Shown here: piece by piece, positions 1 through 64,000 of the stretch
Numbering within the stretch: the first letter of the stretch is position 1
Layout: each line of letters opens with the position of its first letter
DNA from: an uncultured Gemmatimonadales bacterium
GTDB taxonomy: Bacteria > Gemmatimonadota > Gemmatimonadetes > Gemmatimonadales > GWC2-71-9
Length of the DNA: 64,000 nt
Direction of reading: 5' to 3'
NCBI GenBank assembly: GCA_963728915.1
Contig: CAVSLV010000002.1
Span: 33,457 to 97,456, forward strand
The notes under the pieces: model-generated
The model's input: only the letters and a program-made list of their open reading frames with translations
Databases searched by the model: none
What the model was told of the DNA's origin: nothing
Translations under genes and position numbers: made by a program

Positions 1-2383
1 CCTGCTGGCCGCCCAGCAACAGCGCGCCGACGAGCAGCAAGCCGTGCTGGAGACGCTCGCGGACCTCTCGGGAGAGCTGGAGCTGGGCAAACTGCTCCAG
101 GCGGTGCTGCGCCGCGCCACCACGCTCCTGGGAGTGAGCGGAGGCGAGCTCGCGATTTTCGACGAAGCGGGGCAGGAGCTCGAGGTCGTGGCGAGCCAGC
201 AGATCGGGGTCGATTCGACCGGCACCCGTCTCAAGCTGGGCGAAGGGGCCATGGGACACGTCGCGCTGACCAAGGAGCCCATCTGCATCGACGAGTACCA
301 CGAATGGATCGGGCAGTCGAACAAGTACGCCTCGGTCGAGGTGCATTCGGTCATGGCGGCCCCGTTGCTCATCGGCCATCGCCTGGTCGGCGTCTTCGCC
401 TGCACCCACCACGATCCGGCCCGCCGATTCGGACCGGACGACATCCGGCTGCTCAATCTTTTCGCGCCCCAGGCGGCCGTCGCGATCGAGAACGCCGGTC
501 TCTACACCGCGGCGCAGCGCGAGAGGCTGTATTTCGAAGAGCTGGTGCGGAACAGTCCGGTCGCGGTGGTCACGCTCGACACCCAGCACAACATCGTCTC
601 CTGCAACCCGGCCTTCGAAACCCTCTATGGCTATGGCCAGGCCGAAGTCATCGGGCGGAACCTGGACGACCTGATCTCCACCGATACCAGCCGATCCGAG
701 GCGGTGGCAATCACCCAGCACGTGCTCAAGGAAGGTGCGGTGCGAAGCATCGGGCGGCGCCGGCGGCGGGACGGAACCCTGGTCGACGTCGAAGTCCTTG
801 GAGTACCGGTCCGGCTCGAGGGCCGGCTGGTCGGCCTCATGGGTCTCTATCACGACATCTCCGAGCTCACCCAGGCGCGGCGTACCGCGGAAGAAGCCAG
901 CAACGCCAAGAGTCAGTTCCTCGCCAGCATGAGCCACGAGCTCCGCACCCCGCTCAACGCCATCATCGGGTACAGCGAGATGCTGGAGGAAGAAGTCGTC
1001 GAGCTCGAGCACCCCGAGCTGGCTCCCGACCTCCAGAAGATCCGGAGCGCCGGCAAGCATCTGCTTGCCCTGATCAACGACATCCTCGATCTGTCGAAGA
1101 TCGAAGCCGGCAAGATCGAGCTCTATCTCGAGGATTTCGACGTCGCGGTAATGGTCCGGGACGTGGCGACCACGATCCAGCCCCTGCTGGCAAAGAACGC
1201 CAACGAATTGGTGCTGGAGGCCGACGGGCTCGGTACCATGCGCGGCGACCAGACCAAGATCCGGCAGATGCTCCTCAACCTGCTTTCCAACGCCTGCAAG
1301 TTCACCGATCAGGGCAAGGTCGGCCTCCAGGTGGAGCGACTCTCCACCACCGGTCACCCCGACCGGCTGCGGTTCCGGGTGCGCGATTCGGGCATCGGGA
1401 TGACCCCGGCGCAGCTAACCCGCATCTTCGAGGCCTTCGCCCAGGCGGACGCTTCCACCAGCCGCCGCTATGGCGGCACCGGACTCGGCCTCGCCATCAC
1501 CAAGCGCTTCGCGGAGCTCATGGGCGGCGACGTGACGGTCGAGAGCGAGCCGGGCAAGGGCTCGGTGTTCACCATCACGATCCCGGTCGAGCGGGTCCCG
1601 GAGCCGGAGGAGCCGGGACCCGTCGGGACGACGGCGGGCGTGGTCCTGGTGATCGATGACAACGCCGAGGCGCGCGACCTGGTCGGCCGGTTCCTCCGCG
1701 AGGAAGGCTTCGCGATCCTCGAGGCCGCAAGCGGCGAGAAGGGCCTCGAACTGGCGCGGAGCCGCCGGCCCGATGCCATCACCCTCGATGTCATGATGCC
1801 CGGCATGGATGGCTGGGCCGTCCTCACCGCGCTCAAGGCCGACCCCGACCTTGCCGGCATCCCGGTCATCATGCTCACCGTGCATGAGAACCGGAGCCTG
1901 GGGTTTTCGCTGGGAGCATCGGAATACCTGACCAAGCCCCTCGACCGCGGCCGGCTACGCCAGGTGCTCGAGCGGTATCGAACCGACGGCCGTCGCGACG
2001 TCCTGGTGGTGGAGGACGATCCGCCCACCCGTGACCTGCTGCGCCGGATCGTCGAGGCGGAAGGATGGACCGCCGCGACCGCGGAGAATGGACAGGTCGC
2101 CCTCGAGATGGTTCGCCGCCAGGCGCCATCCATCATCCTGCTGGATCTCATGATGCCGGTGATGGACGGCTGCCAGTTCGCGGCCGAGCTGCGAAAACAC
2201 GAGGAGTGGCGCGGCATCCCCGTGATCGTGCTGACCTCGAAAGACCTGACCGCCGACGATCGCCGGATGCTGAATGGAGACGTCCAGAGCTTCCTCCAGA
2301 AGGGGGCGTTGAGCCGCGACGAGCTGCTCCGCGAGATTCATGACCTCATGCGGCCCAGCCGGGCCGCGCCTGCCGGGGAGTAA
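1..2383 (+). CDS. Hybrid sensor histidine kinase (GAF-PAS-HisKA-HATPase_c-REC-REC); 5' end probably lies outside the window
   Basis: The frame is open from nt 2, and the GTG at 44 is only the first in-window start. H-box [19 protein letters not shown]-box [13 protein letters not shown]1 DSGIGM and G2 GGTGLGLAI are present. Two receiver domains are present (VLVIDDN...DVMMPGMDG...TKP and VLVVEDD...[10 protein letters not shown]). Confidence 0.9.
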
Positions 2384-2385
2384 CC

Positions 2386-2751
2386 ATGCCGAAGATCCTG
2401 CTGGTCGAGGACAATGAAATGAACCGCGATATGCTCTCCCGCCGGCTCCAGCGGAAAGGGTTCGAAGTGGAGATGGCGGTTGACGGCAAACAGGGCGTGG
2501 ACATGGCGCTCAACGGATCCTACGACTTGATCCTGATGGACATGAGCCTGCCCGAGATCGACGGCTGGGAGGCGACCCGCCGGGTCCGGGAGGCGCCGCA
2601 GACCCGAACCATCCCGATCATTGCGCTCACCGCGCACGCGATGTCCGGCGACCGCGAAAAAGCGATGGCGGCGGGCTGCAACGACTACGACACCAAGCCG
2701 GTGGAGCTCGAGCGACTCCTCGGCAAGATCGCCGCGTTGCTTCCCGCATGA
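2386..2751 (+). CDS. Single-domain response regulator (CheY-like receiver)
   Basis: KILLVEDNEMNRDML...LILMDMSLPEIDGWE...TAHAMSGD...YDTKP. Starts 3 nt after the kinase stop. Confidence 0.9.
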   Translation: MPKILLVEDNEMNRDMLSRRLQRKGFEVEMAVDGKQGVDMALNGSYDLILMDMSLPEIDGWEATRRVREAPQTRTIPIIALTAHAMSGDREKAMAAGCNDYDTKPVELERLLGKIAALLPA

Positions 2752-4670
2752 ACGGGCTGGACACCGCCGAAGCGGTCGCGGAGCTCCGCCACGAGCTTCG
2801 CACTCCTCTCAACCTGATCATCGGCTACTGCGAGATGCTCCTCGAGGACGCCACCGATTCCGGCGTCCAGCGGGGGCTCGAACAGGTGCTGACGGCGGGC
2901 CGCGACCTGCTGGAATGCATCAACGCCGCGGTGCCTCCGTCCCGCTCCGAAATCAACAGCACCGAGATCGCGGCACTCTACGACTCCCTGCGCGAACCCC
3001 AGGGACGGATCCTTACCGCCACGTCGGCGTTGCTTGCCCCGGCCGACGGCCCGCTCGACCAGCAGTTCGAGCGGGACGTGCGGCGGATCCGGAGCTCCGC
3101 CGAACGCCTCCTCACCATCGAGGTTTCCCAGCTCGCCGGCGCCGCCAAAGCGGTGCTGACCGCGGAACACCCGACCCGCGAGATGACTGCCCAGGGGGTG
3201 CCGGTCATCACCGCCCACCTTCTCGTGGTCGATGACGTCGAGGACAATCGCGCGGTCCTCGAGCGCAGGCTCCGGCGCCAGGGCCACACCGTGGAGGCGG
3301 TGAGCGGCGGCCATGCAGCGCTCGAGCGGCTGGGAAAGGAAAAGTTCGACTTGGTGCTGCTCGACGTCCTGATGCCCGACCTCGATGGCCTCGCGGTGCT
3401 CGAGCGCATGAAGGCCGATCCGGCCCTCCGCGACATTCCGGTGATCATGATCTCGGCGCTCGACGATGTCGCCAGCGTGGTCCGGTGTATCGAGCGGGGC
3501 GCGGAAGATCACCTCGCCAAGCCGTTCGATCCGGTGCTGCTCCGGGCTCGGATCAACGCCTGCCTCGAGAAGAAACAGCTCCGGGACGCCGAGCTCGAGT
3601 ACCTGGAACAGGTCGGCCGGGTCATCCAGGCCGCCACTGCGGTTGAAACCGGCAGCTACGAATCGGGAAGTCTCGGGGAAATCGCCCAGCGCGGGGATGA
3701 GCTCGGGCGCCTGGCGCGGGTGTTCGATGGGATGGCGGCACAGGTGCGGGCCCGGGAAAACCGGCTGCGCGACCAGGTCGAGGCACTCCGGCTGGAGATC
3801 GAAGAGGCCAAACACAAGACCCGCGCGACCACTCCGCGCGAAATGGCGAACCTCCCCTCGGGCGAGCTGTTCGCCGGGCGCTACGAAATCCTGGAAGAGG
3901 TTGGCCGTGGTGGCATGGGCGTGGTCTATCGGGCGCTCGATCGCGATCTCGGGGAACAGGTGGCCATCAAGACCCTGCGGCCCGAGCTGGTCCAGGATCC
4001 GGCCCAGATCGAGCGTTTCAAGGGAGAGATTCGCCTGACCCGTCACATTACCGACAAACACGTGGTTCGCACCCACGATTTCGGGGAGCGCGACGGGCTC
4101 TGTTATCTGACCATGGAATACGTCGAGGGGATTACCGTCCGCGAGCTGCTCGATACCCGCGGCAAGCTCGGCATCGCCCCCACCCTAGCGATTGCGACCC
4201 AGCTGGCGCAGTCGCTGGTCGCCGCCCACCAGCAGGGCGTCATCCATCGCGACATCAAGCCCCAGAATCTCCTGCTCGACAAGGAGGGCGGGCTCAAGGT
4301 GATGGACTTCGGCATCGCCCGGCTGTCCGGCGGATCGAACGGACTCACCGAAGTCGGCATGACGATCGGAACCCCGGATTACATGTCGCCGGAACAGATG
4401 CTGGGCGAGACCGTGACCGACCGCAGCGATCTGTATTCGGTGGGAGTCGTACTGTTCGAATGCCTGACCGGCCGATTGCCGTTCGTCGCCTCTTCGGCAA
4501 TGGCGCTGATCGCGAAATCGCTTCGCGAGCCTCCACCCGATCCAGCCGGATTGAATCCGGAGATCCCAACCCCGCTCTCTGCCCTGGTGCTTCGCTTACT
4601 GGCGAAAGGGGTAGAAGAGCGGCCCGGAGGCGCGGCCGAGCTCGAGCGTATGCTGTCGGAGCTGGCCTAG
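2748..4670 (+). CDS. Multidomain signalling protein: orphan HisKA/DHp-like H-box domain, receiver, HAMP-like linker and Ser/Thr protein kinase
   Basis: ATGA overlap with the upstream gene. The N-terminal H-box is [23 protein letters not shown], with no N/G1/G2 ATPase boxes after it. The REC domain is LLVVDDVEDNRAVL...LDVLMPDLDG...AKP. The HAMP-like motif is GDELGRLARVFDGMAAQV. Hanks kinase motifs are GRGGMGVVY, AIK, HRDIKPQN, DFG and GTPDYMSPE. Confidence 0.85.
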   Translation: MNGLDTAEAVAELRHELRTPLNLIIGYCEMLLEDATDSGVQRGLEQVLTAGRDLLECINAAVPPSRSEINSTEIAALYDSLREPQGRILTATSALLAPADGPLDQQFERDVRRIRSSAERLLTIEVSQLAGAAKAVLTAEHPTREMTAQGVPVITAHLLVVDDVEDNRAVLERRLRRQGHTVEAVSGGHAALERLGKEKFDLVLLDVLMPDLDGLAVLERMKADPALRDIPVIMISALDDVASVVRCIERGAEDHLAKPFDPVLLRARINACLEKKQLRDAELEYLEQVGRVIQAATAVETGSYESGSLGEIAQRGDELGRLARVFDGMAAQVRARENRLRDQVEALRLEIEEAKHKTRATTPREMANLPSGELFAGRYEILEEVGRGGMGVVYRALDRDLGEQVAIKTLRPELVQDPAQIERFKGEIRLTRHITDKHVVRTHDFGERDGLCYLTMEYVEGITVRELLDTRGKLGIAPTLAIATQLAQSLVAAHQQGVIHRDIKPQNLLLDKEGGLKVMDFGIARLSGGSNGLTEVGMTIGTPDYMSPEQMLGETVTDRSDLYSVGVVLFECLTGRLPFVASSAMALIAKSLREPPPDPAGLNPEIPTPLSALVLRLLAKGVEERPGGAAELERMLSELA

Positions 4671-4671
4671 A

Positions 4672-5940
4672 TCAGGATTTGGTTCGGAATCTTCCGACCG
4701 ATTCGGTGAGCCGGAGCGCCGATCCGGCAAGGTGCTGTGCCGAGGCGGTCACTTCTTCGGTGGACGCGTTGACCGCTTCGGTGCCTGCCGCGATTTCTCT
4801 GGCCGCCCTGGTAAACTCCTCCGTGACGGTGGCGAGCGTGCGGGTCCGGCCCGCGATTCCATCGACCAGCCGCCGGACTTCCTCTGCCGCCTGCGAGATC
4901 CGCCGGCTCCATTGATCGGCCGCCTCGGCCTCTGAGGCCACCGCCTGAAGTCCATCGATCGCCGAGCGGGCCGCATCCCGGGCCATGAGTCCGCCCTCGC
5001 CGAGCCGGAGCAGCCGCTCCCGTGCCAGCTGTACCCTGGCAGAGATGTTCTGGACCGTTTCGGATGTCGAGGTGGCCGCAAGCGCCGCCTGGCCCGAGAG
5101 CTTCCGGACCTCGTCGGCCACGGTGCCAAACCCGTTCCCTTCGTGACCACCTCGCGCGGCTTCGATCGAAGCATTGAGGGCGAGGATCCGGGTCTGCCGA
5201 GCCACGGTCCTGCCCTGATCGACGAATCGCTCCAGCGCATCGGAGGCCTCGGCCAGCGCCTCCGCTTCGGTGGTGCCGAGTCGCACCTCCTCGGCGAGTT
5301 GATCGAGCGCCTTCACGCTGGCGTTGAGTCGCTCCCCGTGGCCGCGAGCGAGCTGCAACAGCGCCGCGTTCCGGTCCACCGCCCGCAGGGCGCCTTCCGC
5401 CACCGATTCGGCGATGGCCAGGATCTGGCTGGCGTCATCCGCGACCGCGCGCACCACGGAGGCCTGTCCCAGCGCCTTCTCGGTGAGCGCCGAGGTCGTG
5501 CTCGCGACATCCTGGGTCGAGGAAACCATCTGTTCGGTCGCCGCTGAGATTTCCTCGGCGAGCGCGGCGGAATCGGTGGCGGATTGACGGATGGCGCTCA
5601 CCAACCCGTTCAGCTCCCGCACCATCCGGTCCATCCCCTGGGTGACCGGGCCCCCGCCGACCCGCTCGAGCTGACCCGGCTCGATGGTCAGATCGAAGTC
5701 CGCGATCCTGAGCGTAATGATTCCCACCGCCCGGAGGGGCTCGATGATGCGCCGGTTGAGCCAGGAGAGGCAGACCCAGAGACTGAGCAGGCAGAGAAGG
5801 GCAAAAACACCCAGCATCGCCAGGGTGGACCAGGGGAGGTCGCCGGAGAGAAAGACCCACACGACGGCCGTCAGGCCGATGGTGATGACTGCACCGCCAA
5901 CCTGCATCGTCCGGCGGAGGTGTTTCCCCGTCTCGGTCAT
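4672..5940 (-). CDS. Methyl-accepting chemotaxis protein-like transducer (2 TM, HAMP, MCP signalling domain)
   Basis: Two N-terminal hydrophobic segments. Conserved MCP tip motif RILALNASIEAARGGHEGNGFGTVADEVRKLS. Confidence 0.85.
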   Translation of the reverse strand: MTETGKHLRRTMQVGGAVITIGLTAVVWVFLSGDLPWSTLAMLGVFALLCLLSLWVCLSWLNRRIIEPLRAVGIITLRIADFDLTIEPGQLERVGGGPVTQGMDRMVRELNGLVSAIRQSATDSAALAEEISAATEQMVSSTQDVASTTSALTEKALGQASVVRAVADDASQILAIAESVAEGALRAVDRNAALLQLARGHGERLNASVKALDQLAEEVRLGTTEAEALAEASDALERFVDQGRTVARQTRILALNASIEAARGGHEGNGFGTVADEVRKLSGQAALAATSTSETVQNISARVQLARERLLRLGEGGLMARDAARSAIDGLQAVASEAEAADQWSRRISQAAEEVRRLVDGIAGRTRTLATVTEEFTRAAREIAAGTEAVNASTEEVTASAQHLAGSALRLTESVGRFRTKS

Positions 5941-5966
5941 GGTAGTCTGGATATTAAGTTACCCCG

Positions 5967-8423
5967 ATGAATGAACACCATCCCGAAGCTGGATATCGCC
6001 CGGACCTCATCGAGGCAAAATGGCAGGCCCGGTGGGTCGAGCGGCACACCAACGAGCCAGACCTGGATGGGGCGGAACGGCCGTTCTATAACCTGATGAT
6101 GTTCCCGTACCCCTCCGCCGAGGGGCTGCACGTGGGGAACTTCTTCGCGTTCACCGGGGCGGATGTCTACGGACGCTATCAGCGGCTCCGGGGGCACGAC
6201 GTGTTCGAGCCGATCGGCTTCGACGCGTTCGGGATCCACAGTGAGAACTTCGCCATCAAGACCGGGACCCATCCTGCCAAGCTGATCCCCCGAAACATCG
6301 CGAATTTCCGCCGGCAGCTGACCCAGCTCGGCGGCATGTTCGACTGGCGCCATGCGCTCTCCACCACCGACCCCGAGTACTACAAGTGGACCCAGTGGCT
6401 CTTCCTCCAGCTCTACCATGCGGGGAAGGCCTACCGGAAGAAGGCTGCGGTCAACTGGTGTCCCAACGACAAAACCGTGCTCGCCAATGAGCAGGTGATC
6501 AACGGCGCCTGCGAGCGCTGCGGGGCCCGGGTCGAGCAACGGTTCCTGGAACAGTGGTTCTTCCGGATCACCGAGTACACCGAGCGGTTGCTGAACGATC
6601 TGGACGACAAGAGCAAGATGGACTGGTCCGACAGCACCGTCACCATGCAGCGCAACTGGATCGGCCGGAGCGAAGGCGCGGAGATCGAATTCGCCAGCGA
6701 GGGCGGCCCGATCACGGTGTACACCACCCGGCCTGACACGCTGTTCGGCGCCACCTTCCTGGTGCTCGCTCCGGAGCACCCCCTGGTGGAGCGGCTCACC
6801 GCCGGAGACGCGAAGGCCCGGGTCGACGCCTATCGCCGGGAGGCCGCCGGGAAAGACATCGTCTCCCGCAAGGTGGGCGACAAGGACAAGTCCGGCGTGT
6901 TCACCGGGGCGACCGCGGTGAACCCGGCCACCGGCGAGACCATCCCGATCTGGATTGCGGACTACGTGCTCATGGAGTACGGCACCGGCGCCATCATGGC
7001 GGTCCCGGCGCACGACGAGCGCGACTTCGCCTTCGCGGTCATGCACCAGCTTCCGATTACCCGGGTGCTGGCTGGCCCGGGAGAGGACGGCACCACTCCG
7101 GTTCATGAGGCGGTCACGGAGACCGAAGAATTCCGCCTGGTGAATTCCGGGACGTTCTCGGAGCTGCCGGCGCCCGAGGGCTTTCGCCGGATCGTCGAGT
7201 GGCTCGCCGCCGAGAACAAGGGGCGCGGGACGGTGCAATACCGGCTCTACGACTGGTGCATCTCCCGGCAGCGCTACTGGGGCCCTCCGATCCCCATCAT
7301 CAACTGTCACAGCTGTGGCGCGGTGCCGGTCCCCGAGAAAGACCTGCCGGTGCTCCTGCCTGAGATTCCCGATTTCCAGCCCGACGACACCGGGATTTCG
7401 CCGCTCGCCCGCCACAAGGAGTGGTACGAGGTTCCCTGTCCCACCTGCGGCGGGAAGGCCCATCGCGAGACCGACGTCTCCGACACGTTCCTCGATTCCG
7501 CCTGGTACTTCCTCCGCTACCTCGCCACCGACGTCGAGGATCAGCCATTCCATCCCGCCCGCACCAGGAAGTGGCTTCCGGTGTCGATGTACATCGGCGG
7601 GAACGAGCACGCGGTGCTTCACCTGTTGTACAGCCGGTTCATCGCGATGGTGCTCCACGACCGCGGCCTGCTGCATTTCGACGAACCGTTCCGCCGGTTC
7701 CGGGCCCACGGCACCATCGTGAAGGACGGGTCGAAGATGTCGAAGTCCCGCGGGAACGTGGTGATTCCCGACCAGTACATCGCCAAGTGGGGCGCCGACA
7801 CCTTCCGCACCTATCTCATGTTCCTGGGCCCCTACCAGGAAGGGGGCGACTTCCGCGACGAAGGCCTCGCGGGACCGCGCCGGTTCCTCGACAAGGTGTG
7901 GGAGCTGGTGGACCAGACCCAGCGCCGGACCCTGGTCGGGGTCGAGGTCACCAGCAGCATCGTCATCAAGTGGCATCAGACCATCAAGCGGGTGACCCAG
8001 GGGCTCGAATCGCTGTCGTTCAACACCGCGATCGCCGCGCTCATGGAGATGCTCAACGCGATGCGGGCGGTGAACTGCAGCGAGCGTCGCATGGTGAAGG
8101 AGATGGTGATCATGCTCGCCCCCTTCGCACCCCACTTCGCCGAGGAATGCTGGGAGCGACTGGGCGCCACGACCTCGGTGTTCGAGGCATCCTGGCCGGT
8201 CTGGGAGGAGTCGCTCACCGTCGATCAGGAGGTCGAGATCCCGGTCCAGGTGAACGGGAAGACCCGCGCAAAAATCCGGGTGCCGCGCGGAGCCGAAGAG
8301 CCCGCGGTCGTCAAAGTCGCCCTGGACGATCCCCAGGTCCGGAAGTTCTTCGACGGCGGAACGCCGGCCCGGGTGGTCTACGTCAAGGACCGGCTGCTGA
8401 ATCTGGTAGGGACGAAGAGCTAG
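5967..8423 (+). CDS. leuS: Leucine--tRNA ligase
   Basis: Class I HIGH-type motif (PSAEGLHVGN) and KMSKS (KMSKSRGN). A CP1 editing region and 818 aa length are typical of bacterial LeuRS. Confidence 0.97.
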   Translation: MNEHHPEAGYRPDLIEAKWQARWVERHTNEPDLDGAERPFYNLMMFPYPSAEGLHVGNFFAFTGADVYGRYQRLRGHDVFEPIGFDAFGIHSENFAIKTGTHPAKLIPRNIANFRRQLTQLGGMFDWRHALSTTDPEYYKWTQWLFLQLYHAGKAYRKKAAVNWCPNDKTVLANEQVINGACERCGARVEQRFLEQWFFRITEYTERLLNDLDDKSKMDWSDSTVTMQRNWIGRSEGAEIEFASEGGPITVYTTRPDTLFGATFLVLAPEHPLVERLTAGDAKARVDAYRREAAGKDIVSRKVGDKDKSGVFTGATAVNPATGETIPIWIADYVLMEYGTGAIMAVPAHDERDFAFAVMHQLPITRVLAGPGEDGTTPVHEAVTETEEFRLVNSGTFSELPAPEGFRRIVEWLAAENKGRGTVQYRLYDWCISRQRYWGPPIPIINCHSCGAVPVPEKDLPVLLPEIPDFQPDDTGISPLARHKEWYEVPCPTCGGKAHRETDVSDTFLDSAWYFLRYLATDVEDQPFHPARTRKWLPVSMYIGGNEHAVLHLLYSRFIAMVLHDRGLLHFDEPFRRFRAHGTIVKDGSKMSKSRGNVVIPDQYIAKWGADTFRTYLMFLGPYQEGGDFRDEGLAGPRRFLDKVWELVDQTQRRTLVGVEVTSSIVIKWHQTIKRVTQGLESLSFNTAIAALMEMLNAMRAVNCSERRMVKEMVIMLAPFAPHFAEECWERLGATTSVFEASWPVWEESLTVDQEVEIPVQVNGKTRAKIRVPRGAEEPAVVKVALDDPQVRKFFDGGTPARVVYVKDRLLNLVGTKS

Positions 8424-8426
8424 CCC

Positions 8427-9527
8427 CTACTCCACTCGATACAGCGCCTGCATGCCCGCGATCAGATGTCCCTGGACGTGGCAATGAAACAGCCAGGTCC
8501 CCGGGTTATCGGGCACCATGTCGGCGGTCACCATCTGCATGGTGTTGATGTTCGTCACGTCGGTCCGCATGTGGTTGGCGACCACCGTGTTGCCGTGCCA
8601 GTGCGGGGCGTGCACCTCGAACCCGGTGGTCCCGAACAGGTACCAGCGGACCCGCTCCCCCTGTTTCATGGTCAGGCCCGGCAGGTTGCCGAAGGAGAGA
8701 CCGTTCATCGTCTCCCGGAGATTGGCCACGTAGTAGAGGTCACCGAAGTCGCCCAATCGCGGGCGCTTCTGCTTGTCCAGCGCATACGCGTTGACGTTGT
8801 CCTCGAAGTACCAGCTCAGGTTTTCGTCGAACTCCGCGAACGCGACCACAAATTCCCGATCGACATCCGACGGTGAGCCGTCGGGCTTGGCCATCCCCCG
8901 GGCCGTCACCAGGATCGGGCCGACCAATCCGGTATTGAGATCGGAGTTCTCGTCATGGTGGGAGTGATACATCCACTGCACCGAGCTCACCTCTCCGTGG
9001 GCTGGACCGGCCCGCTCCGGCACCGGCCACACGTAGACATGGGTCCCTCCCGGCGGCACCCCGTCGTCGGCCTGGTCCGCTCCACTGGTCCCGTCGGCGT
9101 ACGGCGCGCCCTCCGAGTCCTTGGTGTAGAAGACCCCGTGGGGATGCATGCTGTAGGGATGGGTCCCGTTGTTGCGGAACACCACCCGGATCGTGTCACC
9201 CACGACGGCGCGGAGCAACGGTCCCAGAATGCCGAGGTGTTCCCACTCCGGCGGTCTCGGCTTGAGGGAGGTGAAAGTGCTGTCGGTGTATTCCCGGTAG
9301 ATCGCCTTCTGGTACCGATGCCCGATCCGGTCCGCTGCCGGAATCATGACCTCGCGGTCGAACCCTTCCCACCCGTGGCCGGTGATCCGGTTGGAGTCGC
9401 TGGGGGCATAGTCCCAGAGCACCTCGTCCGCTGCGACGTAGGAGGTCCGGGTGATGCCACCGCTGCCGCCAGCCGCACCGCAGCCCGAGGCTGCAGTCAC
9501 AATGAGCAACAGGATTCCGCGTCGCAT
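8427..9527 (-). CDS. Two-domain multicopper oxidase, ceruloplasmin-like, probable lipoprotein
   Basis: Lipobox-like N-terminus LLIVTAASGC. Copper-ligand motifs HPHG, YHSHHDE, HAPHWHGN and HCHVQGHLIAGM. FDENLSWYFEDN resembles ceruloplasmin/factor V-VIII domains. Confidence 0.8.
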   Translation of the reverse strand: MRRGILLLIVTAASGCGAAGGSGGITRTSYVAADEVLWDYAPSDSNRITGHGWEGFDREVMIPAADRIGHRYQKAIYREYTDSTFTSLKPRPPEWEHLGILGPLLRAVVGDTIRVVFRNNGTHPYSMHPHGVFYTKDSEGAPYADGTSGADQADDGVPPGGTHVYVWPVPERAGPAHGEVSSVQWMYHSHHDENSDLNTGLVGPILVTARGMAKPDGSPSDVDREFVVAFAEFDENLSWYFEDNVNAYALDKQKRPRLGDFGDLYYVANLRETMNGLSFGNLPGLTMKQGERVRWYLFGTTGFEVHAPHWHGNTVVANHMRTDVTNINTMQMVTADMVPDNPGTWLFHCHVQGHLIAGMQALYRVE

Positions 9528-9595
9528 GGCTGGGCTCCATCTGGAGGGATAGAGCTAATGTATCCTTCATCGACCCGATCGATAGGGCGAATTCG

Positions 9596-10705
9596 ATGTT
9601 TCGATTCCTGATTCTGTTCCTCTTCCCCCTGGCGCTTCAGGCTCAGGAGCGGGTCCGAGCCCGTGCCATGGGAGTTGCGCCGGGGATGTACCAGCCCGGC
9701 CCCCACAACGCGATCACCGATGTCCCCGGGGTTCGGGTCGGGCACTCCACCCTGATCCGGGGCGACTCAATCCGGACCGGGGTGACCGCGATCCTGCCCC
9801 ACGGCGGCAATCTCTTCCTCGACCGGGTCCCCGCCGCGGTGCACGTCGGCAACGGCTTCGGCAAGCTGCTCGGCTCGACCCAGGTGAACGAGCTGGGGGA
9901 GCTCGAGTCGCCCATCCTGCTCACCTGCACCCTCTGCGTGTGGCGCGCCGCCGATGCGCTGGTCGGCTGGATGCTGGAGCAGCCCGGCATGGAGGAGGTA
10001 CGGTCCATTAACCCGCTGGTCGGGGAGACCAACGACGGAACCCTGAACACGATCCGCTCCCGGCCCATCGGGCCGGAGCAGGTCCGCGCCGCGCTCGCCG
10101 CCGCCGACTCGGGAGACGTGGCCGAGGGCGCGGTGGGCGCCGGCGCCGGAACCATCGCGTACGGGTGGAAAGGCGGCATCGGGACCTCGTCCCGCCAGGC
10201 CGGGACCAGCGGGTTCACCGTCGGGGTGCTGGTCCAGGCCAATCACGGAGGCGACCTCACCATCCTTGGCGTGCCGGTGGGCCGGGAGCTGGGCCGGAAC
10301 GGCATAACCCGCGGGGTCTCCCGTTCCGGCGACGGCTCCATCATCATGGTCATCGCGACCGACGCTCCGCTCTCCGACCGGAACCTCCGCCGCCTCGCCG
10401 CCCGCGCCATGATGGGACTGGGCCGCACCGGCTCGCCCGCCCAGAATGGCTCGGGCGACTACGTCATTGCCTTTTCCACCAGCCCGGAGGTTCGCCGCGC
10501 CCGCACCGTCCAGCGACTCTCCACCACCGAGCTGGGCAATGAAGAGATGAATCCCCTGTTCCAGGCGACCGTCGAAGCCACCGAAGAAGCGATCTACAAC
10601 GCGCTCTTCATGGCGACCACCGTCACCAGCCGGGGAACCAGGGTGGAAGCCCTTCCGCTCGATGAGGTGCGAAGGATTCTGGCCCGCCGGGGCATTCTTC
10701 ACTAG
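9596..10705 (+). CDS. DmpA/BapA-type (S58, P1 family) aminopeptidase, secreted
   Basis: Signal peptide present. Motifs GVRVGH, TGVTAILP, GETNDG and DGSIIMVIATDAPL. Confidence 0.8.
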   Translation: MFRFLILFLFPLALQAQERVRARAMGVAPGMYQPGPHNAITDVPGVRVGHSTLIRGDSIRTGVTAILPHGGNLFLDRVPAAVHVGNGFGKLLGSTQVNELGELESPILLTCTLCVWRAADALVGWMLEQPGMEEVRSINPLVGETNDGTLNTIRSRPIGPEQVRAALAAADSGDVAEGAVGAGAGTIAYGWKGGIGTSSRQAGTSGFTVGVLVQANHGGDLTILGVPVGRELGRNGITRGVSRSGDGSIIMVIATDAPLSDRNLRRLAARAMMGLGRTGSPAQNGSGDYVIAFSTSPEVRRARTVQRLSTTELGNEEMNPLFQATVEATEEAIYNALFMATTVTSRGTRVEALPLDEVRRILARRGILH

Positions 10706-10713
10706 AGTTAGTC

Positions 10714-12222
10714 ATGCGGACTCGATGGCTTGTGGTGCTGCTTTTTGCGCTCGGATGTAGTGGAGAGCTGATCGACAATCTTCCCCCCGGGAACGAGCCT
10801 CCCACTTCCTTCACCCCCGGGCTGGCCATCCGATTCGGCGGTACCGGCAATGACGTCGTGGGCGCGATGCGAACCGACATCGCAGGAAACATCGTGGTCG
10901 CCGGAACCTTCACCGGGGTAACCACCCTGGGCGCCGCAGGCGCGTCTCCCCTGACCAGCCTGGGCGGCACCGACGGATTCGTAGCCAAGTTCGATCCCGC
11001 CGGGGCGCTCCTCTGGGCCCGCCGCTTCGGCGGCACCCTCGATGAACGGGTGACCGATCTCGCGGTTGATGGCTCGGGAAACGTTTACGTCGGGGGCGGC
11101 TTCGAAGGCGCCGCCACCTTCGACCTCGCGGGATCGGGAAACGTCGTGAACGCCCTGGGAGGTGAAGACGGTTTCGTTGCCCGGTTCGGATCCGATGGCA
11201 CCCTCTCGTGGGTCCGGCGTTTCGGCGGATTCGACCTCGACGAGGTGAGCGCCCTCACCACCGACGCAGCGGGTAACGTCTATGCGGCCGGGGCCTTCAC
11301 CGGGCAGGCCAGCGCCGCTCCCGATGGTGGACCGATCCTCCAGAGCAATGGCGGGCGCGATGGCTTCGTCCTCTCTCTCACCACCTCTGGAACGGTGCGC
11401 TGGGCCATCCCACTCGGTGGTCCTCAGGATGACGCCGCCCTGGGCATCGCCGCGGCTACGACCGGAGAAATCGCGGTCGCGGGGACATTCCATTCAACCG
11501 CGGACCTGGCGCGGGGCGGCGGCACCCCGACCGTGGTGAGCTCGCTGGGCGCCGCGGACGTGTTCTTCGCGGTCTATTCCTCAACCGGGGCGTTGCTCGT
11601 GGCCCGGGAATTCGGCGGGACCGTGGACGAGAGCATTCCGCCCGGTGGGCTGGCCCTGGACGGCACCAATACCGCCGTGCTGGTGGGAGGATTCGGCGGC
11701 TCGGTGGATTTCGATCCCGGTGCCGGCGTGGCCGCGCATGCCAGCCTCGGCACGGTGGATCTCTTTGCGAGCCGCTTCGATCTGACGGGGAGCTTCCTCG
11801 GGGTCGTCACGGTCGGCGGCATCAACGCGACGGTCAACGCCGCGCGGGCCCTACCCGCTCCCGGCGGCGGGCTGGTGGTGACCGGCTCGTTTTCGGGAAC
11901 GGTGGACTTCGACCCCGGCACCGGGGTCACCGCCCTGGCGAGTCTCGGGCTTCAGGGAGTGACCGACGCGTTCGTGGCGCGATACAGCGGGACGGGTGCC
12001 TTGAGCTGGGTGAGTCGCTTCGGTGAGGTGACCTCGATAGCGGGCCACGGGTCGAGCGGCACCGGCCTGAGCTTCACGGCCGGAGGCAATCCCCTCATCG
12101 CGGGTTACTTCACCGGCAGCACGGATTTCGATCCCGGCTCGGCTGCGTTTCGCCTCACCAGCCTGGGCGAATCGGACGGTTTCCTCGTCAAGCTGACGAC
12201 GGGCGGTGCGCTGGCTCCCTGA
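10714..12222 (+). CDS. Secreted SBBP-type beta-propeller repeat protein
   Basis: The lipoprotein-like N-terminus is LLFALGCSG. About 8 repeats have the form FGG..D....(A/L)..D..GN.Y(V/A)(A/G)G.F.G...F. Confidence 0.7.
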   Translation: MRTRWLVVLLFALGCSGELIDNLPPGNEPPTSFTPGLAIRFGGTGNDVVGAMRTDIAGNIVVAGTFTGVTTLGAAGASPLTSLGGTDGFVAKFDPAGALLWARRFGGTLDERVTDLAVDGSGNVYVGGGFEGAATFDLAGSGNVVNALGGEDGFVARFGSDGTLSWVRRFGGFDLDEVSALTTDAAGNVYAAGAFTGQASAAPDGGPILQSNGGRDGFVLSLTTSGTVRWAIPLGGPQDDAALGIAAATTGEIAVAGTFHSTADLARGGGTPTVVSSLGAADVFFAVYSSTGALLVAREFGGTVDESIPPGGLALDGTNTAVLVGGFGGSVDFDPGAGVAAHASLGTVDLFASRFDLTGSFLGVVTVGGINATVNAARALPAPGGGLVVTGSFSGTVDFDPGTGVTALASLGLQGVTDAFVARYSGTGALSWVSRFGEVTSIAGHGSSGTGLSFTAGGNPLIAGYFTGSTDFDPGSAAFRLTSLGESDGFLVKLTTGGALAP

Positions 12223-12228
12223 TCGGCC

Positions 12229-13005
12229 TCAGTGTTTGGTAGAGAAGCGATCCAGAAAATCCCGCTCGCCAGGAGTCAGACTGGCAATTCCCGACGAGCT
12301 GATCTTGTCGAGAACCCGGTCCAGCTCTTCCCGGTTGACCTCGTGCAGATGATCGCGCCGGATCGTCTTCCACCGTTCCATCGCGGTGCTGAGCGGCTCG
12401 AGCCGCGGGCCAGTCCCCTTGGCCTTCTTCCGGAACCGCGCCGAGGGTGACCGCCGCTCCATCACCTTGAGAAAGAGAAAGCCCCCCAGGAATCCGCCAA
12501 GGTGGGCGAAGTGCGCGATGTTGCCGCCCGCGCCCGGGGTAAATCCGCTGAACAGGGAAATTCCGGTCATCAGCAACACCAGAAAGCGCGCCTCGATCGG
12601 GATGATGCCCCAGATGAGGATCCGATCCCTGGGCCAGAACCAGGCGTACCCTAGCATCACGCCGAAGACCGCTCCCGAGGCCCCGATGACCGCCGCGTTG
12701 GGCGCGAGCACCAGTGAGAGCAGCGCGCCCATGATCCCGCTGGAGAAGTACAGACCGAGAAATCCGCCGCCCCCCAGCCGCGACTCGAGCCGGGGACCGA
12801 AGAAATAGAGCGAGAGCATGTTGAAGAAGACGTGACCCAGGCTCCCGTGCAGGAACAGGTAGGTCACCAGGGTCCACGGGGCCCGCAACACCTCCGACGG
12901 CACCAGCACCAGCTGGTTGACCAGGGATGCCGGCAACACCGGCATCAACAGAAAGATGATGACGTTGGCGAGAATCAGCCGGATCGACCAGCCCCAGAGC
13001 CGCAC
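12229..13005 (-). CDS. Rhomboid family intramembrane serine protease with cytoplasmic C-terminal extension
   Basis: Multi-TM protein with catalytic GASGAVFG and AHLGGFLGG motifs. Its GTG start overlaps the upstream stop by 1 nt. Confidence 0.85.
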   Translation of the reverse strand: MRLWGWSIRLILANVIIFLLMPVLPASLVNQLVLVPSEVLRAPWTLVTYLFLHGSLGHVFFNMLSLYFFGPRLESRLGGGGFLGLYFSSGIMGALLSLVLAPNAAVIGASGAVFGVMLGYAWFWPRDRILIWGIIPIEARFLVLLMTGISLFSGFTPGAGGNIAHFAHLGGFLGGFLFLKVMERRSPSARFRKKAKGTGPRLEPLSTAMERWKTIRRDHLHEVNREELDRVLDKISSSGIASLTPGERDFLDRFSTKH

Positions 13006-14168
13006 TATGGCTTCCCGCTCTGCAGCTCGACCGTTCCCGTCGTCAGGACATCCCAGTAGGTCGCGTCAGGATTCGCGGTGACCTGGAGGAACGCGGTAAA
13101 CGGCTGAAGCTGCTGCGCGCTGAGCTGGCCCGCGCCCACCTGCGGCAAGGCCCCGGGGACGCCCCGGGGCGACCACATGCCCCGGCCGAAATAGCTCCGG
13201 ATCAGGACGCTCGACGTGGTCGAGGGCAGCCGCTTCACGTTCTCGGCGAACTGCGGAAACGTCCCGCCCCGGAAGAGGTACATCTCGACATTGCTGACAT
13301 AGAACGCCGACACCGACAGGTTCATCTCCCGGAAGTACCCGGCAATCGCCTTCATTGCGATCGGCCCGGAGATGTCGCCCACCGCGGGAATGATCCGGTC
13401 CCGCCGTTCCAGGTCCCGAACCGTGCGGAAGCGTTCCTCGCTGGTCAGATAGCTCGCCTTGTGCCCGTCCTGGTCGGTGGCCAGATAGAGCTCCCGTTCA
13501 CTGGGATAGCCGGGACGGGAGGGCCGGCCCCGGCTGGTGAAGGTGATGTCGAGTCCCCGGTCGTAGAACTCGTCGTGGAAGCGCCGCAGAGTGGACCGGT
13601 CGGAATCGGCCAGGGCCACCCCCATCCGGGTGACCCGGTCCATCAGGTCGGTGTGGCTGCGCGCATAACCCGCGGTGTCGCGCGGGGTGATGTCCAGATA
13701 GGTGAGAATGTCCTCCAGCCCCGCGTCATTCCACCGGCTCAGGACCTCGGGGGCGGGCCGCCCGTACAGCAGGCAGAGGAACTCCATCCGGTTCCGCGAC
13801 ACCTCGAACATCGCCTTGAGCAGGAGATGGAGCAGCATGTTGTCGCGCCGGATATCCACCAGGACCGCAACTTCCGGCTTGATCTCGGCGATATAGGAAA
13901 AGCTCTGTTCCGGGCCGACGCCGAGGTAGGCGCCGCCATGGACCCCGAGGCTGGCCAGCGCGGGCACGACGTGGAGGTAGGAGGTTTCATTGGACACCAG
14001 GTTGTCACTGTCGAAATAGCCGCCCGGCTCGGAGAGCCGCTCCACCAGGCGGGAGAACGCGGTCGCCTGGGTGCCCGCAAGCCGGGTGGCCGTTGGCGGG
14101 AGCGGTGCGGTGAACAGGACCAGCGATTGAACCAGCAGAACCAGGGGACGCAACATCGGCTGCCTCAT
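13005..14168 (-). CDS. Secreted hypothetical protein
   Basis: A 387-aa ORF with a signal-like N-terminus and coding-like composition. It is coupled to the rhomboid gene. I recognise no family. Confidence 0.6.
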   Translation of the reverse strand: MRQPMLRPLVLLVQSLVLFTAPLPPTATRLAGTQATAFSRLVERLSEPGGYFDSDNLVSNETSYLHVVPALASLGVHGGAYLGVGPEQSFSYIAEIKPEVAVLVDIRRDNMLLHLLLKAMFEVSRNRMEFLCLLYGRPAPEVLSRWNDAGLEDILTYLDITPRDTAGYARSHTDLMDRVTRMGVALADSDRSTLRRFHDEFYDRGLDITFTSRGRPSRPGYPSERELYLATDQDGHKASYLTSEERFRTVRDLERRDRIIPAVGDISGPIAMKAIAGYFREMNLSVSAFYVSNVEMYLFRGGTFPQFAENVKRLPSTTSSVLIRSYFGRGMWSPRGVPGALPQVGAGQLSAQQLQPFTAFLQVTANPDATYWDVLTTGTVELQSGKP

Positions 14169-14220
14169 CGAGTACGACGTCAGAAAAACGGCGGTTTTGG
14201 GGAATCTACAAGGTGACCGC

Positions 14221-15348
14221 CTAGAGGACCCGCACGATCCACTCCCCCACCAGGTAGCCGACTACCGCCACGCCGAGTCCCACCACGAACATGTCGAAGC
14301 CGCTTCGAATGACTCCCCGGCCGGTGAAGAAGCTCCGCGCCGCTCCGACCCCGAAGTGGGAGAACATCGCGACGCCGAAAGAAATCCAGATCGCCGCGGG
14401 AGACTGGCTCACCAGCAGCGGGGCCACCGGGATCAAGGCACCGAAGGCGGTGGCGACTCCGGTGACCCAGCCTTCCCGGAGCGGGGTACTGGTCGCCTCG
14501 CCGATCTTGAGCTCCTCGCGGACCTGCTCTTCCAGAGCCTTCTCCGGATCGGCCATCACCGCGGTGGCGAGCTCGCTCGCCTGGGCCAGCGGAATCCCCT
14601 TGGCCTGGTAAATCAGGGAGAGCTCCTCCCGCTCCAGCTCGGGCATGAGGCGGATCTCCTCCCGCTCCATCGCGATTTCATGCTCGAAGACTTCCCGCTC
14701 GCTCTTGGCCGCCAGGTATCCCGAGGAGCCCATCGAGAGCGCATCGGCCACCATCCCCGCGAGTCCTGCGACCACCACGGCATGGGTGGCCGATCCGCCT
14801 AACCCGGCCTGGGCTCCCACCATGCCGGCCACCAGGCCGAAGTTGGCGGTCAGCCCGTCGTTGAACCCATAGACCACGTTCCGGAGAAACCCGCCCGCTC
14901 CGGTCTTGTGCCACGGCTCCCCGTGTGGCTTCCCGCCCGAGACCAGCCCGGCCAGCCGCTCGGCGTGCTCCTTCGATTCCCGCGCCAGGGTGAGCGCGGT
15001 GGGCGCGGCGGCTCCCTCCGGAGCTTCCCGGTACATCTGGAGATACCCTTTGACCTCCCGGCCTTCTTCCTGGAGCAGGAACGGCAACAGGAACCGGGGA
15101 CCCAGGCGCCGGCCCAGCCAGGCCATAACCCGCGCCCGCCTCGATGGAATCGGCGCCGGGGTCGGGTGTCCCTGCTCTGCGAGCAGGCGCTGCCACTCCG
15201 CCACATGGCGGTCTTCCACTCCGGCGAGCTGCTGATAGATCACCGCCCGGGCCTGATCCGGCTCCGCCCGGGCCAGCTCCCGGTACAGGAACGCGGCATC
15301 GGACTCGTCCGCCAGGTGGTGGAGCCAGATGTGGAGGGAATCCGCCAT
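14221..15348 (-). CDS. VIT1/CCC1-family iron/manganese transporter with N-terminal ferritin-like (rubrerythrin-type) domain
   Basis: N-terminal four-helix ferritin-like region (EDRHVAEW, ESKEHAERL). C-terminal VIT1 motifs VYGFNDGLTANFGLVAGM plus 5 TM segments. Confidence 0.85.
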   Translation of the reverse strand: MADSLHIWLHHLADESDAAFLYRELARAEPDQARAVIYQQLAGVEDRHVAEWQRLLAEQGHPTPAPIPSRRARVMAWLGRRLGPRFLLPFLLQEEGREVKGYLQMYREAPEGAAAPTALTLARESKEHAERLAGLVSGGKPHGEPWHKTGAGGFLRNVVYGFNDGLTANFGLVAGMVGAQAGLGGSATHAVVVAGLAGMVADALSMGSSGYLAAKSEREVFEHEIAMEREEIRLMPELEREELSLIYQAKGIPLAQASELATAVMADPEKALEEQVREELKIGEATSTPLREGWVTGVATAFGALIPVAPLLVSQSPAAIWISFGVAMFSHFGVGAARSFFTGRGVIRSGFDMFVVGLGVAVVGYLVGEWIVRVL

Positions 15349-15402
15349 GAATCTCCTAAGTCTCGCAGTCCCATAATACTACACCGTCGGGACCTGCTCC
15401 CA

Positions 15403-15490
15403 GGGAAATGGGGTCAGACTCCATTTCACCTTGGGAATCTCAGAGTGGTGGCTCGATCTTCCAGCGAAATGGAGTCTGACCCCATTTCCC
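15403..15490. repeat. Perfect 25-bp inverted repeat with 38-nt spacer in a divergent promoter region; each arm is itself a near-palindrome
   Basis: 15403-15427 is GGGAAATGGGGTCAGACTCCATTTC. 15466-15490 is GAAATGGAGTCTGACCCCATTTCCC, its exact reverse complement. Confidence 0.9.
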
Positions 15491-15542
15491 GCCTCGGCCC
15501 CAAGAATGCGACTTTTTCCGGCCGCGAGGCATCTTTCATCAC

Positions 15543-16100
15543 GTGTCGACCAGGACTCTCCTCATGGACGCTTTCCGGCTTGCCGACGCCGACCGAGTAC
15601 TCCCCCGAGTCAAGGCGGGAGACCCGGCGGCCCAGGAAGCCGTCTACCGGGCGTTTGAGGCGCCGGTCTACAACCTCGCCCGTCGGATCTGCCGCACCGC
15701 GGAGGATGCCGAAGACGTGCTTCAGGAGACCTTCCTGGAAGTGTTCCGGAGCATCGGGAATTTTCGAGGGGAGGGCAGTCTCTGGGGCTGGGTCCGCACC
15801 ATCGCGGCCAGCAAGGCGCTGATGCGGCTACGCCGGAACAAGTACCGCGAGACCGATGAGCTCCAGGATGATGTGGTGCCCATCCGTCGGGAAGACACCG
15901 CGCTCCGGATGGATCTCGAAGCCGCGCTGGAGCGGCTCCATCCGGTCTCCCGCGCGGTGGTCTGGCTCCACGACGTGGAAGGCTACACCCACGAAGAGAT
16001 CGCCCGACTGATGGACAAGACCGCGAGTTTTTCGAAGTCCCAGCTGGCCCGGGCGCACGCGCGGCTGCGCCGATGGCTGGGAGAGGAGGTATTGGCATGA
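15543..16100 (+). CDS. ECF (RpoE-like) RNA polymerase sigma factor
   Basis: Region 2 (DAEDVLQETFLEVFRSI, WGWVRTIA) and region 4 (HEEIARLMDKTASFSKSQLARA). Confidence 0.9.
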   Translation: MSTRTLLMDAFRLADADRVLPRVKAGDPAAQEAVYRAFEAPVYNLARRICRTAEDAEDVLQETFLEVFRSIGNFRGEGSLWGWVRTIAASKALMRLRRNKYRETDELQDDVVPIRREDTALRMDLEAALERLHPVSRAVVWLHDVEGYTHEEIARLMDKTASFSKSQLARAHARLRRWLGEEVLA

Positions 16101-16708
16101 ATCACCTGACGATGGAACAGCTGCTCTCACTGCGCGAGCCCGGGCTCGAGCCCGGGGTGCAGGCATGGCGGGATCACGCGGAAGGCTGCGAGGCCTGCCG
16201 GGGCGAGCTGGACCGGCTGGACCAGCGGATCGCCCGGTTGCGCGCCTTGCCGGTGCTCCGGCCGGCCCGGAACCGTTTCTCGGAAGTCCAGGCCCAGACC
16301 GGACGCTGGCGGTTCCGCCGCCGACTCAAGCTGATCGGAGGGAGCTCGCTCGCTCTCGCGGCGACGGTGGCGATCGCGGTCGTACTGGTTCCCGCCGGAC
16401 CGGGTACCGCTGCGGGATCGCTCGCCCAGCAGCGGGAGCTGGACTCGATCATCGCCCGTTCCCAGCGGCTCGAGAGCTTCATCCAGACCCTGGATCTCGA
16501 CAACCGGGTCACCAACGGCCGCACCGCGATGGTCGCCGCCGGCCTGGAAGACCGCGTCGCCACCATCGACCGGCAGCTCCAGGCGATCAACCTCATGAAC
16601 GATCAGTCCAGCGCGGTGCGGGCTCTTCCGCTCTGGCGCGAACGCCTGGGCTTGCTGGATGCGCTGGTCGACGTGCATACCACCGGCGCCCGTTACGTGC
16701 AGTACTGA
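16097..16708 (+). CDS. Anti-sigma factor (zinc-finger-like N-terminus, single TM)
   Basis: ATGA overlap with the sigma gene. HAEGCEACRGEL motif. Central TM segment SSLALAATVAIAVVLV. Confidence 0.7.
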   Translation: MNHLTMEQLLSLREPGLEPGVQAWRDHAEGCEACRGELDRLDQRIARLRALPVLRPARNRFSEVQAQTGRWRFRRRLKLIGGSSLALAATVAIAVVLVPAGPGTAAGSLAQQRELDSIIARSQRLESFIQTLDLDNRVTNGRTAMVAAGLEDRVATIDRQLQAINLMNDQSSAVRALPLWRERLGLLDALVDVHTTGARYVQY

Positions 16709-16728
16709 CTGCAAAGGAGTCGAGTCTC

Positions 16729-17577
16729 ATGATTGCAACCCGTCATACCCTTTTCGCCCTGGTCGCGGTAGCGGCCACGACGCCCATCGTCGGGCACGCC
16801 CAGCGCGGCGCGGACAGTGTCCGCCGCCGGGTGACCGTGTTCCGGGGCGATTCCCTCCCCTGGAAGTCCCTGTTCACCGAACGCCGGGCCCGGCTCGGCG
16901 TCACCGTGGACCTCCAGTCGTCCGATTCGACCGGGGCCCTGATCGAAGCGGTGACCCCGGGCGGCCCCGCGGCCAAAGCCGGGATCAAGAGCGGCGACAT
17001 CATAACCCGCATCGACGGGAAATCGCTGGCCGGCGCCGATGCCGGCGGGCGGCTGGTCGAGATTTCCTCCCAGCTCAAGCCGGACCAGACGGTCAGTCTG
17101 GAGTATCTCCGCGACAAGGCCCGCCGGACCGCTTCGCTCACCACCGGCGACGAGCCGATCATGGTGTTCGAGGGTCCCTCCGGACAGATGCGGTTCCAGG
17201 CCCCCGACGTGGAAATGCAGCGGTTTCCCGGCGGGTTCGCCTTCGGGACCGGCCCCGGCAACTTCATGTTCGAGATGGGTCACGGCCTGATGGATCTGCA
17301 GCTGGCTCCCCTGAACCCCGAGCTGGGATCCTACTTTGGCACCAGTGACGGCGTGCTGGTGATCGATGTGCCCCGCGAGTCCACCCTGGGGCTCAAACCG
17401 GGAGACGTGGTCCAGGCCATCGATGGCCGGAAAGTGAGCGCGGTCTCCAGCTTCTTCCGGATCCTCCGGAGCTACGATCCCGGCGACAGCTTCAAGCTCG
17501 ACATCATGCGCAACAAGAGCCGCATGACGGTGAACGGGAAGCTGGACAACCCCCGCGACCGGGACCGCGATCGATAA
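16729..17577 (+). CDS. Secreted protein with two PDZ domains
   Basis: AAAGGAG Shine-Dalgarno about 10 nt upstream. Signal peptide present. PDZ motifs GALIEAVTPGGPAAKAGIKSGDIITRIDG and GVLVIDVPRESTLGLKPGDVVQAIDG. Confidence 0.75.
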   Translation: MIATRHTLFALVAVAATTPIVGHAQRGADSVRRRVTVFRGDSLPWKSLFTERRARLGVTVDLQSSDSTGALIEAVTPGGPAAKAGIKSGDIITRIDGKSLAGADAGGRLVEISSQLKPDQTVSLEYLRDKARRTASLTTGDEPIMVFEGPSGQMRFQAPDVEMQRFPGGFAFGTGPGNFMFEMGHGLMDLQLAPLNPELGSYFGTSDGVLVIDVPRESTLGLKPGDVVQAIDGRKVSAVSSFFRILRSYDPGDSFKLDIMRNKSRMTVNGKLDNPRDRDRDR

Positions 17578-17597
17578 CCCGGCACATCGCAACCAAG

Positions 17598-17634
17598 GCG
17601 AGGGTGGGCCAGAACGGCCACCCTCGCTTTTTTT
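17598..17634 (+). terminator. Rho-independent terminator
   Basis: The stem is GCGAGGGTGG...CCACCCTCGC and is followed by TTTTTTT, about 20 nt after the PDZ gene stop. Confidence 0.75.
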
Positions 17635-17640
17635 GTATCC

Positions 17641-18477
17641 GTGATCGTCCATCTCATCGACGGGACCTACGAGCTGTTCCGCCAGTTCTACGGCCGGCGT
17701 CGCGGCAACGAGGGCCGGGACCAGCCCTTTGGCGCCGTCCAGGGCGTGCTCCACTCGATCCTGCACCAGATCGAGCAGGGTGCGACCCATCTTGGCGTCG
17801 CCACCGACCACGTCATCGAATCCTTCCGCAACGACCTCTGGCCGGGATACAAGACCGGGGAAGGCATCGAGCCCGCCCTCTGGCGCCAGTTCCCCGAGCT
17901 GGAAACCGCGCTCGCCGGGATGGGAATCGTGGTCTGGCCCATGATCGAGCTCGAAGCCGATGACGCCCTCGCCTCCGCGGCGCGGCTCGCCCAGGTGGAC
18001 CCACGGGTCGACCAGGTATGCATCTGGGCCAACGACAAGGACCTGGGCCAGTGCGTCCGGGGCACCCGGGTGGTCCAGATGATCCGGCGCAACAACGAAA
18101 TCAGGGATGAAAGCGGGGTGGAGAAGAAATTCGGCGTCGGACCCCCGTTGATCCCCGATTACCTGGCCCTGGTCGGTGACGCCCAGGATGGATACCCCGG
18201 CATCCCCGGGATCGGCCCCGCGACCGCGGCGCGGCTTCTCAACCGCCACGGGCCGATCGAGCAGTTCCCGTCCGACGTGTTAGGAGAAAGGCTCGAGTCC
18301 GCCCTCCTCTTCAAACGGCTCGCCACCTTGCGCACCGATGCCGCCCTCTTTGCCGACGTCGATCAGCTCGCCTGGGGCGGTCCTGCACCGTCGTTCCCCG
18401 CCCTCGCCGAACACATGGGAGATCCCCGACTGGCAATACGTTCCGCCGCCGCGGCAGCCGGCCGCGTCGCGTCCTGA
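17641..18477 (+). CDS. 5'-3' exonuclease / flap endonuclease (Xni/ExoIX-like)
   Basis: The GTG start is followed by IVHLIDGTYELFR. Acidic metal-site motifs ATDH, ELEADD and NDKDLGQ are present. An H3TH region follows (GDAQDGYPGIPGIGPATAARLL). Confidence 0.8.
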   Translation: MIVHLIDGTYELFRQFYGRRRGNEGRDQPFGAVQGVLHSILHQIEQGATHLGVATDHVIESFRNDLWPGYKTGEGIEPALWRQFPELETALAGMGIVVWPMIELEADDALASAARLAQVDPRVDQVCIWANDKDLGQCVRGTRVVQMIRRNNEIRDESGVEKKFGVGPPLIPDYLALVGDAQDGYPGIPGIGPATAARLLNRHGPIEQFPSDVLGERLESALLFKRLATLRTDAALFADVDQLAWGGPAPSFPALAEHMGDPRLAIRSAAAAAGRVAS

Positions 18478-18521
18478 ACCACATCGCGCGGACCGGCGGC
18501 GGGGGTTATAGTAGTGTTGCC

Positions 18522-20384
18522 ATGACACCGACCGACGGGGCGGAATTGTTCCGAGGCCAGGCAGATGGCTCCGCCCGCGTGGTCCCCGATTCTCCCCCCC
18601 TGCCCCCCGAGGAGTCGGAGAGCCTCGATGTCTGGGGTTTTCGCGGCGCCGGCTTCGAGCTGCTCCAGAACGGCAGCGTGATCCTCCGGGGCGACCGATA
18701 CGCCGGAAGCGGTGTCGAGCTGCCCGACCTGCTGCCGTGGGTCAAGAGGATCCTCGGGTGCGACATCCAGCCCGGCGACATTCATCGATCGCAATACCCT
18801 CCCGAGATTCCCGAGCCGCGCCTCCCTCCCGTTCTGCTCCGGGAGATCGGTGAGATTCTTCCCGAATCCGCCATCTCGACCGATCCCGAGCAAAGGCTCC
18901 GCCGGGGTCACGGGCATACCCTGGAAGAGATGTGGGCGATCAAGTACGGGAGAATCGAGCGGGTGCCCGACGTGGTGGTGTTCCCCGAAACCGACCAGCA
19001 GGTGAGCGCGCTGGTGCAGGCGGCGCTGCGTCATGACGCGTGCCTGGTTCCCTACGGCGGCGGCACCAACGTGACCGATGCCTTGCGCTGCCCCCCGGAC
19101 GAAGATCGCACCATCCTCGCGGTGGACCTGGCGCGGATGAACCGGATTCGCTGGATCGATCCGGTCAACCGCATGGCGTGCATCGAGGCCGGCGCGGTGG
19201 GCCGCCATATCCAGACCGGTTTGGCCGCGATGGGATTCACCCTCGGGCACGAGCCCGACAGCGTCGAGTTCTCGACTCTGGGCGGCTGGATCGCCACCTA
19301 CGCCAGCGGGATGAAGAAGAATCGCTACGGCAACATCGAGGACCTGGTGCTCGACGTGGAGGTGGTCACCCCGCTTGGCGAGCTCCGCCACGCGCCGTTT
19401 CCCCGGGAGTCGGCCGGGCTCGACCCGCGGCGCTGGATCTTCGGCTCGGAGGGCTCGCTCGGGATCGTCACCAGCGCGGTGGTCAAGATCTTTCCCCTGC
19501 CCGAGGTGCAGCGCTACGACGCGCTGCTCTTTCCCGACTTCGAAACCGGGGTGCGTTTTCTCTATGACCTGACCCGCGAAGCCGTCCCCCCCGCGAGCGT
19601 TCGGCTGGTCGACAACCTGCAGTTCCAGCTGAGTCAGACGCTCAAGCCCAGAGCGGAAGGTGCCGGGGCCCTGAAACGCAAGATCGAGAAATTCCTGGTG
19701 ACCCGCCTCAAGGGATTCGAGCCGGAGAGCATGGTCGCGTGCACCCTGGTGTACGAGGGAACCAGTCGCGAGGTCGCTTCGCAGGAAGGGTCGGTCGCGA
19801 GTCTGATGCGGCGTCACCGGGGCATGCGGGCCGGCGCCGAGAACGGGCGCCGGGGCTATCAGCTCACCTTCGGCATCGCCTATCTCCGCGACTTCGTGAT
19901 GCGGCACTGGGTCCTGGGCGAGTCGTTCGAGACGGCGGTCCCGTGGAGCCGGGTACTCTCACTCTGCGACAACGTGAAGCAGCGACTCCATGCCGAGTGC
20001 GCCGCGCGTGGAGTTCCTGGACGGCCATTCGTCACCGCGCGGGTGACTCAGCTCTACCAGACCGGGGTCTGTGTGTATTTCTATTTCGGGTTCTACCACA
20101 AAGGCCTGGCCGATCCGCTGGCCACCTACCTGGATCTCGAACGGGCCGGGCGCGAAGAAATTCTCTCTTCGGGAGGCTCGATCTCCCATCATCACGGCGT
20201 TGGCAAGATCCGACGGGGATTTCTGACCAGGATATTCTCGCCGGCGGTGCTCGAATGGAGCGGCGAGATCAAGCGGGCCGTCGATCCCAACAATGTGTTC
20301 GGAATCGGCAACCTCACCGGGGGTCAGGCCGGGGTCAGAGCAGGGTCAGACCCCGGCCTGACCCCGCTCCAGGTGAAGGCATGA
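18522..20384 (+). CDS. Alkyl-dihydroxyacetonephosphate synthase (AGPS-like FAD-linked oxidase)
   Basis: The AGPS-type N-terminus is WGF..AGF...G.V.L.G.RY...G..LP.LLPW. An FAD_binding_4 core is present. The HHH loop SISHHHGVGKIR is characteristic of AGPS. Confidence 0.85.
   Translation: MTPTDGAELFRGQADGSARVVPDSPPLPPEESESLDVWGFRGAGFELLQNGSVILRGDRYAGSGVELPDLLPWVKRILGCDIQPGDIHRSQYPPEIPEPRLPPVLLREIGEILPESAISTDPEQRLRRGHGHTLEEMWAIKYGRIERVPDVVVFPETDQQVSALVQAALRHDACLVPYGGGTNVTDALRCPPDEDRTILAVDLARMNRIRWIDPVNRMACIEAGAVGRHIQTGLAAMGFTLGHEPDSVEFSTLGGWIATYASGMKKNRYGNIEDLVLDVEVVTPLGELRHAPFPRESAGLDPRRWIFGSEGSLGIVTSAVVKIFPLPEVQRYDALLFPDFETGVRFLYDLTREAVPPASVRLVDNLQFQLSQTLKPRAEGAGALKRKIEKFLVTRLKGFEPESMVACTLVYEGTSREVASQEGSVASLMRRHRGMRAGAENGRRGYQLTFGIAYLRDFVMRHWVLGESFETAVPWSRVLSLCDNVKQRLHAECAARGVPGRPFVTARVTQLYQTGVCVYFYFGFYHKGLADPLATYLDLERAGREEILSSGGSISHHHGVGKIRRGFLTRIFSPAVLEWSGEIKRAVDPNNVFGIGNLTGGQAGVRAGSDPGLTPLQVKA
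20320..20365 (+). promoter_or_regulatory. Perfect 17-bp stem hairpin inside the last codons of the AGPS gene, 15 nt before the next start codon
   Basis: GGGGTCAGGCCGGGGTC (20320-20336) pairs with GACCCCGGCCTGACCCC (20349-20365) across a 12-nt loop. It contains three tandem GGGTCAG units. Confidence 0.7.
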
Positions 20385-22693
20385 GCGCCCCGCGCGAGTT
20401 TTTACTCACCGGGGTCACCGGATTCCTGGGCAAGGTCGTCCTGGAAGAGCTGGTGCGCCGGCGCGAAGAGCTGGGCGTCGAGCGAGTCCACGTCATCATC
20501 CGCCCTCGCAAGGGCCTGACGCCGGAAGAGCGGTTCACGCAGGAAGTCGCCGCTTCCGGGTGTTTTGCCGGGCTCCCACCCGGCTGGGCCGATGCCATCT
20601 CGATCGTCGAGGGTACCCTCGAGAAACCCTGTCTCGGCATCTCCCCGGAAGCGCGGGAGAGACTGGGCACCCGGGTAACCCACATCCTGCACGCTGCCGC
20701 CTCGGTGAGCTTCGACCTTCCCCTCAATGAAGCCGCCCGGTCCAACGTGGATACCACCGTGCACCTGCTGGAGCTGGCCCGCGCCTGTCGCCGGCTGCAA
20801 CGTCTGGTGTACGTCTCAACCGCGTACGTCACCCCGCATCCCGGCAACGGAACACCCATCCCCGAGGCACTCGCCCCGCTCCCCTGGGCGCCCGAAGAGC
20901 TGTATCGCATGATCCAGCAGGGCGACGCGGACGAGAAGGCGTTGCTCAAGGAATCGCGGCACCCCAATACCTACACTCTCACCAAGTGCCTCGCCGAGCA
21001 TCTGCTGGTGGCCCGCCGTGGGGAGGTCCCTCTCTCCATCGTGCGTCCCAGCATCATCTCGGCGAGCTGGAAACATCCCTTTCCGGGGTGGATCGACAGC
21101 ATGGCGGGGTTCGGCGGCTTCGTCGTGTTGATCGGGTTAGGCCACCTGCGGGTCGTGGCCGCGAACCCGTCGGCCCGGATTGACGTGGTCCCCGTGGATA
21201 TGGTGGCCAACCGGATGCTCGACGAATGTGAGCATCCCTCGACCGAACCCGCGCCGGTCATTCGTCACGCGGTGTCCGGGCTGGCCAGCACCCCGCGGGT
21301 GCTCGACTGCTGGGACCGAATCCAGGAGTTTTTCCTGGTCCATCGGGTGGACCGGCGGCCGGTGATCCGGTACGTCGGGCCTCGGGGAGTCCGGTTCGCC
21401 ATCGCCGAGAGCCTGCACCATCGTTTGGCGGTCCGGCTCGCCGGGATCCGCTCGGCCGCTCTGCGTCGCTCCGGGGCCCAGTTGCTCTCCCGGCTCATCT
21501 ATCTGAACCGGGCGTTCCCCTACTTCACCTCGAATTCGTTCGACTTCCGGAGCAGCCACGCCCCGGAGCCGGGGTTCGAGCCGGGCGAATACGTCACCAC
21601 CGTGTGCCGCGGCATCTACCGCCACATGCTCGACCGGGACGAGACCGAGTGGACCCTGGCCGGACGCAAGCAGCGCGGGTTAGGCGAGAGCGACTTCCAC
21701 TGGGCCTTTACCCAGCCGGCCGGGAACCTCTGGATCCGGACCGCCGCCTGGATCACCACCAAGATGCTCCGCCGCGCGGCCGAGCGGATCACCGTGGACA
21801 TCCCGTCCTTCCAGGCGGCCCGCCGCGCCGCGGCTGCCGGGGAGCCCATCGCCCTGGTGCCCAACCACCGGAGCTATCTGGATTTCGTCCTCTGCTCCTA
21901 TCTGTGTTTCGCCCGCCCCGATCTCGGGATCGGGATTCCCTACATCGCGGCGGCGATCGAGTTCGGCCGGATTCCGTTCCTCGGCAGGATCCTGACCTGG
22001 CTCCATGCGTTCTATGTCCGCCGGGGAACCGGTCCTGATCCTGACCTGACCCGCCGGGTCCATGACCTGGTGAGCCAGGGCAAGACCCTCGAGTTCTTCG
22101 TGGAGGGACAGCGGAGTCGTTCCCGCGAGTTCCTCCCGCCCAAGCGGGGCCTCCTCCGTGTGCTTCAGGCCACGGGACAGCCGTTCACTCTGCTGCCGGT
22201 GGCGTTCACCTACGACCGGGTTCCCGAAGAGCAAAGCTTCGCGAAGGAGCTGGCTGGAGCGCCCAAGCCGAAGATGCGGCTCGGTGGACTGCTTCGCTGG
22301 ACATGGCGGGCCTGGCGCGGCAAGGTGCACCTGGGCCGGATCCACATCGCGTGTGGCACGCCGGTCCGACTCCAACAGAGCAGCGACGTCCAGATGGTCG
22401 CCGACGAAGTCATTCAACGACTCGAGGAGGCGACCGTCGCGACCACCTATCACCTGGAAGCGTTTCTGGCCCGGTATGCCCTCGACGGTCTCGACTCCCA
22501 TGCCCTCAAGCGGGAGATCGAGCTGCGGGGTGGTCGGGTGCTGGAGAGTCCGCTTCGCCCCGAGACCGGCCTCGATGCCAGGATCGCGCACAGCTTCCGC
22601 TACCAGTTCCAGCACTATTTCCGCACTGGAAACGACGAAGTTCCCTTCGACCGGATTCTTTCCGACATTCGAGAGCGCGAGCCGGTCGGGTGA
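20381..22693 (+). CDS. Bifunctional fatty acyl-CoA/ACP reductase (FAR) plus DHAP/glycerol-phosphate acyltransferase (GNPAT/PlsB-like) fusion
   Basis: ATGA overlap with the AGPS gene. The N-terminal half has LLTGVTGFLGKVVLEEL and NTYTLTKCLAEH, the male-sterility/FAR NAD-binding domain. The C-terminal half has VPNHRSYLDFVLCSY (H-x4-D) and FFVEGQRSRSREFLPPKRGLL. Confidence 0.85.
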   Translation: MSAPREFLLTGVTGFLGKVVLEELVRRREELGVERVHVIIRPRKGLTPEERFTQEVAASGCFAGLPPGWADAISIVEGTLEKPCLGISPEARERLGTRVTHILHAAASVSFDLPLNEAARSNVDTTVHLLELARACRRLQRLVYVSTAYVTPHPGNGTPIPEALAPLPWAPEELYRMIQQGDADEKALLKESRHPNTYTLTKCLAEHLLVARRGEVPLSIVRPSIISASWKHPFPGWIDSMAGFGGFVVLIGLGHLRVVAANPSARIDVVPVDMVANRMLDECEHPSTEPAPVIRHAVSGLASTPRVLDCWDRIQEFFLVHRVDRRPVIRYVGPRGVRFAIAESLHHRLAVRLAGIRSAALRRSGAQLLSRLIYLNRAFPYFTSNSFDFRSSHAPEPGFEPGEYVTTVCRGIYRHMLDRDETEWTLAGRKQRGLGESDFHWAFTQPAGNLWIRTAAWITTKMLRRAAERITVDIPSFQAARRAAAAGEPIALVPNHRSYLDFVLCSYLCFARPDLGIGIPYIAAAIEFGRIPFLGRILTWLHAFYVRRGTGPDPDLTRRVHDLVSQGKTLEFFVEGQRSRSREFLPPKRGLLRVLQATGQPFTLLPVAFTYDRVPEEQSFAKELAGAPKPKMRLGGLLRWTWRAWRGKVHLGRIHIACGTPVRLQQSSDVQMVADEVIQRLEEATVATTYHLEAFLARYALDGLDSHALKREIELRGGRVLESPLRPETGLDARIAHSFRYQFQHYFRTGNDEVPFDRILSDIREREPVG

Positions 22694-23700
22694 GCACCGG
22701 GCCAGCCTGGCTGGTGACCGGGGCCACCGGCTTTCTCGGCCGCCATGTCCTGACGCACCTCGCGGGAGAGTCCGACCCACCTCGGGTGCTCGCCCTGATC
22801 CGGGATCGCAGCGAGTGGAGCAGGCTCGCCTGGGCCCGCGATCTCGCCTTTGTGACTCCGCTCGAGGGCGACATCACCGATCCGGCGCTGATCGATCGGA
22901 TCGGGCCGGATGTGACGCCGCTTGCCGGCATCCTTCACCTCGCTGCCCTGGTATGTCACCGCCCGAGCGAGGCGGACCGGGTCCTGCGTGTCAACGTGGA
23001 CGGTACTGCCAACCTGGTCCGCCTCGCCGCCGCGCATCGCTGTCGCATGGTGTTTGTCTCGACCTCCGGCACCGTGGGTTGTTTCCGCGAACCGAACCGT
23101 TCGGCCGATGAGGACTCGCCGTATTGTTACGCGGAAGTACGCGGCTGGCCCTACTACCGCTCAAAAATTCTCGCCGAGGAGCGGGCCCGCGCGCTCGCGG
23201 CCGAGCTCGGTGTCGATCTGGTCATCGCGCGTCCGCCGATCCTGCTTGGCCCGGACGATCACCGGCATCGATCCACCAACCACGTGCGGCGGCTCCTCGA
23301 GGGCAAGGTGCCGGTGGTGGTCCGCGGCGGGATGCACTTCGCCGACGTGCGCGACGTTGCGAGCGCCCTGACCCGGATCATGTCCCGGCCAACCACGCGG
23401 CCGGTGTATCATCTTCCCGGGATTCAGTGCTCGATCCAGGCCTTCTACGACGACATTGCCCGGCGTTCGGGCGCGCGTCCGCCGCGAGGCGTTGTGCCGT
23501 ACCGCCTCGCGTGGACCGCCTCGAAGCTGTTCAGGATCCTGGGACTCTCGGTCCTTCCCGAGCCGGCCCTGGTGGAGATGGCGGCGCACTACTGGGGGAT
23601 TCACTCGAAATACGCCGAAGCGGACCTCGGGTACCGGACCCGTCCGGGAGAACAAACCCTGCAAGACACCATCGACTGGCTTCGCCGGGAGGCCCAATGA
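22690..23700 (+). CDS. NAD(P)-dependent epimerase/dehydratase-family SDR (candidate acyl/alkyl-DHAP reductase)
   Basis: GTGA overlap with the upstream gene. Motifs LVTGATGFLGRHV and YYRSKILAE (YxxxK). Confidence 0.8.
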   Translation: MSTGPAWLVTGATGFLGRHVLTHLAGESDPPRVLALIRDRSEWSRLAWARDLAFVTPLEGDITDPALIDRIGPDVTPLAGILHLAALVCHRPSEADRVLRVNVDGTANLVRLAAAHRCRMVFVSTSGTVGCFREPNRSADEDSPYCYAEVRGWPYYRSKILAEERARALAAELGVDLVIARPPILLGPDDHRHRSTNHVRRLLEGKVPVVVRGGMHFADVRDVASALTRIMSRPTTRPVYHLPGIQCSIQAFYDDIARRSGARPPRGVVPYRLAWTASKLFRILGLSVLPEPALVEMAAHYWGIHSKYAEADLGYRTRPGEQTLQDTIDWLRREAQ

Positions 23701-24656
23701 CCGCACCACCACGCAGGATGGCGACGCTCTTGATGCTCGTCGCGGCGGTGCCCCTCGGCGCCCAGAGTCTTCCCACCTACAGCCCGCTCAATCCCATGGC
23801 CCAGATGCGATCGGGCCTGACCACCCTGCCCTGGTTCGGGGATGGCCGGACCTGGCATGCCTCCGCCACGCTCGACTACGGCAACGCGATCGAATACTCC
23901 ACTGGACAGGACCTGACCTACATCCTCGATGCCGAGCTTCTCAATGCCCGCTTCCTGGTGTCCCGCAGCATCGGGCGCCGTGGCTTCGTGCTCGGTGAGG
24001 GGAGCGTGCACGGCTCCTACGACGGCTTCCTCGACGGGTTCCTCGACTGGTATCACAATCTGACCGGACTCCACGTCGCGGCGCGGTCGCTTCGGCCCCG
24101 CAATGAATTCGATTACGAGCTGACCATCCAGGATGACGAGTTCCGATACCAGCCCACCAGCTACCTCGGGGACGTCCGGCTTGGTGGGGGGCTTCAGTTC
24201 GGGAAGGGGTGGCAGACCGGGTTATGGGTGACCTTGCCGACCAGCGGTGCCTCGAATGGGTACCGGATGGGGACCGCATCCGTGAACGGCAACCTGATGC
24301 TGCATCGGGACTTTGGGCCGACTGGACGGTTCACCTACGAAGGGAGCATCGGAGTTGGGGTGACGCCACGCCATGGCGAGCTCGAACGATGGCAGCGCAC
24401 CGTCTTCTTCATGGTGACGCAGGGGGCCCGGGTCAGGGTGGCGGGGCCGTTCCACGTGTACGCCAACCTGTTCTACGATTCACCCTACTATCGAAACACC
24501 ATGACCCCGGAGCTCGACCGGAAGGAGCTCACCCTCGACGCAGGGCTGCTGTTTCGGTTCCGCCACGGACCAGCGTGGCTCCTGAGCATGACCCAGGATC
24601 TCTCGCCCAGCGGCCCGGCGATCGACGTGGCGTTCAGGCTGGGGGTGTACTGGTAG
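23697..24656 (+). CDS. Putative outer-membrane beta-barrel protein of unknown function
   Basis: ATGA overlap with the SDR gene. Signal peptide LLMLVAAVPLGAQS. Alternating-hydrophobic strands and a C-terminal aromatic end FRLGVYW. Confidence 0.6.
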   Translation: MTAPPRRMATLLMLVAAVPLGAQSLPTYSPLNPMAQMRSGLTTLPWFGDGRTWHASATLDYGNAIEYSTGQDLTYILDAELLNARFLVSRSIGRRGFVLGEGSVHGSYDGFLDGFLDWYHNLTGLHVAARSLRPRNEFDYELTIQDDEFRYQPTSYLGDVRLGGGLQFGKGWQTGLWVTLPTSGASNGYRMGTASVNGNLMLHRDFGPTGRFTYEGSIGVGVTPRHGELERWQRTVFFMVTQGARVRVAGPFHVYANLFYDSPYYRNTMTPELDRKELTLDAGLLFRFRHGPAWLLSMTQDLSPSGPAIDVAFRLGVYW

Positions 24657-24876
24657 CCAGAAACTGCTCCATGTGCTGAAGCAGAAAGGTCCGCGCCTCG
24701 GGTTCCCGCACGTTCAATCCATAGTGGTTGATGAGCTGTTGCTGAAACTTGAGCCACTCGGCCCAGCACACCGCGCAAATCTCCTGGAAGAGTCGCTGGC
24801 CCATCGGGGTCGGAAAGGGAGGGAAGGACTGCTGATCGCGGGTCTGACCGCAGCGCACACACGTGATGTCGGGCAT
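24634..24876 (-). CDS. YggX-like Fe(2+)-trafficking / oxidative damage protection protein
   Basis: An 80-aa protein. Its C..C, CAVCWAEWLKFQQQLINHYGLN and FL pattern matches the YggX family. Confidence 0.8.
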   Translation of the reverse strand: MPDITCVRCGQTRDQQSFPPFPTPMGQRLFQEICAVCWAEWLKFQQQLINHYGLNVREPEARTFLLQHMEQFLATSTPPA

Positions 24877-24884
24877 GCTGAAAA

Positions 24885-25235
24885 CTACTCGGGTCCCGGC
24901 TTCTCTCCGCGATTCACCGTTTCCCGTTGCGCTTCGGCGCGCTGCGCCAGCATCCGTTCCGCAAAATCGAGTCGCTCCTGGGTCTCGATCATCTCGTGGC
25001 GGAGCTCCGCCAATTGATCTTCGACCGAGTCGAGGTGGGCCGGAAGGTCATTCGCCGCGATGGACCTCGGTCTTTCCCGGATCCGCACCGCCCACAATCC
25101 GAATCCCACCGCAAGGAGGAGGTGGACAATAGGATGGAGCCCGCCTCCCATCCTGGCATAGTAGCCCGCGGCCAGCAGGTTGAGCCCGCCAAGCACCACC
25201 GCAACTGGAAACCATCTCCGCGAAGAAAACTCCAT
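24885..25235 (-). CDS. Small membrane protein (2 TM) with C-terminal coiled-coil module
   Basis: Two hydrophobic helices are followed by VEDQLAELRHEMIETQERLDFAERMLAQ. Confidence 0.55.
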   Translation of the reverse strand: MEFSSRRWFPVAVVLGGLNLLAAGYYARMGGGLHPIVHLLLAVGFGLWAVRIRERPRSIAANDLPAHLDSVEDQLAELRHEMIETQERLDFAERMLAQRAEAQRETVNRGEKPGPE

Positions 25236-25244
25236 GCTCCAGGC

Positions 25245-25523
25245 TCAGGCCTCCCGGCGAAGCGCGGCGACTCCACTCCGCGCGCCGAGCCCGGCGCCCA
25301 GTCCAATCACCGCAACCGTGGTCCCGCTGATCAGGGGAAGCAGGGTGAAGGGAGCCGCGACCAGGAGTCCCGCGCCACCCACGATCCAGGGGACCAGGGA
25401 CGACCGAGCCGAATCCACGAACCGAAGCCTGCGCCGAATGAATCCACGAGCAAAACCGAAGGCGAGAACGCCGCCAGTCGCTGCGATCGCGATGGCGATG
25501 ATGCTCCACAGGGTGCTGAACAC
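25245..25523 (-). CDS. Small hydrophobic membrane protein
   Basis: A 92-aa ORF with 2-3 predicted TM helices, immediately upstream of 24885-25235 on the same strand. Confidence 0.5.
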   Translation of the reverse strand: MFSTLWSIIAIAIAATGGVLAFGFARGFIRRRLRFVDSARSSLVPWIVGGAGLLVAAPFTLLPLISGTTVAVIGLGAGLGARSGVAALRREA

Positions 25524-25677
25524 GGTGCCGACTCCTTGGAATGATAAGTTTCAATACGAAACGACTCGGGAGAAGTTTCGGGCCTCCGCTGCCCGGACCC
25601 CTCCCAGCCGATCCGGCTATCACCCGCCAGCCGCGACGTTCGGCTGACCGTGATCGTATTCACCGGTACAGATACCT

Positions 25678-27201
25678 TTGCGCCCCATGAACCTCAAGCG
25701 CGTCAAACCGATCTGGGCCGTATCGGCCATGGCCGTCCTGATGGCCTGGCCTGCGATATACAACGGATTTCCGCTCTTGTATCCGGATTCCATGTCCTAC
25801 CTGGAAGCGGGTCCCCTGGTGGTTCGCGGATTGTTCCACCATGTGTTTCCACTCCAGTATTCCGTCCGCGGGGTTCTCTATTGTCTGGCGATCTGGCCAT
25901 TGCATTGGAACATTACAGCCTGGCCTGTGGTCGCCGCCAACGCATGCCTGACCGCCTTGGTCCTGTGGCTGCTGGTGCGCGCCCTGGTGCCGCGGCGAAG
26001 TACCGAGGCATATCTGGCCGTGGGTATCGGGTTGTGTCTGTTCACGGGCCTGGGCTGGTACGTCGGCTTTGTGATGCCGGACATTCTCGGCCCGGTGCTT
26101 TACATCTGTTTTTTTCTGTTGTCGTTCATGCCGCAGACCCTGTCGCGAATCGAGCGCTGGACGATCGTGCTGATCGCATGGTGGTCCATCACAGCCCACG
26201 CGTCACACCTGCTCCTGGCGGGCGGATTGTGTCTGGTGATCCCGGTACTTCTGGGACTGCAGCACCGGGGCGCGCGCCGTTCACTCGGCGCAGCGGCATT
26301 GCTCTGCACTATCACGGGGCTCGCGGCGCTGGCTCAAATGGGGATGCACGCACGTTTGTACGGCCAGGCGTCGCTCAACGGCAAGCGACCCCCATTTCTG
26401 CTGGCGCGCGTGATCGCCGATGGCCCCGGCCGCACCTACCTCCAGCAGTATTGCCGCAAGAATCCAGCGCCGGATCTCTATATGTGCCGGTTTGTGGACA
26501 AGCTGCCCGACAATGCCGCCGACTTCCTCTGGGCGCCCGAGGGGATCCGGTCAAGCGCCACCGCAGAGCAGCGAGACGAACTGCGAAAGGAAGAACTGCC
26601 CCTGGTGCTCGGAACGCTCAGAACCTACCCGATGGAGGAATTGCGCATCTCGGCCGGCCACTTCTGGCGACAGCTCAATGCATTTGGCCTCTTCAATTAT
26701 TCGCCCAATCCGTGGATTCGGGAGATGTTCGCCACGATTATGCCCGGTGCCCGGGCAAACTATTTGAAGAGCCGCCAGGTCAGGGAGTCCCTCCACGTGG
26801 CATTCTTTACCAGGCTGCAGAAATGGACCGTGGGCATCTCGCTGGTGGTGTTGGCGATGACGCTGCTCGTGGGGCGCCGGATGTGGACCAGGGAACTGGC
26901 GGGACTTTTGGGAGTGATCACTTTTGTGATCGTGGCGAACGCCGCGGTGACGGGCATTCTGTCGAACGTCGAAGACCGGTATCAGGGGCGGGTAATCTGG
27001 ATGATTCCGCTCTTGGCGGGGTTGGCGGTCGCGGCGTGGCTGAGACGGGGGGACGGCCACCCTGTTGCTGGGAGCCCGGTCCCTCCTACCGTCCGGGAGC
27101 ACCCGGGTAGCGAGACGCCCTCAGGCTACCAGCGGAGCAGGCAGCTCCCCCAGACGAACCCGGAGCCGAAGGCGGTGAACCCCACCAGGTCTCCGGGGTG
27201 A
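25678..27201 (+). CDS. Polytopic integral membrane protein of unknown function (GT-C-like topology is speculative)
   Basis: A 507-aa ORF with about 10 hydrophobic segments, a large soluble loop and LLYPDSMSYLE in the first loop. Its codon usage is visibly more AT-rich than its neighbours. Confidence 0.65.
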   Translation: MRPMNLKRVKPIWAVSAMAVLMAWPAIYNGFPLLYPDSMSYLEAGPLVVRGLFHHVFPLQYSVRGVLYCLAIWPLHWNITAWPVVAANACLTALVLWLLVRALVPRRSTEAYLAVGIGLCLFTGLGWYVGFVMPDILGPVLYICFFLLSFMPQTLSRIERWTIVLIAWWSITAHASHLLLAGGLCLVIPVLLGLQHRGARRSLGAAALLCTITGLAALAQMGMHARLYGQASLNGKRPPFLLARVIADGPGRTYLQQYCRKNPAPDLYMCRFVDKLPDNAADFLWAPEGIRSSATAEQRDELRKEELPLVLGTLRTYPMEELRISAGHFWRQLNAFGLFNYSPNPWIREMFATIMPGARANYLKSRQVRESLHVAFFTRLQKWTVGISLVVLAMTLLVGRRMWTRELAGLLGVITFVIVANAAVTGILSNVEDRYQGRVIWMIPLLAGLAVAAWLRRGDGHPVAGSPVPPTVREHPGSETPSGYQRSRQLPQTNPEPKAVNPTRSPG

Positions 27202-28121
27202 AGGCGGCCGGCCCGGACGCACTCGTCGAGCGCCACCGGAATGGTCGCGGCGGTGGTGTTCCCATATCGCTGGATGTTGTTGTACACCTGATCGTCCCGC
27301 AGACCCAGCTCCTTCTGCACCGACTCGGAAATCCGCAGGTTGGCCTGGTGGGGAATCAGCAGCGCCAGGTCGGCGGGCGCCAGGCCGGTGCGGGTTAGGA
27401 CGGCGCGGACCGACTCCGGCATCCGCACCACCGCGTGCCGGAAAACCTCCCGACCGTCCATCCGGAGCCAGTACTTCCCTTCCGCCTCCTCCCTGGCCCA
27501 CTGGTCGGGGGGGACCAGCGCTCCCGGTCCCTCGACCCAGAGCTTCTCGGCGTACTGTCCGTCGGTGTGAAGATCGAAGCCCAGGATGCCCCGTCCGGGC
27601 TCGTCGGTCGGGCCCAGCACGACCGCGCCCGCACCGTCGGCAAAGATCACCGCGGTATGGCGGCCCTCGGTCGAGAGATCCATCCGGGTGGACTGGATTT
27701 CCTGGCCCACCACGAGGACGCGCTGGAACATCCCGGTCCGGATGTAGGCATCGCCCAGGGACAGCGCGAAGACGAAGCCGGCGCATTGCATCCGGAGATC
27801 GATGGCCGGGATGGTGGTGGTGATCCCCAGCTCGCGCTGGAGGTACACTCCGTTGCCCGGGGTGAATCGATCGGGCGTGCTGGTGGCGTAGATGATGGCA
27901 TCGAGATCCCCCGGGGCAAGAGCCGCGGCGGCCAGCGCTTCGAGCGCGGCGCCCCGGCCCAGTCCGACTCCGGTTTCGCCCGGGGTGATCCAGTGTCGCT
28001 CCTGGATCCCGGTGCGGGTCCGGATCCATTCGTCGGAGGTATCCATGAGCCGGGACAGCTCGTCATTGGTGACGACCCGGTCGGGGAGGGCCTTGCCGGT
28101 CCCGAGGATGATGGAGCGCAT
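27126..28121 (-). CDS. fabH: 3-oxoacyl-[ACP] synthase III
   Basis: Active-site motifs MQCAGFVFAL (Cys), IPHQANLRI (His) and YGNTTAATIP (Asn). Confidence 0.92.
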   Translation of the reverse strand: MRSIILGTGKALPDRVVTNDELSRLMDTSDEWIRTRTGIQERHWITPGETGVGLGRGAALEALAAAALAPGDLDAIIYATSTPDRFTPGNGVYLQRELGITTTIPAIDLRMQCAGFVFALSLGDAYIRTGMFQRVLVVGQEIQSTRMDLSTEGRHTAVIFADGAGAVVLGPTDEPGRGILGFDLHTDGQYAEKLWVEGPGALVPPDQWAREEAEGKYWLRMDGREVFRHAVVRMPESVRAVLTRTGLAPADLALLIPHQANLRISESVQKELGLRDDQVYNNIQRYGNTTAATIPVALDECVRAGRLHPGDLVGFTAFGSGFVWGSCLLRW

Positions 28122-28123
28122 TT

Positions 28124-28245
28124 GAAGGTGCTGGGGGCTCGGGGTTAGGGGCTAGGGGGAAAGATGAGGGGCCAGGGAATCCATGCCTATAGGCAGCTCC
28201 CTGACCCCAAACCCCAGCCCCTAATACCTAGTACCCAGCACCTAC
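28124..28245. repeat. Long imperfect intergenic palindrome (REP-like element / terminator) between the efflux permease gene and fabH
   Basis: The outer stem pairs GAAGGTGCTGGG with CCCAGCACCTAC. The middle stem pairs TAGGGGCT with AGCCCCTA. The inner stem pairs GGGGCCAGGGA with TCCCTGACCCC around a 19-nt loop. Confidence 0.7.
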
Positions 28246-28248
28246 TCC

Positions 28249-29463
28249 CTATTCATACCTCAACGCATCAATCGTATTCAGGTTCGCTGCCCGCCAGGCG
28301 GGCCACAGCCCGAAGAAGAGACCTACCAGCGCGCTGAACGCGAAGGCGAGCCCCACCGATTCGGGCGCGATGTAGGTGTTCCACTTGGCAAAGTGAGACA
28401 TCAGCATGGCCCCGCCGGTGCCGGCCATGACGCCCAGCATGCCGCCGAACAGACACAGCACCAGGGCTTCGATCAGGAACTGGAGCAGCACGTTGGTTTT
28501 CGTGGCGCCCAGCGCCTTGCGGATCCCGATTTCCCGGGTCCGTTCGGTGACCGAGACCAGCATGATATTCATGATCCCGATCCCGCCGACGATCAGCGAG
28601 ACGAAGGCAATGCCGCCCAGAAGCAGCTTGAAGGTCTGGGTGGTTTCCTGCTGGGTCGCCAGAATGTCCTGTTGATTCCGGATTTGAAAGTCGTTGTCGC
28701 CACCGGGCCTGATCTTGTGCTCCCGGCGCAGCACCCGCTCGATGTCCACCATGCCCTGCTCGAGACTGAACTGGTCCTTGACCACCACGGCCACCGAGCG
28801 CAGCCGGTCGGTGCCGAACATCCGGTACTGCGCGGTCTTGAGGGGGATCAGGACCTGCTCGTCGAGGTTCATGAACGAGCCCTGGGAGCCTTTCTCGCTC
28901 AGGACTCCGATAACCTCGAACGGCTGCCCCCGGACCTGGATCATCTGGTGGATCATTGCCGCGGGATTCACGTTGAACATGGTGGGGACCGCCGCGCCGA
29001 GCACCGCATAGCGCTGCCGCGAGGCATCGTCGCCCGCGGTGAACATCCGGCCGAACGGCACCGTGTAATTCCGCACGTCGGTGTAGTTCGCCGTGGTGCC
29101 GATGATATTGATGTTGAAGTTCCGGTTCCCGTACTTCACCTGGAGCGAGCGCTGGAGCTCCGGCTCGACCGCCGCCAGCATGGTCGCGTCGCTGGTGAGC
29201 GCTTCGGCGTCCTTGACCGTGAGGCTGACCCGCACGTCACTGGCCCGGCCCATCGAGAACGACTGACCCGGGTTGATGGTGAGCAGCCGGGCACCGAGCG
29301 CCTGGATCCGCTCCTCCACCGCGCGCTGGGCGCCGGTGCCGAGCGCGACGACCGCGATGACCGCGCCCACCCCGATGATGATGCCGAGCATGGTGAGAAG
29401 CGCGCGGAGCTTGTGTTCCCGGATGCTGGAGAACGCCACCCGGACCGTTTCGCCGATCATCAT
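28249..29463 (-). CDS. ABC transporter permease, MacB/FtsX family
   Basis: A MacB_PCD-like periplasmic domain lies between TM1 and TM2. The C-terminal FtsX region is REIGIRKALGATKTNVLLQFL. Confidence 0.88.
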   Translation of the reverse strand: MMIGETVRVAFSSIREHKLRALLTMLGIIIGVGAVIAVVALGTGAQRAVEERIQALGARLLTINPGQSFSMGRASDVRVSLTVKDAEALTSDATMLAAVEPELQRSLQVKYGNRNFNINIIGTTANYTDVRNYTVPFGRMFTAGDDASRQRYAVLGAAVPTMFNVNPAAMIHQMIQVRGQPFEVIGVLSEKGSQGSFMNLDEQVLIPLKTAQYRMFGTDRLRSVAVVVKDQFSLEQGMVDIERVLRREHKIRPGGDNDFQIRNQQDILATQQETTQTFKLLLGGIAFVSLIVGGIGIMNIMLVSVTERTREIGIRKALGATKTNVLLQFLIEALVLCLFGGMLGVMAGTGGAMLMSHFAKWNTYIAPESVGLAFAFSALVGLFFGLWPAWRAANLNTIDALRYE

Positions 29464-29476
29464 GGCGTGATCCTCC

Positions 29477-31087
29477 TCACGGCCTCCCGGCTCCGCCGCC
29501 GGTACCGCTGGTCGGGGGCCGCGCGGTGCCCGTGGTGGTGGCGCTGCCCTGTGACATGCCGGGCACCGCGCCGCCCCCGGTCATCCGCTGGAACCGCTCC
29601 TTGGCGTCCTGCTGCGACTGCACCAGGCTCGCACTCGGGAGGACCAGCACGGAATCGCTCTCGGAGAGTCCGCTCACGATTTCGCTGTAGTCGAGATCGG
29701 TGAGCCCGCTCCGGACGTAGCGCGGGGTCGGCTCGCCTCCCTTCCCCGGCAGGAACACGATGTAATCGCCGCCGAACTGGAATTCGTTGCCCTGGCGCCG
29801 GCCACCGAATCCGCCACTCTGCCCACCGAACCCTCGACCTCCGCCGGCGCCGCCGTTTCCGCCTCCCATGGCGCCGGTCGCGCGGAGCTTGGTCATCACT
29901 TCCTGATCGGCAGAGGTGAGCTGTTCCTGGCTCCGGAACTTCGCAAACACCGCTTCGACCTGTTTGGCAGTCACTCCCTCGGGGAGCTGGATCTCACGCC
30001 CGTTCGGCATGGTGTAGACATTGCCCGCGGGCTTGGGCGCGGGCGCTGCCGCAGAATCCTTCTTCGCAGAGTCTCCGGTCGCGGCGGCCACCCGGCTCCG
30101 CACGGAATCCCGCACCTGCTGGGCCTGGGCCAGGAGGGTCTGAAGCCGGTCGGCGGGAATCCCGAGCACCTGCGCCGCGCTCGCCACGTCGCGGGTGGTC
30201 CGCAGCGCCGCGTTCGGCACTGCGAGCACATTCTCCCGCCGCCCGATGTGAATCTCCACGTCGGCGTTCATCCCCGGCTTGAGCAGTCCGTTCTGGTTCT
30301 GGATCCGGATCAGCACCGGGAACATGGTGACGTTCTGCGACGTCTCCGCCTGCGGCTCGACCTTGAGGACCTCACCCTGGAACGGCTGGTTGGGATAGGC
30401 GTTGACGGTCACGGTGGTGCGAAGCCCGGGGCTGATCTTCCCGATATCGGTTTCGTCCACCAGGGTCCGGACCTGAACCAGATTGAGGTCGGCCATCTTG
30501 AGCAGCACGGTGCCGCCGCCGACGTCCGAGGTCGGCGAAGAGATGACCTGACCGCGCTCGACGCTCTTCAGAATGACCGTGCCGCTGATCGGGGCGCGCA
30601 CTTCGGTGTCTTCCATCGCGATCTTGGCATTCTCGACCGCGACGTCCGCCGCCACCACCGCGGCCTTGGCGTTGGCAACCGCGAGCACCGCATTCTCGTG
30701 CTCTTCCTGCGAAATGGACTGGGACTTGAAGAGCTCGTCGGCGCGGGCCCGCTGCGCTTCCGCGTTGATCAGGCGGGCCTTGGCCACATCGAGGTCGGCC
30801 TGGGTCTGGTTGAGCCGGTTGCGGGGCGTGCGCTGATCCACCCGAACCAGCAGCGTCCCCCGCTCGACGTTCTGCCCGGTTTCGGCCCGCATGTCGAGGA
30901 TTTCGCCCGAGGCCTTGGACTTCACCTCCACGACCGTGTCGGGCTGGATCACGCCGGTGGCCCGGGCCGACACCACGATGGTGCGACGCTCGACCGGCAC
31001 CGCCTGGTAGAGCACCGGCTTGGGTTTCTCCTTGCAGCCGATTGCCGCCAGGCCAAGCAGGACAGGAACCAATCTGGACTTCCGCAT
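29477..31087 (-). CDS. Efflux periplasmic adaptor (HlyD/MacA family) with Gly-rich C-terminal extension
   Basis: Lipobox GLAAIGC. Contains a biotinyl-lipoyl-like domain, a coiled-coil hairpin and a beta-barrel (VRAPISGTVI). Ends in low-complexity GGGNGGAGGGRGFGGQSGGFGG. Confidence 0.85.
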   Translation of the reverse strand: MRKSRLVPVLLGLAAIGCKEKPKPVLYQAVPVERRTIVVSARATGVIQPDTVVEVKSKASGEILDMRAETGQNVERGTLLVRVDQRTPRNRLNQTQADLDVAKARLINAEAQRARADELFKSQSISQEEHENAVLAVANAKAAVVAADVAVENAKIAMEDTEVRAPISGTVILKSVERGQVISSPTSDVGGGTVLLKMADLNLVQVRTLVDETDIGKISPGLRTTVTVNAYPNQPFQGEVLKVEPQAETSQNVTMFPVLIRIQNQNGLLKPGMNADVEIHIGRRENVLAVPNAALRTTRDVASAAQVLGIPADRLQTLLAQAQQVRDSVRSRVAAATGDSAKKDSAAAPAPKPAGNVYTMPNGREIQLPEGVTAKQVEAVFAKFRSQEQLTSADQEVMTKLRATGAMGGGNGGAGGGRGFGGQSGGFGGRRQGNEFQFGGDYIVFLPGKGGEPTPRYVRSGLTDLDYSEIVSGLSESDSVLVLPSASLVQSQQDAKERFQRMTGGGAVPGMSQGSATTTGTARPPTSGTGGGAGRP

Positions 31088-31839
31088 CAGGACCCTCGTG
31101 GAGTGGTGACGTCGCGCTCGACCATCCCGTCCCGCAGGTGGACCTGACGGTGGGCGTGCGCCGCGATGTCGTGTTCGTGAGTGACGAGGATGATGGTCTG
31201 CCCTTCCTGGTGCAGCTGGTCGAACAGGGCCAGGATCTCCTCGCTGGTTTTCGAATCGAGATTGCCGGTGGGCTCGTCGGCCAGAATGATGCTGGGGTGA
31301 TTCACCAGCGCCCGCGCGATCGCCACGCGCTGCCGCTGCCCGCCGGAGAGCTCGTTGGGCCGGTGGGTCATCCGGTCGCCGAGGCCGACCCGCTGCAGCG
31401 CCTCACTGGCGGCTTTGCGCCGGTCCTTGGAACCGACTCCTCCATAGATCATCGGCAGCTCCACGTTCTGGAGCGCGGTGGCCCGGGGCAGCAGGTTGAA
31501 GGTCTGGAAGACGAACCCGATTTCCTTGTTCCGGATCCGGGCCAGCTCGTCGTCGCCCAGCTCGGAGACCCGGTGCCCGTTGAGCCAGTATTCGCCTTCG
31601 GTGGGCGAATCGAGGCAGCCGATCAGGTTCATCAGGGTGGACTTGCCCGACCCCGAGGGACCCATGATCGCCATATACTCGTTCCGCCGGATGGTGAGAT
31701 CCACCCCCCGCAGAGCCCGAACGATTTCGGCGCCCATCTGGTATTCCCGTTTCATGTTCCGCACGACGATCACGGCATCGCGGGGCACATCCGAGGGGAG
31801 CATGGCCATGCGTTCAGCGGTGTTGGATACCGCGGTCAT
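31087..31839 (-). CDS. ABC transporter ATP-binding protein (MacB/LolD-type)
   Basis: Walker [10 protein letters not shown], signature LSGGQRQR, Walker [12 protein letters not shown] and H-loop VTHE. Confidence 0.92.
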
Positions 31840-33209
31840 AGCGGCCTCCCGATGAGGGCGGAAAGTTGGGCGCGGGCGCGGATATAGTCGAACCGGGCGG
31901 TGACCGCGTCCACTTCGGCCTGGTTCAGCGCTTCCTGCGAGGTCAGCACATCAACAATGGTCGAGGCGCCGAGCCGGAAACGTTCCTGCTGGACCCGGAG
32001 ATCCTCACCGGCGGCCTGCACGCTGGTCTGGGTGATCCCGAGCCGGAGCCGGGCCGCCTCGAGCGACGCCAGGGCCGACGTCACACTGGCGAGGACCTGG
32101 CGGCGGGCTTCCGCGGCGTTGGCGTCGGCCAGCTCCGCACTCGACACCGCGGTCGCGATCGATTGCTCCCGCTGAAACCGGTTGAAGATCGGCCAGCTGA
32201 GCTGAAGATTGAACTGGCGCTGCTGAAGGAAGTTGTAGTCGTTCTGCCGGCTTCCGTTCAGGGAGATCTGGGTCGAAAGGCTGAGGGTCGGAAAGTACGC
32301 CGCCTTGGCGACGCCGACCGAAGCGCGGGACGACATCGCCGAGGCTTCCGCGGCAATCACCGACGGCGCTTTCGCGAGGGCTTCGCTCCGAATGGCGTTG
32401 GTGTCGACGGTGCTCATGATCTGATAGAGCGCGGTGTCGTCCACCGCGCCGACCGGACCATCGGCGCCGACCAGGCGTCCCAGGTTGGCCTGAGCCACCT
32501 CGAGGCTGGTCTGCGCCTGGAGCAGCTGCAGCCGTGCGTTCCCCAGGGTCACCAGCGAACGAAGCGAATCGGAGCGAATGCCCCGGCCGGCATGGAGCAG
32601 CGACACCGACACGTTGAGCTGTTCCACGGCGCGCCGCACGCTGGCCTGGCGCACCGTGAGAAGCTGCTCCGCGGCCAGCACGTCGAAGTAGGTATTCGTC
32701 GTGGTGAGCTGCTGGTTGAACTGCGCGTTCACCAGCCCGGCCTCGGCGGCGTTCTCATTGGCATTCGCCGCCTTCCGCTCACTGGTGCGGCGGAATCCGG
32801 CGAACAGATCGATGCTCGAGCTGACGCTGCTGTTGACACTTCGATTGGTGCTGCCGCTGGTGACGATCTGTCCGGTGCTGGGATCGACCCGGGCTCCTTC
32901 GGAATAGAAATCGCCAATCGACCCGTTCAGGTTGAAGGTCGGGAGAAAGGCGCCCAGCGAGGACCGTTTGCGAGCTGCGGCGTTGCGCACCGAGCCGAGC
33001 GCGGAGACCACACTCGGTTGCACCTGGTTGGCCCGCGCGATCGCTTCGGCGAGGGTCATCCGGGGGACATCCAGGCCGGGCGCCCTGCGCATCGTGTCCA
33101 CGACTTGCGCGGCCGCCGATCCGGTCACTCCGACCAGGCCGAGGGCGAACAACAGGAGGGCCGCGTTACGGCCGGGACGGCGGGGCATTCCGATTCCTTT
33201 CCGGTCCAT
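31836..33209 (-). CDS. TolC-family outer membrane efflux protein
   Basis: Signal peptide present. Two internally repeated OEP halves with long helical segments. ATGA overlap with the ATPase gene. The start may be the internal ATG at 33188. Confidence 0.88.
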
Positions 33210-33582
33210 TCGCCTTGCGAAGGCTGTCCTGGCGCTGGATGATGGCGTTGTACCTGGCCTGCTGCTCCGGCGTCAGGATCGCGAACACTTCCTGGCGAAC
33301 GGTCACCCGTTCCGATTCCATCTGAGGGAATTTCGAGCGAATCTCCGTCCAGATCGAATCCATGGTCGGCTGGTGCCGGTCCAGGACCGCCTGGATCCGA
33401 TCCTTCTGTTCCTGGTTCAGATCGAGATCCTGGGCCAGCCGCTCCACATAGGTCGGGCGGGGACGGCGACTGCTCTCATGGGCCTTCCGCTCGGCGAAGC
33501 TGGTCAGGGAGCCGCCCAGGAGACCGCCCAGCACGAAGGTGGCGACCAGCATCGCGGCGGCGCCGATGCGCGACCGGGTCAT
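33166..33582 (-). CDS. Periplasmic LTXXQ/Spy-CpxP-like (heavy-metal-resistance type) protein
   Basis: The signal anchor is AAAMLVATFVLGGLLGG. Helical motifs are LDLNQEQKDRIQAVL and LTPEQQARYNAII. The gene has an ATGA overlap with the upstream gene. Confidence 0.65.
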   Translation of the reverse strand: MTRSRIGAAAMLVATFVLGGLLGGSLTSFAERKAHESSRRPRPTYVERLAQDLDLNQEQKDRIQAVLDRHQPTMDSIWTEIRSKFPQMESERVTVRQEVFAILTPEQQARYNAIIQRQDSLRKANGPERNRNAPPSRP

Positions 33583-33923
33583 CGTCGCTCCATCAGGGCG
33601 GACATGATCTCGTCCACCTTGGGCGGCTGGGGCGACAGCACGGTGTGGGCGGGGAGCGAGGCCACCATCACCCCGCTGTCCGGCGCCGGTCCCGAGGCGA
33701 GCCAGCCCCCGAACCAGAGGAGCAGCGCGGCGGCGATCGCCGCCGCCATAACCCGCGGACGGGCCCACCCGGCCAGCACGTCCCATTGGGTCCCCGGTGC
33801 GGCGCCGATGAGCGCGCCCCGGAGCCGGCGCAGAAACGCCTCCGGCTCGGGCCCGGTGAGCTCGGCCCGCAGAACCCGGCCGAGCGCTTCGTCCGGCTGA
33901 TTGTCGAATTCCGATTGCATCAT
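33579..33923 (-). CDS. Putative anti-sigma factor (single TM)
   Basis: ATGA overlap with the ECF sigma stop. A short cytoplasmic N-terminus precedes the TM segment VMAAAIAAALLLWFGGWL. Confidence 0.55.
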   Translation of the reverse strand: MMQSEFDNQPDEALGRVLRAELTGPEPEAFLRRLRGALIGAAPGTQWDVLAGWARPRVMAAAIAAALLLWFGGWLASGPAPDSGVMVASLPAHTVLSPQPPKVDEIMSALMERR

Positions 33924-34489
33924 TTCATTCCCTCCGCCAGAGTCCCCAGCACGCGACGCATCGCGCGGCGTGCGTGAAAGACATAGGATCGCACCGTTCC
34001 TTCGGGCACGCCGAGCGACTCGGCAATCTCGGCGTGGCCCCACCCTTCCGCATCGAACAGCACCAGCGCGATACGCTGCCGCTCGGGCAACGTGGCCAGC
34101 CCGGCCTGCAGCTTTTCCCGGAGCAGGGCGGCTTCGGCCCGGCGATCGGGACTCAACCCGCCCGATTCCAGCGAGTCCACGATCGGCTCGGCCTGTCGTA
34201 CCCGGCTGCGGCGGCGCGAGTCGAGCGCCGCATTCACCACGATTCGCATGAGCCAGGGGCGGAACGGCCGGGCAGGGTCATAGCGATCAATGGCTCGCCA
34301 CGCGGCAAGCACGCCTTCCTGGACCGCGTCATCCGCATCGTCGTCATCGCGGAGGATCGCCCGCGCGGCCCGCCGCGCTGCCAAGCCGTACCGCTCAACC
34401 AACTCACCAAAGGCGTCCGATTCGCCTCGCGCAGCCTTCCGGGCGAGCTCGGCGTCTTCCACGTCCGAGTTACGCAGGGCAGTCTCCAA
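33920..34489 (-). CDS. ECF RNA polymerase sigma factor
   Basis: Region 2 is DADDAVQEGVLAAWRAIDRYD...FRPWLMRIVVN. Region 4 is HAEIAESLGVPEGTVRSYVFHARRAM. The start is uncertain: TTG at 34489 or GTG at 34462. Confidence 0.85.
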   Translation of the reverse strand: METALRNSDVEDAELARKAARGESDAFGELVERYGLAARRAARAILRDDDDADDAVQEGVLAAWRAIDRYDPARPFRPWLMRIVVNAALDSRRRSRVRQAEPIVDSLESGGLSPDRRAEAALLREKLQAGLATLPERQRIALVLFDAEGWGHAEIAESLGVPEGTVRSYVFHARRAMRRVLGTLAEGMK

Positions 34490-34530
34490 GCGTTGAAACC
34501 GTTGTGGAACCGTAACCTGTCCGGTTGCAG

Positions 34531-35922
34531 TCAGTTGGGTTCCGTTCCCCAGCTCTCCAGCCAGGCCGATAACGAGAGCCAAAGTGCCATTCCTCCGAAA
34601 ACCACCGCCATGGGTTTGGGTACAACCAGGAATAGGATGCCCAGAGCGGCGAGAGCGATGCTCGCCTGGAGCAGGATCGACCGCCGGGCCCCGGCCACCA
34701 CGGCCCACACCGCCACCACCGCCCGGCGTCGGCGTTCCCGGAAGCCGGGCCGGTGCGGCCCCTTGTCGAGCGCCTCGGGATGCACCGCCGCCAGACGCTG
34801 ACTCCGCCGCCCCCGGGGTGGCCGCAACAGGATCTCGACGCTTTCCTCGATGTCGCGGCGGTACCGTGCTTCCATCGCGAGGCCGAGCCGGACATCGTCG
34901 GCCACGACATCGAGCTCGTAGTTCGCCAGCAGGCTCGACACATTGAGATTGGTCGACCCGATCCGGACCCACCGCCCATCGGTCACCACCGTCTTGGCGT
35001 GGAGCATGGGACCGCGCCATTCGAAGATTCGGACCCCGGCACGGAGCAGATCGCGGTACCCGATGCGGGTCAGGTTCTGAAGATGGGTGAGGTCGCTGGT
35101 GCCGGGCACCAGGAGTCGCACGTCGAGTCCGGCCCGCGCCGCGTCCATCAACCCCTGGTAGATCTCCCGGGGCGCGACCAGATACGCGTCGGTGATCCAG
35201 ATCCGCTGTTCGGCGCCGTCCAGCAGGTGCGCGGTGACCCGCGAGGCGCGAACACTGCCCGGCTCGCCCGCCATGATCCGGAGCTCGGAGTCGCCCTGGA
35301 CCGGGGTTTCCGCGGCTAGCTCGGACGAGGGCAGTGCTTCGCCGATGGTGGACCAGAGGTGGGCAAAGGCCTGATCGGCGGCGAGGGCGGCGGGTCCGTC
35401 GATGGCCAGGGCGGTGTCCCGCCAGGGTTGCCGGTTCTTGGCGGGATTGCCGGCCCACTCGTTGCCGATGCAGTGGCCGCCAATGACGGTGGTGATCCCG
35501 TCCACCACCAGCACCTTGCGATGATCCCGCATCAGGTTGCGGCGGATCCGGAGGAGATTCGGCGGATTGAAGATCCGGATCTCCACGCCCGCCTTGCGCA
35601 ACCGGCGCCAGAATCGCGGCCGGGTGGTAAAGGAGCCCAACCAGTCGGTCACGATCCGGATCGACACCCCGGCACGGGCGCGCTCGATCAGGGCATCGGC
35701 GAAGCGCCGACCGGTTTCGTCTCCCCGGAAGATGTAGCTGTCGAAATGGATCCATCGGCGCGCCGCCGCGATCCGGGCGAGCATCGCAGGGAAAATCTCG
35801 GGACCGTCGAACAGCAGAGAGACCTGGTTCCCGGGAATGGCACGGCCGCCGGTGGCCCGGTCCAGGGCTCGATCCACCACGTCCGGAAGCGGCGGGCGCA
35901 CCGCTTCGGGGAGCGGGCTCAC
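34531..35922 (-). CDS. Phospholipase D superfamily enzyme (cardiolipin/phospholipid synthase-like) with C-terminal TM helices
   Basis: Two HKD motifs (HRKVLVVDG...GG.CIGNEW and HAKTVVTDGRWVRIGSTNLN). The GTG start at 35922 overlaps the upstream stop (GTGA). Confidence 0.8.
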   Translation of the reverse strand: MSPLPEAVRPPLPDVVDRALDRATGGRAIPGNQVSLLFDGPEIFPAMLARIAAARRWIHFDSYIFRGDETGRRFADALIERARAGVSIRIVTDWLGSFTTRPRFWRRLRKAGVEIRIFNPPNLLRIRRNLMRDHRKVLVVDGITTVIGGHCIGNEWAGNPAKNRQPWRDTALAIDGPAALAADQAFAHLWSTIGEALPSSELAAETPVQGDSELRIMAGEPGSVRASRVTAHLLDGAEQRIWITDAYLVAPREIYQGLMDAARAGLDVRLLVPGTSDLTHLQNLTRIGYRDLLRAGVRIFEWRGPMLHAKTVVTDGRWVRIGSTNLNVSSLLANYELDVVADDVRLGLAMEARYRRDIEESVEILLRPPRGRRSQRLAAVHPEALDKGPHRPGFRERRRRAVVAVWAVVAGARRSILLQASIALAALGILFLVVPKPMAVVFGGMALWLSLSAWLESWGTEPN

Positions 35923-36494
35923 CCCGTGCCGAGCCCCAGGATACGCTCGTGGGGTCGCAGCGCCCCGAGCAGGAACCCGATCAGCTCGTCGAGCGGGATC
36001 TCGAGCTCGGCGGCGCCGGTGGTCACGTCCTCCCGGCTCACCCCCCGGGCGAATGCCTTGTCCTTGAGCTTTTTCCTGACACTGGCGACTTCGAGATCGG
36101 CGAGGCTTCGGGAGGGTCGCACCAGGGCGCAGGCCACCAGGAACCCGGACAGCTCGTCGACCCCGAACAGGGCCCGGGCCAACGGGGTGGTTCGGGGCAC
36201 TCCGGTGTACGCGGCGTGGCCGAGGATGGCCTGACACGCATCTTCGGAGAGGCCCCGCGCCGCCAGGATCCGCACGCCCTCGGCGGGGTGCTCCCGGTCG
36301 GGCGCGTGCTCCGGGTTAGGAAATCTTTCGTAATCGAAATCATGGACCAGCCCGACCACCCCCCACGCCTCCGGATCGCCCCCCAGCCGGTCCGCCATGG
36401 CGCGCATCGCGATCTCCACGGCGTACATGTGCCTCCGGAGCGGCTCCGAGGCGGTGTACTCGTGCATGAGGGCCAGCGCGTCAGCGCGATCCAT
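35919..36494 (-). CDS. HD-domain metal-dependent phosphohydrolase
   Basis: RRHMYAVE...GLVHDFDYE (H...HD motif). 191 aa. Confidence 0.8.
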   Translation of the reverse strand: MDRADALALMHEYTASEPLRRHMYAVEIAMRAMADRLGGDPEAWGVVGLVHDFDYERFPNPEHAPDREHPAEGVRILAARGLSEDACQAILGHAAYTGVPRTTPLARALFGVDELSGFLVACALVRPSRSLADLEVASVRKKLKDKAFARGVSREDVTTGAAELEIPLDELIGFLLGALRPHERILGLGTG

Positions 36495-36496
36495 AC

Positions 36497-36910
36497 CTAG
36501 TGCTGCACCAGGCCCTCGCCGGGCAACTGGGAGGCGGAGAGCGGCACCCGGACCGCCTCTCCGGCGTCCATCGTGATGTCGAACCAGTAGGTGCCGGCGT
36601 GGGGCAGCGGCACGTCGAACACCAGCACCGCGCCGGCTTCGATCTCGGTGACGCCGGCGGGCGGCTCGCCGAACTGCACGGTCCCCTCTCCACCGAGGAG
36701 CTCCTGATCCTCCTCATCCACAAAACGGATCCGGATCGGATGCTGGCCGATCTCGGTGCGCCGGCCCCGCACCCGGAGCACCAGGTGGGTGCGGGGGTGC
36801 ATCGCGGGGAACGCCGCTACCCAGACGTGCTGAAAGATCCCCAGCACGGACAGCTTACCGTGCTGGTCGATGAGGGCGTAGTCGGCGAGGACCGCGAAGT
36901 CGACGTGCAC
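36497..36910 (-). CDS. Hypothetical protein
   Basis: A 137-aa ORF whose GTG start lies 1 nt after the PPIase stop. It is predicted all-beta. I recognise no family. Confidence 0.5.
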   Translation of the reverse strand: MHVDFAVLADYALIDQHGKLSVLGIFQHVWVAAFPAMHPRTHLVLRVRGRRTEIGQHPIRIRFVDEEDQELLGGEGTVQFGEPPAGVTEIEAGAVLVFDVPLPHAGTYWFDITMDAGEAVRVPLSASQLPGEGLVQH

Positions 36911-36911
36911 C

Positions 36912-37358
36912 TCAATCCACTCGGATCGACGTGATCTCGTCTCCCTGACGGATCTTCCCGACGATATCCATCCCGTTCCGGACCTGGCCGAACACGGTGT
37001 GCTTCTTGTCGAGATGGGGCTGGGGCGAGTGACAGATGAAGAACTGGCTTCCACCGGTGTCCTTGCCGGCATGCGCCATCGAGAGCGTTCCCGCCTCATG
37101 CCGGTGGGTGTTCTTGTGGGTCTCGCACTTGATCGTGTAGCCCGGCCCGCCGGTTCCGGCCCGCGGGTTCTTGGGATCCTTGGAGAGGGGATCGCCGCCC
37201 TGGATCATGAAATCGGCGATGACCCGGTGGAATCGGGTCCCGTCGTAGAATTGCGAGTTGGCAAGCTTCTCGAAGTTCGCCACGGTATCGGGAACCTCGG
37301 TGTCGAACAGCTCCGCCGTGATGGTGCCCTTGCTGGTCTCAATGGTCGCGGTTTTCAT
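36912..37358 (-). CDS. Cyclophilin-type peptidyl-prolyl cis-trans isomerase
   Basis: Motifs [33 protein letters not shown] and HTVFGQV. Confidence 0.92.
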
Positions 37359-37431
37359 GGCTCCTCGGCATGATGACTGGGGACAAGTTAGCCGGTCCGA
37401 CGGACCCCACGACAGGGTTATCTTCGCGCCC

Positions 37432-38058
37432 ATGGATGAGCTGGAAGCGGAACGGCACCAGGCGATCCGAGCGCTCTCCGCGGCGGTCACCGCCGAGCGT
37501 CTTCCGGTCGAACAATTCGAATCCCGCATGGCCCTGGTGCGGCAGGCCCCGAACCGTGCCACGCTGGACGCCATCATCGCGGATCTGACGCCGACCGACG
37601 AATACGATCCCCCGGTCCAGATCCGCCACCATCCCGATTATCCCGCGCCGGCCGATCCGGTTGCGCCGGCCGAGGTCCTCCGGGTTTCCGCCATCCTGAG
37701 CTCCTCGAAACGGGCCGGCTCCTGGACCGTGCCGTACCGGCTCGAGGCGAAAGTGCTGCTGGGCGACCTCACCATCGATCTGCGCGACGCGGTCTTCTTT
37801 GCCGATACCCTGGAGATCGAGCTCGATGTGCTGCTGGGCAATCTGGTGCTGATCGTTCCGGCGGGGACTCAGGTCGAGAACGAATGCGAGGAGCGCTGGA
37901 GCAGCACCACCCATTCCACCCGCTCTACCCGGGGAAGCCAGCCAATCGGCCTGCTGGTCCGGATCGGGGGCCGGGTCCGCTGGAGCAGCGTGGAGATCAA
38001 GGAGAAGCGCCGCGCCGGCGACCAGCCGGGGGGCTGGCGGAAGCTGCTCGGCGGCTGA
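37432..38058 (+). CDS. DUF1707-type N-terminal domain protein with LiaF-like C-terminal domain
   Basis: The N-terminus [19 protein letters not shown] has a DUF1707-like pattern. The C-terminal repeats [11 protein letters not shown] and [11 protein letters not shown] are typical of LiaF-type domains. Confidence 0.65.
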
Positions 38059-38725
38059 CCGGCGGCGCGAGCGCCGAGGGGCAGAGCCGGTTCACCACGC
38101 ACCCCTCGCAGCGGGGCCGCCGGGCAATGCAGACCCGCCGCCCGTGCCAGATGAGCAGGTGGGACAGCAGGGTCCACTGCTTCCGGGGAAACAGCCCCAT
38201 CAGGTCGGTCTCGATCCGGAGCGGATCGGTGTTGCGGGTTAGGCCGAGCCGCCCTCCCACCCGGGTGACGTGGGTGTCCACCGTGACGCCCTCGTTGATG
38301 CCGTAGGCATTTCCCAGCACCACGTTGGCGGTCTTCCTTCCCACCCCGGGGAGCTCCCGCAGCTCCTCCATCTCCCGGGGCACCGTCCCGTGGTGTCGTT
38401 CGCTGAGCCCCTGGGCCATCCCGATCAGGCTTTTGGTCTTGTTCCGGAAAAATCCGGTCGAACGAATCAGGTCCTCCACCTCCGCCGGGTCGGCCGCGGC
38501 GAGGCTCTGCGGCGTGGGGAACCGGTGGAAGAAGGCCGGCGTGACCAGGTTGACTCGCACGTCGGTGCACTGGGCCGAGAGGATCGTCGCGACCAGGAGC
38601 TCGTAGGGAGTCCGGAAATCCAGCTCGCAGTGCGCGTCGGGATACTCCCGGTGCAGCAACGCGAAGATGCGGCGGGCCCGTTTGGCTCGCGCCGCTGCGC
38701 TCTCCTTGCCCGAGGCTCGCTTCAT
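37997..38725 (-). CDS. nth: Endonuclease III (DNA glycosylase/AP lyase)
   Basis: HhH-GPD motif LPGVGRKTANVVLGNAYG with the catalytic VDTHV region. 4Fe-4S cluster loop CIARRPRCEGCVVNRLC. Confidence 0.9.
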   Translation of the reverse strand: MKRASGKESAAARAKRARRIFALLHREYPDAHCELDFRTPYELLVATILSAQCTDVRVNLVTPAFFHRFPTPQSLAAADPAEVEDLIRSTGFFRNKTKSLIGMAQGLSERHHGTVPREMEELRELPGVGRKTANVVLGNAYGINEGVTVDTHVTRVGGRLGLTRNTDPLRIETDLMGLFPRKQWTLLSHLLIWHGRRVCIARRPRCEGCVVNRLCPSALAPPVSRRAASASPPAGRRRGASP

Positions 38726-40452
38726 GTCCGTCTCCCCCTCGCGAAGGCGAGAAACTCTTCCGCCGGCCTGGTGTTCAGGACTTCCTCGCGGGTGAGGCCC
38801 GCCTTGCGCGCCATCGCGAGCGCATTCTCCTGATACCCGATCGAATCGACCCCGTGCGCGTCGGCGCCAATCGAAATCGTCACGCCGAGCTGCCGAGCCC
38901 GCCGGACCAGCCGCCAGTCGAGGTCGAGCCGGTGGGGATCGCCGTTGATCTCGAACGCCACCCCCAGCTCGGTGGCCCGGGCAAAGACCCGGTCCACGTC
39001 GAATTTGAAGGGCTCGCGGGCCAGCAGCAGCCGGCCGGTGGGATGGCCCATGATGGTGAGCGCGGGATGCTCCAGCGCCGCCAGCAGCCGGTCGGTCATC
39101 TCCCCGGCTTCCATCCCCATCCGGGAATGCACCGATCCGATGACGAAGTCGAACCCGGCGAGCAGCTCGCTGTCATAGTCGAGCCGGCCGTCTCCCAGGA
39201 TATCCGACTCGATGCCCTTGAGGATCCGGGCGCCGGGGACCCCGGCGAGGTGGGCAATCTCGTCCCACTGCCGACGGACCTCTTCCGGCCCTAACCCGCC
39301 AGCGTACGCCGCCGACTGGCTGTGATCGGTGAGCCCGAACCAGGCATACCCCGCGTCGCGCATCGCGGGGGCCAGCTCCGCGATCCCCTGCTTGCCGTCC
39401 GACCAGGTCGAGTGGCAGTGCAGCAGGCCTTTGAGGTCGGCGCGCTCGACCAGACGGGGCAGCGCGTTCTGGTCGGCCAGCTCGATTTCATCGAGTCCTT
39501 CGCGGAGCTCGGGCGGAATTTCGGGGAGCCCGAGCGCTTCGTAGAGCTCGGCCTCACTGCCGCAGGGGAGCGCGGTGTTCGCGCGGCGGAGGACCCCGCC
39601 CTCGTAGGCCAGCCCGCGCTCCCGGGCCCGCGCTTCCAGCAGGGAGAGATGGGCAAGGTTGCCGGTGCCGCGGACCAGCGCCGCGCCGAAGTGCATCGAG
39701 CGCGCGATCAGCACTCGTCCCGCGGTGCCGCTCGGGGTCCGGAAGCCGACTTCGGACCCTCCCGGATTGACGCCGGTCACGCCGAGGCCCCGGAGCTCGC
39801 GGAGCGCGCCGGCCAGACCCTCCGGCGAATCGTCTCCCAGGTCGACCACCAGGACCAGGTCGCCGGAGATTTCCGAGCGCCGCCGCACGTCGCCCGCGAT
39901 CACGACCTGCTCCACCCCCTCGAGGTCCGCCAGCGCCTGGCGCAGGACTTCGGCTTCCCGCGCGGCCTCGTGCCAGAGCTGGAAGGTCCGCGACCCCCGC
40001 ACGAACGCGATGCCGCGGAGGATCTTCTCCGCGCTCTTGGCCCCGAGCCCGGGAACCTTGGCCAGCCGGCCGTCCCGGGCCGCATCCTCCAGCTGCTCGA
40101 TGGTCTCGACCCCGAGCCGATCCCGGAGCACCCGGATCCGCTTGAGGCCTAACCCGGGAATCTCCGCCATCTCGAGCAGCCCTGGCGGGACTTCCCGGCG
40201 CAGCTCCTGGAGGTAGCGCGAGTTTCCGGTCTGCAGCATCTCGGTGATGATCGCCAGGGTGGCGGGCCCGATCCCGGGAGTGGCGGCGAGGGACCCGTCG
40301 GCCAGGGCTTCCTCGACGTCGGCGGGAAGGTGGAGCACCGCCCGCCCGGCGTTGCGGAAGGCGCGGACCCGGAACTGATTCTCGCCCTTGAACTCAAGGT
40401 GCTGGGCGATCTGGTCGAGCGCCTTGACGATGGCGAGGCGATCGAGGCTCAT
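38722..40452 (-). CDS. polX: Family X DNA polymerase with C-terminal PHP domain (PolX)
   Basis: The N-terminus has HhH motifs (IPGLGLKRI, VPGLGAKSAEKI). A pol-beta-like core follows. The PHP motifs are LHCHSTWSDG and GSVHS. The gene has ATGA overlaps at both ends. Confidence 0.88.
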   Translation of the reverse strand: MSLDRLAIVKALDQIAQHLEFKGENQFRVRAFRNAGRAVLHLPADVEEALADGSLAATPGIGPATLAIITEMLQTGNSRYLQELRREVPPGLLEMAEIPGLGLKRIRVLRDRLGVETIEQLEDAARDGRLAKVPGLGAKSAEKILRGIAFVRGSRTFQLWHEAAREAEVLRQALADLEGVEQVVIAGDVRRRSEISGDLVLVVDLGDDSPEGLAGALRELRGLGVTGVNPGGSEVGFRTPSGTAGRVLIARSMHFGAALVRGTGNLAHLSLLEARARERGLAYEGGVLRRANTALPCGSEAELYEALGLPEIPPELREGLDEIELADQNALPRLVERADLKGLLHCHSTWSDGKQGIAELAPAMRDAGYAWFGLTDHSQSAAYAGGLGPEEVRRQWDEIAHLAGVPGARILKGIESDILGDGRLDYDSELLAGFDFVIGSVHSRMGMEAGEMTDRLLAALEHPALTIMGHPTGRLLLAREPFKFDVDRVFARATELGVAFEINGDPHRLDLDWRLVRRARQLGVTISIGADAHGVDSIGYQENALAMARKAGLTREEVLNTRPAEEFLAFARGRRT

Positions 40453-41087
40453 CCCAGGCCCTCCGCCCGCCAGCACAATTCGAGCAGCTCGGCCGGGCTG
40501 GTCACCGCGCCGGCGCCAGCGGCTACGCCGGCCTCGGATACGACCGGCGCGAAAAGAGGGGTGGTCGCATCCCGCGCCGGGAGTGCCGGCTCGGGTCCGG
40601 AGACTTCCAGCGCGGTGAATCCCTCGCGGCCGGGGCGAAGACCGAGGATCGCGAGCGCGTCGATCGTGTCACCGGTTTTCCTGCGGAACCAGCCATCGAG
40701 CGGCTCGGGCGGGCCGTCCTCGAGTACGGCCCAGACCGCGAGGGGAGGAAGCTGGAGGTAGCGTGAGTTTCCCTCATCGCTCGCCTCGGGCCGGGGCGGC
40801 GCCTGGGCCAAAAGCCGGCGAAGCTCCTCGATCGTCAGGGAGCGTACCGATTCGCCGCTGGCCCAGAACAGGTAGGCGTGATGAAAGAGGGCAGCGACCG
40901 TCAGCGTCGCCTCGCCGAACCCGTCCTCGGGACGGAGCGCATGGAGGACCTCGGCGGCTTCGCGCTCGAGCAACAGCGCGTCGCGGACAGCGGGGTCCTT
41001 CCGCCCGGCGGCGAGATCGTCCCGCAACCGCTCGAATCGATCGCGCAGATCGGCAAACACCAGCTCGAATGGGTTAGGCCGGCTCAT
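40449..41087 (-). CDS. Hypothetical protein, translationally coupled between the hydrolase and PolX genes
   Basis: A 212-aa ORF starting MSRPNPFELVF, with ATGA overlaps at both ends. I recognise no motif. Confidence 0.55.
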   Translation of the reverse strand: MSRPNPFELVFADLRDRFERLRDDLAAGRKDPAVRDALLLEREAAEVLHALRPEDGFGEATLTVAALFHHAYLFWASGESVRSLTIEELRRLLAQAPPRPEASDEGNSRYLQLPPLAVWAVLEDGPPEPLDGWFRRKTGDTIDALAILGLRPGREGFTALEVSGPEPALPARDATTPLFAPVVSEAGVAAGAGAVTSPAELLELCWRAEGLG

Positions 41088-41911
41088 GGCTCCCGGGGAA
41101 GAAAAGCGTCGAGCGCGCGGGTGAATGCCTCGGGCGCTTCGAGATAGGGAACGTGGCCGCAGTCGGGAATCCGCACCAGCGGGGCATGGAGCAGCCCGGC
41201 CAGCTCTTCGGCCGTCGCGATCGGGATGGGGTCGTCCTCGCCATGGACCACCAGGGCGGGAAGGTTCAGATCGGGGAGGCGGGGCCGGAGGTCGAATGCA
41301 CCCAGGCTCTCCCACACCTCGTCGTAGGACCGGCCGGTGATCCGGAACGGGGTGAGCTCCAGGGCTTGCCGCCAGTCGTGGAAATACCCCGCCACCGAGA
41401 GCGCGAACATCCGGCGCCGGTAGGCCTCGTCTCCTAACCCGCCTCGCCCCTCCCGCTGGGTCGCTTCCCGGAAGGCCTGGACCTCCGGAGCCGCGTTCCG
41501 CTCGGCCAGCCGCCGCTCGAACTCGGCCCGGGCCCCCCGCCACGCCGGCGCGCAGGAGACCAGCGCCATCCGCTCGACCCGGCCGGGGTGCTCCAGCGCG
41601 TAGAGCAGGGTCAGGAGGCCGCCCCAGGAGTAGCCCGCCAGGGTCAGCCGTTCGAGCCCCCATAACCCGCGAAGCGCCTCCAGGTCGGCCACCTGCTCCC
41701 GCCAGCCGACCGGGACGTCCCGGCCCACCGGCGAGTGTCCCCCGCCCCGCTGATCGTAGTAGATGAGGGTCCGCCCGGTGGCGAGCGCGTCGAAGCCCGG
41801 TAGCAGATAGTCGTGATGGGCGCCGGGACCGCCATGCAGCACCACCACCTCCGGCCCGGTTCCCACCCGGCGCTCGTAGAGGGGTACCCCGCGCACCTCG
41901 CGAACGGTCAC
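41084..41911 (-). CDS. Alpha/beta hydrolase (proline iminopeptidase-like)
   Basis: HGGPG oxyanion motif, nucleophile elbow GYSWGG and a C-terminal GHVPYLE histidine. Confidence 0.85.
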   Translation of the reverse strand: MTVREVRGVPLYERRVGTGPEVVVLHGGPGAHHDYLLPGFDALATGRTLIYYDQRGGGHSPVGRDVPVGWREQVADLEALRGLWGLERLTLAGYSWGGLLTLLYALEHPGRVERMALVSCAPAWRGARAEFERRLAERNAAPEVQAFREATQREGRGGLGDEAYRRRMFALSVAGYFHDWRQALELTPFRITGRSYDEVWESLGAFDLRPRLPDLNLPALVVHGEDDPIPIATAEELAGLLHAPLVRIPDCGHVPYLEAPEAFTRALDAFLPREP

Positions 41912-42363
41912 AGCAGTACGGCGAGCGCGTCCGCCACCTTGCGAGCCTCGGCTTCCTCCTCCTTGGTGAACGGGTCCGGCACATCACTGTCCACGTCGAT
42001 CTGTCCCAGGATGGTTTCGCCCAGGCGGATCAGAACCACCAGCTCGGAACGGGTGAACCGGTTGCAGGCGAGGTAGTGCGCCGCGGCCCGGACGTCGCCC
42101 ACGTTCTGATCCTCGCCGGTCGCCACCGCCCGCCCGCACACCCCGGTGCCGACCGGAATCCGGGTGTGCTCGGTGTCCCTCCCGCTCCAGGCTTCGAGCT
42201 CCAGCATCTCACCGTGCAGCATGTAGAGGTACACCGAGGTGTAGGGGGCGCCCGCCGCGCGGATCCGGTCCGCCGCAAGCTGCAGCAGCCCCTGCCGGGA
42301 CTCTCCCCGGGCAAACGCCCCGCGGAGCGCGGCAGCAATCGCCTCGGCATGAAGGACCGGCAT
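41908..42363 (-). CDS. GAF domain protein (free Met-R-sulfoxide reductase-like)
   Basis: Single GAF domain with VGTGVCGRAVATGE and SELVVLI motifs. The start is taken at the ATG at 42363 (MPVLHAE), which shares 1 nt with the upstream stop. Confidence 0.75.
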   Translation of the reverse strand: MPVLHAEAIAAALRGAFARGESRQGLLQLAADRIRAAGAPYTSVYLYMLHGEMLELEAWSGRDTEHTRIPVGTGVCGRAVATGEDQNVGDVRAAAHYLACNRFTRSELVVLIRLGETILGQIDVDSDVPDPFTKEEEAEARKVADALAVLL

Positions 42364-42890
42364 CAGGGAGGACAGCCTTCCCGGTGACGGGTATCGGCGA
42401 GGTCGATGATCTTCCATCCTTCCGCGGTGCGCACCAGGTGGAACAGGTCCACACCGCAGTGACTCAGCCGGTCGTCGATGTAGAAGCTGTATTCGGCCCA
42501 GACCGAAGCGAGCCCCGCATCCACGTGCACCACCGGGTTACGAAGCCGCTCGTCGAGGAAGTTGGCTTTGGCGTTCGCAATGCCGGCCAGCCACTGGGTG
42601 GGAGAGACCAGTCCCACCGTGGGCACGCTGTCCCGCATGCCGGTCGTGACCAGCCGGGCCTCGGGGTGCATGGTCCCCCGCATCTTGGTGCTGTCCTTCT
42701 CGCGCATGCCGTCGAAGAGCTGTCGAACCACCGCGAAGACTTGCTGTTGGGCATCGCTCATCGGGCTCGCCACTTGGCGCTCCTGCGCGGGCTGAGCGAG
42801 GCGCTGCTGGGAATACGCCTGACCGACCGGCGCAGCGAGCAACGCCGCGCTCATCGTGAGCCACTGGTATCTCATCCTGTCTCCTCGCAA
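42363..42890 (-). CDS. Secreted NTF2/SnoaL-like fold protein
   Basis: Signal peptide present. The pattern FDGMREKD...VWAEYSFYIDDRLSHCGVDLFHLVRTAEGWKI is typical of NTF2-like proteins. Confidence 0.55.
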   Translation of the reverse strand: MRGDRMRYQWLTMSAALLAAPVGQAYSQQRLAQPAQERQVASPMSDAQQQVFAVVRQLFDGMREKDSTKMRGTMHPEARLVTTGMRDSVPTVGLVSPTQWLAGIANAKANFLDERLRNPVVHVDAGLASVWAEYSFYIDDRLSHCGVDLFHLVRTAEGWKIIDLADTRHREGCPP

Positions 42891-42947
42891 AAAGGGCGGC
42901 CGTCCCAGGCCGCCCCGCGTCAGGTACTCCGGGACGCCGAATTGTAG

Positions 42948-43331
42948 TCAGGGACCGGCGCCGGAAGCGGGAGTCCGCCGGTCCGGATCGGACAGGAGCC
43001 GCTCGGTGAAGTCCACCCGCTCGGAGAGGTCGCTCACCTCGCGCCGCAACGCCTCGACTTCTTCCAGCAGCTCGCCGGGAACTCCCCCGGTCAGGGCCAC
43101 CGCATCTCCCGGGTCCCAGTGCCGGATCTTTCGGCCTTCCTCATCGCGGAACTCACCGGCCGCGATCAGGATCAGGTCGTAGAGCCACCAGAGGCCCAGT
43201 CCGCCAAGGGTACAGAGCTGGAGCAGTCCGGTTCCGATCTTTCCCGCGTAGAAGCGGTGCGCCCCGAAAACCCCGAGGGGGATGCAGAGGGCGAGCGCGA
43301 CGCCGCGGGATTTATCCGAGGGGGGATTCAT
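42948..43331 (-). CDS. TM2 domain membrane protein with C-terminal coiled-coil module
   Basis: TM2 motif GVFGAHRFYAGK...GGLGLWWLYDLI. The C-terminus is LEEVEALRREVSDLSERVDFTERLLSD. Confidence 0.75.
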   Translation of the reverse strand: MNPPSDKSRGVALALCIPLGVFGAHRFYAGKIGTGLLQLCTLGGLGLWWLYDLILIAAGEFRDEEGRKIRHWDPGDAVALTGGVPGELLEEVEALRREVSDLSERVDFTERLLSDPDRRTPASGAGP

Positions 43332-43337
43332 GATTGA

Positions 43338-44801
43338 TCAGAAGGTATCGCCGGAGCCGCCGCCCGTCACTTCCCGGCCGATCGCGACGGTCTGTTCCAG
43401 GAACAGGTCGAGGTCCGTGGTCACGGTGCGGTGATTGGTGATCGCGACCCGGATTCCGAACCTGCCGTCGAGGCGCGTCGCCGAGGGAACCGCGATCCCG
43501 CGCTCCTGCATCCGCATCAGAATCTCCTCATTGACCGAGTCGAGCGATTCACCAGGCCCCCGGCAATACCGGAGGCAGACGATGTTGAGGGGAACCGGGG
43601 CCAGCAGCTCGACCTCGGCGTGGCGATGGACCAGCCCGGCCAGGTGTTTCGCCTGGGCCACGTTCTGTTCGATCAGCCGGGCGAACTTCGCGATGCCGTG
43701 TTCCTTGAGCAGCATCCAGACCTTCAACCCGCGGAATTCGCGGGAAAGCTCGGGGCTGAGCGACCCGGGATCGTGGTCGATCGGGGCCGCGCCGCGCGGC
43801 AGCCGGGCCAGATAGCTCGCCTGGACCGCGAAGGGACGGCGATGGGCTTCCGGATCGCGGACCAGCACCGCGCCCACATCGTAGGGCATGGAGAGCCACT
43901 TGTGGAGATCGAAGGCGATCGAATCGGCGCGCTCCATGCCGGCGACCAGCGGCTTGAGCTTCTCCGAAAGCGCGGCCAGCGCGCCGAACGCGCCATCGAC
44001 ATGGAGCCACAAGCCCTCCCGCCGGCAGAGATCGGCCAGCGCGGACAGATCATCGATGGCACCGGTGTTCACGGTACCGGCATTCCCCACCACGCAGGCC
44101 GGCTTCCGGCCCGCGGCGCGATCGGCCGCGATGGCCGCCTCGAGCGCGGCAAGGTCGATCCGGAAGTCCGGGGCGACCGGGATCCGGCGCAACCCGTCCC
44201 GGCCCATGCCGAGGAGCCGGATGGCCTTGTCCACCGAGTTGTGGGTCTCGGTCGAGGCGTAGAAGACCGGGGCCTGTGCCGCTCCTCCTAACCCGCGCTC
44301 CGTGATCGAGGGATCGGCCCCGTCGCGCGCCGCGGCGAGCGCCACCAGGTTCGCCACCGACCCGCCGGTCACCAGCACCCCGCTCGACTCGGCCGGGAAC
44401 CCCAGCATGGCCTTGCACCAGGACAGCACCTGCTCCTCGACATATGGGGCGATCTGGTTTCCGCCGCCGGCATTGGTGTTGATTACCGCGGTGGCGAGCT
44501 CGGCCAGCGCTCCGCTGGGCGAGCCGGTGCCATTCACCCAACCCCAGAACCGGGGATGCACGTTTCCCCACGGATAGGGCAGCACCAGCCGATGAAAGTC
44601 GTCCCATACCGCGGCCAGCCCCTCGCCCCTGATGGGCAGATCGGCCCGAAGCGCTTCACGCACTTCGGGAGGAGGCGGCTGCCAGGCCGGCCGGTCTCGC
44701 AGTGTGCTGAGCCAGTCGAGCAGGTCGTCGAGCACCTGGTGTCCGTGGGCCCGGAGTTCGTCCCAGGAGGCCGGGTCCAGGTTCTCTTCGGGTCGGGCCA
44801 T
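43338..44801 (-). CDS. Group II pyridoxal-dependent (aromatic amino acid/glutamate-type) decarboxylase
   Basis: Motifs GGSVANL and HVDGAFG. PLP-lysine motif DLHKWLSMPYDVG. Confidence 0.88.
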   Translation of the reverse strand: MARPEENLDPASWDELRAHGHQVLDDLLDWLSTLRDRPAWQPPPPEVREALRADLPIRGEGLAAVWDDFHRLVLPYPWGNVHPRFWGWVNGTGSPSGALAELATAVINTNAGGGNQIAPYVEEQVLSWCKAMLGFPAESSGVLVTGGSVANLVALAAARDGADPSITERGLGGAAQAPVFYASTETHNSVDKAIRLLGMGRDGLRRIPVAPDFRIDLAALEAAIAADRAAGRKPACVVGNAGTVNTGAIDDLSALADLCRREGLWLHVDGAFGALAALSEKLKPLVAGMERADSIAFDLHKWLSMPYDVGAVLVRDPEAHRRPFAVQASYLARLPRGAAPIDHDPGSLSPELSREFRGLKVWMLLKEHGIAKFARLIEQNVAQAKHLAGLVHRHAEVELLAPVPLNIVCLRYCRGPGESLDSVNEEILMRMQERGIAVPSATRLDGRFGIRVAITNHRTVTTDLDLFLEQTVAIGREVTGGGSGDTF

Positions 44802-44848
44802 GTCCCCTCCTCTTGCGGTCCCCGCGCGGGACGAGGAAGATACCTGCC

Positions 44849-46384
44849 ATGATCCTCCACATTGCGTTGCTCGCGCTCGCCGCCCAGGCGCCGGATACCG
44901 GGTTCCGGGCCCGGATCGATCAATGGCGCGCCACCCGGGAATCCGCGATCGTCGCTGAGCTGACCGAACTGCTCTCGGTGCCCAACCTCGCGTCCGACTC
45001 GGTGAACATTCGCCGGAACGCCGCGCTCATCATGCGGCTGCTTCAGAAACGCGGCGCCAGAGCGCAGCTCCTCGAAGCGCCGGGATCACCCCCGGCGGTG
45101 TACGGCGAGCTGCTGGTTCCCGGGGCCACCCGCACGGTGGTCTTCTACGCCCACTACGACGGTCAGCCGGTCGACCCCGCACGGTGGGTTTCTCCGCCGT
45201 GGCAGGTCACCCTGCGGGACGGGCCGCTTGGCGCCGGGCAACAGTCCAGGGTGCTTTCCCTGCCCGCCGAGGGAGGGCATTTCGATCCTGAGTGGAGACT
45301 CTTTGCCCGCTCGGCGAGCGACGACAAATCGCCCATCATCGCCATGCTCACCGGTCTCGATGCGCTCAAGGACCTCGGCATCCAGCGTTCGGTCAACCTC
45401 AAGTTCTTTTTCGAGGGAGAAGAAGAAGCGGGATCGGGGCACATCCACGACATGCTGAGCCGGCACCGCGATCTTCTCAAGGCGGACCTCTGGCTCTTCT
45501 GCGATGGTCCGGTGCACCAGAGCAGGAGACCGGTCATCGCGTTTGGCGTTCGGGGGGTGATGGGCGTGAATCTCACCATCTACGGGCCGCTCCGGCCCCT
45601 GCACAGCGGCCACTACGGCAACTGGGCGCCCAATCCCAACGTGATGATGGCGCACCTGCTCGCTTCGCTCCGCGACGAAGAGGGCCGGATCCTGATCGAC
45701 CACTTCTATGACGACGTGCGGCCCTTTTCCGAAGCGCAAAAGCGGGCGCTCGCGGCGATGCCCCGGATGGATGATCAGCTGGCGGCGGAGCTCGAGCTGG
45801 GCCGGAGCGAAGGGAATGGGGCGCCGCTGGTCGAGCTGGTCTCCCGCCCGGCGCTCAATGTGAGCGGACTCTCCGGCGGCCAAACCGGCGCCCGCTCGGC
45901 CAACGTCATCGTCCCCGAGTCCAGCGCGTATCTCGACTTCCGGCTGGTGCCGGATCAGAAGCCCGAACGGATTCGCGCGATGCTGGAAGCGCACTTCCAC
46001 AAGCTGGGCTATTACGTGGTGCACGAGGACCCGGACAGCGCCACCCGAAGGGCTCACGCCAGAATCGTGAAAATGACGGGCGACGGCGGTTATCCCGCTA
46101 CCGCCACCGCGCTCGACCTGCCGGTATCACGCGCCGTGGTTCACGCCGCCGAGCAGGCGCTGGGCGAATCGGTGATCGTGGTCCCGCCACTCGGGGGGAG
46201 CCTGCCACTCTCCTCCTTCGAGGAAGTCCTCGGCGCCCCGCTCATCATGACGCCGATGGTCAACCACGACAACAACCAGCATGCGGAGAACGAGAACCTG
46301 CGAATCAGGAACCTGTGGGACGGGATCGTGCTCTACGCGGGGTTGATTGCGAAGATCGGGAACCAGTGGAAGGTGATGCCCTAG
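44849..46384 (+). CDS. M20 family dipeptidase, secreted
   Basis: The ATG at 44849 follows a GAGGAAG Shine-Dalgarno, and a signal peptide is present. Motifs are FYAHYDGQP, ASDDKSP and FFFEGEEEAGS. The track's TTG at 44813 is an alternative start. Confidence 0.85.
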   Translation: MILHIALLALAAQAPDTGFRARIDQWRATRESAIVAELTELLSVPNLASDSVNIRRNAALIMRLLQKRGARAQLLEAPGSPPAVYGELLVPGATRTVVFYAHYDGQPVDPARWVSPPWQVTLRDGPLGAGQQSRVLSLPAEGGHFDPEWRLFARSASDDKSPIIAMLTGLDALKDLGIQRSVNLKFFFEGEEEAGSGHIHDMLSRHRDLLKADLWLFCDGPVHQSRRPVIAFGVRGVMGVNLTIYGPLRPLHSGHYGNWAPNPNVMMAHLLASLRDEEGRILIDHFYDDVRPFSEAQKRALAAMPRMDDQLAAELELGRSEGNGAPLVELVSRPALNVSGLSGGQTGARSANVIVPESSAYLDFRLVPDQKPERIRAMLEAHFHKLGYYVVHEDPDSATRRAHARIVKMTGDGGYPATATALDLPVSRAVVHAAEQALGESVIVVPPLGGSLPLSSFEEVLGAPLIMTPMVNHDNNQHAENENLRIRNLWDGIVLYAGLIAKIGNQWKVMP

Positions 46385-46926
46385 GCGCTGCCTCCCGAGG
46401 GATGGCCGGGCCAGGAGGCGCGGGGAGTCCCTGCGTCCATGCGGTAGAAGCCGAGGTCCCGGGCCGAACGCAGCTTGGCGATGTAGAGAATCTGGCCGGT
46501 ATGCATCGCGAAGTGTTCCACCACGTGGTAGATCGCTTCCATCACCGTGACATCGCGGCCCTGGATCTGGCGGGTTTCGTGGAGCGCGGCCGGGCTGGTG
46601 CCCGCCAGCACCTGATCCACCTCCTGCACCGCGCTGGTGAGGGTCGCGAGCAGCTCCTCGCGTGACGGTCCCTCGCGCGCCACGAACTCGGCGGGCCGGT
46701 CCCGATGATCGGAAGCGCCCCCGACGCCGCTCACGATCCACTGCCGGATGTTGCCGGCCAGGTGGAGGATCAGGTTGCCGATCGCATTGGACGCCGGGTT
46801 AGGCCGCCACCAGAGATCCTCCTCGGCGAGCCCGTCGAGGGCGGCCCGGACTTTGGGCAGATAATGGGCGGTGAAGTACTCCCGCGATTGGGCGAGAAAC
46901 GCGGCTCCGGTTTCCATCCTGGTCAC
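46381..46926 (-). CDS. DinB-family (DUF1572-like) four-helix-bundle protein
   Basis: Motifs NAIGNLILHLAGNIRQWI and HVVEHFAMHTGQILY. Confidence 0.8.
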   Translation of the reverse strand: MTRMETGAAFLAQSREYFTAHYLPKVRAALDGLAEEDLWWRPNPASNAIGNLILHLAGNIRQWIVSGVGGASDHRDRPAEFVAREGPSREELLATLTSAVQEVDQVLAGTSPAALHETRQIQGRDVTVMEAIYHVVEHFAMHTGQILYIAKLRSARDLGFYRMDAGTPRASWPGHPSGGSA

Positions 46927-47618
46927 TCCTTCCCTATGACCGCGTCGAGCAGCAGCGGATAGACCGTGGCGTCAACCCGGTCGTCGGCGAGCGCGGCCGC
47001 GTCGTCCGACCAGTGCCGGTGCACCATCGCCCACCCGAGGGTTTCCACCACGAAATGGGCGACCACCAGCGGCTCGGCCCGTCGCGGAATCGCCTGGTCC
47101 TGCATTCTCCGGCCAAGATAGTCCGCGATCCGCCGGACTCCGCCTCGCCAGAACCGCCGGTAGAAGACCTGGCCGAGATCGGGCCAGTCGGCCGCGGAGC
47201 GCTCGATCAGCTTGATCGCCTTCCGATACCGGCTGAGCCAGCCGCCGAGCTCCTGGAAAATGCCGCTCACTTCCTCGTGGATCGAGTCGGGAGCGGGGGA
47301 ATCAATCGCGACCCAGAGCAGGGGGAAGTGAGCCGCGTTCTGAATCGAGCTCCACGCATGATCGGCGATTGCGCCTCTTGCCGGATTGGGGTGCGGTAGC
47401 GGGATATCCCAGATGGTGGGATCCTCGAGCGAGCGCCGCAGGGCCAGATCGAAGAGAGCTTCCTTGCTTTCGGCGTAGAGATAGATGGTGCCGGGACCGA
47501 CCCTGGCCAGGTGGGCGATGGTGCTGACCCGTGCCTTGGTGAAGCCCTGCTGGATGAAGACATCGGTAGCGGCGTCAGCGATGTCGTCGAGGCGTCTTGG
47601 GGCCTTGCGTCTGGGCAT
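46923..47618 (-). CDS. TetR family transcriptional regulator
   Basis: N-terminal HTH region DAATDVFIQQGFTKARVSTIAHLARVGPGTIYLYAESKEALF. Confidence 0.88.
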   Translation of the reverse strand: MPRRKAPRRLDDIADAATDVFIQQGFTKARVSTIAHLARVGPGTIYLYAESKEALFDLALRRSLEDPTIWDIPLPHPNPARGAIADHAWSSIQNAAHFPLLWVAIDSPAPDSIHEEVSGIFQELGGWLSRYRKAIKLIERSAADWPDLGQVFYRRFWRGGVRRIADYLGRRMQDQAIPRRAEPLVVAHFVVETLGWAMVHRHWSDDAAALADDRVDATVYPLLLDAVIGKE

Positions 47619-47628
47619 TATTAATAAT
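47617..47628. promoter_or_regulatory. Perfect 12-bp AT palindrome ATTATTAATAAT overlapping the TetR start codon (candidate operator)
   Basis: The sequence is exactly self-complementary. It lies in an unusually AT-rich intergenic region (47619-47720). Confidence 0.5.
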
Positions 47629-47785
47629 AGATGGTTCAGTTATTTTGTAAAGCGATGGCCAAGTAATTGTCGCCGGTATCAAAGACACTTCCTGTCATTC
47701 GTCTCCATAGTTAACCTAAGAATGAGCGCGACGGCGCCATCCCGGCGTCGTCGCGCCGTTCGTCCAAGGTCCAGGGAGTTCTTCC

Positions 47786-49375
47786 ATGCAAATCAGGAAG
47801 GTGGCGGTCTGGTCCGCCCTGCTCGCGTTGCCGCTGCTCGGCGGAGCCTTCATTCTGGAAAGTCAGCAGGGGGCCGACGGCGCCCGGCTGTTTACCCAGG
47901 TCCTCCAGCGGATCCAGGAGAATGCGGTCGATTCGCTGAGCCGGAACGCCATCTATGAGAAGGCGGCCCGGGGCCTGGTGAAGAACCTCCAGGATCCCTA
48001 CGCCGACCTGTATTCGCCCGAGGAGCTGGCCTCGTTCCAGCGCAATACCCTCCGGAACGATTACGCCGGCCTCGGCATGTCGATCCGCCAGCAGGACGAC
48101 CAGGTCGTCATCGAACAGGTGTTCCCTAACACGCCGGCCGCGGCCGGCGGGCTGATCCCCGGCGACCACATCATCCTGATCGACAGCACCTCGACCATCG
48201 GCTGGCGCACCCAGCAGGTCTCCGAGCGGCTGATCGGCAAATCGGGAACCTCGGTTGAGCTCACCGTGCGGCGGCCCGGAGTGCCCCAGCCGATCCACGG
48301 GAAATTCGTGCGGGCCAACATCCGGGTGCCAGCGGTCCCCTATACCCTGGTCCTCGAGAACAACGTCGGCTACATCCCGCTTCAGGCCTTCAACAACTCG
48401 GCCTCCGATGACATGGCCCGGGCGCTGACCGACCTCCGCAGCAAGGGCGCCAGGTCCTACGTCATCGACCTGCGGGGCAACGGGGGCGGAGCCCTGGATC
48501 AGGCGCTCGACATCAGCAACCTCTTCCTCAAGACCGGCCAGGAGATCGCGAGCGTGCGGCACCGCGGCCGGCAGCCCGAGATCTACAACGCCAACCGGCC
48601 CGCGCCGCTGGTGGATTCGATGCCGGTGATCGTCCTGGTGGACGGGGCCACCGCCTCGGCCTCCGAGATCGTCGCGGGCTCGCTGCAGGACCACGACCGC
48701 GCCCTGGTGGTCGGCACCACTTCGTACGGCAAGGGCCTGGTCCAGACCCTCTTTCAGCTCGACGGGGGCTGGGCCATCAAGCTCACCACCGGCAAGTGGT
48801 ACACGCCGAGCGGCCGGTCGATCCAGGCCGAGCACGACCGGCTGGAGGACGAGCGATTCGTGGAATACGCCGATTCCGGGAAGGGCGCCGAAGCCCGGGT
48901 GCGGCCCCAGTTCAAGTCCGACGCGGGCCGGGTGATCCTGGGCGGCGGCGGCATCACCCCGGACCTGGTGATGGAGCCGGATACCACCAGCCTTGCCGAG
49001 CGGGAGCTGGGCAAGGCGGTGGCGCCTACCCTGCCGGCCTGGTTCGCCACGATCGCGGGTTATGCGCAGGACATGAAGCCCACCCTGCGGGCCGACTTCC
49101 GGGTGACCCCCGCGATCCGCGACGAGTTCTTCAGCCGGTTGCTCACCGCCAAGGTCAACGTGACCCGGGCGCAGTTCGATGCGGCCCAGACCGCGATCGA
49201 CCGGCTGCTGGAGCTGGAGTTCACCAAATGGGCATTCGGAGATTCCGCCAAGCTGCGGCGAAGCGTCCCGACCGACGAGCAGCTCACCGAAGCGCTGGCC
49301 CTGCTCAAGCGGACCAGCTCCCAGCGTCAGTTGCTCGCGATGGTCGAGGCGGAGGTCAAGCGGAAGCAGCAGTAG
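47786..49375 (+). CDS. S41 carboxy-terminal processing peptidase with PDZ domain
   Basis: A signal peptide and a PDZ domain (GLGMSI...VFPNTPAAAGGLIPGD) are present. Catalytic motifs are DLRGNGGG, GATASASEIVAG and TSYGKG. Confidence 0.9.
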   Translation: MQIRKVAVWSALLALPLLGGAFILESQQGADGARLFTQVLQRIQENAVDSLSRNAIYEKAARGLVKNLQDPYADLYSPEELASFQRNTLRNDYAGLGMSIRQQDDQVVIEQVFPNTPAAAGGLIPGDHIILIDSTSTIGWRTQQVSERLIGKSGTSVELTVRRPGVPQPIHGKFVRANIRVPAVPYTLVLENNVGYIPLQAFNNSASDDMARALTDLRSKGARSYVIDLRGNGGGALDQALDISNLFLKTGQEIASVRHRGRQPEIYNANRPAPLVDSMPVIVLVDGATASASEIVAGSLQDHDRALVVGTTSYGKGLVQTLFQLDGGWAIKLTTGKWYTPSGRSIQAEHDRLEDERFVEYADSGKGAEARVRPQFKSDAGRVILGGGGITPDLVMEPDTTSLAERELGKAVAPTLPAWFATIAGYAQDMKPTLRADFRVTPAIRDEFFSRLLTAKVNVTRAQFDAAQTAIDRLLELEFTKWAFGDSAKLRRSVPTDEQLTEALALLKRTSSQRQLLAMVEAEVKRKQQ

Positions 49376-49390
49376 TGCCCGGGCGGGCGC

Positions 49391-51247
49391 TCAGCTCACC
49401 ACGGTTCCCTTCATGATCCCGTTGCGGATCAGCACAGCCTTGCGGCTGGCCCGGGGATCGAAGTCCAGGGCGCTGTTGATCACCGGCTCGAGCTGGATGG
49501 TCGCGCTGAGGGTGCGCTGTTGGCCGTCCCGGAGGATCACCACCGGAACCGTCGCGCCCGCGGCGCTCCCGTAGCGGATCCGGAACTCGTTGCCCCAGTC
49601 ATTGCCCGAAATTGCCACGTCTCCCACCCGCACCAGGACATCTCCCGCTTCAAGGCCCGCCGCGGCGGCCGAAGAGCCCGGGGTAATCTCCGTCACCACG
49701 ACCCTGGTGCTGTCGCTCAGGGTGCTGACTCCCAGTCGCGGGACCATGACGGTGTCGATCTGATACTCGAGACCGGCCAGCGGCGCGTCGCTCTTCCATG
49801 GGAGCGGCGCCCGGCCGTCCACATAACGCGCCGCGAACTCGGCGAATGATTTGCCGCCGGCCGCCTGGCTTGCCGCGGCCCAGAAGTCTGCGGGGGTGAA
49901 CCCGCGCCCCCGCTTGTAGGTGGTCTGGTAGAGCGATCGCATTACGTCGTCCAGCCCGTGCCGGTTGTTGCTGGCATCCCGGATCTGCATGTCGAGGAGG
50001 AGGCCGACCAGAGAGCCCTTGTCGTAATAGATGTATTCGGTGCCGTCGAGTGGATGGACCCAGGTCGACACCGACGCGTCGTTGAGCGAAATGGCGGGCC
50101 GGTCCGCCACGTTCTGGATCTTGCCTTCGGTCACCGCGAGGAAGGTCGTCGAATCGATGACCCCGCCGCGCACCAGGACCAGGTCGGCGTAATAGTCGGT
50201 GATCCCTTCACTCACCCAGAGGAGCGGGGTGGGCTGGGGCTGGTCGTATCGATAGGGCACCATGTCGGTCGGGCGGAGCCGTTTCACGTTCCAGGCGTGG
50301 ATCATCTCGTGCGCGGTGATCGACGCGAGGATGGGGGTCCCGATGAAATTCGGATTGTAGATCCCGACGTGGGAGTTGCGGTGTTCCAGCGCCGACCCGC
50401 CTCCCATCGCCGAATCGAAGATGATCAGGGTGGAATAGTTGGCGAAGGGCACCTCACCAAAGACCTTGGACATCTCGGGGACGAATTCCCGCATCTGGGT
50501 CCACAGGATCTGGCGACCTGCCCCGGCGAGCTGGCCGGCGGGGTAGCTCGCGAGCCGCTGCCACGCGCCGTCGATCCGGGCGCTGTCCAGGTCAAATCTC
50601 CCGATGAAGAAGGGCGAGTCCACCAGGTCGTGGTAGTTCCCGGCACGGTAGCGGGTGGCCCGGCCGGCGCCGCTGTCCGGCTCGAGACCGGTCACGACCC
50701 GCCACCCCGCCTGGGTTCGCACTTCCACCTGGGAGCGGAAATTCAGGTCGCTCCCCTCGGGATAGAGAAACACATTGGTCCCGTTGACCAGCGCAAAATC
50801 CCGGCGGGACCAGTCCATCGCGTTGTCGAGCGTGTCGGCCAGGACCGTGAAGGACACCTGCACGGTGCCCGCGGCGCCGGGGCTGACCCGCCAGGTGTCG
50901 AAGTCGGTCTTCTCCCAGTCGATCGGGCGGCTCCCCATGGTGACGGAGAAGTCCTCGACCCGCCGGACGAAATTGCTGATCTCGTAGGAGCCCGGGGTCC
51001 ACGCCGGGAGCGACAGGGAAAGCGGGCCCGATCCGGCGACATCGAATCGCATGTCCACCTTGACGGTGCGGGTCATCGCGGTGGACGAATCGAAGGTCAG
51101 CGCGTAGCGGATATTCGCGGGCGCCTGGGTCGCGGCCGGCCTGGGAGGCGCCGTGGGAGCGGCCTGTTGCGCCTCCAACGGATGCACTGCGGGGTGCACC
51201 GCGGCGAGAAAGAAATACAGCAGACCAACCCGTAACGTCATCTTCAT
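49391..51247 (-). CDS. M61 glycyl-aminopeptidase-like metallopeptidase with C-terminal PDZ domain
   Basis: Signal peptide present. Zinc motif HEMIHAW with the downstream WVSEGITDYY. C-terminal PDZ domain ITPGSSAAAAGLEAGDVLVRVGD. Confidence 0.85.
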   Translation of the reverse strand: MKMTLRVGLLYFFLAAVHPAVHPLEAQQAAPTAPPRPAATQAPANIRYALTFDSSTAMTRTVKVDMRFDVAGSGPLSLSLPAWTPGSYEISNFVRRVEDFSVTMGSRPIDWEKTDFDTWRVSPGAAGTVQVSFTVLADTLDNAMDWSRRDFALVNGTNVFLYPEGSDLNFRSQVEVRTQAGWRVVTGLEPDSGAGRATRYRAGNYHDLVDSPFFIGRFDLDSARIDGAWQRLASYPAGQLAGAGRQILWTQMREFVPEMSKVFGEVPFANYSTLIIFDSAMGGGSALEHRNSHVGIYNPNFIGTPILASITAHEMIHAWNVKRLRPTDMVPYRYDQPQPTPLLWVSEGITDYYADLVLVRGGVIDSTTFLAVTEGKIQNVADRPAISLNDASVSTWVHPLDGTEYIYYDKGSLVGLLLDMQIRDASNNRHGLDDVMRSLYQTTYKRGRGFTPADFWAAASQAAGGKSFAEFAARYVDGRAPLPWKSDAPLAGLEYQIDTVMVPRLGVSTLSDSTRVVVTEITPGSSAAAAGLEAGDVLVRVGDVAISGNDWGNEFRIRYGSAAGATVPVVILRDGQQRTLSATIQLEPVINSALDFDPRASRKAVLIRNGIMKGTVVS

Positions 51248-52026
51248 CAGGACACCGCTCGCTTCTGGAACGTTCGCAACCCCAGCATCAGAAAGATTCC
51301 GCTGATCGCGACCAGCGCGATCGCCGCGATCCACAGGGGCATATGCGGCAGGCCGGGCGTCAACACCCCTCGCATGCCCTCGGAGACGTACACCAGCGGA
51401 TTCACCAGCACCGCGATTTGCAGGGGTCGTGCCACGCGGAGCGCCTGCCACGGGTAGTACGCGCACCCGAAGAAAATCATGGGTGCCACGATCAATCCGA
51501 ACATCAATCCGATCTGCTCTCCCTTGATACCCGAGCCGAGCAACAGGCCGAACGAGGAGAACGCGAAGGCGCCGAGCAGCGTCATCACGAAGACCACCGC
51601 AAGGTGGGTCGCGTTGAGCGCTTCGATCGGGCCCATGATCAGCCGCGCCACCGGGAGCACGAACAGCGCGGCGATGAGGCCCTGCACGGTGCCGACGGTC
51701 ACCTTCTCCAGCGCCACCACCCAGATCGGCACCGGGGCCAGCAGGCGATCTTCGATTTCGCGGGTCCAGCCGAAGTCCGCCACCATCGGCAACGCCACCG
51801 CCTGCACACTCGCGAAAGCCAGGCTGATGCCGAGGATGCCGGGAAGCAGGGCGCCGCTGTAACCGCGCTGCACGAACCCCATCCGCGGCAGCAGGTACCC
51901 GAACACGATCACGAACATGATCGGGTTCAGGGTGGACCGGAGCAGGAACGAGGGCAGCTCCCGCGAGATGACGTGGGCATCCCGCCGGACCAGCGCGCCG
52001 AAGACTTTCCAGGGCGATGGACTCAC
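51247..52026 (-). CDS. ABC-2 type transporter permease
   Basis: A 259-aa protein with 6 TM segments, typical of the ABC-2 family. ATGA overlap with the ATPase gene. Its stop shares 1 nt with the M61 start (TGATG). Confidence 0.85.
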   Translation of the reverse strand: MSPSPWKVFGALVRRDAHVISRELPSFLLRSTLNPIMFVIVFGYLLPRMGFVQRGYSGALLPGILGISLAFASVQAVALPMVADFGWTREIEDRLLAPVPIWVVALEKVTVGTVQGLIAALFVLPVARLIMGPIEALNATHLAVVFVMTLLGAFAFSSFGLLLGSGIKGEQIGLMFGLIVAPMIFFGCAYYPWQALRVARPLQIAVLVNPLVYVSEGMRGVLTPGLPHMPLWIAAIALVAISGIFLMLGLRTFQKRAVS

Positions 52027-52970
52027 TCGAGCTTCCTTCCGGTGAGCGAGATGAAGAGGGTTTCCAGGCTCGGCGGGTTAAGCCGGATATCGAGCGGAAC
52101 CAGCCCGGCGATCTCGGCGGCGCGAAGCAGCGCCGGAATCGCCTCGGCCACCCGCTCGGCCTGCCCGTGCAGGGTAGCCTCGCTCACCGTGACGTGGGAC
52201 AGTCCGGGCAGGCTGGTTACGGTCCCCAGGAGGGGAGCGGCGGGGCCGTTGAAGGTGACTTCGATCAGGGTGCCGCCCGGGGCCAGCCGGCGGAGCCCGG
52301 CCGGCGTGTCGAGGGCGAGCAGCTTCCCACGGTCCACGATCGCGAGGCGCTCGCAGAGCCGGTCGGCTTCCTCCATGTAATGGGTCGTCATGACGATGGT
52401 GCGGCCCTGACCGTGGAGGGAGCGCAGAACTTCCCAGAGGCTCAGCCGTGCCTGGGGATCAAGCCCCACGGTCGGCTCATCGAGGAACAGGATCTCCGGC
52501 TCATGAATCAGCGCCCGCGCGATCATGAGGCGCTGTTGCTGGCCGCCGGAAAGCTGGTCCACCTTGCTCTCGGCGCGATCGCCGATGCCCATCTGCTCGA
52601 GGAGCTGGACGGCCCGGGGCAGGGACGCGGCCCGGGCGATGCCGAAGTAGGCAGCGTGAAACAGCAGGTTCTGAATGACGGTGAGCTGGCGGTCCGGGTT
52701 AGGCCGCTGCGGCACCACGCCGATCCGCTGCTTGACCCCGACCGGATTCGCCACCACGTCCACTCCGGCCACCGCGGCGGTTCCGCCGCTGGGTTTGACC
52801 CGGGTGGTCAGGATGCCGATCGTGGTGGTCTTGCCGGCGCCGTTGGGTCCCAGGAGGCCGAAGAACTCGCCGGAGCGGACTTCGAGATCGAGACCGTCCA
52901 GGGCAAGGATTTCGCGGCTGCCACTCTGACCGGTGGGCGCGCCGGGCGGTCCCAGCGGAACGCCGCCCAT
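52023..52970 (-). CDS. ABC transporter ATP-binding protein (DrrA/ABC-2 partner type)
   Basis: Walker A GPNGAGKTT, signature LSGGQQQR, Walker B LFLDEPTVGLD and H-loop TTHYM. The start is uncertain: ATG at 52970 or GTG at 53066. Confidence 0.88.
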   Translation of the reverse strand: MGGVPLGPPGAPTGQSGSREILALDGLDLEVRSGEFFGLLGPNGAGKTTTIGILTTRVKPSGGTAAVAGVDVVANPVGVKQRIGVVPQRPNPDRQLTVIQNLLFHAAYFGIARAASLPRAVQLLEQMGIGDRAESKVDQLSGGQQQRLMIARALIHEPEILFLDEPTVGLDPQARLSLWEVLRSLHGQGRTIVMTTHYMEEADRLCERLAIVDRGKLLALDTPAGLRRLAPGGTLIEVTFNGPAAPLLGTVTSLPGLSHVTVSEATLHGQAERVAEAIPALLRAAEIAGLVPLDIRLNPPSLETLFISLTGRKLE

Positions 52971-53069
52971 CGTCCGAGGCTCGAGCAGTCGGAGCAGGGT
53001 AGACCTTGCGAAGCGCGCGGGTTTCGATTGCGGGGGGCACGGGTGAAAGGTACAACCGCCCCCCACTGG

Positions 53070-54380
53070 TTACTGACAGAAGCAGTTCCCGCCGATGCAT
53101 TGGCAATTGCCGCCGCCGGAACCGGAGAACCGCGGGTTGACCACGTTGTTGAACGTGGACCCGAAGGTGTAGCTCAGCCCGATCGAGCCGTGATAGAAGT
53201 AGGAGGTCCTGAGCTGCTTGAGCTGGAGCAGGATTTCCTCGTCGCTCGCCTCGCTCTTGGGAAGGGAGAGCTGGTCCCTGACCCGGGAGTAGCTCCCGAA
53301 GACATTGAGGTTGAGACCCCGCACCAGCCGGATTTCGAGGCCTCCGAAGATCGAGGCCCGATTCCTAGCCAGGTCATCCAGATAGCTGGACAGCTGGATC
53401 TGCCCGTTCAGGCTTCCCCAGGGTTGGACCGCTTCGGCCGAAATGGTGAACTCCTGGTACGGTCGGGTCTCGACCAGCTTGTCGTACACGGTCGTGTCGG
53501 TGTAGTTGGCATGGGAAATTCCCGCCGCATATACGAAGACGAGTTGCCGCCGTGACGATTCCTTGTAGGGAAAAAGGTCGAATTCGATACCGGGAAGAAC
53601 CTGGAGCCTGAAATCGTAGTTGTCGTAGGTCGATCGTACCGCGTTCTGCTCCATGCCGAAGGACCAGTGACCGCCCAGGCTCCGGACCAGGAGGGCGGAG
53701 CCGTTGTACCGGCTGTTGGTGGATTTGTACTCGGTGCTGTCGGTCAGGACGTAGCGGCTGTGGGAGACCCGCGCCCCGGCGTTGATCCGGAGCTTCCAGG
53801 TGTCGCTGACCCGGGAGGCGCGCAACGAGCCGGACAGCGAGTTCTCGCTGCTCTGAGTCTCTCCCGAAAGTGACCCGTTCGCGCTGATCCGGAATACCCA
53901 CAGGTTCCAGGGATCGTGCGCCTGCTGTTGCGCCCCGGCCGCGGCGCCGGTGGGCACATCGTAGGTGACCCGAACCCGTCCGGCAATTCCACTCCTCGCC
54001 ACGTAACGCGCCAGGCCCAGCGCGATCCGGCCGGCCTGGCTCTGGCGTACTTCATCGTCGGTATCGGATTGGCCGGTCGCGAACCGGATGTTGTCATTCA
54101 TGTCCTGGAACTGGCGGAGTCCCAGGAACTGGAGCTGGTATTCCCGGCCCCCGCCGCCAGTGCCCTGCGAGGTGATCAGCAGGTGGAGGTCGGCGTCCTG
54201 CCGGTCGCGCACCCAGCTCACATAGGTGATCTGCCGCCGGAGGTAATCGAAATCGCAATGGGTCTGGCAATCCAGGAAAACCCGGATGGCCTCTGGCTCC
54301 CCCTGAGCGGCGAGCGAGCACGGCGCGGCCACGACGGCGGTGGCGGCGATCAGGACGCTGAGGCCAGTGCGCAGATCCAT
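53070..54380 (-). CDS. Putative outer-membrane beta-barrel protein with Cys-rich C-terminal tail
   Basis: Signal peptide LIAATAVVAAPCSLAAQ. Long alternating beta-strand pattern and a beta-signal-like GLSYTFGSTF. An extra tail GGGNCQCIGGNCFCQ follows. Confidence 0.55.
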   Translation of the reverse strand: MDLRTGLSVLIAATAVVAAPCSLAAQGEPEAIRVFLDCQTHCDFDYLRRQITYVSWVRDRQDADLHLLITSQGTGGGGREYQLQFLGLRQFQDMNDNIRFATGQSDTDDEVRQSQAGRIALGLARYVARSGIAGRVRVTYDVPTGAAAGAQQQAHDPWNLWVFRISANGSLSGETQSSENSLSGSLRASRVSDTWKLRINAGARVSHSRYVLTDSTEYKSTNSRYNGSALLVRSLGGHWSFGMEQNAVRSTYDNYDFRLQVLPGIEFDLFPYKESSRRQLVFVYAAGISHANYTDTTVYDKLVETRPYQEFTISAEAVQPWGSLNGQIQLSSYLDDLARNRASIFGGLEIRLVRGLNLNVFGSYSRVRDQLSLPKSEASDEEILLQLKQLRTSYFYHGSIGLSYTFGSTFNNVVNPRFSGSGGGNCQCIGGNCFCQ

Positions 54381-54466
54381 GAGCTTCGCAAAGTATCGGA
54401 GCAGGAACCAGATCGGGAGCCACCTTATCTTTGGAGAGGATTCCTCCAACGATCTGGAAACCGCCC

Positions 54467-55855
54467 ATGTCCCGTCGCATCCCCATCATCACACTCGCCC
54501 TGCTCGCCACCATGGGGTCAGTGGCCACCGCCCAACGGCGGGAAACTCCCAATCCCATCCAGCGCCAGTATCAAGCCATCGCGGACAAGATCATCGCCGC
54601 GGCCACCGCCGACAGCGCGGCCTGGAACAAGCTTGCCGAGCTGACCGATACGTTCGGCAACCGGCTGAGCGGGAGCGAGGCGCTGGAGCGGGCGATCGAC
54701 TGGATTCTCGCCCGCATGAAGCAGGAGGGACTCGACAACGTCCGGGGCGAACCGGTCATGGTCCCCCATTGGGTCCGCGGTGAGGAGCACGCCGAGCTCA
54801 GACTGCCTCGCTATCAGAACCTCCCGATGCTCGGGCTGGGAGGGAGTATCAGTACCCCTCCGGGCGGGATCGAGGCCGAGGTGGTCGTGGTGACCAGCTT
54901 CGATGACCTGAAGCGACGGGGCGCTGCGGTAAAAGACAAGATCGTGTTGTACGATGTTCCCTTCACCAACTACGGGCAGACGGTGCAGTATCGCGGCAAT
55001 GGCGCCAACGAAGCTTCCCGGCTCGGCGCGGTGGCTTCCCTGATCCGCTCGGTGGGACCGTTCAGCCTCCGCACTCCCCACACCGGCGCGATGTCAGCCT
55101 ACGACACGACTGTCAAGGCCATTCCTGCCGCGGCCCTCACCATGGAAGACGCCGCGATGCTGCACCGGATGCAGGACCGGGGACAGCGGATCGTGGTGCG
55201 GCTCGAGATGTCGGCCCACATGATGCCCGATGCGCCTTCCCGCAACGTGATGGCGGAGATCGTGGGACGGGAAAAGCCCGACGAGGTCGTGGTGTTCGGC
55301 GGACACATCGATTCGTGGGATGTCGGCTTCGGCGCGGTGGATGACGCCGGCGGCATGATGACCGCATGGGAAGCGGTGCGCCTGCTGCACAAGCTCGGCC
55401 TCACCCCTCGGCGCACCATTCGCGCGGTGGGCTGGACCAACGAGGAGAACGGTGGCCGGGGCGGGCAGGGTTATCGCGATGCGCACAAGAACGAGATCGA
55501 CAAGCACATCGCCGCGATCGAGTCGGACGGCGGCACCTTCAAGTTCCGCGGCTTCGGGTTCAGCGGCAGCGACTCGGCCTATGCGATTGTTCGCCAGATC
55601 GGCAAGCTGCTCACGCCCCTGGGCGCGGACACGATCTTCAAGGGCGGCGGCGGCGCCGACATCGGGCCGCTCATGCAGGGTGGGGTTCCGGGGATGTCGC
55701 ACAACGTGGATGGCACCCGCTACTTCTGGTACCATCACACTCCGGCCGACAACGTGGACAAGATCGATCCGCGGGAGCTCGCCGAGAACGTAGCGGCCAT
55801 GGCGATCATGGCGTACGTGCTCGCGGACATGCCGCAGCCGTTGCCGAGGAAGTGA
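54467..55855 (+). CDS. M28 family aminopeptidase with PA domain, secreted
   Basis: Signal peptide present. Motifs GGHIDSWDVGFGAVDDAGG and WTNEENGGRGG. Confidence 0.85.
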   Translation: MSRRIPIITLALLATMGSVATAQRRETPNPIQRQYQAIADKIIAAATADSAAWNKLAELTDTFGNRLSGSEALERAIDWILARMKQEGLDNVRGEPVMVPHWVRGEEHAELRLPRYQNLPMLGLGGSISTPPGGIEAEVVVVTSFDDLKRRGAAVKDKIVLYDVPFTNYGQTVQYRGNGANEASRLGAVASLIRSVGPFSLRTPHTGAMSAYDTTVKAIPAAALTMEDAAMLHRMQDRGQRIVVRLEMSAHMMPDAPSRNVMAEIVGREKPDEVVVFGGHIDSWDVGFGAVDDAGGMMTAWEAVRLLHKLGLTPRRTIRAVGWTNEENGGRGGQGYRDAHKNEIDKHIAAIESDGGTFKFRGFGFSGSDSAYAIVRQIGKLLTPLGADTIFKGGGGADIGPLMQGGVPGMSHNVDGTRYFWYHHTPADNVDKIDPRELAENVAAMAIMAYVLADMPQPLPRK

Positions 55856-55857
55856 GA

Positions 55858-55903
55858 GAAGGTGCTGGGCGCTGGGTGCGGGAACCCAGCACCCAGCACC
55901 TTC
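55858..55903. terminator. Bidirectional hairpin terminator between convergent genes; member of a repeat family
   Basis: GAAGGTGCTGGGCGCTGGGT pairs with ACCCAGCACCCAGCACCTTC at 19 of 20 positions across a 6-nt loop. Its outer stem is identical to that of the element at 28124. Confidence 0.75.
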
Positions 55904-55906
55904 CGC

Positions 55907-56437
55907 TCACACCACCTTCAGCCGTTCGGCAAGCGCCGAGAGCCGGTCGCTCCAGAACGCCTTGATCCGAGTCGCAGCAGCCTGATCGTTCAGCTTGGCG
56001 TGTTCGAGCGCCACCTGGCTTTTCTTCGCCGATTTCGCGGTGAACCGGGCTTCCACCGTCGTTCCATCGGGCCAGTCGAGTCGCAGCACCTTGTTGGGCT
56101 GGCCGCCTCGCCGTGCAGTGCCGGATTCGCCCAGCCACGCCCGGCGACTTGCCGGCACCTTCCAGGCCCGATAGAGCCGGGTGACCGAAACCGGGAAGGT
56201 CCTGCTCTTGTTCACCCGGAACGATCCGCCTCGCTGCTGACCCCGGACCCTGAGTCCTTTGATCCGCTCGTAGCCCACCGTGACGGTCTGGGTCCACCAG
56301 TCACCGGTCTTGTAGCTCTTCCGAACGAAGTCGGCGATCTCGCGATGCGACCAGTCGTACGCTTTGTGATGGTCCAGCGACTTGACCCACTTCTCCCAGG
56401 TGCAGCCGGTCTTGGCCTTGATGGCGGCATCGCTCAT
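55907..56437 (-). CDS. Conserved hypothetical protein (small N-terminal helical domain plus SRPBCC/Aha1-like C-terminal half, tentative)
   Basis: 176-aa ORF starting MSDAAIKAKTGCTWEKWVKSLD. ATGA overlap with the upstream small ORF. Confidence 0.55.
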   Translation of the reverse strand: MSDAAIKAKTGCTWEKWVKSLDHHKAYDWSHREIADFVRKSYKTGDWWTQTVTVGYERIKGLRVRGQQRGGSFRVNKSRTFPVSVTRLYRAWKVPASRRAWLGESGTARRGGQPNKVLRLDWPDGTTVEARFTAKSAKKSQVALEHAKLNDQAAATRIKAFWSDRLSALAERLKVV

Positions 56438-56610
56438 GCCCGCGAGCTTTGGATAGTCTCTGGGCGAAGGGCGTATGGCAGCGCGACAACGGGTCGCGTC
56501 GCGGGAGGATGGGTGTCGTTGAGGAGGGTGGCGCGGGCGGCAGTGTACGATTCGCCCGTCTTCTGCATGCGCCCGCGAACCAGGCGCTTGAAATCCTTGT
56601 CGGTCGGCAT
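56434..56610 (-). CDS. Small hypothetical protein
   Basis: The ORF starts MPTDKDFKRLVRGRMQKTGESYTAARATLL. Its stop overlaps the next start. This call is weakly supported. Confidence 0.4.
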   Translation of the reverse strand: MPTDKDFKRLVRGRMQKTGESYTAARATLLNDTHPPATRPVVALPYALRPETIQSSRA

Positions 56611-56808
56611 GGTTGGTCCCTTGGTCGAGCCGCGGGCACGCCCCCCAGCGGCGGCGCCACGCAGCGTCGCCAAAGACCGTCACTTCGATCCGGGAGTCTG
56701 CCCCCCTTTGCCTCGCGTGGACCCCTGCTGGGGAGGAGTCGTAGAGGTTAGGCGCGGATCAACCGCCGGCGAGTAGTATGGACGCCGGCGGGCCAAACCG
56801 CAAGATGG

Positions 56809-58344
56809 CTACGGCGTCCCCATCCTTCCGCTCCCCGGCTTCGGCATCTGCTCCGCCCGGTTGGCGATTTCGTACGCGGTCCAGGCCACGACCGTCGCGG
56901 CCTGTTTCAGGTCGTCGATCACCAGGCGCTCGTAGGTGTCCACGTTGGAATGGTGGGTGCGGGTTCCGTACTCGATCGGATCCTGAATGAAGTTGAAGCC
57001 CGGCACGCCGGCCGCCACGAAGCTCAGGTGGTCGGTGCCGCCGGTGTTGCCGTGCCGCACGACTACCACGCCAAGATCCTGGAACGGCGAGAGAATTTGC
57101 TGAAAGATCGGGATCGCGGGCGCGTTCGACTGGTCCCAGATGCCTCGCAATTTGCCGGTGCCGTTATCCACGTTGAGGTACGCCGAGATCTTCGGCAGCT
57201 CGACGGTATGCTGGCGGAGCCAGGCGCGGGAGCCCAGCAGACCCTGCTCTTCCCCGGTCCACAGCGCAATGCGCACGGTGCGGCGCATCGGGAGGCCGGT
57301 CGCCTTGAGGATGCGCATCGCCTCCATCATGATCACGGAGCCTGCGCCGTTGTCGGTCGCGCCGGTGCCCGAGTGCCAGCTGTCGTAGTGGGCCCCGATC
57401 ATCACCACCTCACCCGCTTTGTCGGTGCCGGGGATTTCTCCGGTCACGTTGGTGGGCACCCGGTTGTCGTCGAGGAAACGGGTCCGCACGTCCACGTCGA
57501 GCTTGACCGGAATCCCGCGCTGGGCGAGCCGGTAGAGCGTGCCGTACTGCTCATGCGCGACGATCAGGTGGGGAATCGGGTTGTACACGCTGTCCCGCGC
57601 GGCGCGCCCATCGAAGTGCCCGCCATTCAGGAACAGTCCGTAGGTCCAGTTGGACGGCTGGAGCACCGCGACCGGCTGTTCACTGTGCAGGAGCTGGCTG
57701 GTCAGCGCGTTGAGTCGCTGGAACTGCTGGAAGTTCCCGGGTCCGGCCGGTGCACCCGGAGCGCGCGGGGGCGGCGGGTTGATCAGCTCATCGAGCGAGA
57801 GCCGGGTTTCCCTCGGCTCGAACTCGGGGCCGACCTCGCGCGGTGCACCCCGTAACACGCAGGCGCCCTTGAGCTTCCCGGTGTACCTGGCAATGTCGGT
57901 GGAGTCCTTGATGTCGAGAAGGACCGTATTGCAGGTGACCGGACCGGGCTTGCCCTTCGCCATCGTGCTGCCGCTCCAGGCCTGCGGATACGCCGCGAGC
58001 GGCTTGGTCCACGGCTCGAGAATCTCACCGCTGTACCGGAGCAGCTCCCAGCCCCGACCGAACGCCGAATCCCAGGGCTCGAGCTTGACGTTGGAGAGGC
58101 CGAAGCCCTTGAGGGTCTCGACCGCCCAGTCGTTGGCCCGGCGGCTCGCGGGAGAGTTGGTGAGCCGGGCCCCGATCACGTCGGTGAGATAGCTCGCCAG
58201 GTCGTCGATTTTCGAGTGCTGCAATCCTTCGGTGCGGATCTTCTGCATCGCGGCCAGGTCCACGGATTCGTTGAGGACCTGCGAGGAGACCGCATTCGAG
58301 AGCATGGCAGTGAACAGGCCGGTAAGGATCAGCGAGCGTTTCAT
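56809..58344 (-). CDS. M28 family peptidase, secreted
   Basis: The signal peptide is MKRSLILTGLFTAMLSNAVSSQ. Motifs are IGAHYDSWHSGTGATDNGAGS and WTGEEQGLLGS. The 697-aa track ORF is an upstream extension. Confidence 0.85.
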   Translation of the reverse strand: MKRSLILTGLFTAMLSNAVSSQVLNESVDLAAMQKIRTEGLQHSKIDDLASYLTDVIGARLTNSPASRRANDWAVETLKGFGLSNVKLEPWDSAFGRGWELLRYSGEILEPWTKPLAAYPQAWSGSTMAKGKPGPVTCNTVLLDIKDSTDIARYTGKLKGACVLRGAPREVGPEFEPRETRLSLDELINPPPPRAPGAPAGPGNFQQFQRLNALTSQLLHSEQPVAVLQPSNWTYGLFLNGGHFDGRAARDSVYNPIPHLIVAHEQYGTLYRLAQRGIPVKLDVDVRTRFLDDNRVPTNVTGEIPGTDKAGEVVMIGAHYDSWHSGTGATDNGAGSVIMMEAMRILKATGLPMRRTVRIALWTGEEQGLLGSRAWLRQHTVELPKISAYLNVDNGTGKLRGIWDQSNAPAIPIFQQILSPFQDLGVVVVRHGNTGGTDHLSFVAAGVPGFNFIQDPIEYGTRTHHSNVDTYERLVIDDLKQAATVVAWTAYEIANRAEQMPKPGSGRMGTP

Positions 58345-58375
58345 GTCACGAGCCTTGGGGAGGATGTATGTGTCG

Positions 58376-58454
58376 ATCCACAGATGACACGGATGATACG
58401 GATTAGAAGACAACAAAAGTCGGTTAATCTGCTTCATCCGTGTCATCTGTGGAT
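58376..58454. repeat. Perfect 21-bp inverted repeat with AT-rich 37-nt loop, intergenic
   Basis: 58376-58396 is ATCCACAGATGACACGGATGA. 58434-58454 is TCATCCGTGTCATCTGTGGAT, its exact reverse complement. It starts 10 nt after the upstream stop. Confidence 0.85.
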
Positions 58455-58463
58455 AGCTTCTTG

Positions 58464-61317
58464 TCATCGGACCACGAGCGCCGCGAGGCGCTTCTCGATC
58501 TCGTCTTTGGGCAGCCAGCGCCCACCGATCACTACGCCTTCGCGCTTCCCGACGTTGTGGATGTCGGCGAGGGGGTTCCCCGCCAGGAGCACCAGGTCGG
58601 CCCGTTTGCCCACCGCGATGGTGCCCGCTTCGGCCTCGTTGCCGAGGAATCGCGCCACGTTGATGGTTCCGGTCGCGAGGGCCTGGTAGGGCGTCAAACC
58701 GGCGGTCACGTACGCGGCAAGCTCCCGCGACAACGAAAATCCCGGGGCGTTGAAGAGCTGGGGTGAATCGGAACCCAGGACGATCGGGACCCCCGCGGTC
58801 TGCATTGCCTTGATGATCTTGCGCCGGAGCACCAGGAACCGCTGCCGGCTCGCCATGCTGAGGGTGGTGTCGCCCCGGATTTGCCGCGCCTGACTCACCC
58901 ACCCGTTGGCCATTGACCGGGGCACATACAGCAGCTCGGGCCGGTCATAGAGCGCTTCGATGGTCTCGTTCCCCATCACCGATTCGAAAAACCCCTGGGT
59001 CGGCACCATCCAGGTTCCCGCCGCCTTTGTTTCCGCGACGAGCGCCGGCAGCCGCGATTCATCCAGGCTGTCGATCAGGGGCAGCCCGAAGAACCCGTCG
59101 TCTTTCGGAGTCTTGGGCGGGTTGAGCGCGAGAGCTTCCACATACCCGTCAAGATGGTCGATGCTCCAGTAGCGGGCTTCCAGCGCCCGGTGCAGTCCCA
59201 CATCGAGGGGCACGTGCCCCGCGAACCGGATGCCGAGCCGGTCGGCGTTGGCCGCCATGGAGTCGAACGCTTCGCGCGGCACTCCGGGATGGATCTTCAG
59301 GAAATCGTAGCCCAGCTTCTGCTCGGCGATCACCATCCGCGCTGCCGAATCGGCGTTGGGCACACTGCTGTTGCTGAAGGACGGCCCCGAAGTCCAGATC
59401 CGGGGGCTCAGGATCTCGCCCCGGTTGGCCCGGTCACGGAACTCGAGATGTTTGGGGATGCCCAGCATTCCCCGCACCGTGGTCACGCCGTTCAGGGCCC
59501 AGAGCTCCAGGGTCCGGGCAATCTCCGAATCGCTCGCGGCGCCGGGCGGGATATGGGCGTGCATCTCCCCTAACCCGGGGATGAGATACTTTCCCGCCCC
59601 GTTCACCGGTACGGCACCGGCCGGGATCTTCACCGAGCCCGCCGGGCCCATCGCGGCAATCCGGCCGCCCTGCACCACCACCGTCTGCCGGGGGAGCACC
59701 CGCATCCGGTCCATCGGGATCACGTTCACGTTCTGAAACACCACTGGCGCCTGCTGCACCACGTGGCGGATCACCCGGCCGCCCCGCGCCGAGGTGAACT
59801 TCCCGCTGTCCACCTCGATCTGTCCGTTCACCAGCACGTAGTCGATCCCCACCGGGTACTGGTGCGGCTGCTGGTAGGTCGCCTTGTCGGCGACGGTGGC
59901 GGGATCGAAGACGACGAGGTCGGCCATGAGGCCCGTCGCGATCTTCCCGCGGTCCGCGAGCCCGAGTCGGGCCGCGGGCAGCGACGTCATCTTGCGCACC
60001 GCATCGGGCAGGGTGAGCACCTTGCGTTCGCGAACGTAGCGGCCCAGCACTCGCGGGAAGGTGCCGTAGTTCCGGGGATGGGGCACCGTGTTGCCGGGCC
60101 GTGACAGGGCGCCATCCGAAGCGATCGAGGTCCAGCGGTATTTCATGATCCGCTCGACATCGCCCTCGTCCATGACGTGGTACACCATGCTGGCGCCGCC
60201 CTTCTGCACTCCTTCAATCACCAGCGGCACCGCGCCCTGGGTGGTGGGCGGCACCCCCCGCTCCACCGCCCAGTCGTAGAGGGTCTTCCCGTTGAGGTCG
60301 GGCTTCCAGCTCACGCTGGCGAACTGCACCCGCTTGAGATCGCCACCGCCCCGGTCGTTCTCGAGTATGTCCACGATGCCCTTCTCGATGCTGTCCCGGA
60401 GCACCGGGTCCTTGAGCCGCCGCGAGAAGGCGCTGTCGCCGTCGGCCATGGCCCAGGCGGGAACCAGAACGTTGAAACTGGTGGAGCTGGCGTCGTAGGG
60501 ATATTCATCGGTGGTGACGTCGAGACCCGCGGCGCGGGCGGAATCCACCATGGCGAGGGTCTTGACGCTGGCGCCCCACATCGCCTTCCCGATCACCTTG
60601 TGGTGGGTCAACACGACCGGAATGTGCGCTTCCCGCGCAATGCGGATCGCCTCGCCCACCCCATCGAGCACCCCGATGCCCTCCTTGCGGAGGTGGGAGG
60701 TGTAGAACCCGCCGGAGTCCGCCGCAACCCGCGACACCGCGATCACTTCCTCGGTGGTGGCGTAGGTCTGCGGGACATAGAAAAGGCCGGTGGAAATCCC
60801 GAAGGCTCCCTCGTGCATCGCCTCGCCCACCATGCGCTGCATCCGGGCCAGTTCTTTTTCGTTAGGCGCCCGATCGCTCCTGCCCAGCACATCCTGCCGG
60901 ATGGTCCCGAAGCCGACCAGAAACGGCGCGTTGATGCCGAGGGGAAGCTTTTCGACTTTGGCGAGATAGTCGCCGAAGGGATACGGCCCGCCGCCGTCCG
61001 GCCCGCCCAGCGCGGTGGTCACGCCCTGGCGCACCCGGCTCTCCGCGTCCGGCATCTGGAGGATGGCTTCGTTGTGGGCATGGAGATCGATGAACCCCGG
61101 CGAGACCACCCGGTTCCGCGCGTCAATGACTCGCGCGGCGCTCCCCGGCGGAATAGGGCGTCCGCGACACCAGGACGATGCGATCGCCCTTGATGGCAAG
61201 GTCGGCGCGAAACGCCGGCGCGCCGGTCCCATCGAGAATCATCCCGCCCAGAATGACCACATCGTAGCGGGGCGCCGGTTGCTGGAAGAGCAGGAACAAT
61301 GCGAGGAACGGCCACAT
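58464..61317 (-). pseudogene. Tandem amidohydrolase (D-aminoacylase-like plus second metal-dependent amidohydrolase) whose signal-peptide N-terminus is in a different frame (frameshift near 61126-61175)
   Basis: The 61123-61317 frame encodes MWPFLALFLLF...YDVVILGGMILDGTGAP..ADLAIKGDRIVLV. The homology continues in the 58464-61232 frame (IPPGSAARVIDARNRVVSPGFIDLHAH). A second domain begins near 59750 (NVNVIPMD...GLGEMHAH). Confidence 0.7.
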
Positions 61318-61347
61318 GGGTGCGGGCTCCAGAAGAGTGCGCAGAAG

Positions 61348-62364
61348 CTACAGGAGGTCGTTGCCCCGGGCCAGATGCTCGGCGAAGCGCGAGGGGGAGA
61401 TGTTGGTCCCGCAGACGATCAGACCGACTTTCCTGCCCCGCAGCCGCTCCCGGAGTGGTCCGAGCAACCCGGCGGTAGCGGCGGCACCGGCCGGCTCGAC
61501 CGCGAGCTTGGCACTCCGGAAGAGGAGGGCCAGCGCCTCCCGCATGGCGTCGTCGCTCACCAGGACCAGGTCGGTGAGGCCGCGCCGGCAGAGATCCAGA
61601 CTGTAGGGCAGGGTGTAGGGCGGACTCAGGCTGTCGGCGATGGTGCGAGCCCCGCCTTCCGGTACCCGCTCCGGTTGCCCCGAGCGGAGGCTCCGCCACA
61701 TCACGTCGTTCCCCTCCGGTTCGACTCCATACACTTCGCATCGGGGCGCGAGCAGCCGGATCGCGGTCGCCACGCCGGCGGCAAGACCTCCACCACCCAC
61801 CGGCACGATCACGGCATCGAGGTCGGGCACCTGCCGGATCAGCTCGCGGCCCAGGGTCGCAGTGCCCAGCGCGGTCCTGGGGCCTTCGAAGGGGTGCACG
61901 AAGCTCCGGCCCTCCTCCCGCTCGATCCGCTCGGCCTCGGCAAATGCCTGGTGCACATCCTCGACCAGCACCGGCAGGGCACCTAACCCGCGGCATCGCT
62001 CCACCCGGAAGGGATCCGCGCTCTTCGGCATCACCACCTTGGCGCTCGCGCCCAGCACCCGCGCCGCCCACGACACCGCGATCGCGTGGTTGCCGGCACT
62101 CACCGCGGTGACCCCGCGGTCCAGGGCGGCACGGTCGAGACCCTGCATGACCGAGAGCGCGCCCCGCGCCTTGAAGCTCCCGGCGTGCTGCCACAGCTCG
62201 AGCTTCAGGACCGGTTCGGCGCCGGTGCGCCGGACAATGATTTCGTCCGGAAAGGACCAGACCGGGGTTTCCCGGATGTGTGGCGCAAGATCGGTCGCAG
62301 TGGCCTCGATCTCGGCGATGGAAAGGGTCATGTGTCCGCTGGCTCTTTCGCGCTCGTCAGACAA
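61348..62364 (-). CDS. PLP-dependent threonine/serine dehydratase (beta-family)
   Basis: PLP-lysine motif GSFKARGA. Also SAGNHA and GGGGL motifs. Confidence 0.85.
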   Translation of the reverse strand: MSDERERASGHMTLSIAEIEATATDLAPHIRETPVWSFPDEIIVRRTGAEPVLKLELWQHAGSFKARGALSVMQGLDRAALDRGVTAVSAGNHAIAVSWAARVLGASAKVVMPKSADPFRVERCRGLGALPVLVEDVHQAFAEAERIEREEGRSFVHPFEGPRTALGTATLGRELIRQVPDLDAVIVPVGGGGLAAGVATAIRLLAPRCEVYGVEPEGNDVMWRSLRSGQPERVPEGGARTIADSLSPPYTLPYSLDLCRRGLTDLVLVSDDAMREALALLFRSAKLAVEPAGAAATAGLLGPLRERLRGRKVGLIVCGTNISPSRFAEHLARGNDLL

Positions 62365-62396
62365 TGAGGAACGAGATTAACCAGGAGGAGGGTTCC

Positions 62397-62756
62397 ATGC
62401 GACTGAAGTCTTTGGCTCTGCTGGCCGGTCTCGCGGGGTTCACCGCAACGGGCTGCTACAAAAACCGGGTCGAGGAGGGAATGCTCGCGGAAGAAACCGC
62501 GACGGTCCGGGTGGAGAACGACAACGTCTCCAGCATGCGGGTGTCGGTGGTCCGGGCGCCGAGCGGAACCGAGTATCGGCTGGGAACCGCGACGGGCATG
62601 ACGTCGACCGATTTCCAGATTCCCCGCAGTCTCCTGAATGGGGTCAGCGAGCTCACCTTCGAGATCACCCCGTTGAGCGGTGGTCAGGCCCGGTTTTCCC
62701 GGACGATCACCATCAGCCCGGGCGAAGAGCTGATTCTGCGAATACCGCCCATCTAG
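62397..62756 (+). CDS. Small lipoprotein of unknown function
   Basis: AGGAGGAG Shine-Dalgarno 7-14 nt upstream. Lipobox LAGFTATGC. Confidence 0.65.
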   Translation: MRLKSLALLAGLAGFTATGCYKNRVEEGMLAEETATVRVENDNVSSMRVSVVRAPSGTEYRLGTATGMTSTDFQIPRSLLNGVSELTFEITPLSGGQARFSRTITISPGEELILRIPPI

Positions 62757-63679
62757 AAGACCTGAGGATCGACGTTCCCGCCGCAGAGGATTACGAGAGC
62801 CCTGCGGCGCGGAACGCCGCCTCGCAGGTAGCCCGCCAGCGCCACTCCGGCGGCCCCTTCCACCAGGAAACCGTGGGCATCCCGGACCTGTCGCATCGCC
62901 GTGAGGATTTCCTCCTCGGTGACGGTCACGAAGTCGTCGGCGAGGGCTTTGCATAGTGGAAAAGTGATCGCACCGGGCTCCATCCCGCCGGCGGTGCCGT
63001 CCGAAAGCGTGGGCGCCGATTCCATTTCGAGAATCTCTCCGGCCCGGACTGAAGCGATCATGACCGCGGAGTTTTCCGGGGAACACCCGATCACCTGAAC
63101 GCCGGGCCACACCGCTTTGAGGTGCGCCGCAATCCCGGCGAGCAGGCCCCCACCGCCCAGGGCGACGTACACCTCTTCCACGGGGTCGGTCTGCCGCGCC
63201 AGCTCGACTCCGATGGTTCCCTGCCCGCCGATGACCAGGAGATCGTTGTAGGGAGAGACGTAGGGAATCCCCAGCCGTTCTCCTTCCTGCCGGGCAAACA
63301 CTTCGGCCCCACCCGAGTCGGTGCCGTGCTCCTCGATTGTTCCACCCAGCGAGGCGATGATCGCGAGTTTCCCCGGGCTGGCTCCGCGCGACACCACGAT
63401 CCGCGCCGGGATGCCCACGTGACGTGCCGCATAAGCCACCGCTGCTCCGTGATTGCCGGTGGACGCGGTGATCACGCCCGCTGCGCGGGCGCCCGGGTCG
63501 AGCGAAAGAACCTTGCTGAGCGCGCCGCGGGCCTTGAAGGAACCGGTATGCTGACGATTCTCGAGCTTGAGCAGCGGACCGATCGGAGAGGGAATCAGCG
63601 GCGTCTCGAGGACCCAGGGACGGATCCGTTCCTCCGCGGCGAGAATGTCGCTGCGGACCCGCTCGATCGTGATGTCCAT
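62753..63679 (-). CDS. PLP-dependent enzyme, threonine dehydratase / serine racemase-like paralogue
   Basis: Motifs GSFKARGA, STGNHGAAVAYAA and GGGGLLAG. The track ORF extends upstream; I take the start at the ATG at 63679 (MDITIERV). Confidence 0.8.
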   Translation of the reverse strand: MDITIERVRSDILAAEERIRPWVLETPLIPSPIGPLLKLENRQHTGSFKARGALSKVLSLDPGARAAGVITASTGNHGAAVAYAARHVGIPARIVVSRGASPGKLAIIASLGGTIEEHGTDSGGAEVFARQEGERLGIPYVSPYNDLLVIGGQGTIGVELARQTDPVEEVYVALGGGGLLAGIAAHLKAVWPGVQVIGCSPENSAVMIASVRAGEILEMESAPTLSDGTAGGMEPGAITFPLCKALADDFVTVTEEEILTAMRQVRDAHGFLVEGAAGVALAGYLRGGVPRRRALVILCGGNVDPQVF

Positions 63680-63696
63680 CGGTTGGAAAGAAGGAG

Positions 63697-64000
63697 CTAC
63701 GAGGGCCGGCGGAGAGTGCGAAGGTGGCGGAAGCCCACCATGCGACCGCTTTCTTCGTCCCACAACTTGAGCCGGAGGGTCTTGATGCTCTCCCACACCG
63801 TCAGGGTCGTTGCCCGCTGCAGCTCGGGGTTTTCCCGGTGGCACCGCTCCAGGCTGTAGTTGGGGATGCGCGGACTCAAATGATGCACGTGGTGAAATCC
63901 GATATTGCCGGTAAACCACTGGAACACCCGGGGGAGCCGGAAATAGGAGCTGCCCCTCACGGCGGCCGTGGCGTAGTCCCAGTCGCCACCACCCCGCCAG
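63697..64000 (-). CDS. Fatty acid desaturase, C-terminal part (5' end beyond the window)
   Basis: Third His-box GFHHVHHLSPRIPNY. The frame stays open to the window edge. Confidence 0.8.
   Translation of the reverse strand, partial: WRGGGDWDYATAAVRGSSYFRLPRVFQWFTGNIGFHHVHHLSPRIPNYSLERCHRENPELQRATTLTVWESIKTLRLKLWDEESGRMVGFRHLRTLRRPS

What the first reader, a model, noticed from the sequence alone, without database searches (positions are those of the whole stretch)
1..4670. Three-gene phosphorelay ending in a DHp-REC-HAMP-like-Ser/Thr kinase fusion
A hybrid kinase (GAF-PAS-HisKA-HATPase-REC-REC), a stand-alone receiver and a third protein are tightly linked (3-nt gap, then an ATGA overlap). 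The third protein begins with a bona fide H-box helix ([16 protein letters not shown]) but has no ATP-binding boxes. It continues into its own receiver domain, a HAMP-like segment (GDELGRLARVFDGMAAQV) with a coiled coil, and a complete Hanks-type kinase. An ATPase-less DHp domain is how Spo0B- and ChpT-type histidine phosphotransferases look. The simplest reading is a His-Asp-His-Asp relay whose final receiver gates a Ser/Thr kinase, joining two-component and eukaryote-like kinase signalling in one polypeptide.
Basis: partly seen in the sequence, partly recalled or inferred. Interest (0 to 1): 0.58.

Follow-up and report, generated by a model that had tools for sequence, protein, structure and literature searches.

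The report
Phosphorelay ending in receiver-gated Ser/Thr kinase
A Gemmatimonadota operon encodes sensor histidine kinase(s), a lone receiver and a protein that joins an ATPase-less, duplicated histidine-phosphotransfer bundle to a receiver and a eukaryote-like Ser/Thr kinase; this probably wires two-component signalling directly into Ser/Thr phosphorylation, and it belongs to a widespread cassette that nobody has characterised.

Summary
ORF1 is GAF-PAS-HisKA-HATPase-REC-REC but is cut by the window start. ORF2 is a 121-aa receiver. ORF3 (640 aa) is HisKA, then REC, a sub-threshold HAMP, and a Hanks kinase with all catalytic residues.

New findings:
- ORF3 residues 1-125 are two tandem DHp hairpins. 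The first carries invariant His15. The second is degenerate (Asp79 in the His position).
- AlphaFold2 models them as one compact single-chain four-helix bundle (pLDDT 91.6, pTM 0.84). This is not the Spo0B/ChpT layout.
- Relatives keep both histidines. In some assemblies the tandem module is called as a separate ~170-aa gene.
- The gene pair [ORF2-like REC][DHp2-REC-output] is conserved in 27 fetched loci across phyla. Outputs are swapped: Ser/Thr kinase, class III cyclase, histidine kinase.
- The three His-less variants have lost the upstream REC and kinases.

Best reading (about 0.45): His15 shuttles phosphoryl groups between the ORF2 receiver (and/or ORF1's receivers) and Asp206, which gates the kinase through the HAMP/coiled coil.

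Caveat: the same cassette also exists without any second His domain. Direction, and a phosphatase role, therefore remain open. Nothing has been tested biochemically.

Verdict: a new variant of a known kind.

The parts
2..2383 (+). ORF1: hybrid sensor histidine kinase, 5'-truncated by the window edge. Domains: GAF (nt ~83-487), PAS (~533-859), HisKA with His298 (~905-1111; His codon 935-937), HATPase_c (~1244-1591), REC1 (~1643-1969), REC2 (~2006-2353).
   Evidence: Both receivers keep the acidic pocket, the Asp, the Thr and the Lys across orthologues.
2386..2751 (+). ORF2: stand-alone receiver (121 aa). The predicted phospho-acceptor is Asp52 (nt 2539-2541).
   Evidence: Pfam Response_reg 3.9e-27. 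Orthologues scoring 120-234 bits lie directly upstream of the ORF3 homologue in 27 loci. The best partial NCBIfam hits are receiver domains of the hybrid kinases BarA and HrmK.
2748..4670 (+). ORF3: a 640-aa fusion of DHp, degenerate DHp', REC, a HAMP-like segment with coiled coil, and a Hanks Ser/Thr kinase. Its start overlaps the ORF2 stop (ATGA).
2766..2930 (+). ORF3 DHp hairpin 1 (residues 7-61), with H box [16 protein letters not shown]. His15 is at nt 2790-2792.
   Evidence: HisKA 2.6e-12. The H box is 100% invariant in 24 orthologues at 68-82% overall identity. It is 38% identical to ORF1's own DHp.
2958..3116 (+). ORF3 DHp hairpin 2 (residues 71-123). It is degenerate, with Asp79 in the position of the His.
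   Evidence: BLAST against the ORF1 DHp gives E 0.063. hhalign of hairpin 1 against hairpin 2 gives E 0.01 over 52 columns in register. HisKA is the only Pfam hit, at E 0.009 and below cut-off. ORF3 residues 10-124 align colinearly with the bona fide tandem HisKA protein P0304 at E 3e-18.
3117..3215 (+). Flexible linker (residues ~124-156).
   Evidence: AF2 pLDDT 27-31. The region is variable and rich in indels in the alignment.
3216..3554 (+). ORF3 receiver domain (residues 157-269). Asp206 is at nt 3363-3365. Also present: Asp162/163, Ser236 and Lys258.
   Evidence: Pfam 1.1e-27. All these residues are invariant.
3555..3821 (+). Signalling helix continuing from receiver helix alpha5 (ACLEKKQLRD), followed by a HAMP-like helix-connector-helix (GDELGRLARVFDGMAAQV) and a coiled coil. 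Covers residues 270-358.
   Evidence: The HAMP hit is sub-threshold at 19.5 bits. AF2 places helices at 262-301 and 318-358. PF00672 is precomputed for some homologues. The helix after the receiver is conserved in the cyclase-output relatives.
3882..4664 (+). Hanks-type Ser/Thr kinase domain (residues 379-639). Motifs: GxGGMGxV, Lys408, Glu427, HRD Asp502, DFG Asp520, GTPxYMxPE.
   Evidence: Pkinase 4.9e-48. The catalytic residues are invariant. Foldseek's best match is M. tuberculosis PknB at 36% identity, TM up to 0.87.

Best explanation
This is a multi-step His-Asp phosphorelay whose terminal response regulator is a Ser/Thr kinase. GAF/PAS sensor kinases (ORF1, and probably paralogues to the left of the window) autophosphorylate on His. 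The phosphoryl group reaches a receiver Asp: ORF2 Asp52, and/or ORF1's own C-terminal receivers. It is then passed to His15 of ORF3. His15 sits on a CA-less, sensor-less DHp that has been duplicated in tandem, so that one chain forms the whole four-helix bundle (a 'single-chain DHp dimer' with one active face). From His15 it goes to Asp206 of ORF3's own receiver, which is tethered by a ~30-residue flexible linker. Phosphorylation of Asp206 is transmitted through the continuous alpha5 signalling helix, the HAMP-like segment and the coiled coil of a dimer. This repositions the two RD-type kinase domains for activation-loop autophosphorylation and substrate phosphorylation. Shown: the domains, their conserved residues, the predicted bundle, the gene linkage and its co-variation with the His. 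Inferred: every phosphotransfer step, its direction, dimerisation and kinase gating. Substrates are unknown.
For: Domain content and invariant catalytic residues: His15, Asp206, Lys258, Lys408, Asp502, Asp520.

The 16-residue H box is 100% conserved, against a mean column identity of 81%.

There is no HATPase domain and no input domain N-terminal to the DHp, since His15 is 14 residues from the start. This fits a passive transfer site.

AF2 models residues 1-130 as four helices with pLDDT 91.6 and pTM 0.84. All Foldseek neighbours are single-chain up-down four-helix bundles, including a single-chain ROP.

Hairpin 2 is homologous to a second bona fide HisKA in relatives that keep both histidines: P0304/P0306, P0310, P0338, P0346, P0349, P0353.

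In L086 the module is called as a separate gene between a lone REC and a REC-cyclase, downstream of an HATPase-REC-REC kinase.

An ORF2-like REC lies directly upstream, usually with a 4-nt overlap, in 27 His-bearing loci from Gemmatimonadota, Rokubacteria, Methylomirabilota and Verrucomicrobiia, whatever the output is.

The His-less variants (Y, Q, A) and the forms without the N-terminus have neither an upstream REC nor kinases.

No cassette-linked member has lost the His while keeping the ExxT phosphatase motif.

In L016, L017, L020, L021 and L023 the kinase adjacent to the lone REC is not a hybrid. That gives the classical HK -> REC -> His -> REC layout.

ORF2's best partial matches are receiver domains of hybrid kinases, which are intermediaries (criteria discussed in PMC9981736).
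Against: There are no biochemical data.

Cassettes with the same kinase, an ORF2-like REC and the same REC-output type exist with no DHp2 or HPt in the operon: L067, L071-L075, L081, L082. The core can therefore work without a second His, and the lone REC need not be an intermediate.

ORF3's DHp alpha1 is nearly identical to ORF1's. The kinases could therefore phosphorylate Asp206 directly, and the direction of flow through His15 is undetermined.

The role of ORF1's two intact receivers is unexplained.

The AF2 bundle is a monomer prediction from a shallow alignment (17 sequences at 65-77% identity). A domain-swapped dimer is not excluded.

Foldseek E-values are all above 0.001, and no HPt or DHp chain is in the top 50.

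The HAMP hit is sub-threshold.

Some 'stand-alone' tandem DHp gene calls are frameshift artefacts of long-read contigs (L091).
Confidence: 0.45

Rival explanations
1. The DHp2 module is a built-in phosphatase or reverse shuttle. The sensor kinases phosphorylate ORF3 Asp206 (and ORF2) directly. The His15 bundle then drains Asp206~P, either by HisKA-type (H-E-x-x-T) phosphatase chemistry or by passing the phosphate back to ORF2 as a sink. This sharpens or terminates kinase activation.
For: DHp2-less cassettes show that kinase -> REC-output signalling can occur without a second His. His15 is followed by E16...T19, the HisKA phosphatase motif (read directly from the sequence; that this motif confers phosphatase activity is established knowledge, not tested here). 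DHp2 alpha1 is almost the same as the kinase's DHp alpha1, so both should dock the same receivers. The isolated EnvZ DHp is known to retain phosphatase activity (recalled from the literature, not checked here).
Against: His is usually dispensable for the phosphatase reaction, yet it is never lost in cassette-linked members. The lone REC is always placed immediately upstream of the DHp2 gene and is translationally coupled to it. Non-hybrid kinases sit next to the lone REC in five loci, which fits forward relay.
Confidence: 0.27
2. The bundle is a DivL-like docking sensor. The DHp2 bundle binds phosphorylated ORF2 without transferring phosphate. That binding allosterically sets the state of the REC-HAMP-kinase, so ORF2~P is an input alongside Asp206.
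For: DivK is among ORF2's closest solved relatives (1m5t, E 1e-22). DivL is a precedent for a DHp used as a receiver sensor (PMC4211667, listed; not read in detail). His-less bundles persist in orphan paralogues, so the bundle also has a structural role.
Against: Docking alone would not need an invariant His and full H box; DivL itself has Tyr. The His-less forms are exactly the ones that lack the lone REC.
Confidence: 0.1
3. The system is a split kinase. ORF1's ATPase domain phosphorylates ORF3 His15 in trans, through a DHp-DHp heteromer as in GacS/RetS. This makes ORF3 a kinase-less 'half' that then phosphorylates its own receiver.
For: The best PDB sequence matches to the ORF3 N-terminus are the GacS/RetS DHp structures (7n0e, 6dk7; E 2e-5). 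The H boxes of ORF1 and ORF3 are near-identical.
Against: The tandem hairpins are predicted to close into their own bundle, which leaves no free face for a heterodimer. This reading gives the universally linked lone REC no role.
Confidence: 0.06
4. The N-terminal HisKA is a decaying remnant of a former histidine kinase and has no function. ORF3 is simply a receiver-regulated kinase.
For: Forms without the N-terminus (P0123, P0124, P0134, L022, L025) and His-less forms exist.
Against: The H box is the most conserved stretch of the protein. The module is conserved across phyla with different outputs and is strictly linked to the upstream REC.
Confidence: 0.03

Closest known systems
Spo0F-Spo0B-Spo0A sporulation phosphorelay (Bacillus) and CckA-ChpT-CtrA (Caulobacter)
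   Same: A histidine-kinase-derived helical-hairpin (DHp) domain with a phosphorylatable His and no ATP-binding activity sits, in gene order and in logic, between a lone or intermediate receiver and a terminal receiver. Several sensor kinases feed one relay.
   Different: Spo0B and ChpT are homodimers that keep a C-terminal pseudo-ATPase (CA-like) domain (recalled from the literature). Here there is no CA-like domain. The bundle is predicted to be made by two tandem hairpins of one chain, with only one His. The transfer domain is fused to the terminal regulator. There is no sequence match to Spo0B or ChpT families.
Monomeric HPt domains (ArcB-HPt, Ypd1, ShpA; Pfam PF01627)
   Same: A single-chain four-helix bundle carrying one solvent-exposed His. 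These domains are used downstream of hybrid kinases of the BarA/ArcB/TorS type, which ORF1 resembles.
   Different: There is no Hpt Pfam hit and no HPt chain among the top 50 Foldseek neighbours. The sequence is clearly HisKA-derived, so this is convergence on a similar solution, not membership.
Receiver-regulated enzymes with a coiled-coil or HAMP link (PleD/WspR REC-GGDEF; HAMP-regulated class III cyclases such as Rv3645)
   Same: A terminal receiver whose alpha5 continues into a dimeric signalling helix that controls a dimer-dependent catalytic domain. ORF3's receiver best matches the PleD receiver. Sister proteins carry a class III cyclase or a PP2C phosphatase in place of the kinase.
   Different: The output here is a Hanks-type Ser/Thr kinase of the PknB type. 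No REC-gated Hanks kinase was found described in the literature searches.
Dual His/Ser-Thr signalling proteins and cross-talk (Anabaena HstK-type STK-HK fusions; Myxococcus EspA/EspC with PktA5/PktB8; PrkC-WalR)
   Same: They connect two-component and Hanks-kinase signalling.
   Different: In those systems the Ser/Thr kinase acts on, or sits upstream of, two-component proteins (recalled; PMC4478028 appeared). Here the two-component relay would sit upstream and control the kinase within one polypeptide.
DivL-DivK and the phosphotransferases PhyT/LovK with the lone receivers MrrA/SdrG
   Same: A kinase-like DHp protein that interacts with a single-domain receiver, rather than autophosphorylating in response to a signal (PMC5964349 and PMC5898713, listed).
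   Different: Those proteins keep a CA or pseudo-CA domain and belong to the HisKA_2/HWE group or have Tyr in place of His. ORF2 lacks the FATGUY motif discussed for MrrA/SdrG (its sequence reads ALTAHAMSGD; criteria).

Membership tests
HisKA / DHp domain (Pfam PF00512) | Profile match above the gathering score | tested here: met
   Hairpin 1 scores 47 bits against a cut-off of 26.9, E 2.6e-12. Hairpin 2 scores only 16.5 bits, below cut-off.
HisKA / DHp domain (Pfam PF00512) | Conserved phospho-acceptor His in an H-E-x-x-T/N-P box | tested here: met
   His15 in HELRTP is invariant in 24 orthologues and in all 27 cassette-linked loci.
HisKA / DHp domain (Pfam PF00512) | Antiparallel helical hairpin forming a four-helix bundle | tested here: met
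   In the AF2 model, helices 7-34/38-61 and 71-96/105-121 pack as one unit, pTM 0.84. This is a prediction only. Whether the bundle is intra- or inter-chain is not settled.
Complete histidine kinase (HisKA + HATPase_c) | ATP-binding catalytic domain with N, G1, F and G2 boxes | tested here: not met
   ORF3 has no HATPase_c, HATPase_c_2 or HATPase_c_3 hit at E <= 0.1. Residues 60-156 are hairpin 2 plus a disordered linker.
Spo0B/ChpT-type phosphotransferase | DHp-like hairpin with His, positioned between two receivers | tested here: met
   Gene order is REC | DHp2 | REC-output, fused or called as separate genes.
Spo0B/ChpT-type phosphotransferase | C-terminal CA-like alpha/beta domain, and a bundle formed by a homodimer | tested here: not met
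   There is no CA-like domain. The bundle is predicted to form from tandem hairpins of one chain.
Spo0B/ChpT-type phosphotransferase | Reversible phosphotransfer Asp -> His -> Asp | not testable with these tools
   Needs in vitro 32P transfer assays.
HPt domain (PF01627) | Profile match, and a fold match to HPt four-helix bundles | tested here: not met
   No Hpt hit. No HPt chain appears in the top 50 Foldseek matches and all E-values are above 0.001.
Receiver domain (PF00072), phosphorylatable | Acidic pair, phospho-acceptor Asp, Ser/Thr and Lys | tested here: met
   ORF3 has D162/D163, D206, S236 and K258, all invariant. ORF2 has E8/D9, D52, T82 and K104, read from the sequence. ORF1's REC1 and REC2 are both intact across orthologues.
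Hanks-type (eukaryote-like) Ser/Thr kinase | Gly-rich loop, VAIK Lys, helix C Glu, HRD, DFG and APE motifs; kinase fold | tested here: met
   Pkinase 4.9e-48. G386-G391, K408, E427, H500-R501-D502, D520-F521-G522 and P548-E549 are invariant. The fold matches PknB with TM up to 0.87.
HAMP domain (PF00672) | Profile match above the gathering score; helix-connector-helix | tested here: inconclusive
   19.5 bits against a cut-off of 25. PF00672 is on record for a minority of homologues. AF2 gives helix, loop, helix at 286-301, 302-317 and 318-335.

The most novel reading that the evidence does not exclude
The tandem ('single-chain') DHp is a third structural class of histidine phosphotransfer module, beside monomeric HPt and the dimeric Spo0B/ChpT type. 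Together with a dedicated lone receiver, it forms a widespread plug-in relay cassette. That cassette couples GAF/PAS sensor kinases to interchangeable dimeric outputs: a Hanks Ser/Thr kinase in Gemmatimonadota, and class III cyclase or histidine kinase elsewhere. In this window it would be the first case of a Hanks kinase switched directly by aspartyl phosphorylation within one polypeptide.
Probability: 0.4. Interest if true: 0.72.

Novelty: new variant of a known kind. Interest (0 to 1): 0.6.

Why it matters
Bacterial His-Asp and Ser/Thr phosphorylation networks are usually treated as separate systems that cross-talk only occasionally. A receiver-gated Hanks kinase, fed by a relay encoded in the same operon, would be a hard-wired junction between them. 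It would also be a simple model for how aspartyl phosphorylation can switch a eukaryote-like kinase.

The tandem DHp bundle would show a new way to build a histidine phosphotransfer protein, by covalently linking the two halves of a kinase dimerisation domain and letting one half decay.

Because the cassette recurs with kinase, cyclase and histidine-kinase outputs across several poorly studied phyla, one biochemical characterisation would annotate a family that already spans at least 220 protein clusters at 90% identity in the searches here. These proteins are currently named only 'protein kinase', 'CheY-like' or 'histidine kinase'.

Tried and rejected
1. Fold search of the full-length model returned only PknB-type kinases and said nothing about the N-terminus. 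I re-modelled residues 1-130 alone.

2. Foldseek of the N-terminal model gave only generic four-helix bundles, with no E-value at or below 0.001. It supports 'single-chain bundle' but cannot show kinship with HPt or DHp.

3. Each test for the internal duplication is weak on its own: BLAST E 0.063, hhalign E 0.01 with probability 4%, Pfam E 0.009. The claim rests mainly on the colinear alignment to proteins with two bona fide HisKA domains.

4. Pairwise identities among the four receivers are 27-36% and do not identify cognate partners. I did not attempt covariation analysis because there are too few independent lineages.

5. NCBIfam has no model reaching its cut-off for any of the three proteins or for the tandem DHp.

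6. Literature searches for REC-Hanks kinase fusions and for tandem HisKA/DHp found nothing relevant. Galperin's response-regulator census (PMC1482966) is not held. My recollection that protein-kinase outputs are listed there is therefore unverified.

7. I first took the small HisKA-only proteins on long contigs as stand-alone phosphotransferases. Reading the DNA showed that at least L091 is a frameshift artefact and that L089 and L090 are doubtful. Only L086 and the P0306 context are kept as probably separate genes.

8. I looked for kinase partners (FHA, PP2C) in the window downstream of leuS and found none.

9. Taxon names for the tandem-DHp proteins could not be obtained.

Full report
**1. 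The observation**

Three co-directional ORFs occupy 1-4670. ORF1 is listed from 44, but its frame is open back to base 2, so the gene is cut by the window edge.

Pfam gives:
- ORF1: GAF, PAS, HisKA, HATPase_c and two receivers.
- ORF2 (2386-2751, 121 aa): one receiver.
- ORF3 (2748-4670, 640 aa): HisKA at residues 8-59 (E 2.6e-12, above threshold), a receiver at 159-269, a sub-threshold HAMP at 290-334 (19.5 bits against a cut-off of 25) and a protein kinase domain at 379-627 (E 4.9e-48). There is no ATPase domain.

The ORF2/ORF3 ATGA overlap is real. The ORF1/ORF2 gap is 2 nt, not 3.

**2. Whose genome, and how conserved**

ORF3 has more than 120 homologue clusters at 68-100% identity, all about 640 aa. 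They come from Gemmatimonadota/Gemmatimonadales metagenome bins and are named only 'protein kinase' or 'CheY-like'.

In an alignment of 24 of them:
- The H box E12-Y27 ([16 protein letters not shown]) is 100% invariant, against a mean column identity of 81%.
- The receiver quintet is invariant: D162/D163, D206, S236, K258.
- Every Hanks catalytic motif is invariant: K408, E427, HRD-D502, DFG-D520, PE.

The kinase models onto M. tuberculosis PknB at 36% identity, TM up to 0.87. No NCBIfam model reaches its cut-off for any of the three proteins.

**3. What the N-terminus really is**

Residues 60-158 are not a plain linker. Residues 67-124 repeat the DHp hairpin pattern, LYDSLREPQGRILTATSALL ... 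QFERDVRRIRSSAERLL.

Three weak tests agree on the same register:
- BLAST against ORF1's DHp, E 0.063.
- Profile-profile alignment of the two halves, E 0.01 over 52 columns.
- HisKA as the sole Pfam hit, E 0.009, below cut-off.

The decisive evidence is a colinear alignment. ORF3 residues 10-124 align to small proteins that carry two bona fide HisKA domains (P0304, E 3e-18; P0310, E 9e-19). In these alignments ORF3 Asp79 falls on their second His (Pfam finds two HisKA stretches in them).

AlphaFold2 models residues 1-130 as four helices (7-34, 38-61, 71-96, 105-121) with pLDDT 91.6 and pTM 0.84. Its Foldseek neighbours are all single-chain up-down four-helix bundles, among them an engineered single-chain ROP. 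No E-value is at or below 0.001, and no HPt or DHp chain is among them.

The module is therefore best described as a tandem, pseudo-dimeric DHp: one chain supplies both halves of the bundle and only the first half keeps the His. This differs from Spo0B and ChpT, which (from the literature) are homodimers with a pseudo-ATPase domain. I found no solved structure with tandem HisKA and no paper on it.

**4. The cassette**

Contigs encoding orthologues show one to three tandem GAF-PAS kinases, then a 123-126-aa receiver, then the ORF3 homologue, often next to leuS as in the window.

A scan of species-representative genomes and my own ORF and phmmer tabulation of all fetched loci give the following:
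- Every gene that has a His-bearing N-terminal DHp, this receiver type and enough upstream DNA has an ORF2-like receiver gene directly upstream, usually overlapping by 4 nt. That is 27 loci plus the window.
- In Gemmatimonadota (19 of the 27 loci) the output is the Ser/Thr kinase.
- In Rokubacteria, Methylomirabilota and Verrucomicrobiia (7 loci) the same DHp-DHp'-REC-signalling helix is joined to a class III cyclase (L047).
- In L077 the output is a HisKA-HATPase.
- The conserved helix after the receiver (ACLEKKRLRD) is shared by the kinase and cyclase forms. Only the kinase forms add the HAMP-like piece. That piece also occurs in a membrane-anchored paralogue without a receiver (P0145).
- A search with the two-His protein P0304 found about 120 further clusters of tandem DHp, alone or followed by a receiver.
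- In L086 the gene calls read HATPase-REC-REC | REC | tandem HisKA (169 aa) | REC-cyclase.
- Some 'stand-alone' calls on long-read contigs are frameshift artefacts (L091). I rely only on L086 and the P0306 context for separate genes.

**5. Does the His matter?**

At the level of 50% identity representatives, the His is kept in P0121, P0122, P0125, P0128 and P0132. It is replaced by Gln in the P0129 cluster, by Ala in P0141 and by Tyr in L024.

All three His-less forms are orphans. They have no receiver or kinase upstream. The forms that lack the N-terminus altogether (L022, L025) likewise lack an ORF2-like receiver.

Among cassette-linked members none has lost the His. The losses represent perhaps only two independent events, so the association is suggestive rather than statistical. 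It is nonetheless what a phosphotransfer link between His15 and the ORF2 receiver predicts.

**6. Mechanism**

The best-supported reading has four steps.
1. Sensor kinase His passes phosphate to a receiver Asp.
2. That Asp passes it to His15.
3. His15 passes it to Asp206.
4. Asp206 acts through the alpha5 helix, the HAMP-like segment and the coiled coil (AF2 helices 262-301 and 318-358) on an RD-type kinase that probably needs dimer-dependent activation-loop phosphorylation.

The first Asp is most simply ORF2 Asp52:
- The gene order places it there.
- In L016, L017, L020, L021 and L023 the adjacent kinase is not a hybrid.
- ORF2's best partial matches are receiver domains of hybrid kinases.

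ORF1's two receivers are intact in all orthologues and could equally feed His15.

**7. What weakens it**

- Cassettes with the same kinase type, an ORF2-like receiver and the same receiver-output type exist without any second His domain: L067, L071-L075, L081 and L082, with cyclase or PP2C(+HATPase_c_2) outputs. The DHp2 module is thus an add-on to a core that can work without it.
- Its alpha1 is almost identical to that of the kinase's own DHp.

Direct kinase-to-Asp206 transfer therefore remains plausible, with DHp2 acting as a phosphatase or as a reverse shuttle to ORF2. I give this rival 0.27. A DivL-like docking role (DivK is among ORF2's closest solved relatives) and a split-kinase model (best PDB sequence hits are GacS/RetS DHp) are less likely.

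None of the phosphotransfer steps, the oligomeric state or kinase gating has been tested. The AF2 bundle rests on a shallow alignment.

**8. Comparison and novelty**

Functionally the system resembles the Spo0F-Spo0B-Spo0A and CckA-ChpT-CtrA relays. It is not a structural member of the Spo0B/ChpT family or of the HPt family (see the membership tests).

The terminal part resembles PleD-like receiver-coiled-coil-enzyme regulators, but with a Hanks kinase as the enzyme. I found no description of either the tandem DHp or a receiver-gated Hanks kinase in the held literature. Domain censuses may list REC-kinase fusions, but I could not check this.

I class the finding as a new variant of a known kind, of moderate to good interest (0.6).

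**9. Surroundings**

Downstream, a 422-aa MCP-signal protein converges on ORF3 with one base between the two stop codons. It is followed by leuS and unrelated genes. There is no FHA or PP2C partner nearby, so the kinase's substrates are unknown.

Noticed in passing
window 4672-5940 (- strand): A 422-aa protein with two N-terminal hydrophobic helices and an MCP signalling domain (PF00015, 1.1e-18) converges on ORF3 with a single base between the two stop codons. MCP-signal genes also lie near the cassette in L001 (16474-17736) and L004 (7-1650). No cheA or cheW is nearby.
   Followed up: partly
window 1-43 and the loci L001, L005, L007-L013: ORF1 runs off the left edge of the window. Orthologous loci carry two or three tandem paralogous GAF-PAS kinases with 4-nt overlaps, so the operon probably extends beyond the window and integrates several sensors.
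   Followed up: partly
L047 2719-9957: A 2,412-aa Rokubacteria histidine kinase made of about eleven near-identical GAF repeats separated by a conserved coiled-coil linker (…[44 protein letters not shown]…). It heads the cyclase version of the cassette, where REC-REC is a separate 250-aa gene.
   Followed up: no
L075 11882-13540; L067 12218-13390: DHp2-less versions of the cassette end in REC-PP2C (SpoIIE), in L075 with an extra RsbW-like HATPase_c_2 domain. This looks like a receiver-controlled partner-switching module.
   Followed up: partly
L013 and L020 (ORF3 orthologues): The position equivalent to Asp79 in hairpin 2 is His in two Gemmatimonadota orthologues (ALRHALREPQG, GLYHSLEVPQ). Elsewhere it is D, E, N, T, A, R, S or G. 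This could be a retained or regained second acceptor.
   Followed up: no
L089, L090, L091 (ENA long-read contigs): Gene calls around the tandem DHp are broken by frameshifts. In L091 a stop immediately precedes beta1 of the receiver after a G run. 'Stand-alone' small HisKA proteins from such assemblies should not be trusted without reading the DNA.
   Followed up: yes
L021 9099-9692: The ORF2-like receiver upstream of the ORF3 orthologue is interrupted after residue 81 by a frameshift. It is either a pseudogene or an assembly error.
   Followed up: no
window 19739-22693 (+): A 984-aa ORF combines a fatty-acyl reductase-type NAD_binding_4 domain (3.4e-63) with an acyltransferase domain (6e-19). 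This is an unusual fusion unrelated to the finding.
   Followed up: no
P0145: A paralogue has a multi-pass membrane N-terminus joined directly to the same HAMP-like segment and kinase, with no DHp or receiver. This suggests the HAMP-kinase unit is a portable output module.
   Followed up: no

Follow-up and report, generated by a model that had tools for sequence, protein, structure and literature searches.

The word C[C/A]TAACCCG[C/G] (CMTAACCCGS), found throughout a 64-kb stretch of DNA from an uncultured soil-dwelling member of the little-studied Gemmatimonadales with a 67% GC genome (the whole stretch analysed, hereafter the window), is a clade-specific signal that operates at the level of double-stranded DNA and is maintained by selection or drive. 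It is actively kept within ordinary housekeeping genes where the protein tolerates it, with no polarity of strand, frame or transcription, and its distribution indicates a single origin within one clade of uncultured Gemmatimonadales. Our preferred reading, to which we give a probability of about 40%, is that the word may tag self DNA and be recognised, in the course of DNA uptake or recombination, by a protein that binds double-stranded DNA sequence-specifically.

The hyper-abundant genomic words recognised so far are, to our knowledge, few (DUS, USS, HIP1 and Chi-type motifs), and each has given insight into DNA uptake, recombination or chromosome organisation. The present case adds a new word, clearly bounded by clade and with what may be a second dialect, in a soil phylum that is abundant but has barely been cultured. 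The boundary lets phylogenetic profiling be used to seek a reader protein, and from the word one would expect species-specific gene exchange, or some other form of self-recognition, among Gemmatimonadota. It is also usable as a marker for binning and for detecting foreign DNA in these genomes.

Abundance and placement of the word in the window

The exact 9-mer CCTAACCCG occurs 14 times in the window, seven times on each strand, at the coordinates given in the original prediction. Dinucleotide shuffles lead to an expectation of 0.30 copies (maximum 2), a third-order Markov model to 0.19, and 1000 synonymous-codon shuffles, which preserve each protein and overall codon usage, to 0.21 (maximum 3). 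The predicted excess over chance was thus borne out, and its proposed refutation by a higher-order or codon-aware background fails. The invariant core, TAACCCG, had been put at about 26 copies; there are 29, against 2.6-3.2 expected, and the usual full form around it is that given above. A second common form, CATAACCCG(C), overlooked earlier, is present in 8 copies against 0.15 expected. Relative to the composition-, Markov- and codon-aware nulls, the word is enriched 10- to 70-fold in the window. Core density is 0.35-0.6 per kb, roughly one core per 2-3 kb. Variants one substitution away from the core are found at 0.5-1.9 times expectation, versus 10 times for the exact core. The sites are listed in Table 1; the first of them had been reported as a near-copy at 1424, its true position being 1414-1422.

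Table 1. Sites of the word in the window, with codons and state in relatives (designated L081 and so on).
Position	Strand	Sequence	Class	Codons	Remarks
1414..1423	+	GCTAACCCGC	core	CAG-CTA-ACC-CGC	
8501..8510	-	GATAACCCGG	core	GAT-AAC-CCG (Asp-Asn-Pro)	
10007..10016	+	ATTAACCCGC	core	ATT-AAC-CCG	kept in L162, L164, L166
10303..10312	+	CATAACCCGC		GGC-ATA-ACC-CGC	kept in L162, L163, L166; L167 GTA-ACC-CGC
12100..12109	-	AGTAACCCGC	core	GCG-GGT-TAC	
13664..13673	+	CATAACCCGC		antisense GCG-GGT-TAT	gain specific to window, variable peptide
14798..14807	+	CCTAACCCGG	exact 9-mer	antisense GGG-TTA-GGC	common to L163
15124..15133	+	CATAACCCGC		antisense CGG-GTT-ATG	relatives: ARFMA/ARAMA
17001..17010	+	CATAACCCGC		ATC-ATA-ACC-CGC	
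17573..17582	+	GATAACCCGG	core		its TAA ends gene 16729-17577 as stop codon
21132..21141	-	CCTAACCCGA	exact 9-mer	GGG-TTA-GGC	gene 20381-22693
21675..21684	-	CCTAACCCGC	exact 9-mer	GGG-TTA-GGC	gene 20381-22693
24217..24226	-	CATAACCCGG		GGG-TTA-TGG	
27390..27399	-	CCTAACCCGC	exact 9-mer	GTC-CTA-ACC-CGC	FabH-like gene
33747..33756	+	CATAACCCGC		antisense CGG-GTT-ATG	kept in L081, L082
36311..36320	-	CCTAACCCGG	exact 9-mer	CCT-AAC-CCG	kept in L081
38234..38243	-	CCTAACCCGC	exact 9-mer	CTA-ACC-CGC	kept in L081
39290..39299	+	CCTAACCCGC	exact 9-mer	antisense GGG-TTA-GGG	PolX; L081 GGG-TTA-CGC
40148..40157	+	CCTAACCCGG	exact 9-mer	GGG-TTA-GGC	PolX; kept in L081, CTC in L082
41433..41442	+	CCTAACCCGC	exact 9-mer	GGG-TTA-GGA	kept in L081
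41661..41670	+	CATAACCCGC		GGG-TTA-TGG	kept in L081
42533..42542	-	CGTAACCCGG	core	CGT-AAC-CCG	
44287..44296	+	CCTAACCCGC	exact 9-mer	GGG-TTA-GGA	window only, L081 GGC-CTT-CAC
46794..46803	-	CCTAACCCGG	exact 9-mer	CCT-AAC-CCG	kept in L081
49055..49064	-	CATAACCCGC		GCG-GGT-TAT	L081 GCG-AGC-TAC
52073..52082	-	CTTAACCCGC	core		
52694..52703	-	CCTAACCCGG	exact 9-mer	CCT-AAC-CCG	
59569..59578	+	CCTAACCCGG	exact 9-mer	GGG-TTA-GGG	amidohydrolase gene
61982..61991	+	CCTAACCCGC	exact 9-mer	GGG-TTA-GGT	

Nine of the exact copies are read as GGG-TTA-GGN, two as CTA-ACC-CGC and three as CCT-AAC-CCG, the frames originally assigned to them. The accompanying claim that the word forces rare codons was correct but understated: TTA makes up only 17 of the 20,660 codons in the window, follows GGG in 11 of these cases and lies within GGG-TTA-GGN in nine. 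Nine of the 25 Gly-Leu-Gly tripeptides in the window are encoded in this way, the remaining 16 using CTC or CTG. That the word is simply a product of composition, codon usage or a recurring peptide, for example Gly-Leu-Gly (encoded by 9 of the 14 copies), is extremely improbable, and this candidate was excluded: the synonymous-codon shuffles do not reproduce the count, the other Gly-Leu-Gly tripeptides are encoded differently, five frames are in use, and sister lineages whose proteins and GC content are the same do without the word.

All five stop-free frames are occupied (counts 12, 14, 22, 18 and 14) and sense and antisense placements stand at 32:48, the exact 2:3 ratio of open frames. These proportions rule out a function at the RNA or codon level and uphold the earlier view that the constraint is on DNA rather than protein; a DNA-level force overrides extreme codon bias in this GC-rich genome. 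Rfam and tRNA scans gave no matches.

For placement and flanks, the 29 cores of the window were combined with 55 from ~116 kb of relatives, giving 84 cores in 180 kb, all from one ~64-kb syntenic neighbourhood in its various versions. Just 2 of the 84 sites fall between genes, in line with a non-coding fraction of 3.1% (97% are genic), and none of the 84 lies in a predicted hairpin. An inverted motif pair in an intergenic hairpin, as in DUS, had been proposed at 28141-28223. The hairpin is real (28126-28243, -77 kcal/mol, z -6), but it is made of 7-nt tandem repeats and contains a single copy of the motif with one mismatch, not a pair. Alignment of the 84 sites showed no information outside positions -2 to +8; a dispersed repeat of the REP or MITE type was rejected on this lack of extended flanks and on the genic placement. 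Even spacing of sites, a USS-like property, was likewise rejected (CV 0.86 versus 0.97 for random placement), and intersite spacing in the window is not distinguishable from random.

Cores are split 16:13 between the strands of the window and 11:10 on a relative's contig. The former split rejects a 75% strand bias (p = 0.016), and the GC skew of the window has one sign in 15 of 16 4-kb bins. Chi and KOPS are strongly co-oriented with replication, and strand evenness, originally raised against both, holds as an argument. We consider it unlikely that the word is a Chi-like recombination or repair signal that marks self DNA and is recognised by repair machinery, of the RecBCD/AddAB type or otherwise: co-orientation is lacking, and the 9-mer is enriched 70-fold, far beyond the few-fold enrichment of Chi. 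Such a signal would nevertheless share with the word its short, non-palindromic, lineage-specific form and its frequency in core genes, about one per 2-5 kb, to which Chi densities are comparable. Turnover alongside maintenance also fits, and selection for density would account for both turnover and conservation. Genome-maintenance genes, PolX and an HhH-GPD glycosylase among them, carry sites, though only 3 of the 29 in the window.

Distribution, conservation and turnover among relatives

A search of related genomes, suggested as a check on the original prediction, found that the core ranks first among enriched words in independent assemblies of relatives that form a monophyletic set. Compared with a codon-aware null, there are 13 copies versus 0.96 in L081, 7 versus 1.0 in L162, 9 versus 1.0 in L163, 12 versus 1.15 in L166 and 6 versus 0.96 in L167; L164, nested in the motif-bearing group, has only 3 copies, which is not significant. 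L082 came from a metagenome scan with a PolX alignment, in which the matches listed are mostly distant (best 61%) and L082 alone among them proved informative. Exact look-ups of the window's PolX, LeuRS and P0001/P0002 proteins gave no match. Motif carriers are monophyletic in a LeuRS tree, and the motif is absent from the sister lineages L001, L168 and L169 and from 20 or more further Gemmatimonadota loci. The sampled loci place the word within a genus- or family-level clade, to which it appears confined.

Within this clade many positions are held in place. Eight of 11 window cores are found at orthologous positions in L081 (p = 4e-4), against a background in which 0.21 of all 7-mers are conserved, or 0.37 where amino acids are identical; four-fold site identity between the two is 0.56. 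TTA codons within the motif are kept in 4 of 5 cases between genomes, versus 3-25% for other rare codons, and one site is maintained in five genomes. The PolX site at 40148..40157 encodes part of the invariant helix-hairpin-helix PGLG of that protein.

Turnover is also evident. Many gains are lineage-specific, some with amino-acid replacement at variable positions, and they often require several substitutions, e.g., ACC-GCC-GCG to CGG-GTT-AGC; motif sites also occur in relatives' genes that the window lacks. At 39290..39299 other PolX proteins have GLS, GLT or GLR, and the 9-mer was therefore completed by an Arg to Gly change. No excess of amino-acid replacement at gains could be demonstrated: about 8 of 18 single-lineage gains, counted by hand, carry one, close to the ~49% that a protein divergence of 20% would give across three residues.

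These patterns bear on the idea that the word has no function and is a by-product of sequence-specific bias in mutation or repair, for example through a very-short-patch-like repair enzyme and a methyltransferase that together regenerate it. The clade-specific distribution, independent of frame and strand, agrees with such a bias, and the three copies in L164 would fit loss of a trans-acting enzyme. However, very-short-patch repair restores C from T:G mismatches and would not make TAA or TTA in a 67% GC genome. The need for several substitutions at many gains and the lack of enriched near-copies also argue against a by-product, as does the conservation of positions relative to saturated synonymous sites, the pattern that Xu et al. 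use against replenishment (PMC5861425). We regard this explanation as quite unlikely.

A related word, GCCTAAC(G), is enriched in L015, from another Gemmatimonadales lineage (8 copies versus 0.53), and is also present in L033 and L045; the gene caller, trained on the window, covers 33% of the lower-GC L045 locus. Enriched words in L005, L018, L003 and L011 were rejected because they form intergenic tandem arrays and are not dispersed motifs. AAGGAGT, in L007, is probably a ribosome-binding site.

Candidate roles of the word

Clade restriction, positional conservation, turnover and the second dialect together favour a signal of the DUS/USS or HIP1 type. As a self-DNA tag, the motif would be the recognition site of a clade-specific DNA-binding protein, active on DNA in either orientation. 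Fragments bearing it would be favoured for binding and uptake, or for recombination, in natural transformation. Molecular drive would then spread new copies and restore old ones, despite a cost paid in the rarest codon, TTA, and in occasional amino-acid changes, and GCCTAAC(G) could be a second dialect in the other lineage. No pilin, competence or methyltransferase gene was found in any locus read (the window and its relatives), and the literature yielded no documented competence in Gemmatimonadota and no uptake sequences or matching motif strings. That near-copies are not enriched counts against drive, because a balance of mutation and drive should leave a cloud of them.

The broader proposition is a Gemmatimonadales system of self-DNA recognition that has the dialects CMTAACCCGS and GCCTAAC(G), is independent of that in Proteobacteria, and rewrites core-genome codons and some residues; we put it forward tentatively. 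If true, it would extend uptake-sequence-like systems beyond Neisseriaceae and Pasteurellaceae for the first time or, alternatively, would define a new class of chromosomal signal, neither polar nor palindromic, with a putative reader protein.

A HIP1-like explanation, which we consider somewhat unlikely, is that selection maintains the word for a chromosomal role and not as an uptake tag, either as a mark linked to methylation or as binding sites for a clade-specific protein that associates with the nucleoid or organises chromosomal domains. We know of no nucleoid protein with about a thousand high-specificity non-palindromic sites, which counts against this role. So do the random spacing in 64 kb, the frequent lineage-specific gains, which suggest that density counts and not particular positions, and the lack of a methyltransferase in the loci read. 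Conversely, the sharp 7-bp specificity without enriched near-copies resembles the site of an enzyme or tight binder, terminator association is absent, and over-representation inside ORFs, in any frame, is of the 15- to 300-fold class. Cross-genome conservation above neutral expectation is of the kind that Xu et al. read as selection (PMC5861425). HIP1 is palindromic, which the motif is not, and HIP1 sub-sites are tied to orphan methyltransferases (PMC4390886).

Comparison with known systems

Like Chi and KOPS/AIMS, the motif is a short, asymmetric, lineage-specific word over-represented in core genes. Unlike them, it is not strongly skewed to the leading strand, and its enrichment is far higher. 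HIP1 (GCGATCGC) of cyanobacteria is similarly hyper-abundant, lies inside ORFs independent of frame, and is conserved between genomes above neutral expectation, as is the motif at 8 of 11 positions versus 0.21. HIP1, however, is a palindrome with methyltransferase sites and is phylum-wide, whereas the motif is asymmetric and clade-confined. The function of HIP1 has stayed unresolved after decades (PMC5861425), and recent preprints link it to transformation efficiency (bioRxiv 10.1101/2024.09.10.611283).

Resemblance to the DUS of Neisseriaceae and the USS of Pasteurellaceae extends to a non-palindromic word of 9-12 bp, massive over-representation (here in the one syntenic neighbourhood read), equal use of both strands, genic placement in several frames, restriction to a clade, and positions partly conserved among relatives. 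DUS and USS number in the hundreds to thousands per genome; the local figures for the motif are the 29 cores of the window, against about 3 expected, and the 55 from relatives. DUS acts via a specific receptor, ComP, in Neisseriaceae, raising DNA binding, uptake or transformation. The motif belongs to a different phylum. Enrichment does not extend to its near-copies, the frame it uses most calls for the rarest codon in the genome, and its density is somewhat lower than the roughly 1 per kb of uptake sequences in Neisseria and Haemophilus. It also has no terminator or inverted-pair placement, whereas terminators hold about half of all DUS/USS (bioRxiv 10.1101/2025.10.24.684340); such placement is common for DUS/USS yet not required for their function. 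As with these systems, neighbouring lineages carry related variants, comparable to the DUS dialects described among lineages (PMC3630211). Codon and peptide usage are altered in both, with gains at variable residues, and Findlay and Redfield found that uptake sequences likewise show turnover with replacements at variable positions (PMC2817400).

Abundance of the word and its codon background

The 9-mer CCTAACCCG, the commonest full spelling around the core TAACCCG, occurs 14 times in the window, and an exact search reproduced every copy and position listed in the original prediction, seven on each strand. Dinucleotide-preserving shuffles of the window gave a mean of 0.30 copies and a maximum of 2. 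When all 6- to 10-mers of the window were ranked against third-order Markov expectation, the TAACCCG family came first at each length (TAACCC, 35 observed against 5.7 expected; TAACCCG, 29 against 2.6; CCTAACCC, 16 against 0.41; CCTAACCCG, 14 against 0.19). A second form, CATAACCCG(C), overlooked in the original prediction, is present 8 times against 0.15 expected. The prefix of the 29 cores is CC- in 14, CA- in 8 and something else in 7, and 28 of them are followed by C or G. GC content is 64-69% along the whole window, and GC skew is weakly negative in 15 of 16 4-kb bins.

Sixty genes were called by log-odds of codon usage learned from the window itself (our own calls, covering 96% of it), and synonymous codons were permuted among all positions with the same amino acid, preserving proteins and global codon usage. 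In 1000 such shuffles the 9-mer averaged 0.21 copies (maximum 3) against 14 observed in genes, and the core 3.2 (maximum 12) against 28. It had been allowed that a higher-order Markov or codon-aware background might account for the count; because the codon shuffle yields so few copies, as the Markov model does, the over-representation survives both. These nulls, together with the relatives, rule out chance, composition, codon usage and peptide recurrence.

TTA makes up 17 of the 20,660 codons called; 11 of the 17 follow GGG and nine lie in GGG-TTA-GGN, which spells 9 of 25 Gly-Leu-Gly tripeptides. The motif does force rare TTA codons, as predicted. The remaining Gly-Leu-Gly tripeptides use CTC or CTG, not CTC throughout. 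Among other tripeptides, the motif lies in 3 of 8 Pro-Asn-Pro and 2 of 10 Leu-Thr-Arg (3 of 10 if the near-copy GCTAACCCG is counted).

The next most enriched 8-mer after the motif family is GATCCGGA/TCCGGATC (30 against 8.3). Also enriched are TCCGGA (118 against 72) and TCGGCGT/ACGCCGA (41 against 14; enriched too in L002 and L005) in the window, and GATCCGG (37 against 17) in L162; all of these may be codon-pair effects.

The window's gene content is unremarkable: sensor kinases, LeuRS, peptidases, ABC and RND transport, PolX, an HhH-GPD glycosylase, a 5'-3' exonuclease, lipid enzymes and PLP enzymes. Restriction-modification, methyltransferase, competence and mobile-element genes are absent from the 64-kb window, and Rfam and tRNA scans of it found nothing.

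Distribution among relatives and related words

The nearest LeuRS matches among species representatives are Gemmatimonadales MAGs (best 77%), and the word is absent from 23 Gemmatimonadota LeuRS loci of such representatives. In closer relatives, on contigs found through protein searches, it is the top-ranked enriched 7- or 8-mer.

Core counts in relatives carrying the word (15-22 kb per locus)
Locus	Match to window	Cores observed	Markov	In genes	Codon-shuffle mean
L081 (one JGI contig with L162)	LeuRS 86%	13	1.4	13	0.96
L162 (contig shared with L081)		8	1.2	7	1.0
L163	LeuRS 84%	9	1.0	9	1.0
L166	LeuRS 80%	14	1.2	12	1.15
L167	LeuRS 78%	6	0.5	6	0.96
L082	PolX 61%	5	0.6	5	1.28

The first five exceed the maximum of 300 codon shuffles; L082 equals its maximum of 5 and is borderline under that null. 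Three loci at 77% (L001, L168, L169) hold 0-2 cores each, and L164 (82%) only 3, which is not significant. In a LeuRS neighbour-joining tree without bootstrap all carriers group in a single clade; L164 falls inside it, and the non-carriers are its sisters. This points to a single origin of the word and to its dependence on something clade-specific. Assembly artefact is excluded because the word recurs in independent NCBI, JGI and ENA assemblies.

The nested lineage comprises L164 and L165 (ENA k141_622526; JGI Ga0187893_10009547); two of its three cores in 22 kb lie at sites common to relatives, and it may have weakened or lost the maintaining factor. Upstream of the MCP-like gene that precedes LeuRS, L162 has a toxin-antitoxin pair (PIN toxin, PhdYeFM antitoxin); the pair is missing between the corresponding window genes and has no motif copy, being too short for that to carry meaning.

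In two other loci, L015 (8 copies against a codon-shuffle mean of 0.53, maximum 4) and L045, the 7-mer ranking first is a second word, GCCTAAC(G), read as CGTTAGGC, which also explains both TTA codons present in L033. The string CCTAAC occurs both in this word and in the form that the window prefers, of which the second word is possibly a dialect, on thinner evidence. In L094 (Ga0209648_10004765), a PolX locus at greater distance, TAGCCCG(C) is mildly enriched (5 against 0.7); it differs from TAACCCG by one substitution and may be a further variant or due to chance.

Anatomy, turnover and intergenic repeats

We aligned 84 cores from 180 kb, all from loci syntenic with the 64-kb neighbourhood. 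Around the invariant TAACCCG, position -2 is C in 75%, position -1 is A or C in 76% and position +8 is C or G in 95%; nothing else within 12 nt carries information, so the unit is a 10-bp word, which excludes a dispersed repeat element. Variants that differ from the core by one substitution show no enrichment (0.5-1.9x, with one at 3.4x; the exact core reaches 10x), which suggests sharp recognition.

Four of the 84 cores do not lie wholly within a called gene, two of them providing a TAA stop codon; the two truly intergenic cores are in line with the 3.1% non-coding fraction. All five stop-free frames are used (12, 14, 22, 18 and 14 sites), as expected if the constraint acts on DNA rather than protein, and because sense and antisense sites (32:48) match the 2:3 ratio of open frames exactly, the word has no transcript-level orientation. 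These proportions exclude an RNA- or codon-level signal. Core strands divide 16:13 in the window, rejecting a Chi-like 75% bias (p = 0.016), and 11:10 in the contig of L081 and L162 (L081 flipped to record orientation), which excludes Chi, KOPS and similar polar signals, as the strand split had been taken to argue. Core spacing in the window is the same as random. Sites also occur in genes missing from the window (GMC oxidoreductase, TPP enzyme, rhodaneses, LytTR regulator).

Across 21 syntenic orthologues, the window and L081 share 78% DNA identity, and only 56% at four-fold sites. Cores stand at the same aligned positions for 8 of 11 in the window and 8 of 12 in L081; 7-mers overall are conserved at 21%, a figure that rises to 37% for those encoding identical residues (core excess p = 4e-4). 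Where the amino acid is conserved, TTA is retained in 4 of 5 cases, compared with 23% for TTG, 15% for CTT, 10% for GTA, 8% for CGT and 3% for GGT. In the multi-genome table, ATA-ACC-CGC in the S58 peptidase gene is common to five genomes and an ATT-AAC-CCG site to four. Single-lineage gains are many; some are purely synonymous, and some alter residues at variable positions (WTAAT to WRVST, GAPYA to GAGYA, RPAPE to RPNPP, ARFMA to ARVMA). Of the two PolX sites, one lies on the invariant helix-hairpin-helix PGLG and involves purely synonymous change; the second became a full 9-mer through an Arg-to-Gly replacement in the lineage of the window. Residue-changing gains (about 8 of 18) do not exceed the share predicted from background divergence; replacements are tolerated, and we claim no excess of them.

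An inverted motif pair had been proposed in an intergenic hairpin at 28141-28223. The hairpin (-77 kcal/mol, z -6; no Rfam match) holds a single 1-mismatch copy, CCTAACCCC, its arms are degenerate 7-nt tandem repeats, and it is a feature separate from the motif. It is one of several repeat-built intergenic hairpins in the window and other Gemmatimonadales loci. Four more in the window have arms of short internal repeats and no motif: among them are 30-nt arms with a 9-nt unit CACGGATGA, perfect 25-nt arms GGGAAATGGGGTCAGACTCCATTTC, an ACCCAGC heptamer and GGGGTCAG(A/G)CC. GGGGTCAGA, common to two of the four, hints at a small REP-like family. Intergenic tandem arrays adjoin LeuRS in four other loci, their types being (CTAACGC)n, (CTGTAAT)n, a 21-nt unit ending CATTAAGA, and inverted 20-nt-unit arrays around (CCCGAC)n. 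Across Gemmatimonadales, such hairpins or arrays seem to be a general trait.

Coordinates of features in the window and in related loci
Record	Position	Feature	Detail
Window	5967-8423	LeuRS	
Window	28122-28248	Hairpin	Downstream of MacB-like, upstream of FabH-like gene; AGGGGCT-like on one arm, CCCNNNN on other
Window	58376-58454	Hairpin	
Window	15403-15490	Hairpin	
Window	55858-55903	Hairpin	
Window	20320-20365	Hairpin	
L162	7910-8634	PhdYeFM/PIN pair	
L005	12469-12490; 13119-13140	Tandem arrays	
L018	9887-9956	Tandem array	
L003	15173-15245	Tandem array	
L011	9703-9969	Tandem array	

Interpretation and comparison with known systems

With chance, repeat, RNA or codon, and polar readings excluded, what remains is a clade-specific word that would be read on duplex DNA, in either orientation, by a putative clade-specific factor, its density being maintained by selection or drive. 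Its genome-wide distribution is something we infer, from loci all syntenic with the same 64-kb neighbourhood.

The closest precedents are uptake sequences and HIP1, the hyper-abundant cyanobacterial word. HIP1 is likewise conserved within ORFs, which argues for selection, and its function is likewise unsettled (PMC5861425); it differs from the asymmetric TAACCCG word in being a palindrome with ties to methyltransferases (PMC4390886). Given the likenesses and differences, our tentative choice (probability about 0.4) is an uptake-sequence-like self-DNA tag, by which the word would mark the cell's own DNA. A HIP1-like chromosomal or methylation-linked role ranks second, as a less likely reading, and a non-polar recombination signal and a pure repair bias rank further behind. 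Uptake sequences are likewise asymmetric, equally frequent on both strands and clade-restricted with dialects (PMC3630211), to which the possible dialect GCCTAAC(G) would correspond here; they also double the tripeptides that they encode and are gained at variable residues (PMC2817400). Unlike DUS/USS, about half of which are located in terminators (bioRxiv 10.1101/2025.10.24.684340), the TAACCCG word has no terminator association and no surrounding cloud of near-copies.

Follow-up and report, generated by a model that had tools for sequence, protein, structure and literature searches.

A Gemmatimonadales counterpart of the Myxococcus xanthus AGPS operon, a candidate cassette for alkyl ether lipid precursors

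The eukaryotic peroxisomal ether-lipid pathway consists of FAR1, GNPAT, AGPS and DHRS7B/PexRAP. Four consecutive genes found on the + strand between positions 18522 and 24656 of the 64,000-nucleotide stretch of DNA analysed here (the window) raise the question of whether a bacterium can encode the equivalent steps in a single operon, and whether such an operon has been described before. The sequence-only reading of the window had answered yes to the first question and no to the second. On the second point, the literature says otherwise: the same AGPS-FARAT-SDR order is published for the M. xanthus operon MXAN_1676-1675-1674, which encodes an AGPS, a FAR-GNPAT fusion and an SDR of the epimerase/dehydratase family (PMC9131029, PMC13012113). 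With this operon type already in the literature, the claim of novelty has little consequence, and what is new here is a known operon type in a phylum for which no paper on the pathway was found. On the first point, we consider it likely that MXAN_1676-1675-1674 has its Gemmatimonadales orthologue in genes 1-3 (18522-23700), which would form an AGPS-route cassette for 1-O-alkyl glycerolipid precursors. This reading is based on homology, domain architecture, conserved catalytic residues and very tight synteny, and it is from these that we infer every enzymatic activity of the cassette in this organism.

According to PMC9131029 and PMC13012113, Curtis et al. 2006 were the first to note the M. xanthus operon, and Lorenzen et al. 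2014 mutated MXAN_1676. Deletion of MXAN_1676 leads to a slight drop in ether lipids (PMC9131029, PMC13012113), the AGPS route being a minor contributor in M. xanthus where ElbD dominates (PMC9131029). The operon and window genes 1-3 encode the same three proteins in the same order on one strand, and their AGPS proteins are about equally close to the mammalian enzyme (~42% identity for M. xanthus (PMC9131029), 42.6% for gene 1). They differ in host phylum, the labelled relatives of the window being Gemmatimonadales and not Myxococcota, and in layout, with 4-nt overlaps between the window genes and a DUF3187 gene next in line on the same strand. Moreover, the M. xanthus operon is backed by genetics through the MXAN_1676 deletion, whereas the window copy is known from its sequence.

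Gene layout and boundaries of the locus

The ORFs and their junctions are those given by the sequence-only reading. Gene 1 (18522-20384, + strand, 620 aa) is predicted to encode AGPS (alkylglycerone-phosphate or alkyl-DHAP synthase, EC 2.5.1.26), gene 2 (20381-22693, +, 770 aa) a FARAT with an N-terminal fatty acyl-CoA reductase and a C-terminal GNPAT/PlsB-type acyltransferase, gene 3 (22690-23700, +, 336 aa) an extended SDR of the NAD-dependent epimerase/dehydratase family, and gene 4 (23697-24656, +, 319 aa) a DUF3187 outer-membrane beta-barrel. Stop and start codons overlap at the three junctions, as ATGA at 20381 (genes 1/2), GTGA at 22690 (genes 2/3) and ATGA at 23697 (genes 3/4). Among gene overlaps in bacterial operons, no class is more frequent than this 4-nt one, which is unremarkable alone. 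Third-codon-position GC reaches 0.77-0.93 in exactly the frames of these four genes, indicating that all four are coding. The overlapping four-gene arrangement thus stands as first proposed, and all the motifs quoted for genes 1, 2 and 3 were located in the translations.

Upstream, a stem-loop followed by a T7 run (17590-17641, + strand, inverted repeat I23) lies after the gene of a PDZ protein, and its fold has an energy of -31.9 kcal/mol (z = -4.0). The arrangement GAGGGCGGCC...GGCCGCCCTC plus T-run is also present upstream of the AGPS gene in four related loci (L001, L003, L004 and L081), and the stem-loop is probably an intrinsic terminator forming the upstream boundary of the locus. A TATAGT -10-like box (18507-18512, + strand) is located 9 nt before the AGPS ATG. 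Comparison of relatives showed that GTTATAGTAG is kept upstream of AGPS in the window and in the same four loci, with near-matches in L002 and L006. TATAGT is probably the cassette's own promoter, a role proposed by inference because a scan for consensus sigma-70 -35/-10 elements gave no promoter in the AGPS upstream region; its distance from the ATG would imply a leaderless or near-leaderless mRNA. From this promoter, the cassette would be read as one unit joined by the stop/start overlaps.

Downstream, a YggX-type Fe(2+)-trafficking gene (24634-24876, - strand; Iron_traffic PF04362, E = 3e-20) is convergent with gene 4, overlaps its 3' end and delimits the transcription unit on the downstream side. 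It is found at the same position in eight relatives (L001, L003, L005, L014 and L081-L084). A search for flanking repeats hinting at a mobile element between ~17300 and 25000 returned short chance-level repeats only. A FabH gene at 27126-28121 is the sole other lipid gene among the ~50 window ORFs scanned.

The 3' tail of the AGPS gene contains a 20-bp near-perfect palindrome (20320-20365, + strand, inverted repeat I8) whose fold reaches -55.5 kcal/mol (z = -4.55), and whose extended stem pairs with the Shine-Dalgarno-like GGTGAAGG of gene 2. It was considered as a conserved regulatory element and rejected, not being conserved in 12 relatives and having no second copy in the window.

AGPS and the FARAT fusion

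Gene 1 had been read as an AGPS, an assignment that is strongly supported by sequence comparison over the alternatives GlcD and D-lactate dehydrogenase. Its predicted product matches the Pfam domains FAD_binding_4 (PF01565, E = 1.8e-34, residues 149-290) and FAD-oxidase_C (PF02913, E = 3.2e-37, residues 326-594). Using phmmer, residues 19-598 aligned with guinea-pig AGPS (4bby; E = 1.4e-161, 542 bits), the 42.6% identity being calculated over 578 aligned residues. Dictyostelium AGPS scored 289 bits, the best non-AGPS flavoenzyme, a D-LDH, scored 89.5 bits, and the NCBIfam GlcD model gave 147 bits against a cutoff of 568; by bit scores, gene 1 is thus closer to AGPS than to the glycolate and D-lactate oxidases against which it was to be compared. 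The alignment with AGPS begins at gene 1 residue 19 (chain residue 75) and spans the WGF...RY...LP region, which in gene 1 reads WGF...GDRY...LPDLLPW, while paralogues of the GlcD and D-LDH type align from ~residue 147 only. Judged by these alignments, gene 1 carries an AGPS-specific N-terminal domain that the GlcD and D-LDH paralogues lack. Guinea-pig AGPS residues T309, R419, Y578 and H615-H617 correspond to T252, R361, Y519 and H556-558 of gene 1, the histidines falling within SISHHHGVGKIR (residues 553-564). Tyr578, the HHH loop (His615-617) and Arg419 are what we take to be the catalytic residues of AGPS, their roles reportedly being those described by Nenci et al. 2012 and Razeto et al. 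2007. The score margin, the N-terminal domain and the catalytic residues rule out GlcD and D-LDH as identities of gene 1. AGPS is reported to hold little phylogenetic signal (PMC13012113).

The identification of gene 2 as a fusion of a FAR and a GNPAT-type acyltransferase is likewise strongly supported, the domains, motifs and PDB matches all agreeing with what had been predicted. The N-terminal half covers the full NAD_binding_4 profile (PF07993, E = 2.1e-63, residues 9-279) and contains the motifs GVTGFLGK (TGxxGxxG, residues 11-18) and Y198/K202 (YxxxK). The C-terminal half matches Acyltransferase (PF01553, E = 4.2e-19, residues 485-609) and, weakly, GPAT_C, with H496-x4-D501 (H(x)4D) and FFVEGQRSRSR (FxxEGxRS, residues 572-582). 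Across 12 homologues, the FAR motifs, H496-D501 and F572-S579 do not vary. Matches in the PDB are the fatty acyl-CoA reductase 7eoz and the GPAT chains 9vuq and 8e4y, with E-values of 1.8e-18 and 3.9e-14 for the GPAT chains. The NCBIfam PlsB model scored 117 bits, far below its cutoff, and sequence places the acyltransferase half in the PlsB/GPAT1/GNPAT superfamily only; DHAP rather than G3P would be its acyl acceptor. Bacterial FARAT is related to GNPAT, and eukaryotic FARAT is placed next to Myxococcia sequences (PMC13012113). Tetrahymena FARAT is described there, through its ref. 26, as experimentally bifunctional.

Compared with eukaryotes, the window thus encodes an AGPS homologue with the catalytic residues kept and a FARAT that, like that of protists, joins FAR and GNPAT-type domains in one protein, and it differs by having neither an organelle nor a PTS signal and by a candidate reductase of the extended SDR type, which is not related to DHRS7B and Ayr1, both classical SDRs. 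Another myxobacterial system, the elbA-E cluster, encodes ElbD with FAR-like and AGPAT-like domains and the epimerase-family SDRs ElbA and ElbE (PMC9131029). ElbD has additional acyl-CoA synthetase and ACP domains and its cluster has no AGPS, making it a different route; a Pfam search of gene 2 returned neither an AMP-binding nor a PP-binding match. The anaerobic PlsA/PlsR plasmalogen synthase and the glycerol ester reductase Ger give the same end result as the route proposed here, namely sn-1 ether-linked bacterial glycerolipids, using unrelated enzymes and a different logic, the reduction of an existing ester bond. No homologues of PEDS1/CarF, elb, PlsA/PlsR or Ger were found among the ~50 window ORFs scanned. 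Oxygen is needed by PEDS1/CarF only and by none of the steps of the AGPS route, so that the label "aerobic" initially given to the pathway has to be dropped. As no PEDS1 was found, the expected products would be alkyl and not alkenyl lipids.

The SDR, the proposed route and its distribution

Gene 3 was correctly described as an extended SDR with GATGFLG (residues 11-17) and YxxxK (Y155-x3-K159) motifs, while its designation as the missing acyl/alkyl-DHAP reductase came from genomic context. In Pfam, Epimerase is matched with an E-value of 4.5e-32 (PF01370), and 3Beta_HSD and NAD_binding_4 (69 bits) also match. The best NCBIfam match is HpnA-like (141 bits, below cutoff), the thioester-reductase domain TIGR01746 scores 90 bits (below cutoff), and its neighbours in the PDB are keto- and acyl-CoA reductases (DFR, CCR, ketoreductases). 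Gene 3 lies outside the classical-SDR family of DHRS7B/PexRAP and Ayr1, the acyl/alkyl-DHAP reductases (EC 1.1.1.101). It is the positional orthologue of MXAN_1674, and synteny only is what would make it a 1-alkyl-DHAP reductase.

In the route that we propose, the FAR half of gene 2 would produce a fatty alcohol by reducing a long-chain acyl thioester, and the acyltransferase half would convert dihydroxyacetone phosphate to 1-acyl-DHAP. The gene 1 flavoenzyme would then swap the acyl chain for the fatty alcohol, giving 1-O-alkyl-DHAP, and the gene 3 SDR would probably reduce the C2 keto group to yield 1-O-alkyl-sn-glycerol-3-phosphate, which could enter ordinary phospholipid synthesis.

A pattern scan found the cassette in 315 species-representative genomes, and synteny was counted in the best 80 loci. 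Among these, AGPS is directly upstream of FARAT in all of the loci with room (69/69); FARAT is immediately followed by the SDR in 46 of 71, and a further 4 have the SDR at another place in the locus. The 80 loci are mostly labelled Gemmatimonadota, with Myxococcota, Woeseiaceae, Spirochaetales and others also represented. The same gene order is found in a Cystobacter sp. (L077), with proteins 55, 45 and 46% identical to those of window genes 1-3. In a Gemmatimonadaceae variant, AGPS is immediately preceded by a CDP-alcohol phosphatidyltransferase gene, a link between the cassette and phospholipid synthesis.

Could the cassette serve another purpose? It is very improbable that it makes no ether lipids here, supplying instead fatty alcohols or wax esters, or acyl-DHAP for ordinary diacyl phospholipids, with gene 1 being some other flavoenzyme. 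Some organisms that have the enzymes show no detectable ether lipids (PMC13012113), but gene 1 keeps all the AGPS catalytic residues checked together with the AGPS-specific N-terminal domain, and the invariable AGPS-FARAT adjacency would be hard to explain, being sensible only if AGPS uses both FARAT products. A narrower doubt concerns gene 3, which might finish the reduction of a fatty aldehyde released by FAR or modify a head group or a sugar, the alkyl-DHAP being reduced by an unlinked enzyme. We hold this to be unlikely, though it carries some weight: the NAD_binding_4 and TIGR01746 scores and the cinnamoyl-CoA reductases among the PDB neighbours are compatible with it, about one third of the loci have no SDR in the immediate neighbourhood, suggesting that the SDR may not be obligatory, and the related M. 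xanthus ElbA is reported to be dispensable for ether lipids (PMC9131029). However, the SDR is the only other partner of AGPS-FARAT conserved across phyla, and the one unassigned step of the pathway is a ketone reduction, typical of extended SDRs like DFR and 3-beta-HSD. In addition, alcohol-forming FARs of the NAD_binding_4 type normally perform both reductions themselves. No available argument for MXAN_1674-type SDRs as the bacterial alkyl-DHAP reductase is stronger than this close synteny across phyla.

The cassette is common outside Myxococcota, as judged by the 315 genomes and the many Gemmatimonadota labels among the best 80 loci. Our literature search found nothing linking Gemmatimonadota to AGPS or ether lipids, although the supplements of PMC13012113 may list Gemmatimonadota hits. 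We tentatively put forward, as a possibility about which we remain divided, that Gemmatimonadota are widespread makers of non-isoprenoid 1-O-alkyl glycerolipids through an oxygen-independent, genome-hopping AGPS-FARAT-SDR cassette, the SDR being a non-orthologous replacement of the eukaryotic alkyl-DHAP reductase. If true, this major soil and sediment phylum would be a so far unrecognised ether-lipid producer and a new source of environmental monoalkyl glycerol ethers, and MXAN_1674-type SDRs would gain a function. The presence of the cassette in Gemmatimonadota bears on where the alkyl glycerol ethers of bacteria that serve as environmental biomarkers come from.

The DUF3187 barrel and the variable slot

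The remaining question is whether gene 4 belongs to the cassette. The sequence-only reading saw in it an outer-membrane barrel, a prediction that is retained, and the fourth member of the unit, which it is not. Pfam DUF3187 (PF11383) matches weakly (E = 1.6e-4, 21.4 bits against a gathering cutoff of 24); PF11383 is annotated in most of the homologues listed, which reach down to 45% identity, and NCBI uses the name DUF3187 for some of them. The protein has a signal-peptide-like N-terminus and a C-terminal YW, and its AlphaFold model is a beta-barrel (pLDDT 85.7). The best fold matches are the 12-stranded barrels FapF and the COG4313 channel (4rl8), both at a TM-score of ~0.55, followed at lower TM by the FadL/TodX channels for hydrophobic substrates. 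With FapF and COG4313, the likeness comes down to the signal peptide, the C-terminal aromatic residue and the confident barrel model, that is, a generic fold match.

The ATG of gene 4 is preceded, at 7 nt, by a GGGAGG Shine-Dalgarno sequence, and gene 4 is probably co-transcribed with the cassette in the window. In one Gemmatimonadales lineage, a fixed backbone (ECF sigma, PDZ, variable slot, DUF3187, YggX, FabH, MacB) has its variable slot filled by the ether-lipid cassette in part of the genomes and by unrelated genes in the rest. DUF3187 is at the same chromosomal position in the cassette-free L082, L083 and L084, where the gene packed equally closely in front of it is a TetR or a DUF5655 gene, and as a conserved operon member it was therefore rejected. 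Gene 4 is a resident backbone gene outside the conserved cassette, transcribed behind it only because the cassette fills the variable slot directly upstream.

A dedicated four-gene system, with the barrel as a functional partner such as a channel for uptake or export of fatty alcohols or ether lipids, is an improbable alternative that the ATGA overlap, the nearby GGGAGG, the SDR-DUF3187 adjacency shared by L001, L003, L005, L014 and L081, and the fold matches to the COG4313 and FadL/TodX channels could all suggest. Against it, DUF3187 is not found beside the cassette in any of the other loci with room downstream, it directly precedes YggX/FabH/MacB in L082-L084, where the cassette is missing, and no solved barrel exceeds the TM-score given above. 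Its identity to the window protein is similar whether the cassette is present (49-60%) or missing (46-51%). Comparison of the slot thus shows that a neighbouring gene can pass for an operon member without being one.

Gene identities and the predicted pathway

The four plus-strand ORFs, genes 1 to 4 (18522-20384, 20381-22693, 22690-23700 and 23697-24656), follow one another through 4-nt stop/start overlaps (ATGA at 20381, GTGA at 22690 and ATGA at 23697). Third-codon-position GC reaches 0.77-0.93 in the frames of these genes only, with a frame switch at every junction, and the G+C content stays at 65-70% throughout the window with no compositional break at the locus. The ORFs and overlaps described by the sequence-only reading match the window sequence in coordinates and junctions, and all the motifs it quoted were found in the translated proteins.

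The gene 1 product (620 aa) matches guinea-pig AGPS (4bby) over residues 19-598 with 542 bits (E = 1.4e-161), and this match takes in the N-terminal domain, which related flavoenzymes lack. The alignment covers 578 residues at 42.6% identity and shows that T309, R419, Y578 and H615-617 of the guinea-pig enzyme, residues reported to be catalytic by Nenci et al. 2012, are all kept. The score against Dictyostelium AGPS is 289 bits, and the highest-scoring relative outside AGPS is a D-lactate dehydrogenase with only 89.5 bits, which aligns over the FAD domain alone. The AGPS identity first proposed for gene 1 therefore holds: the margin between these matches, the N-terminal domain and the kept residues rule out its grouping with GlcD or D-lactate dehydrogenases, and its product is predicted to be an alkyl-DHAP synthase.

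Gene 2 (770 aa) encodes a full-length NAD_binding_4 fatty acyl-CoA reductase (FAR) domain (E = 2.1e-63) and, as second domain, a PF01553 acyltransferase of the PlsB/GPAT1/GNPAT type. Homologues show no variation in its nucleotide-binding motif or in its YxxxK, H(x)4D and FxxEGxRS motifs. Judged by these domain matches, which bear out the earlier proposal, gene 2 is a reductase-acyltransferase fusion (FARAT). Its closest named relatives are Gemmatimonadales MAG proteins, and the best of the other matches shows 87% identity. The 987-aa database protein P0016, with 89% identity to gene 2, carries FAD-oxidase_C, FAR and acyltransferase domains; it could represent a genuine AGPS-FARAT fusion, result from a frameshift or be called too long, as is the 984-aa ORF at 19739-22693 in the window.

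Gene 3 (336 aa) matches the Epimerase, 3-beta-HSD and NAD_binding_4 domains, in agreement with its assignment to the extended SDRs, and its neighbours among solved structures are keto- and acyl-CoA reductases. The eukaryotic alkyl-DHAP reductases DHRS7B and Ayr1 are classical SDRs, whereas gene 3 is an extended one.

Judged by homology to the pathway of eukaryotes and myxobacteria, the FAR half of gene 2 would produce the fatty alcohol and its acyltransferase half acyl-DHAP, a DHAP specificity that sequence cannot show; AGPS would then exchange the acyl for the alkyl group. Synteny points to the SDR as the obvious candidate enzyme to reduce alkyl-DHAP to alkyl-G3P. None of the FAR, acyltransferase, AGPS and SDR reactions requires O2. 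A scan of some 50 window ORFs turned up no PEDS1/CarF and no further ether-lipid gene, so the expected products are alkyl, not alkenyl, lipids. Since no encoded reaction needs O2 and no PEDS1/CarF was found, the 'aerobic' label given to the operon by the sequence-only reading does not describe a property of it.

Relation to the published operon and distribution of the cassette

The same reading took the operon to be undescribed, a claim that fails because the corresponding M. xanthus operon and FARAT have already been reported. One gene of this three-gene operon, MXAN_1676, shares about 42% identity with human AGPS (the review PMC9131029), and the similarity was noted first by Curtis et al. 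2006, according to the same review. Disruption of MXAN_1676 lowers ether lipids only slightly, and the main route there is ElbD (PMC9131029). The operon is also drawn in PMC13012113 (PNAS 2026), which names the fusion FARAT, cites the Tetrahymena FARAT as experimentally bifunctional and reports from a GTDB-wide search individual pathway genes in several bacterial phyla. The window locus, judged from sequence, is an orthologue of the M. xanthus operon in a different phylum. Among the papers searched, none linked Gemmatimonadota to AGPS or ether lipids, although matches of this kind may be listed in the supplements of PMC13012113. The AGPS-FARAT-SDR cassette of the window is of interest mainly for lipid biogeochemistry and for the assignment of the SDR step.

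With each GTDB species represented by a single genome, a pattern scan identified 315 genomes that encode a relative, and the 80 best loci were examined. Their labels are Gemmatimonadota (46), Myxococcota or 'delta' (18), Gammaproteobacteria/Woeseiaceae (7), Spirochaetales (2), Thermoleophilia (1) and Sericytochromatia (1), with five loci unlabelled; these counts are not true proportions, because the list is ordered by resemblance to a Gemmatimonadales query, and MAG labels can err. Among these 80 loci, all 69 that extend far enough upstream (69/69) have AGPS directly 5' of FARAT and in the same orientation. The SDR is directly 3' of FARAT in 46 of 71 and elsewhere in the locus in four more; a third of the loci have no SDR near AGPS-FARAT. 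In Cystobacter sp. (locus L077) the genes stand in the order known from M. xanthus, with 55/45/46% identity to window genes 1-3.

Other arrangements were observed. A Gemmatimonadaceae variant (L068, L071, L072, L074, L080) has a CDP-alcohol phosphatidyltransferase gene immediately 5' of AGPS (about 5420-6136 in L068), which supports a phospholipid fate of the cassette product. In L068, L071, L073 and L074, the SDR is found about 2.5-3 kb 5' of AGPS and not 3' of FARAT, and a DegT/DnrJ/EryC1-type aminotransferase gene replaces it after FARAT in L033 (10130-11359), L044, L047 and L076.

The DUF3187 gene and the variable slot

Gene 4 (319 aa) begins with a signal-peptide-like stretch and ends in YW. 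It matches DUF3187 with a score below threshold, and PF11383 is carried by most of its homologues. AlphaFold models it confidently as a barrel (pLDDT 85.7) whose best superpositions are the 12-stranded barrels FapF and the COG4313 channel (TM about 0.55); the model agrees with the original outer-membrane barrel reading, and we retain this prediction.

Among the 80 loci, a DUF3187 gene adjoins the cassette only in L001, L003, L005 and L014. Contigs encoding more distant DUF3187 homologues were looked up, and one Gemmatimonadales lineage was found to share a fixed backbone consisting of an ECF sigma factor, a probable anti-sigma factor, a PDZ protein and a variable slot, followed by DUF3187, YggX (-), FabH (-) and a MacB/HlyD/ABC/OEP efflux operon (-). 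The slot contains AGPS-FARAT-SDR in the window, L001, L003, L004, L005, L014 and L081; in L082 and L083 a TetR gene is its sole occupant, and it holds a sensor kinase, a response regulator, a thioesterase and others in L084. DUF3187 starts within a few bases of whichever gene precedes it, and its identity to gene 4 is similar with (49-60%) and without (46-51%) the cassette. Because DUF3187 keeps both its backbone place and a similar identity without the cassette, the conserved functional unit is the three genes AGPS-FARAT-SDR. Gene 4 is probably co-transcribed with them in the window, and the compared loci gave no evolutionary evidence for a role of it in ether-lipid synthesis; the operon member of the sequence-only reading is a backbone neighbour, found beside the cassette in few loci.

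Compared with L082, L083 and L084, the slot corresponds to window 17577-23700, and no flanking repeats were seen around it. In the window, the MacB-type tripartite efflux operon (28249-33209, minus strand) encodes an FtsX/MacB permease, an HlyD-type adaptor, an ABC ATPase and an OEP outer-membrane factor; every backbone relative conserves it, together with FabH, on the downstream side of the locus.

Predicted transcription signals and neighbouring elements

The PDZ gene is followed by a strong stem-loop and a T7 run (17590-17641, z = -4.0), a probable terminator that close relatives also carry ahead of the cassette. Just 5' of the AGPS start, within 18497-18521, the motif GTTATAGTAG includes a -10-like TATAGT (18507-18512); it is conserved in the window, L001, L003, L004 and L081, with near-matches in L002 and L006. 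A generic promoter scan upstream of the window AGPS found nothing. In L004, L081 and the window, the motif lies 8-9 nt before an ATG. In the window the AGPS ATG comes 9 nt after the box, with no Shine-Dalgarno sequence, which suggests a leaderless AGPS transcript. On its downstream side, the transcription unit is bounded by the convergent YggX gene (24634-24876).

Between the stem-loop after the PDZ gene and the predicted promoter of the cassette, the window alone carries a stand-alone 5'-3' exonuclease gene (17641-18477; Pol I N-terminal-like, PF02739 and PF01367), with no counterpart at that position in any related locus. A 20-bp palindrome, 95% complementary, lies inside the last AGPS codons (20320-20365), and its extended stem (-55.5 kcal/mol, z = -4.55) pairs with GGTGAAGG just 5' of the FARAT ATG. 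It is absent in 12 relatives and has no second copy in the window; since the AGPS C-terminal tail is there unlike that of the relatives, it may be a small insertion. Further downstream, a 507-aa ORF (25678-27201), with no Pfam match and missing from otherwise syntenic relatives, is predicted to encode a hydrophobic protein that crosses the membrane several times, and at its 3' end the ORF runs about 75 nt into the convergent FabH gene. Finally, a single predicted protein (2748-4670) combines HisKA, receiver and Ser/Thr protein kinase domains, its gene coming after those of a GAF-PAS hybrid histidine kinase and a single-domain response regulator.
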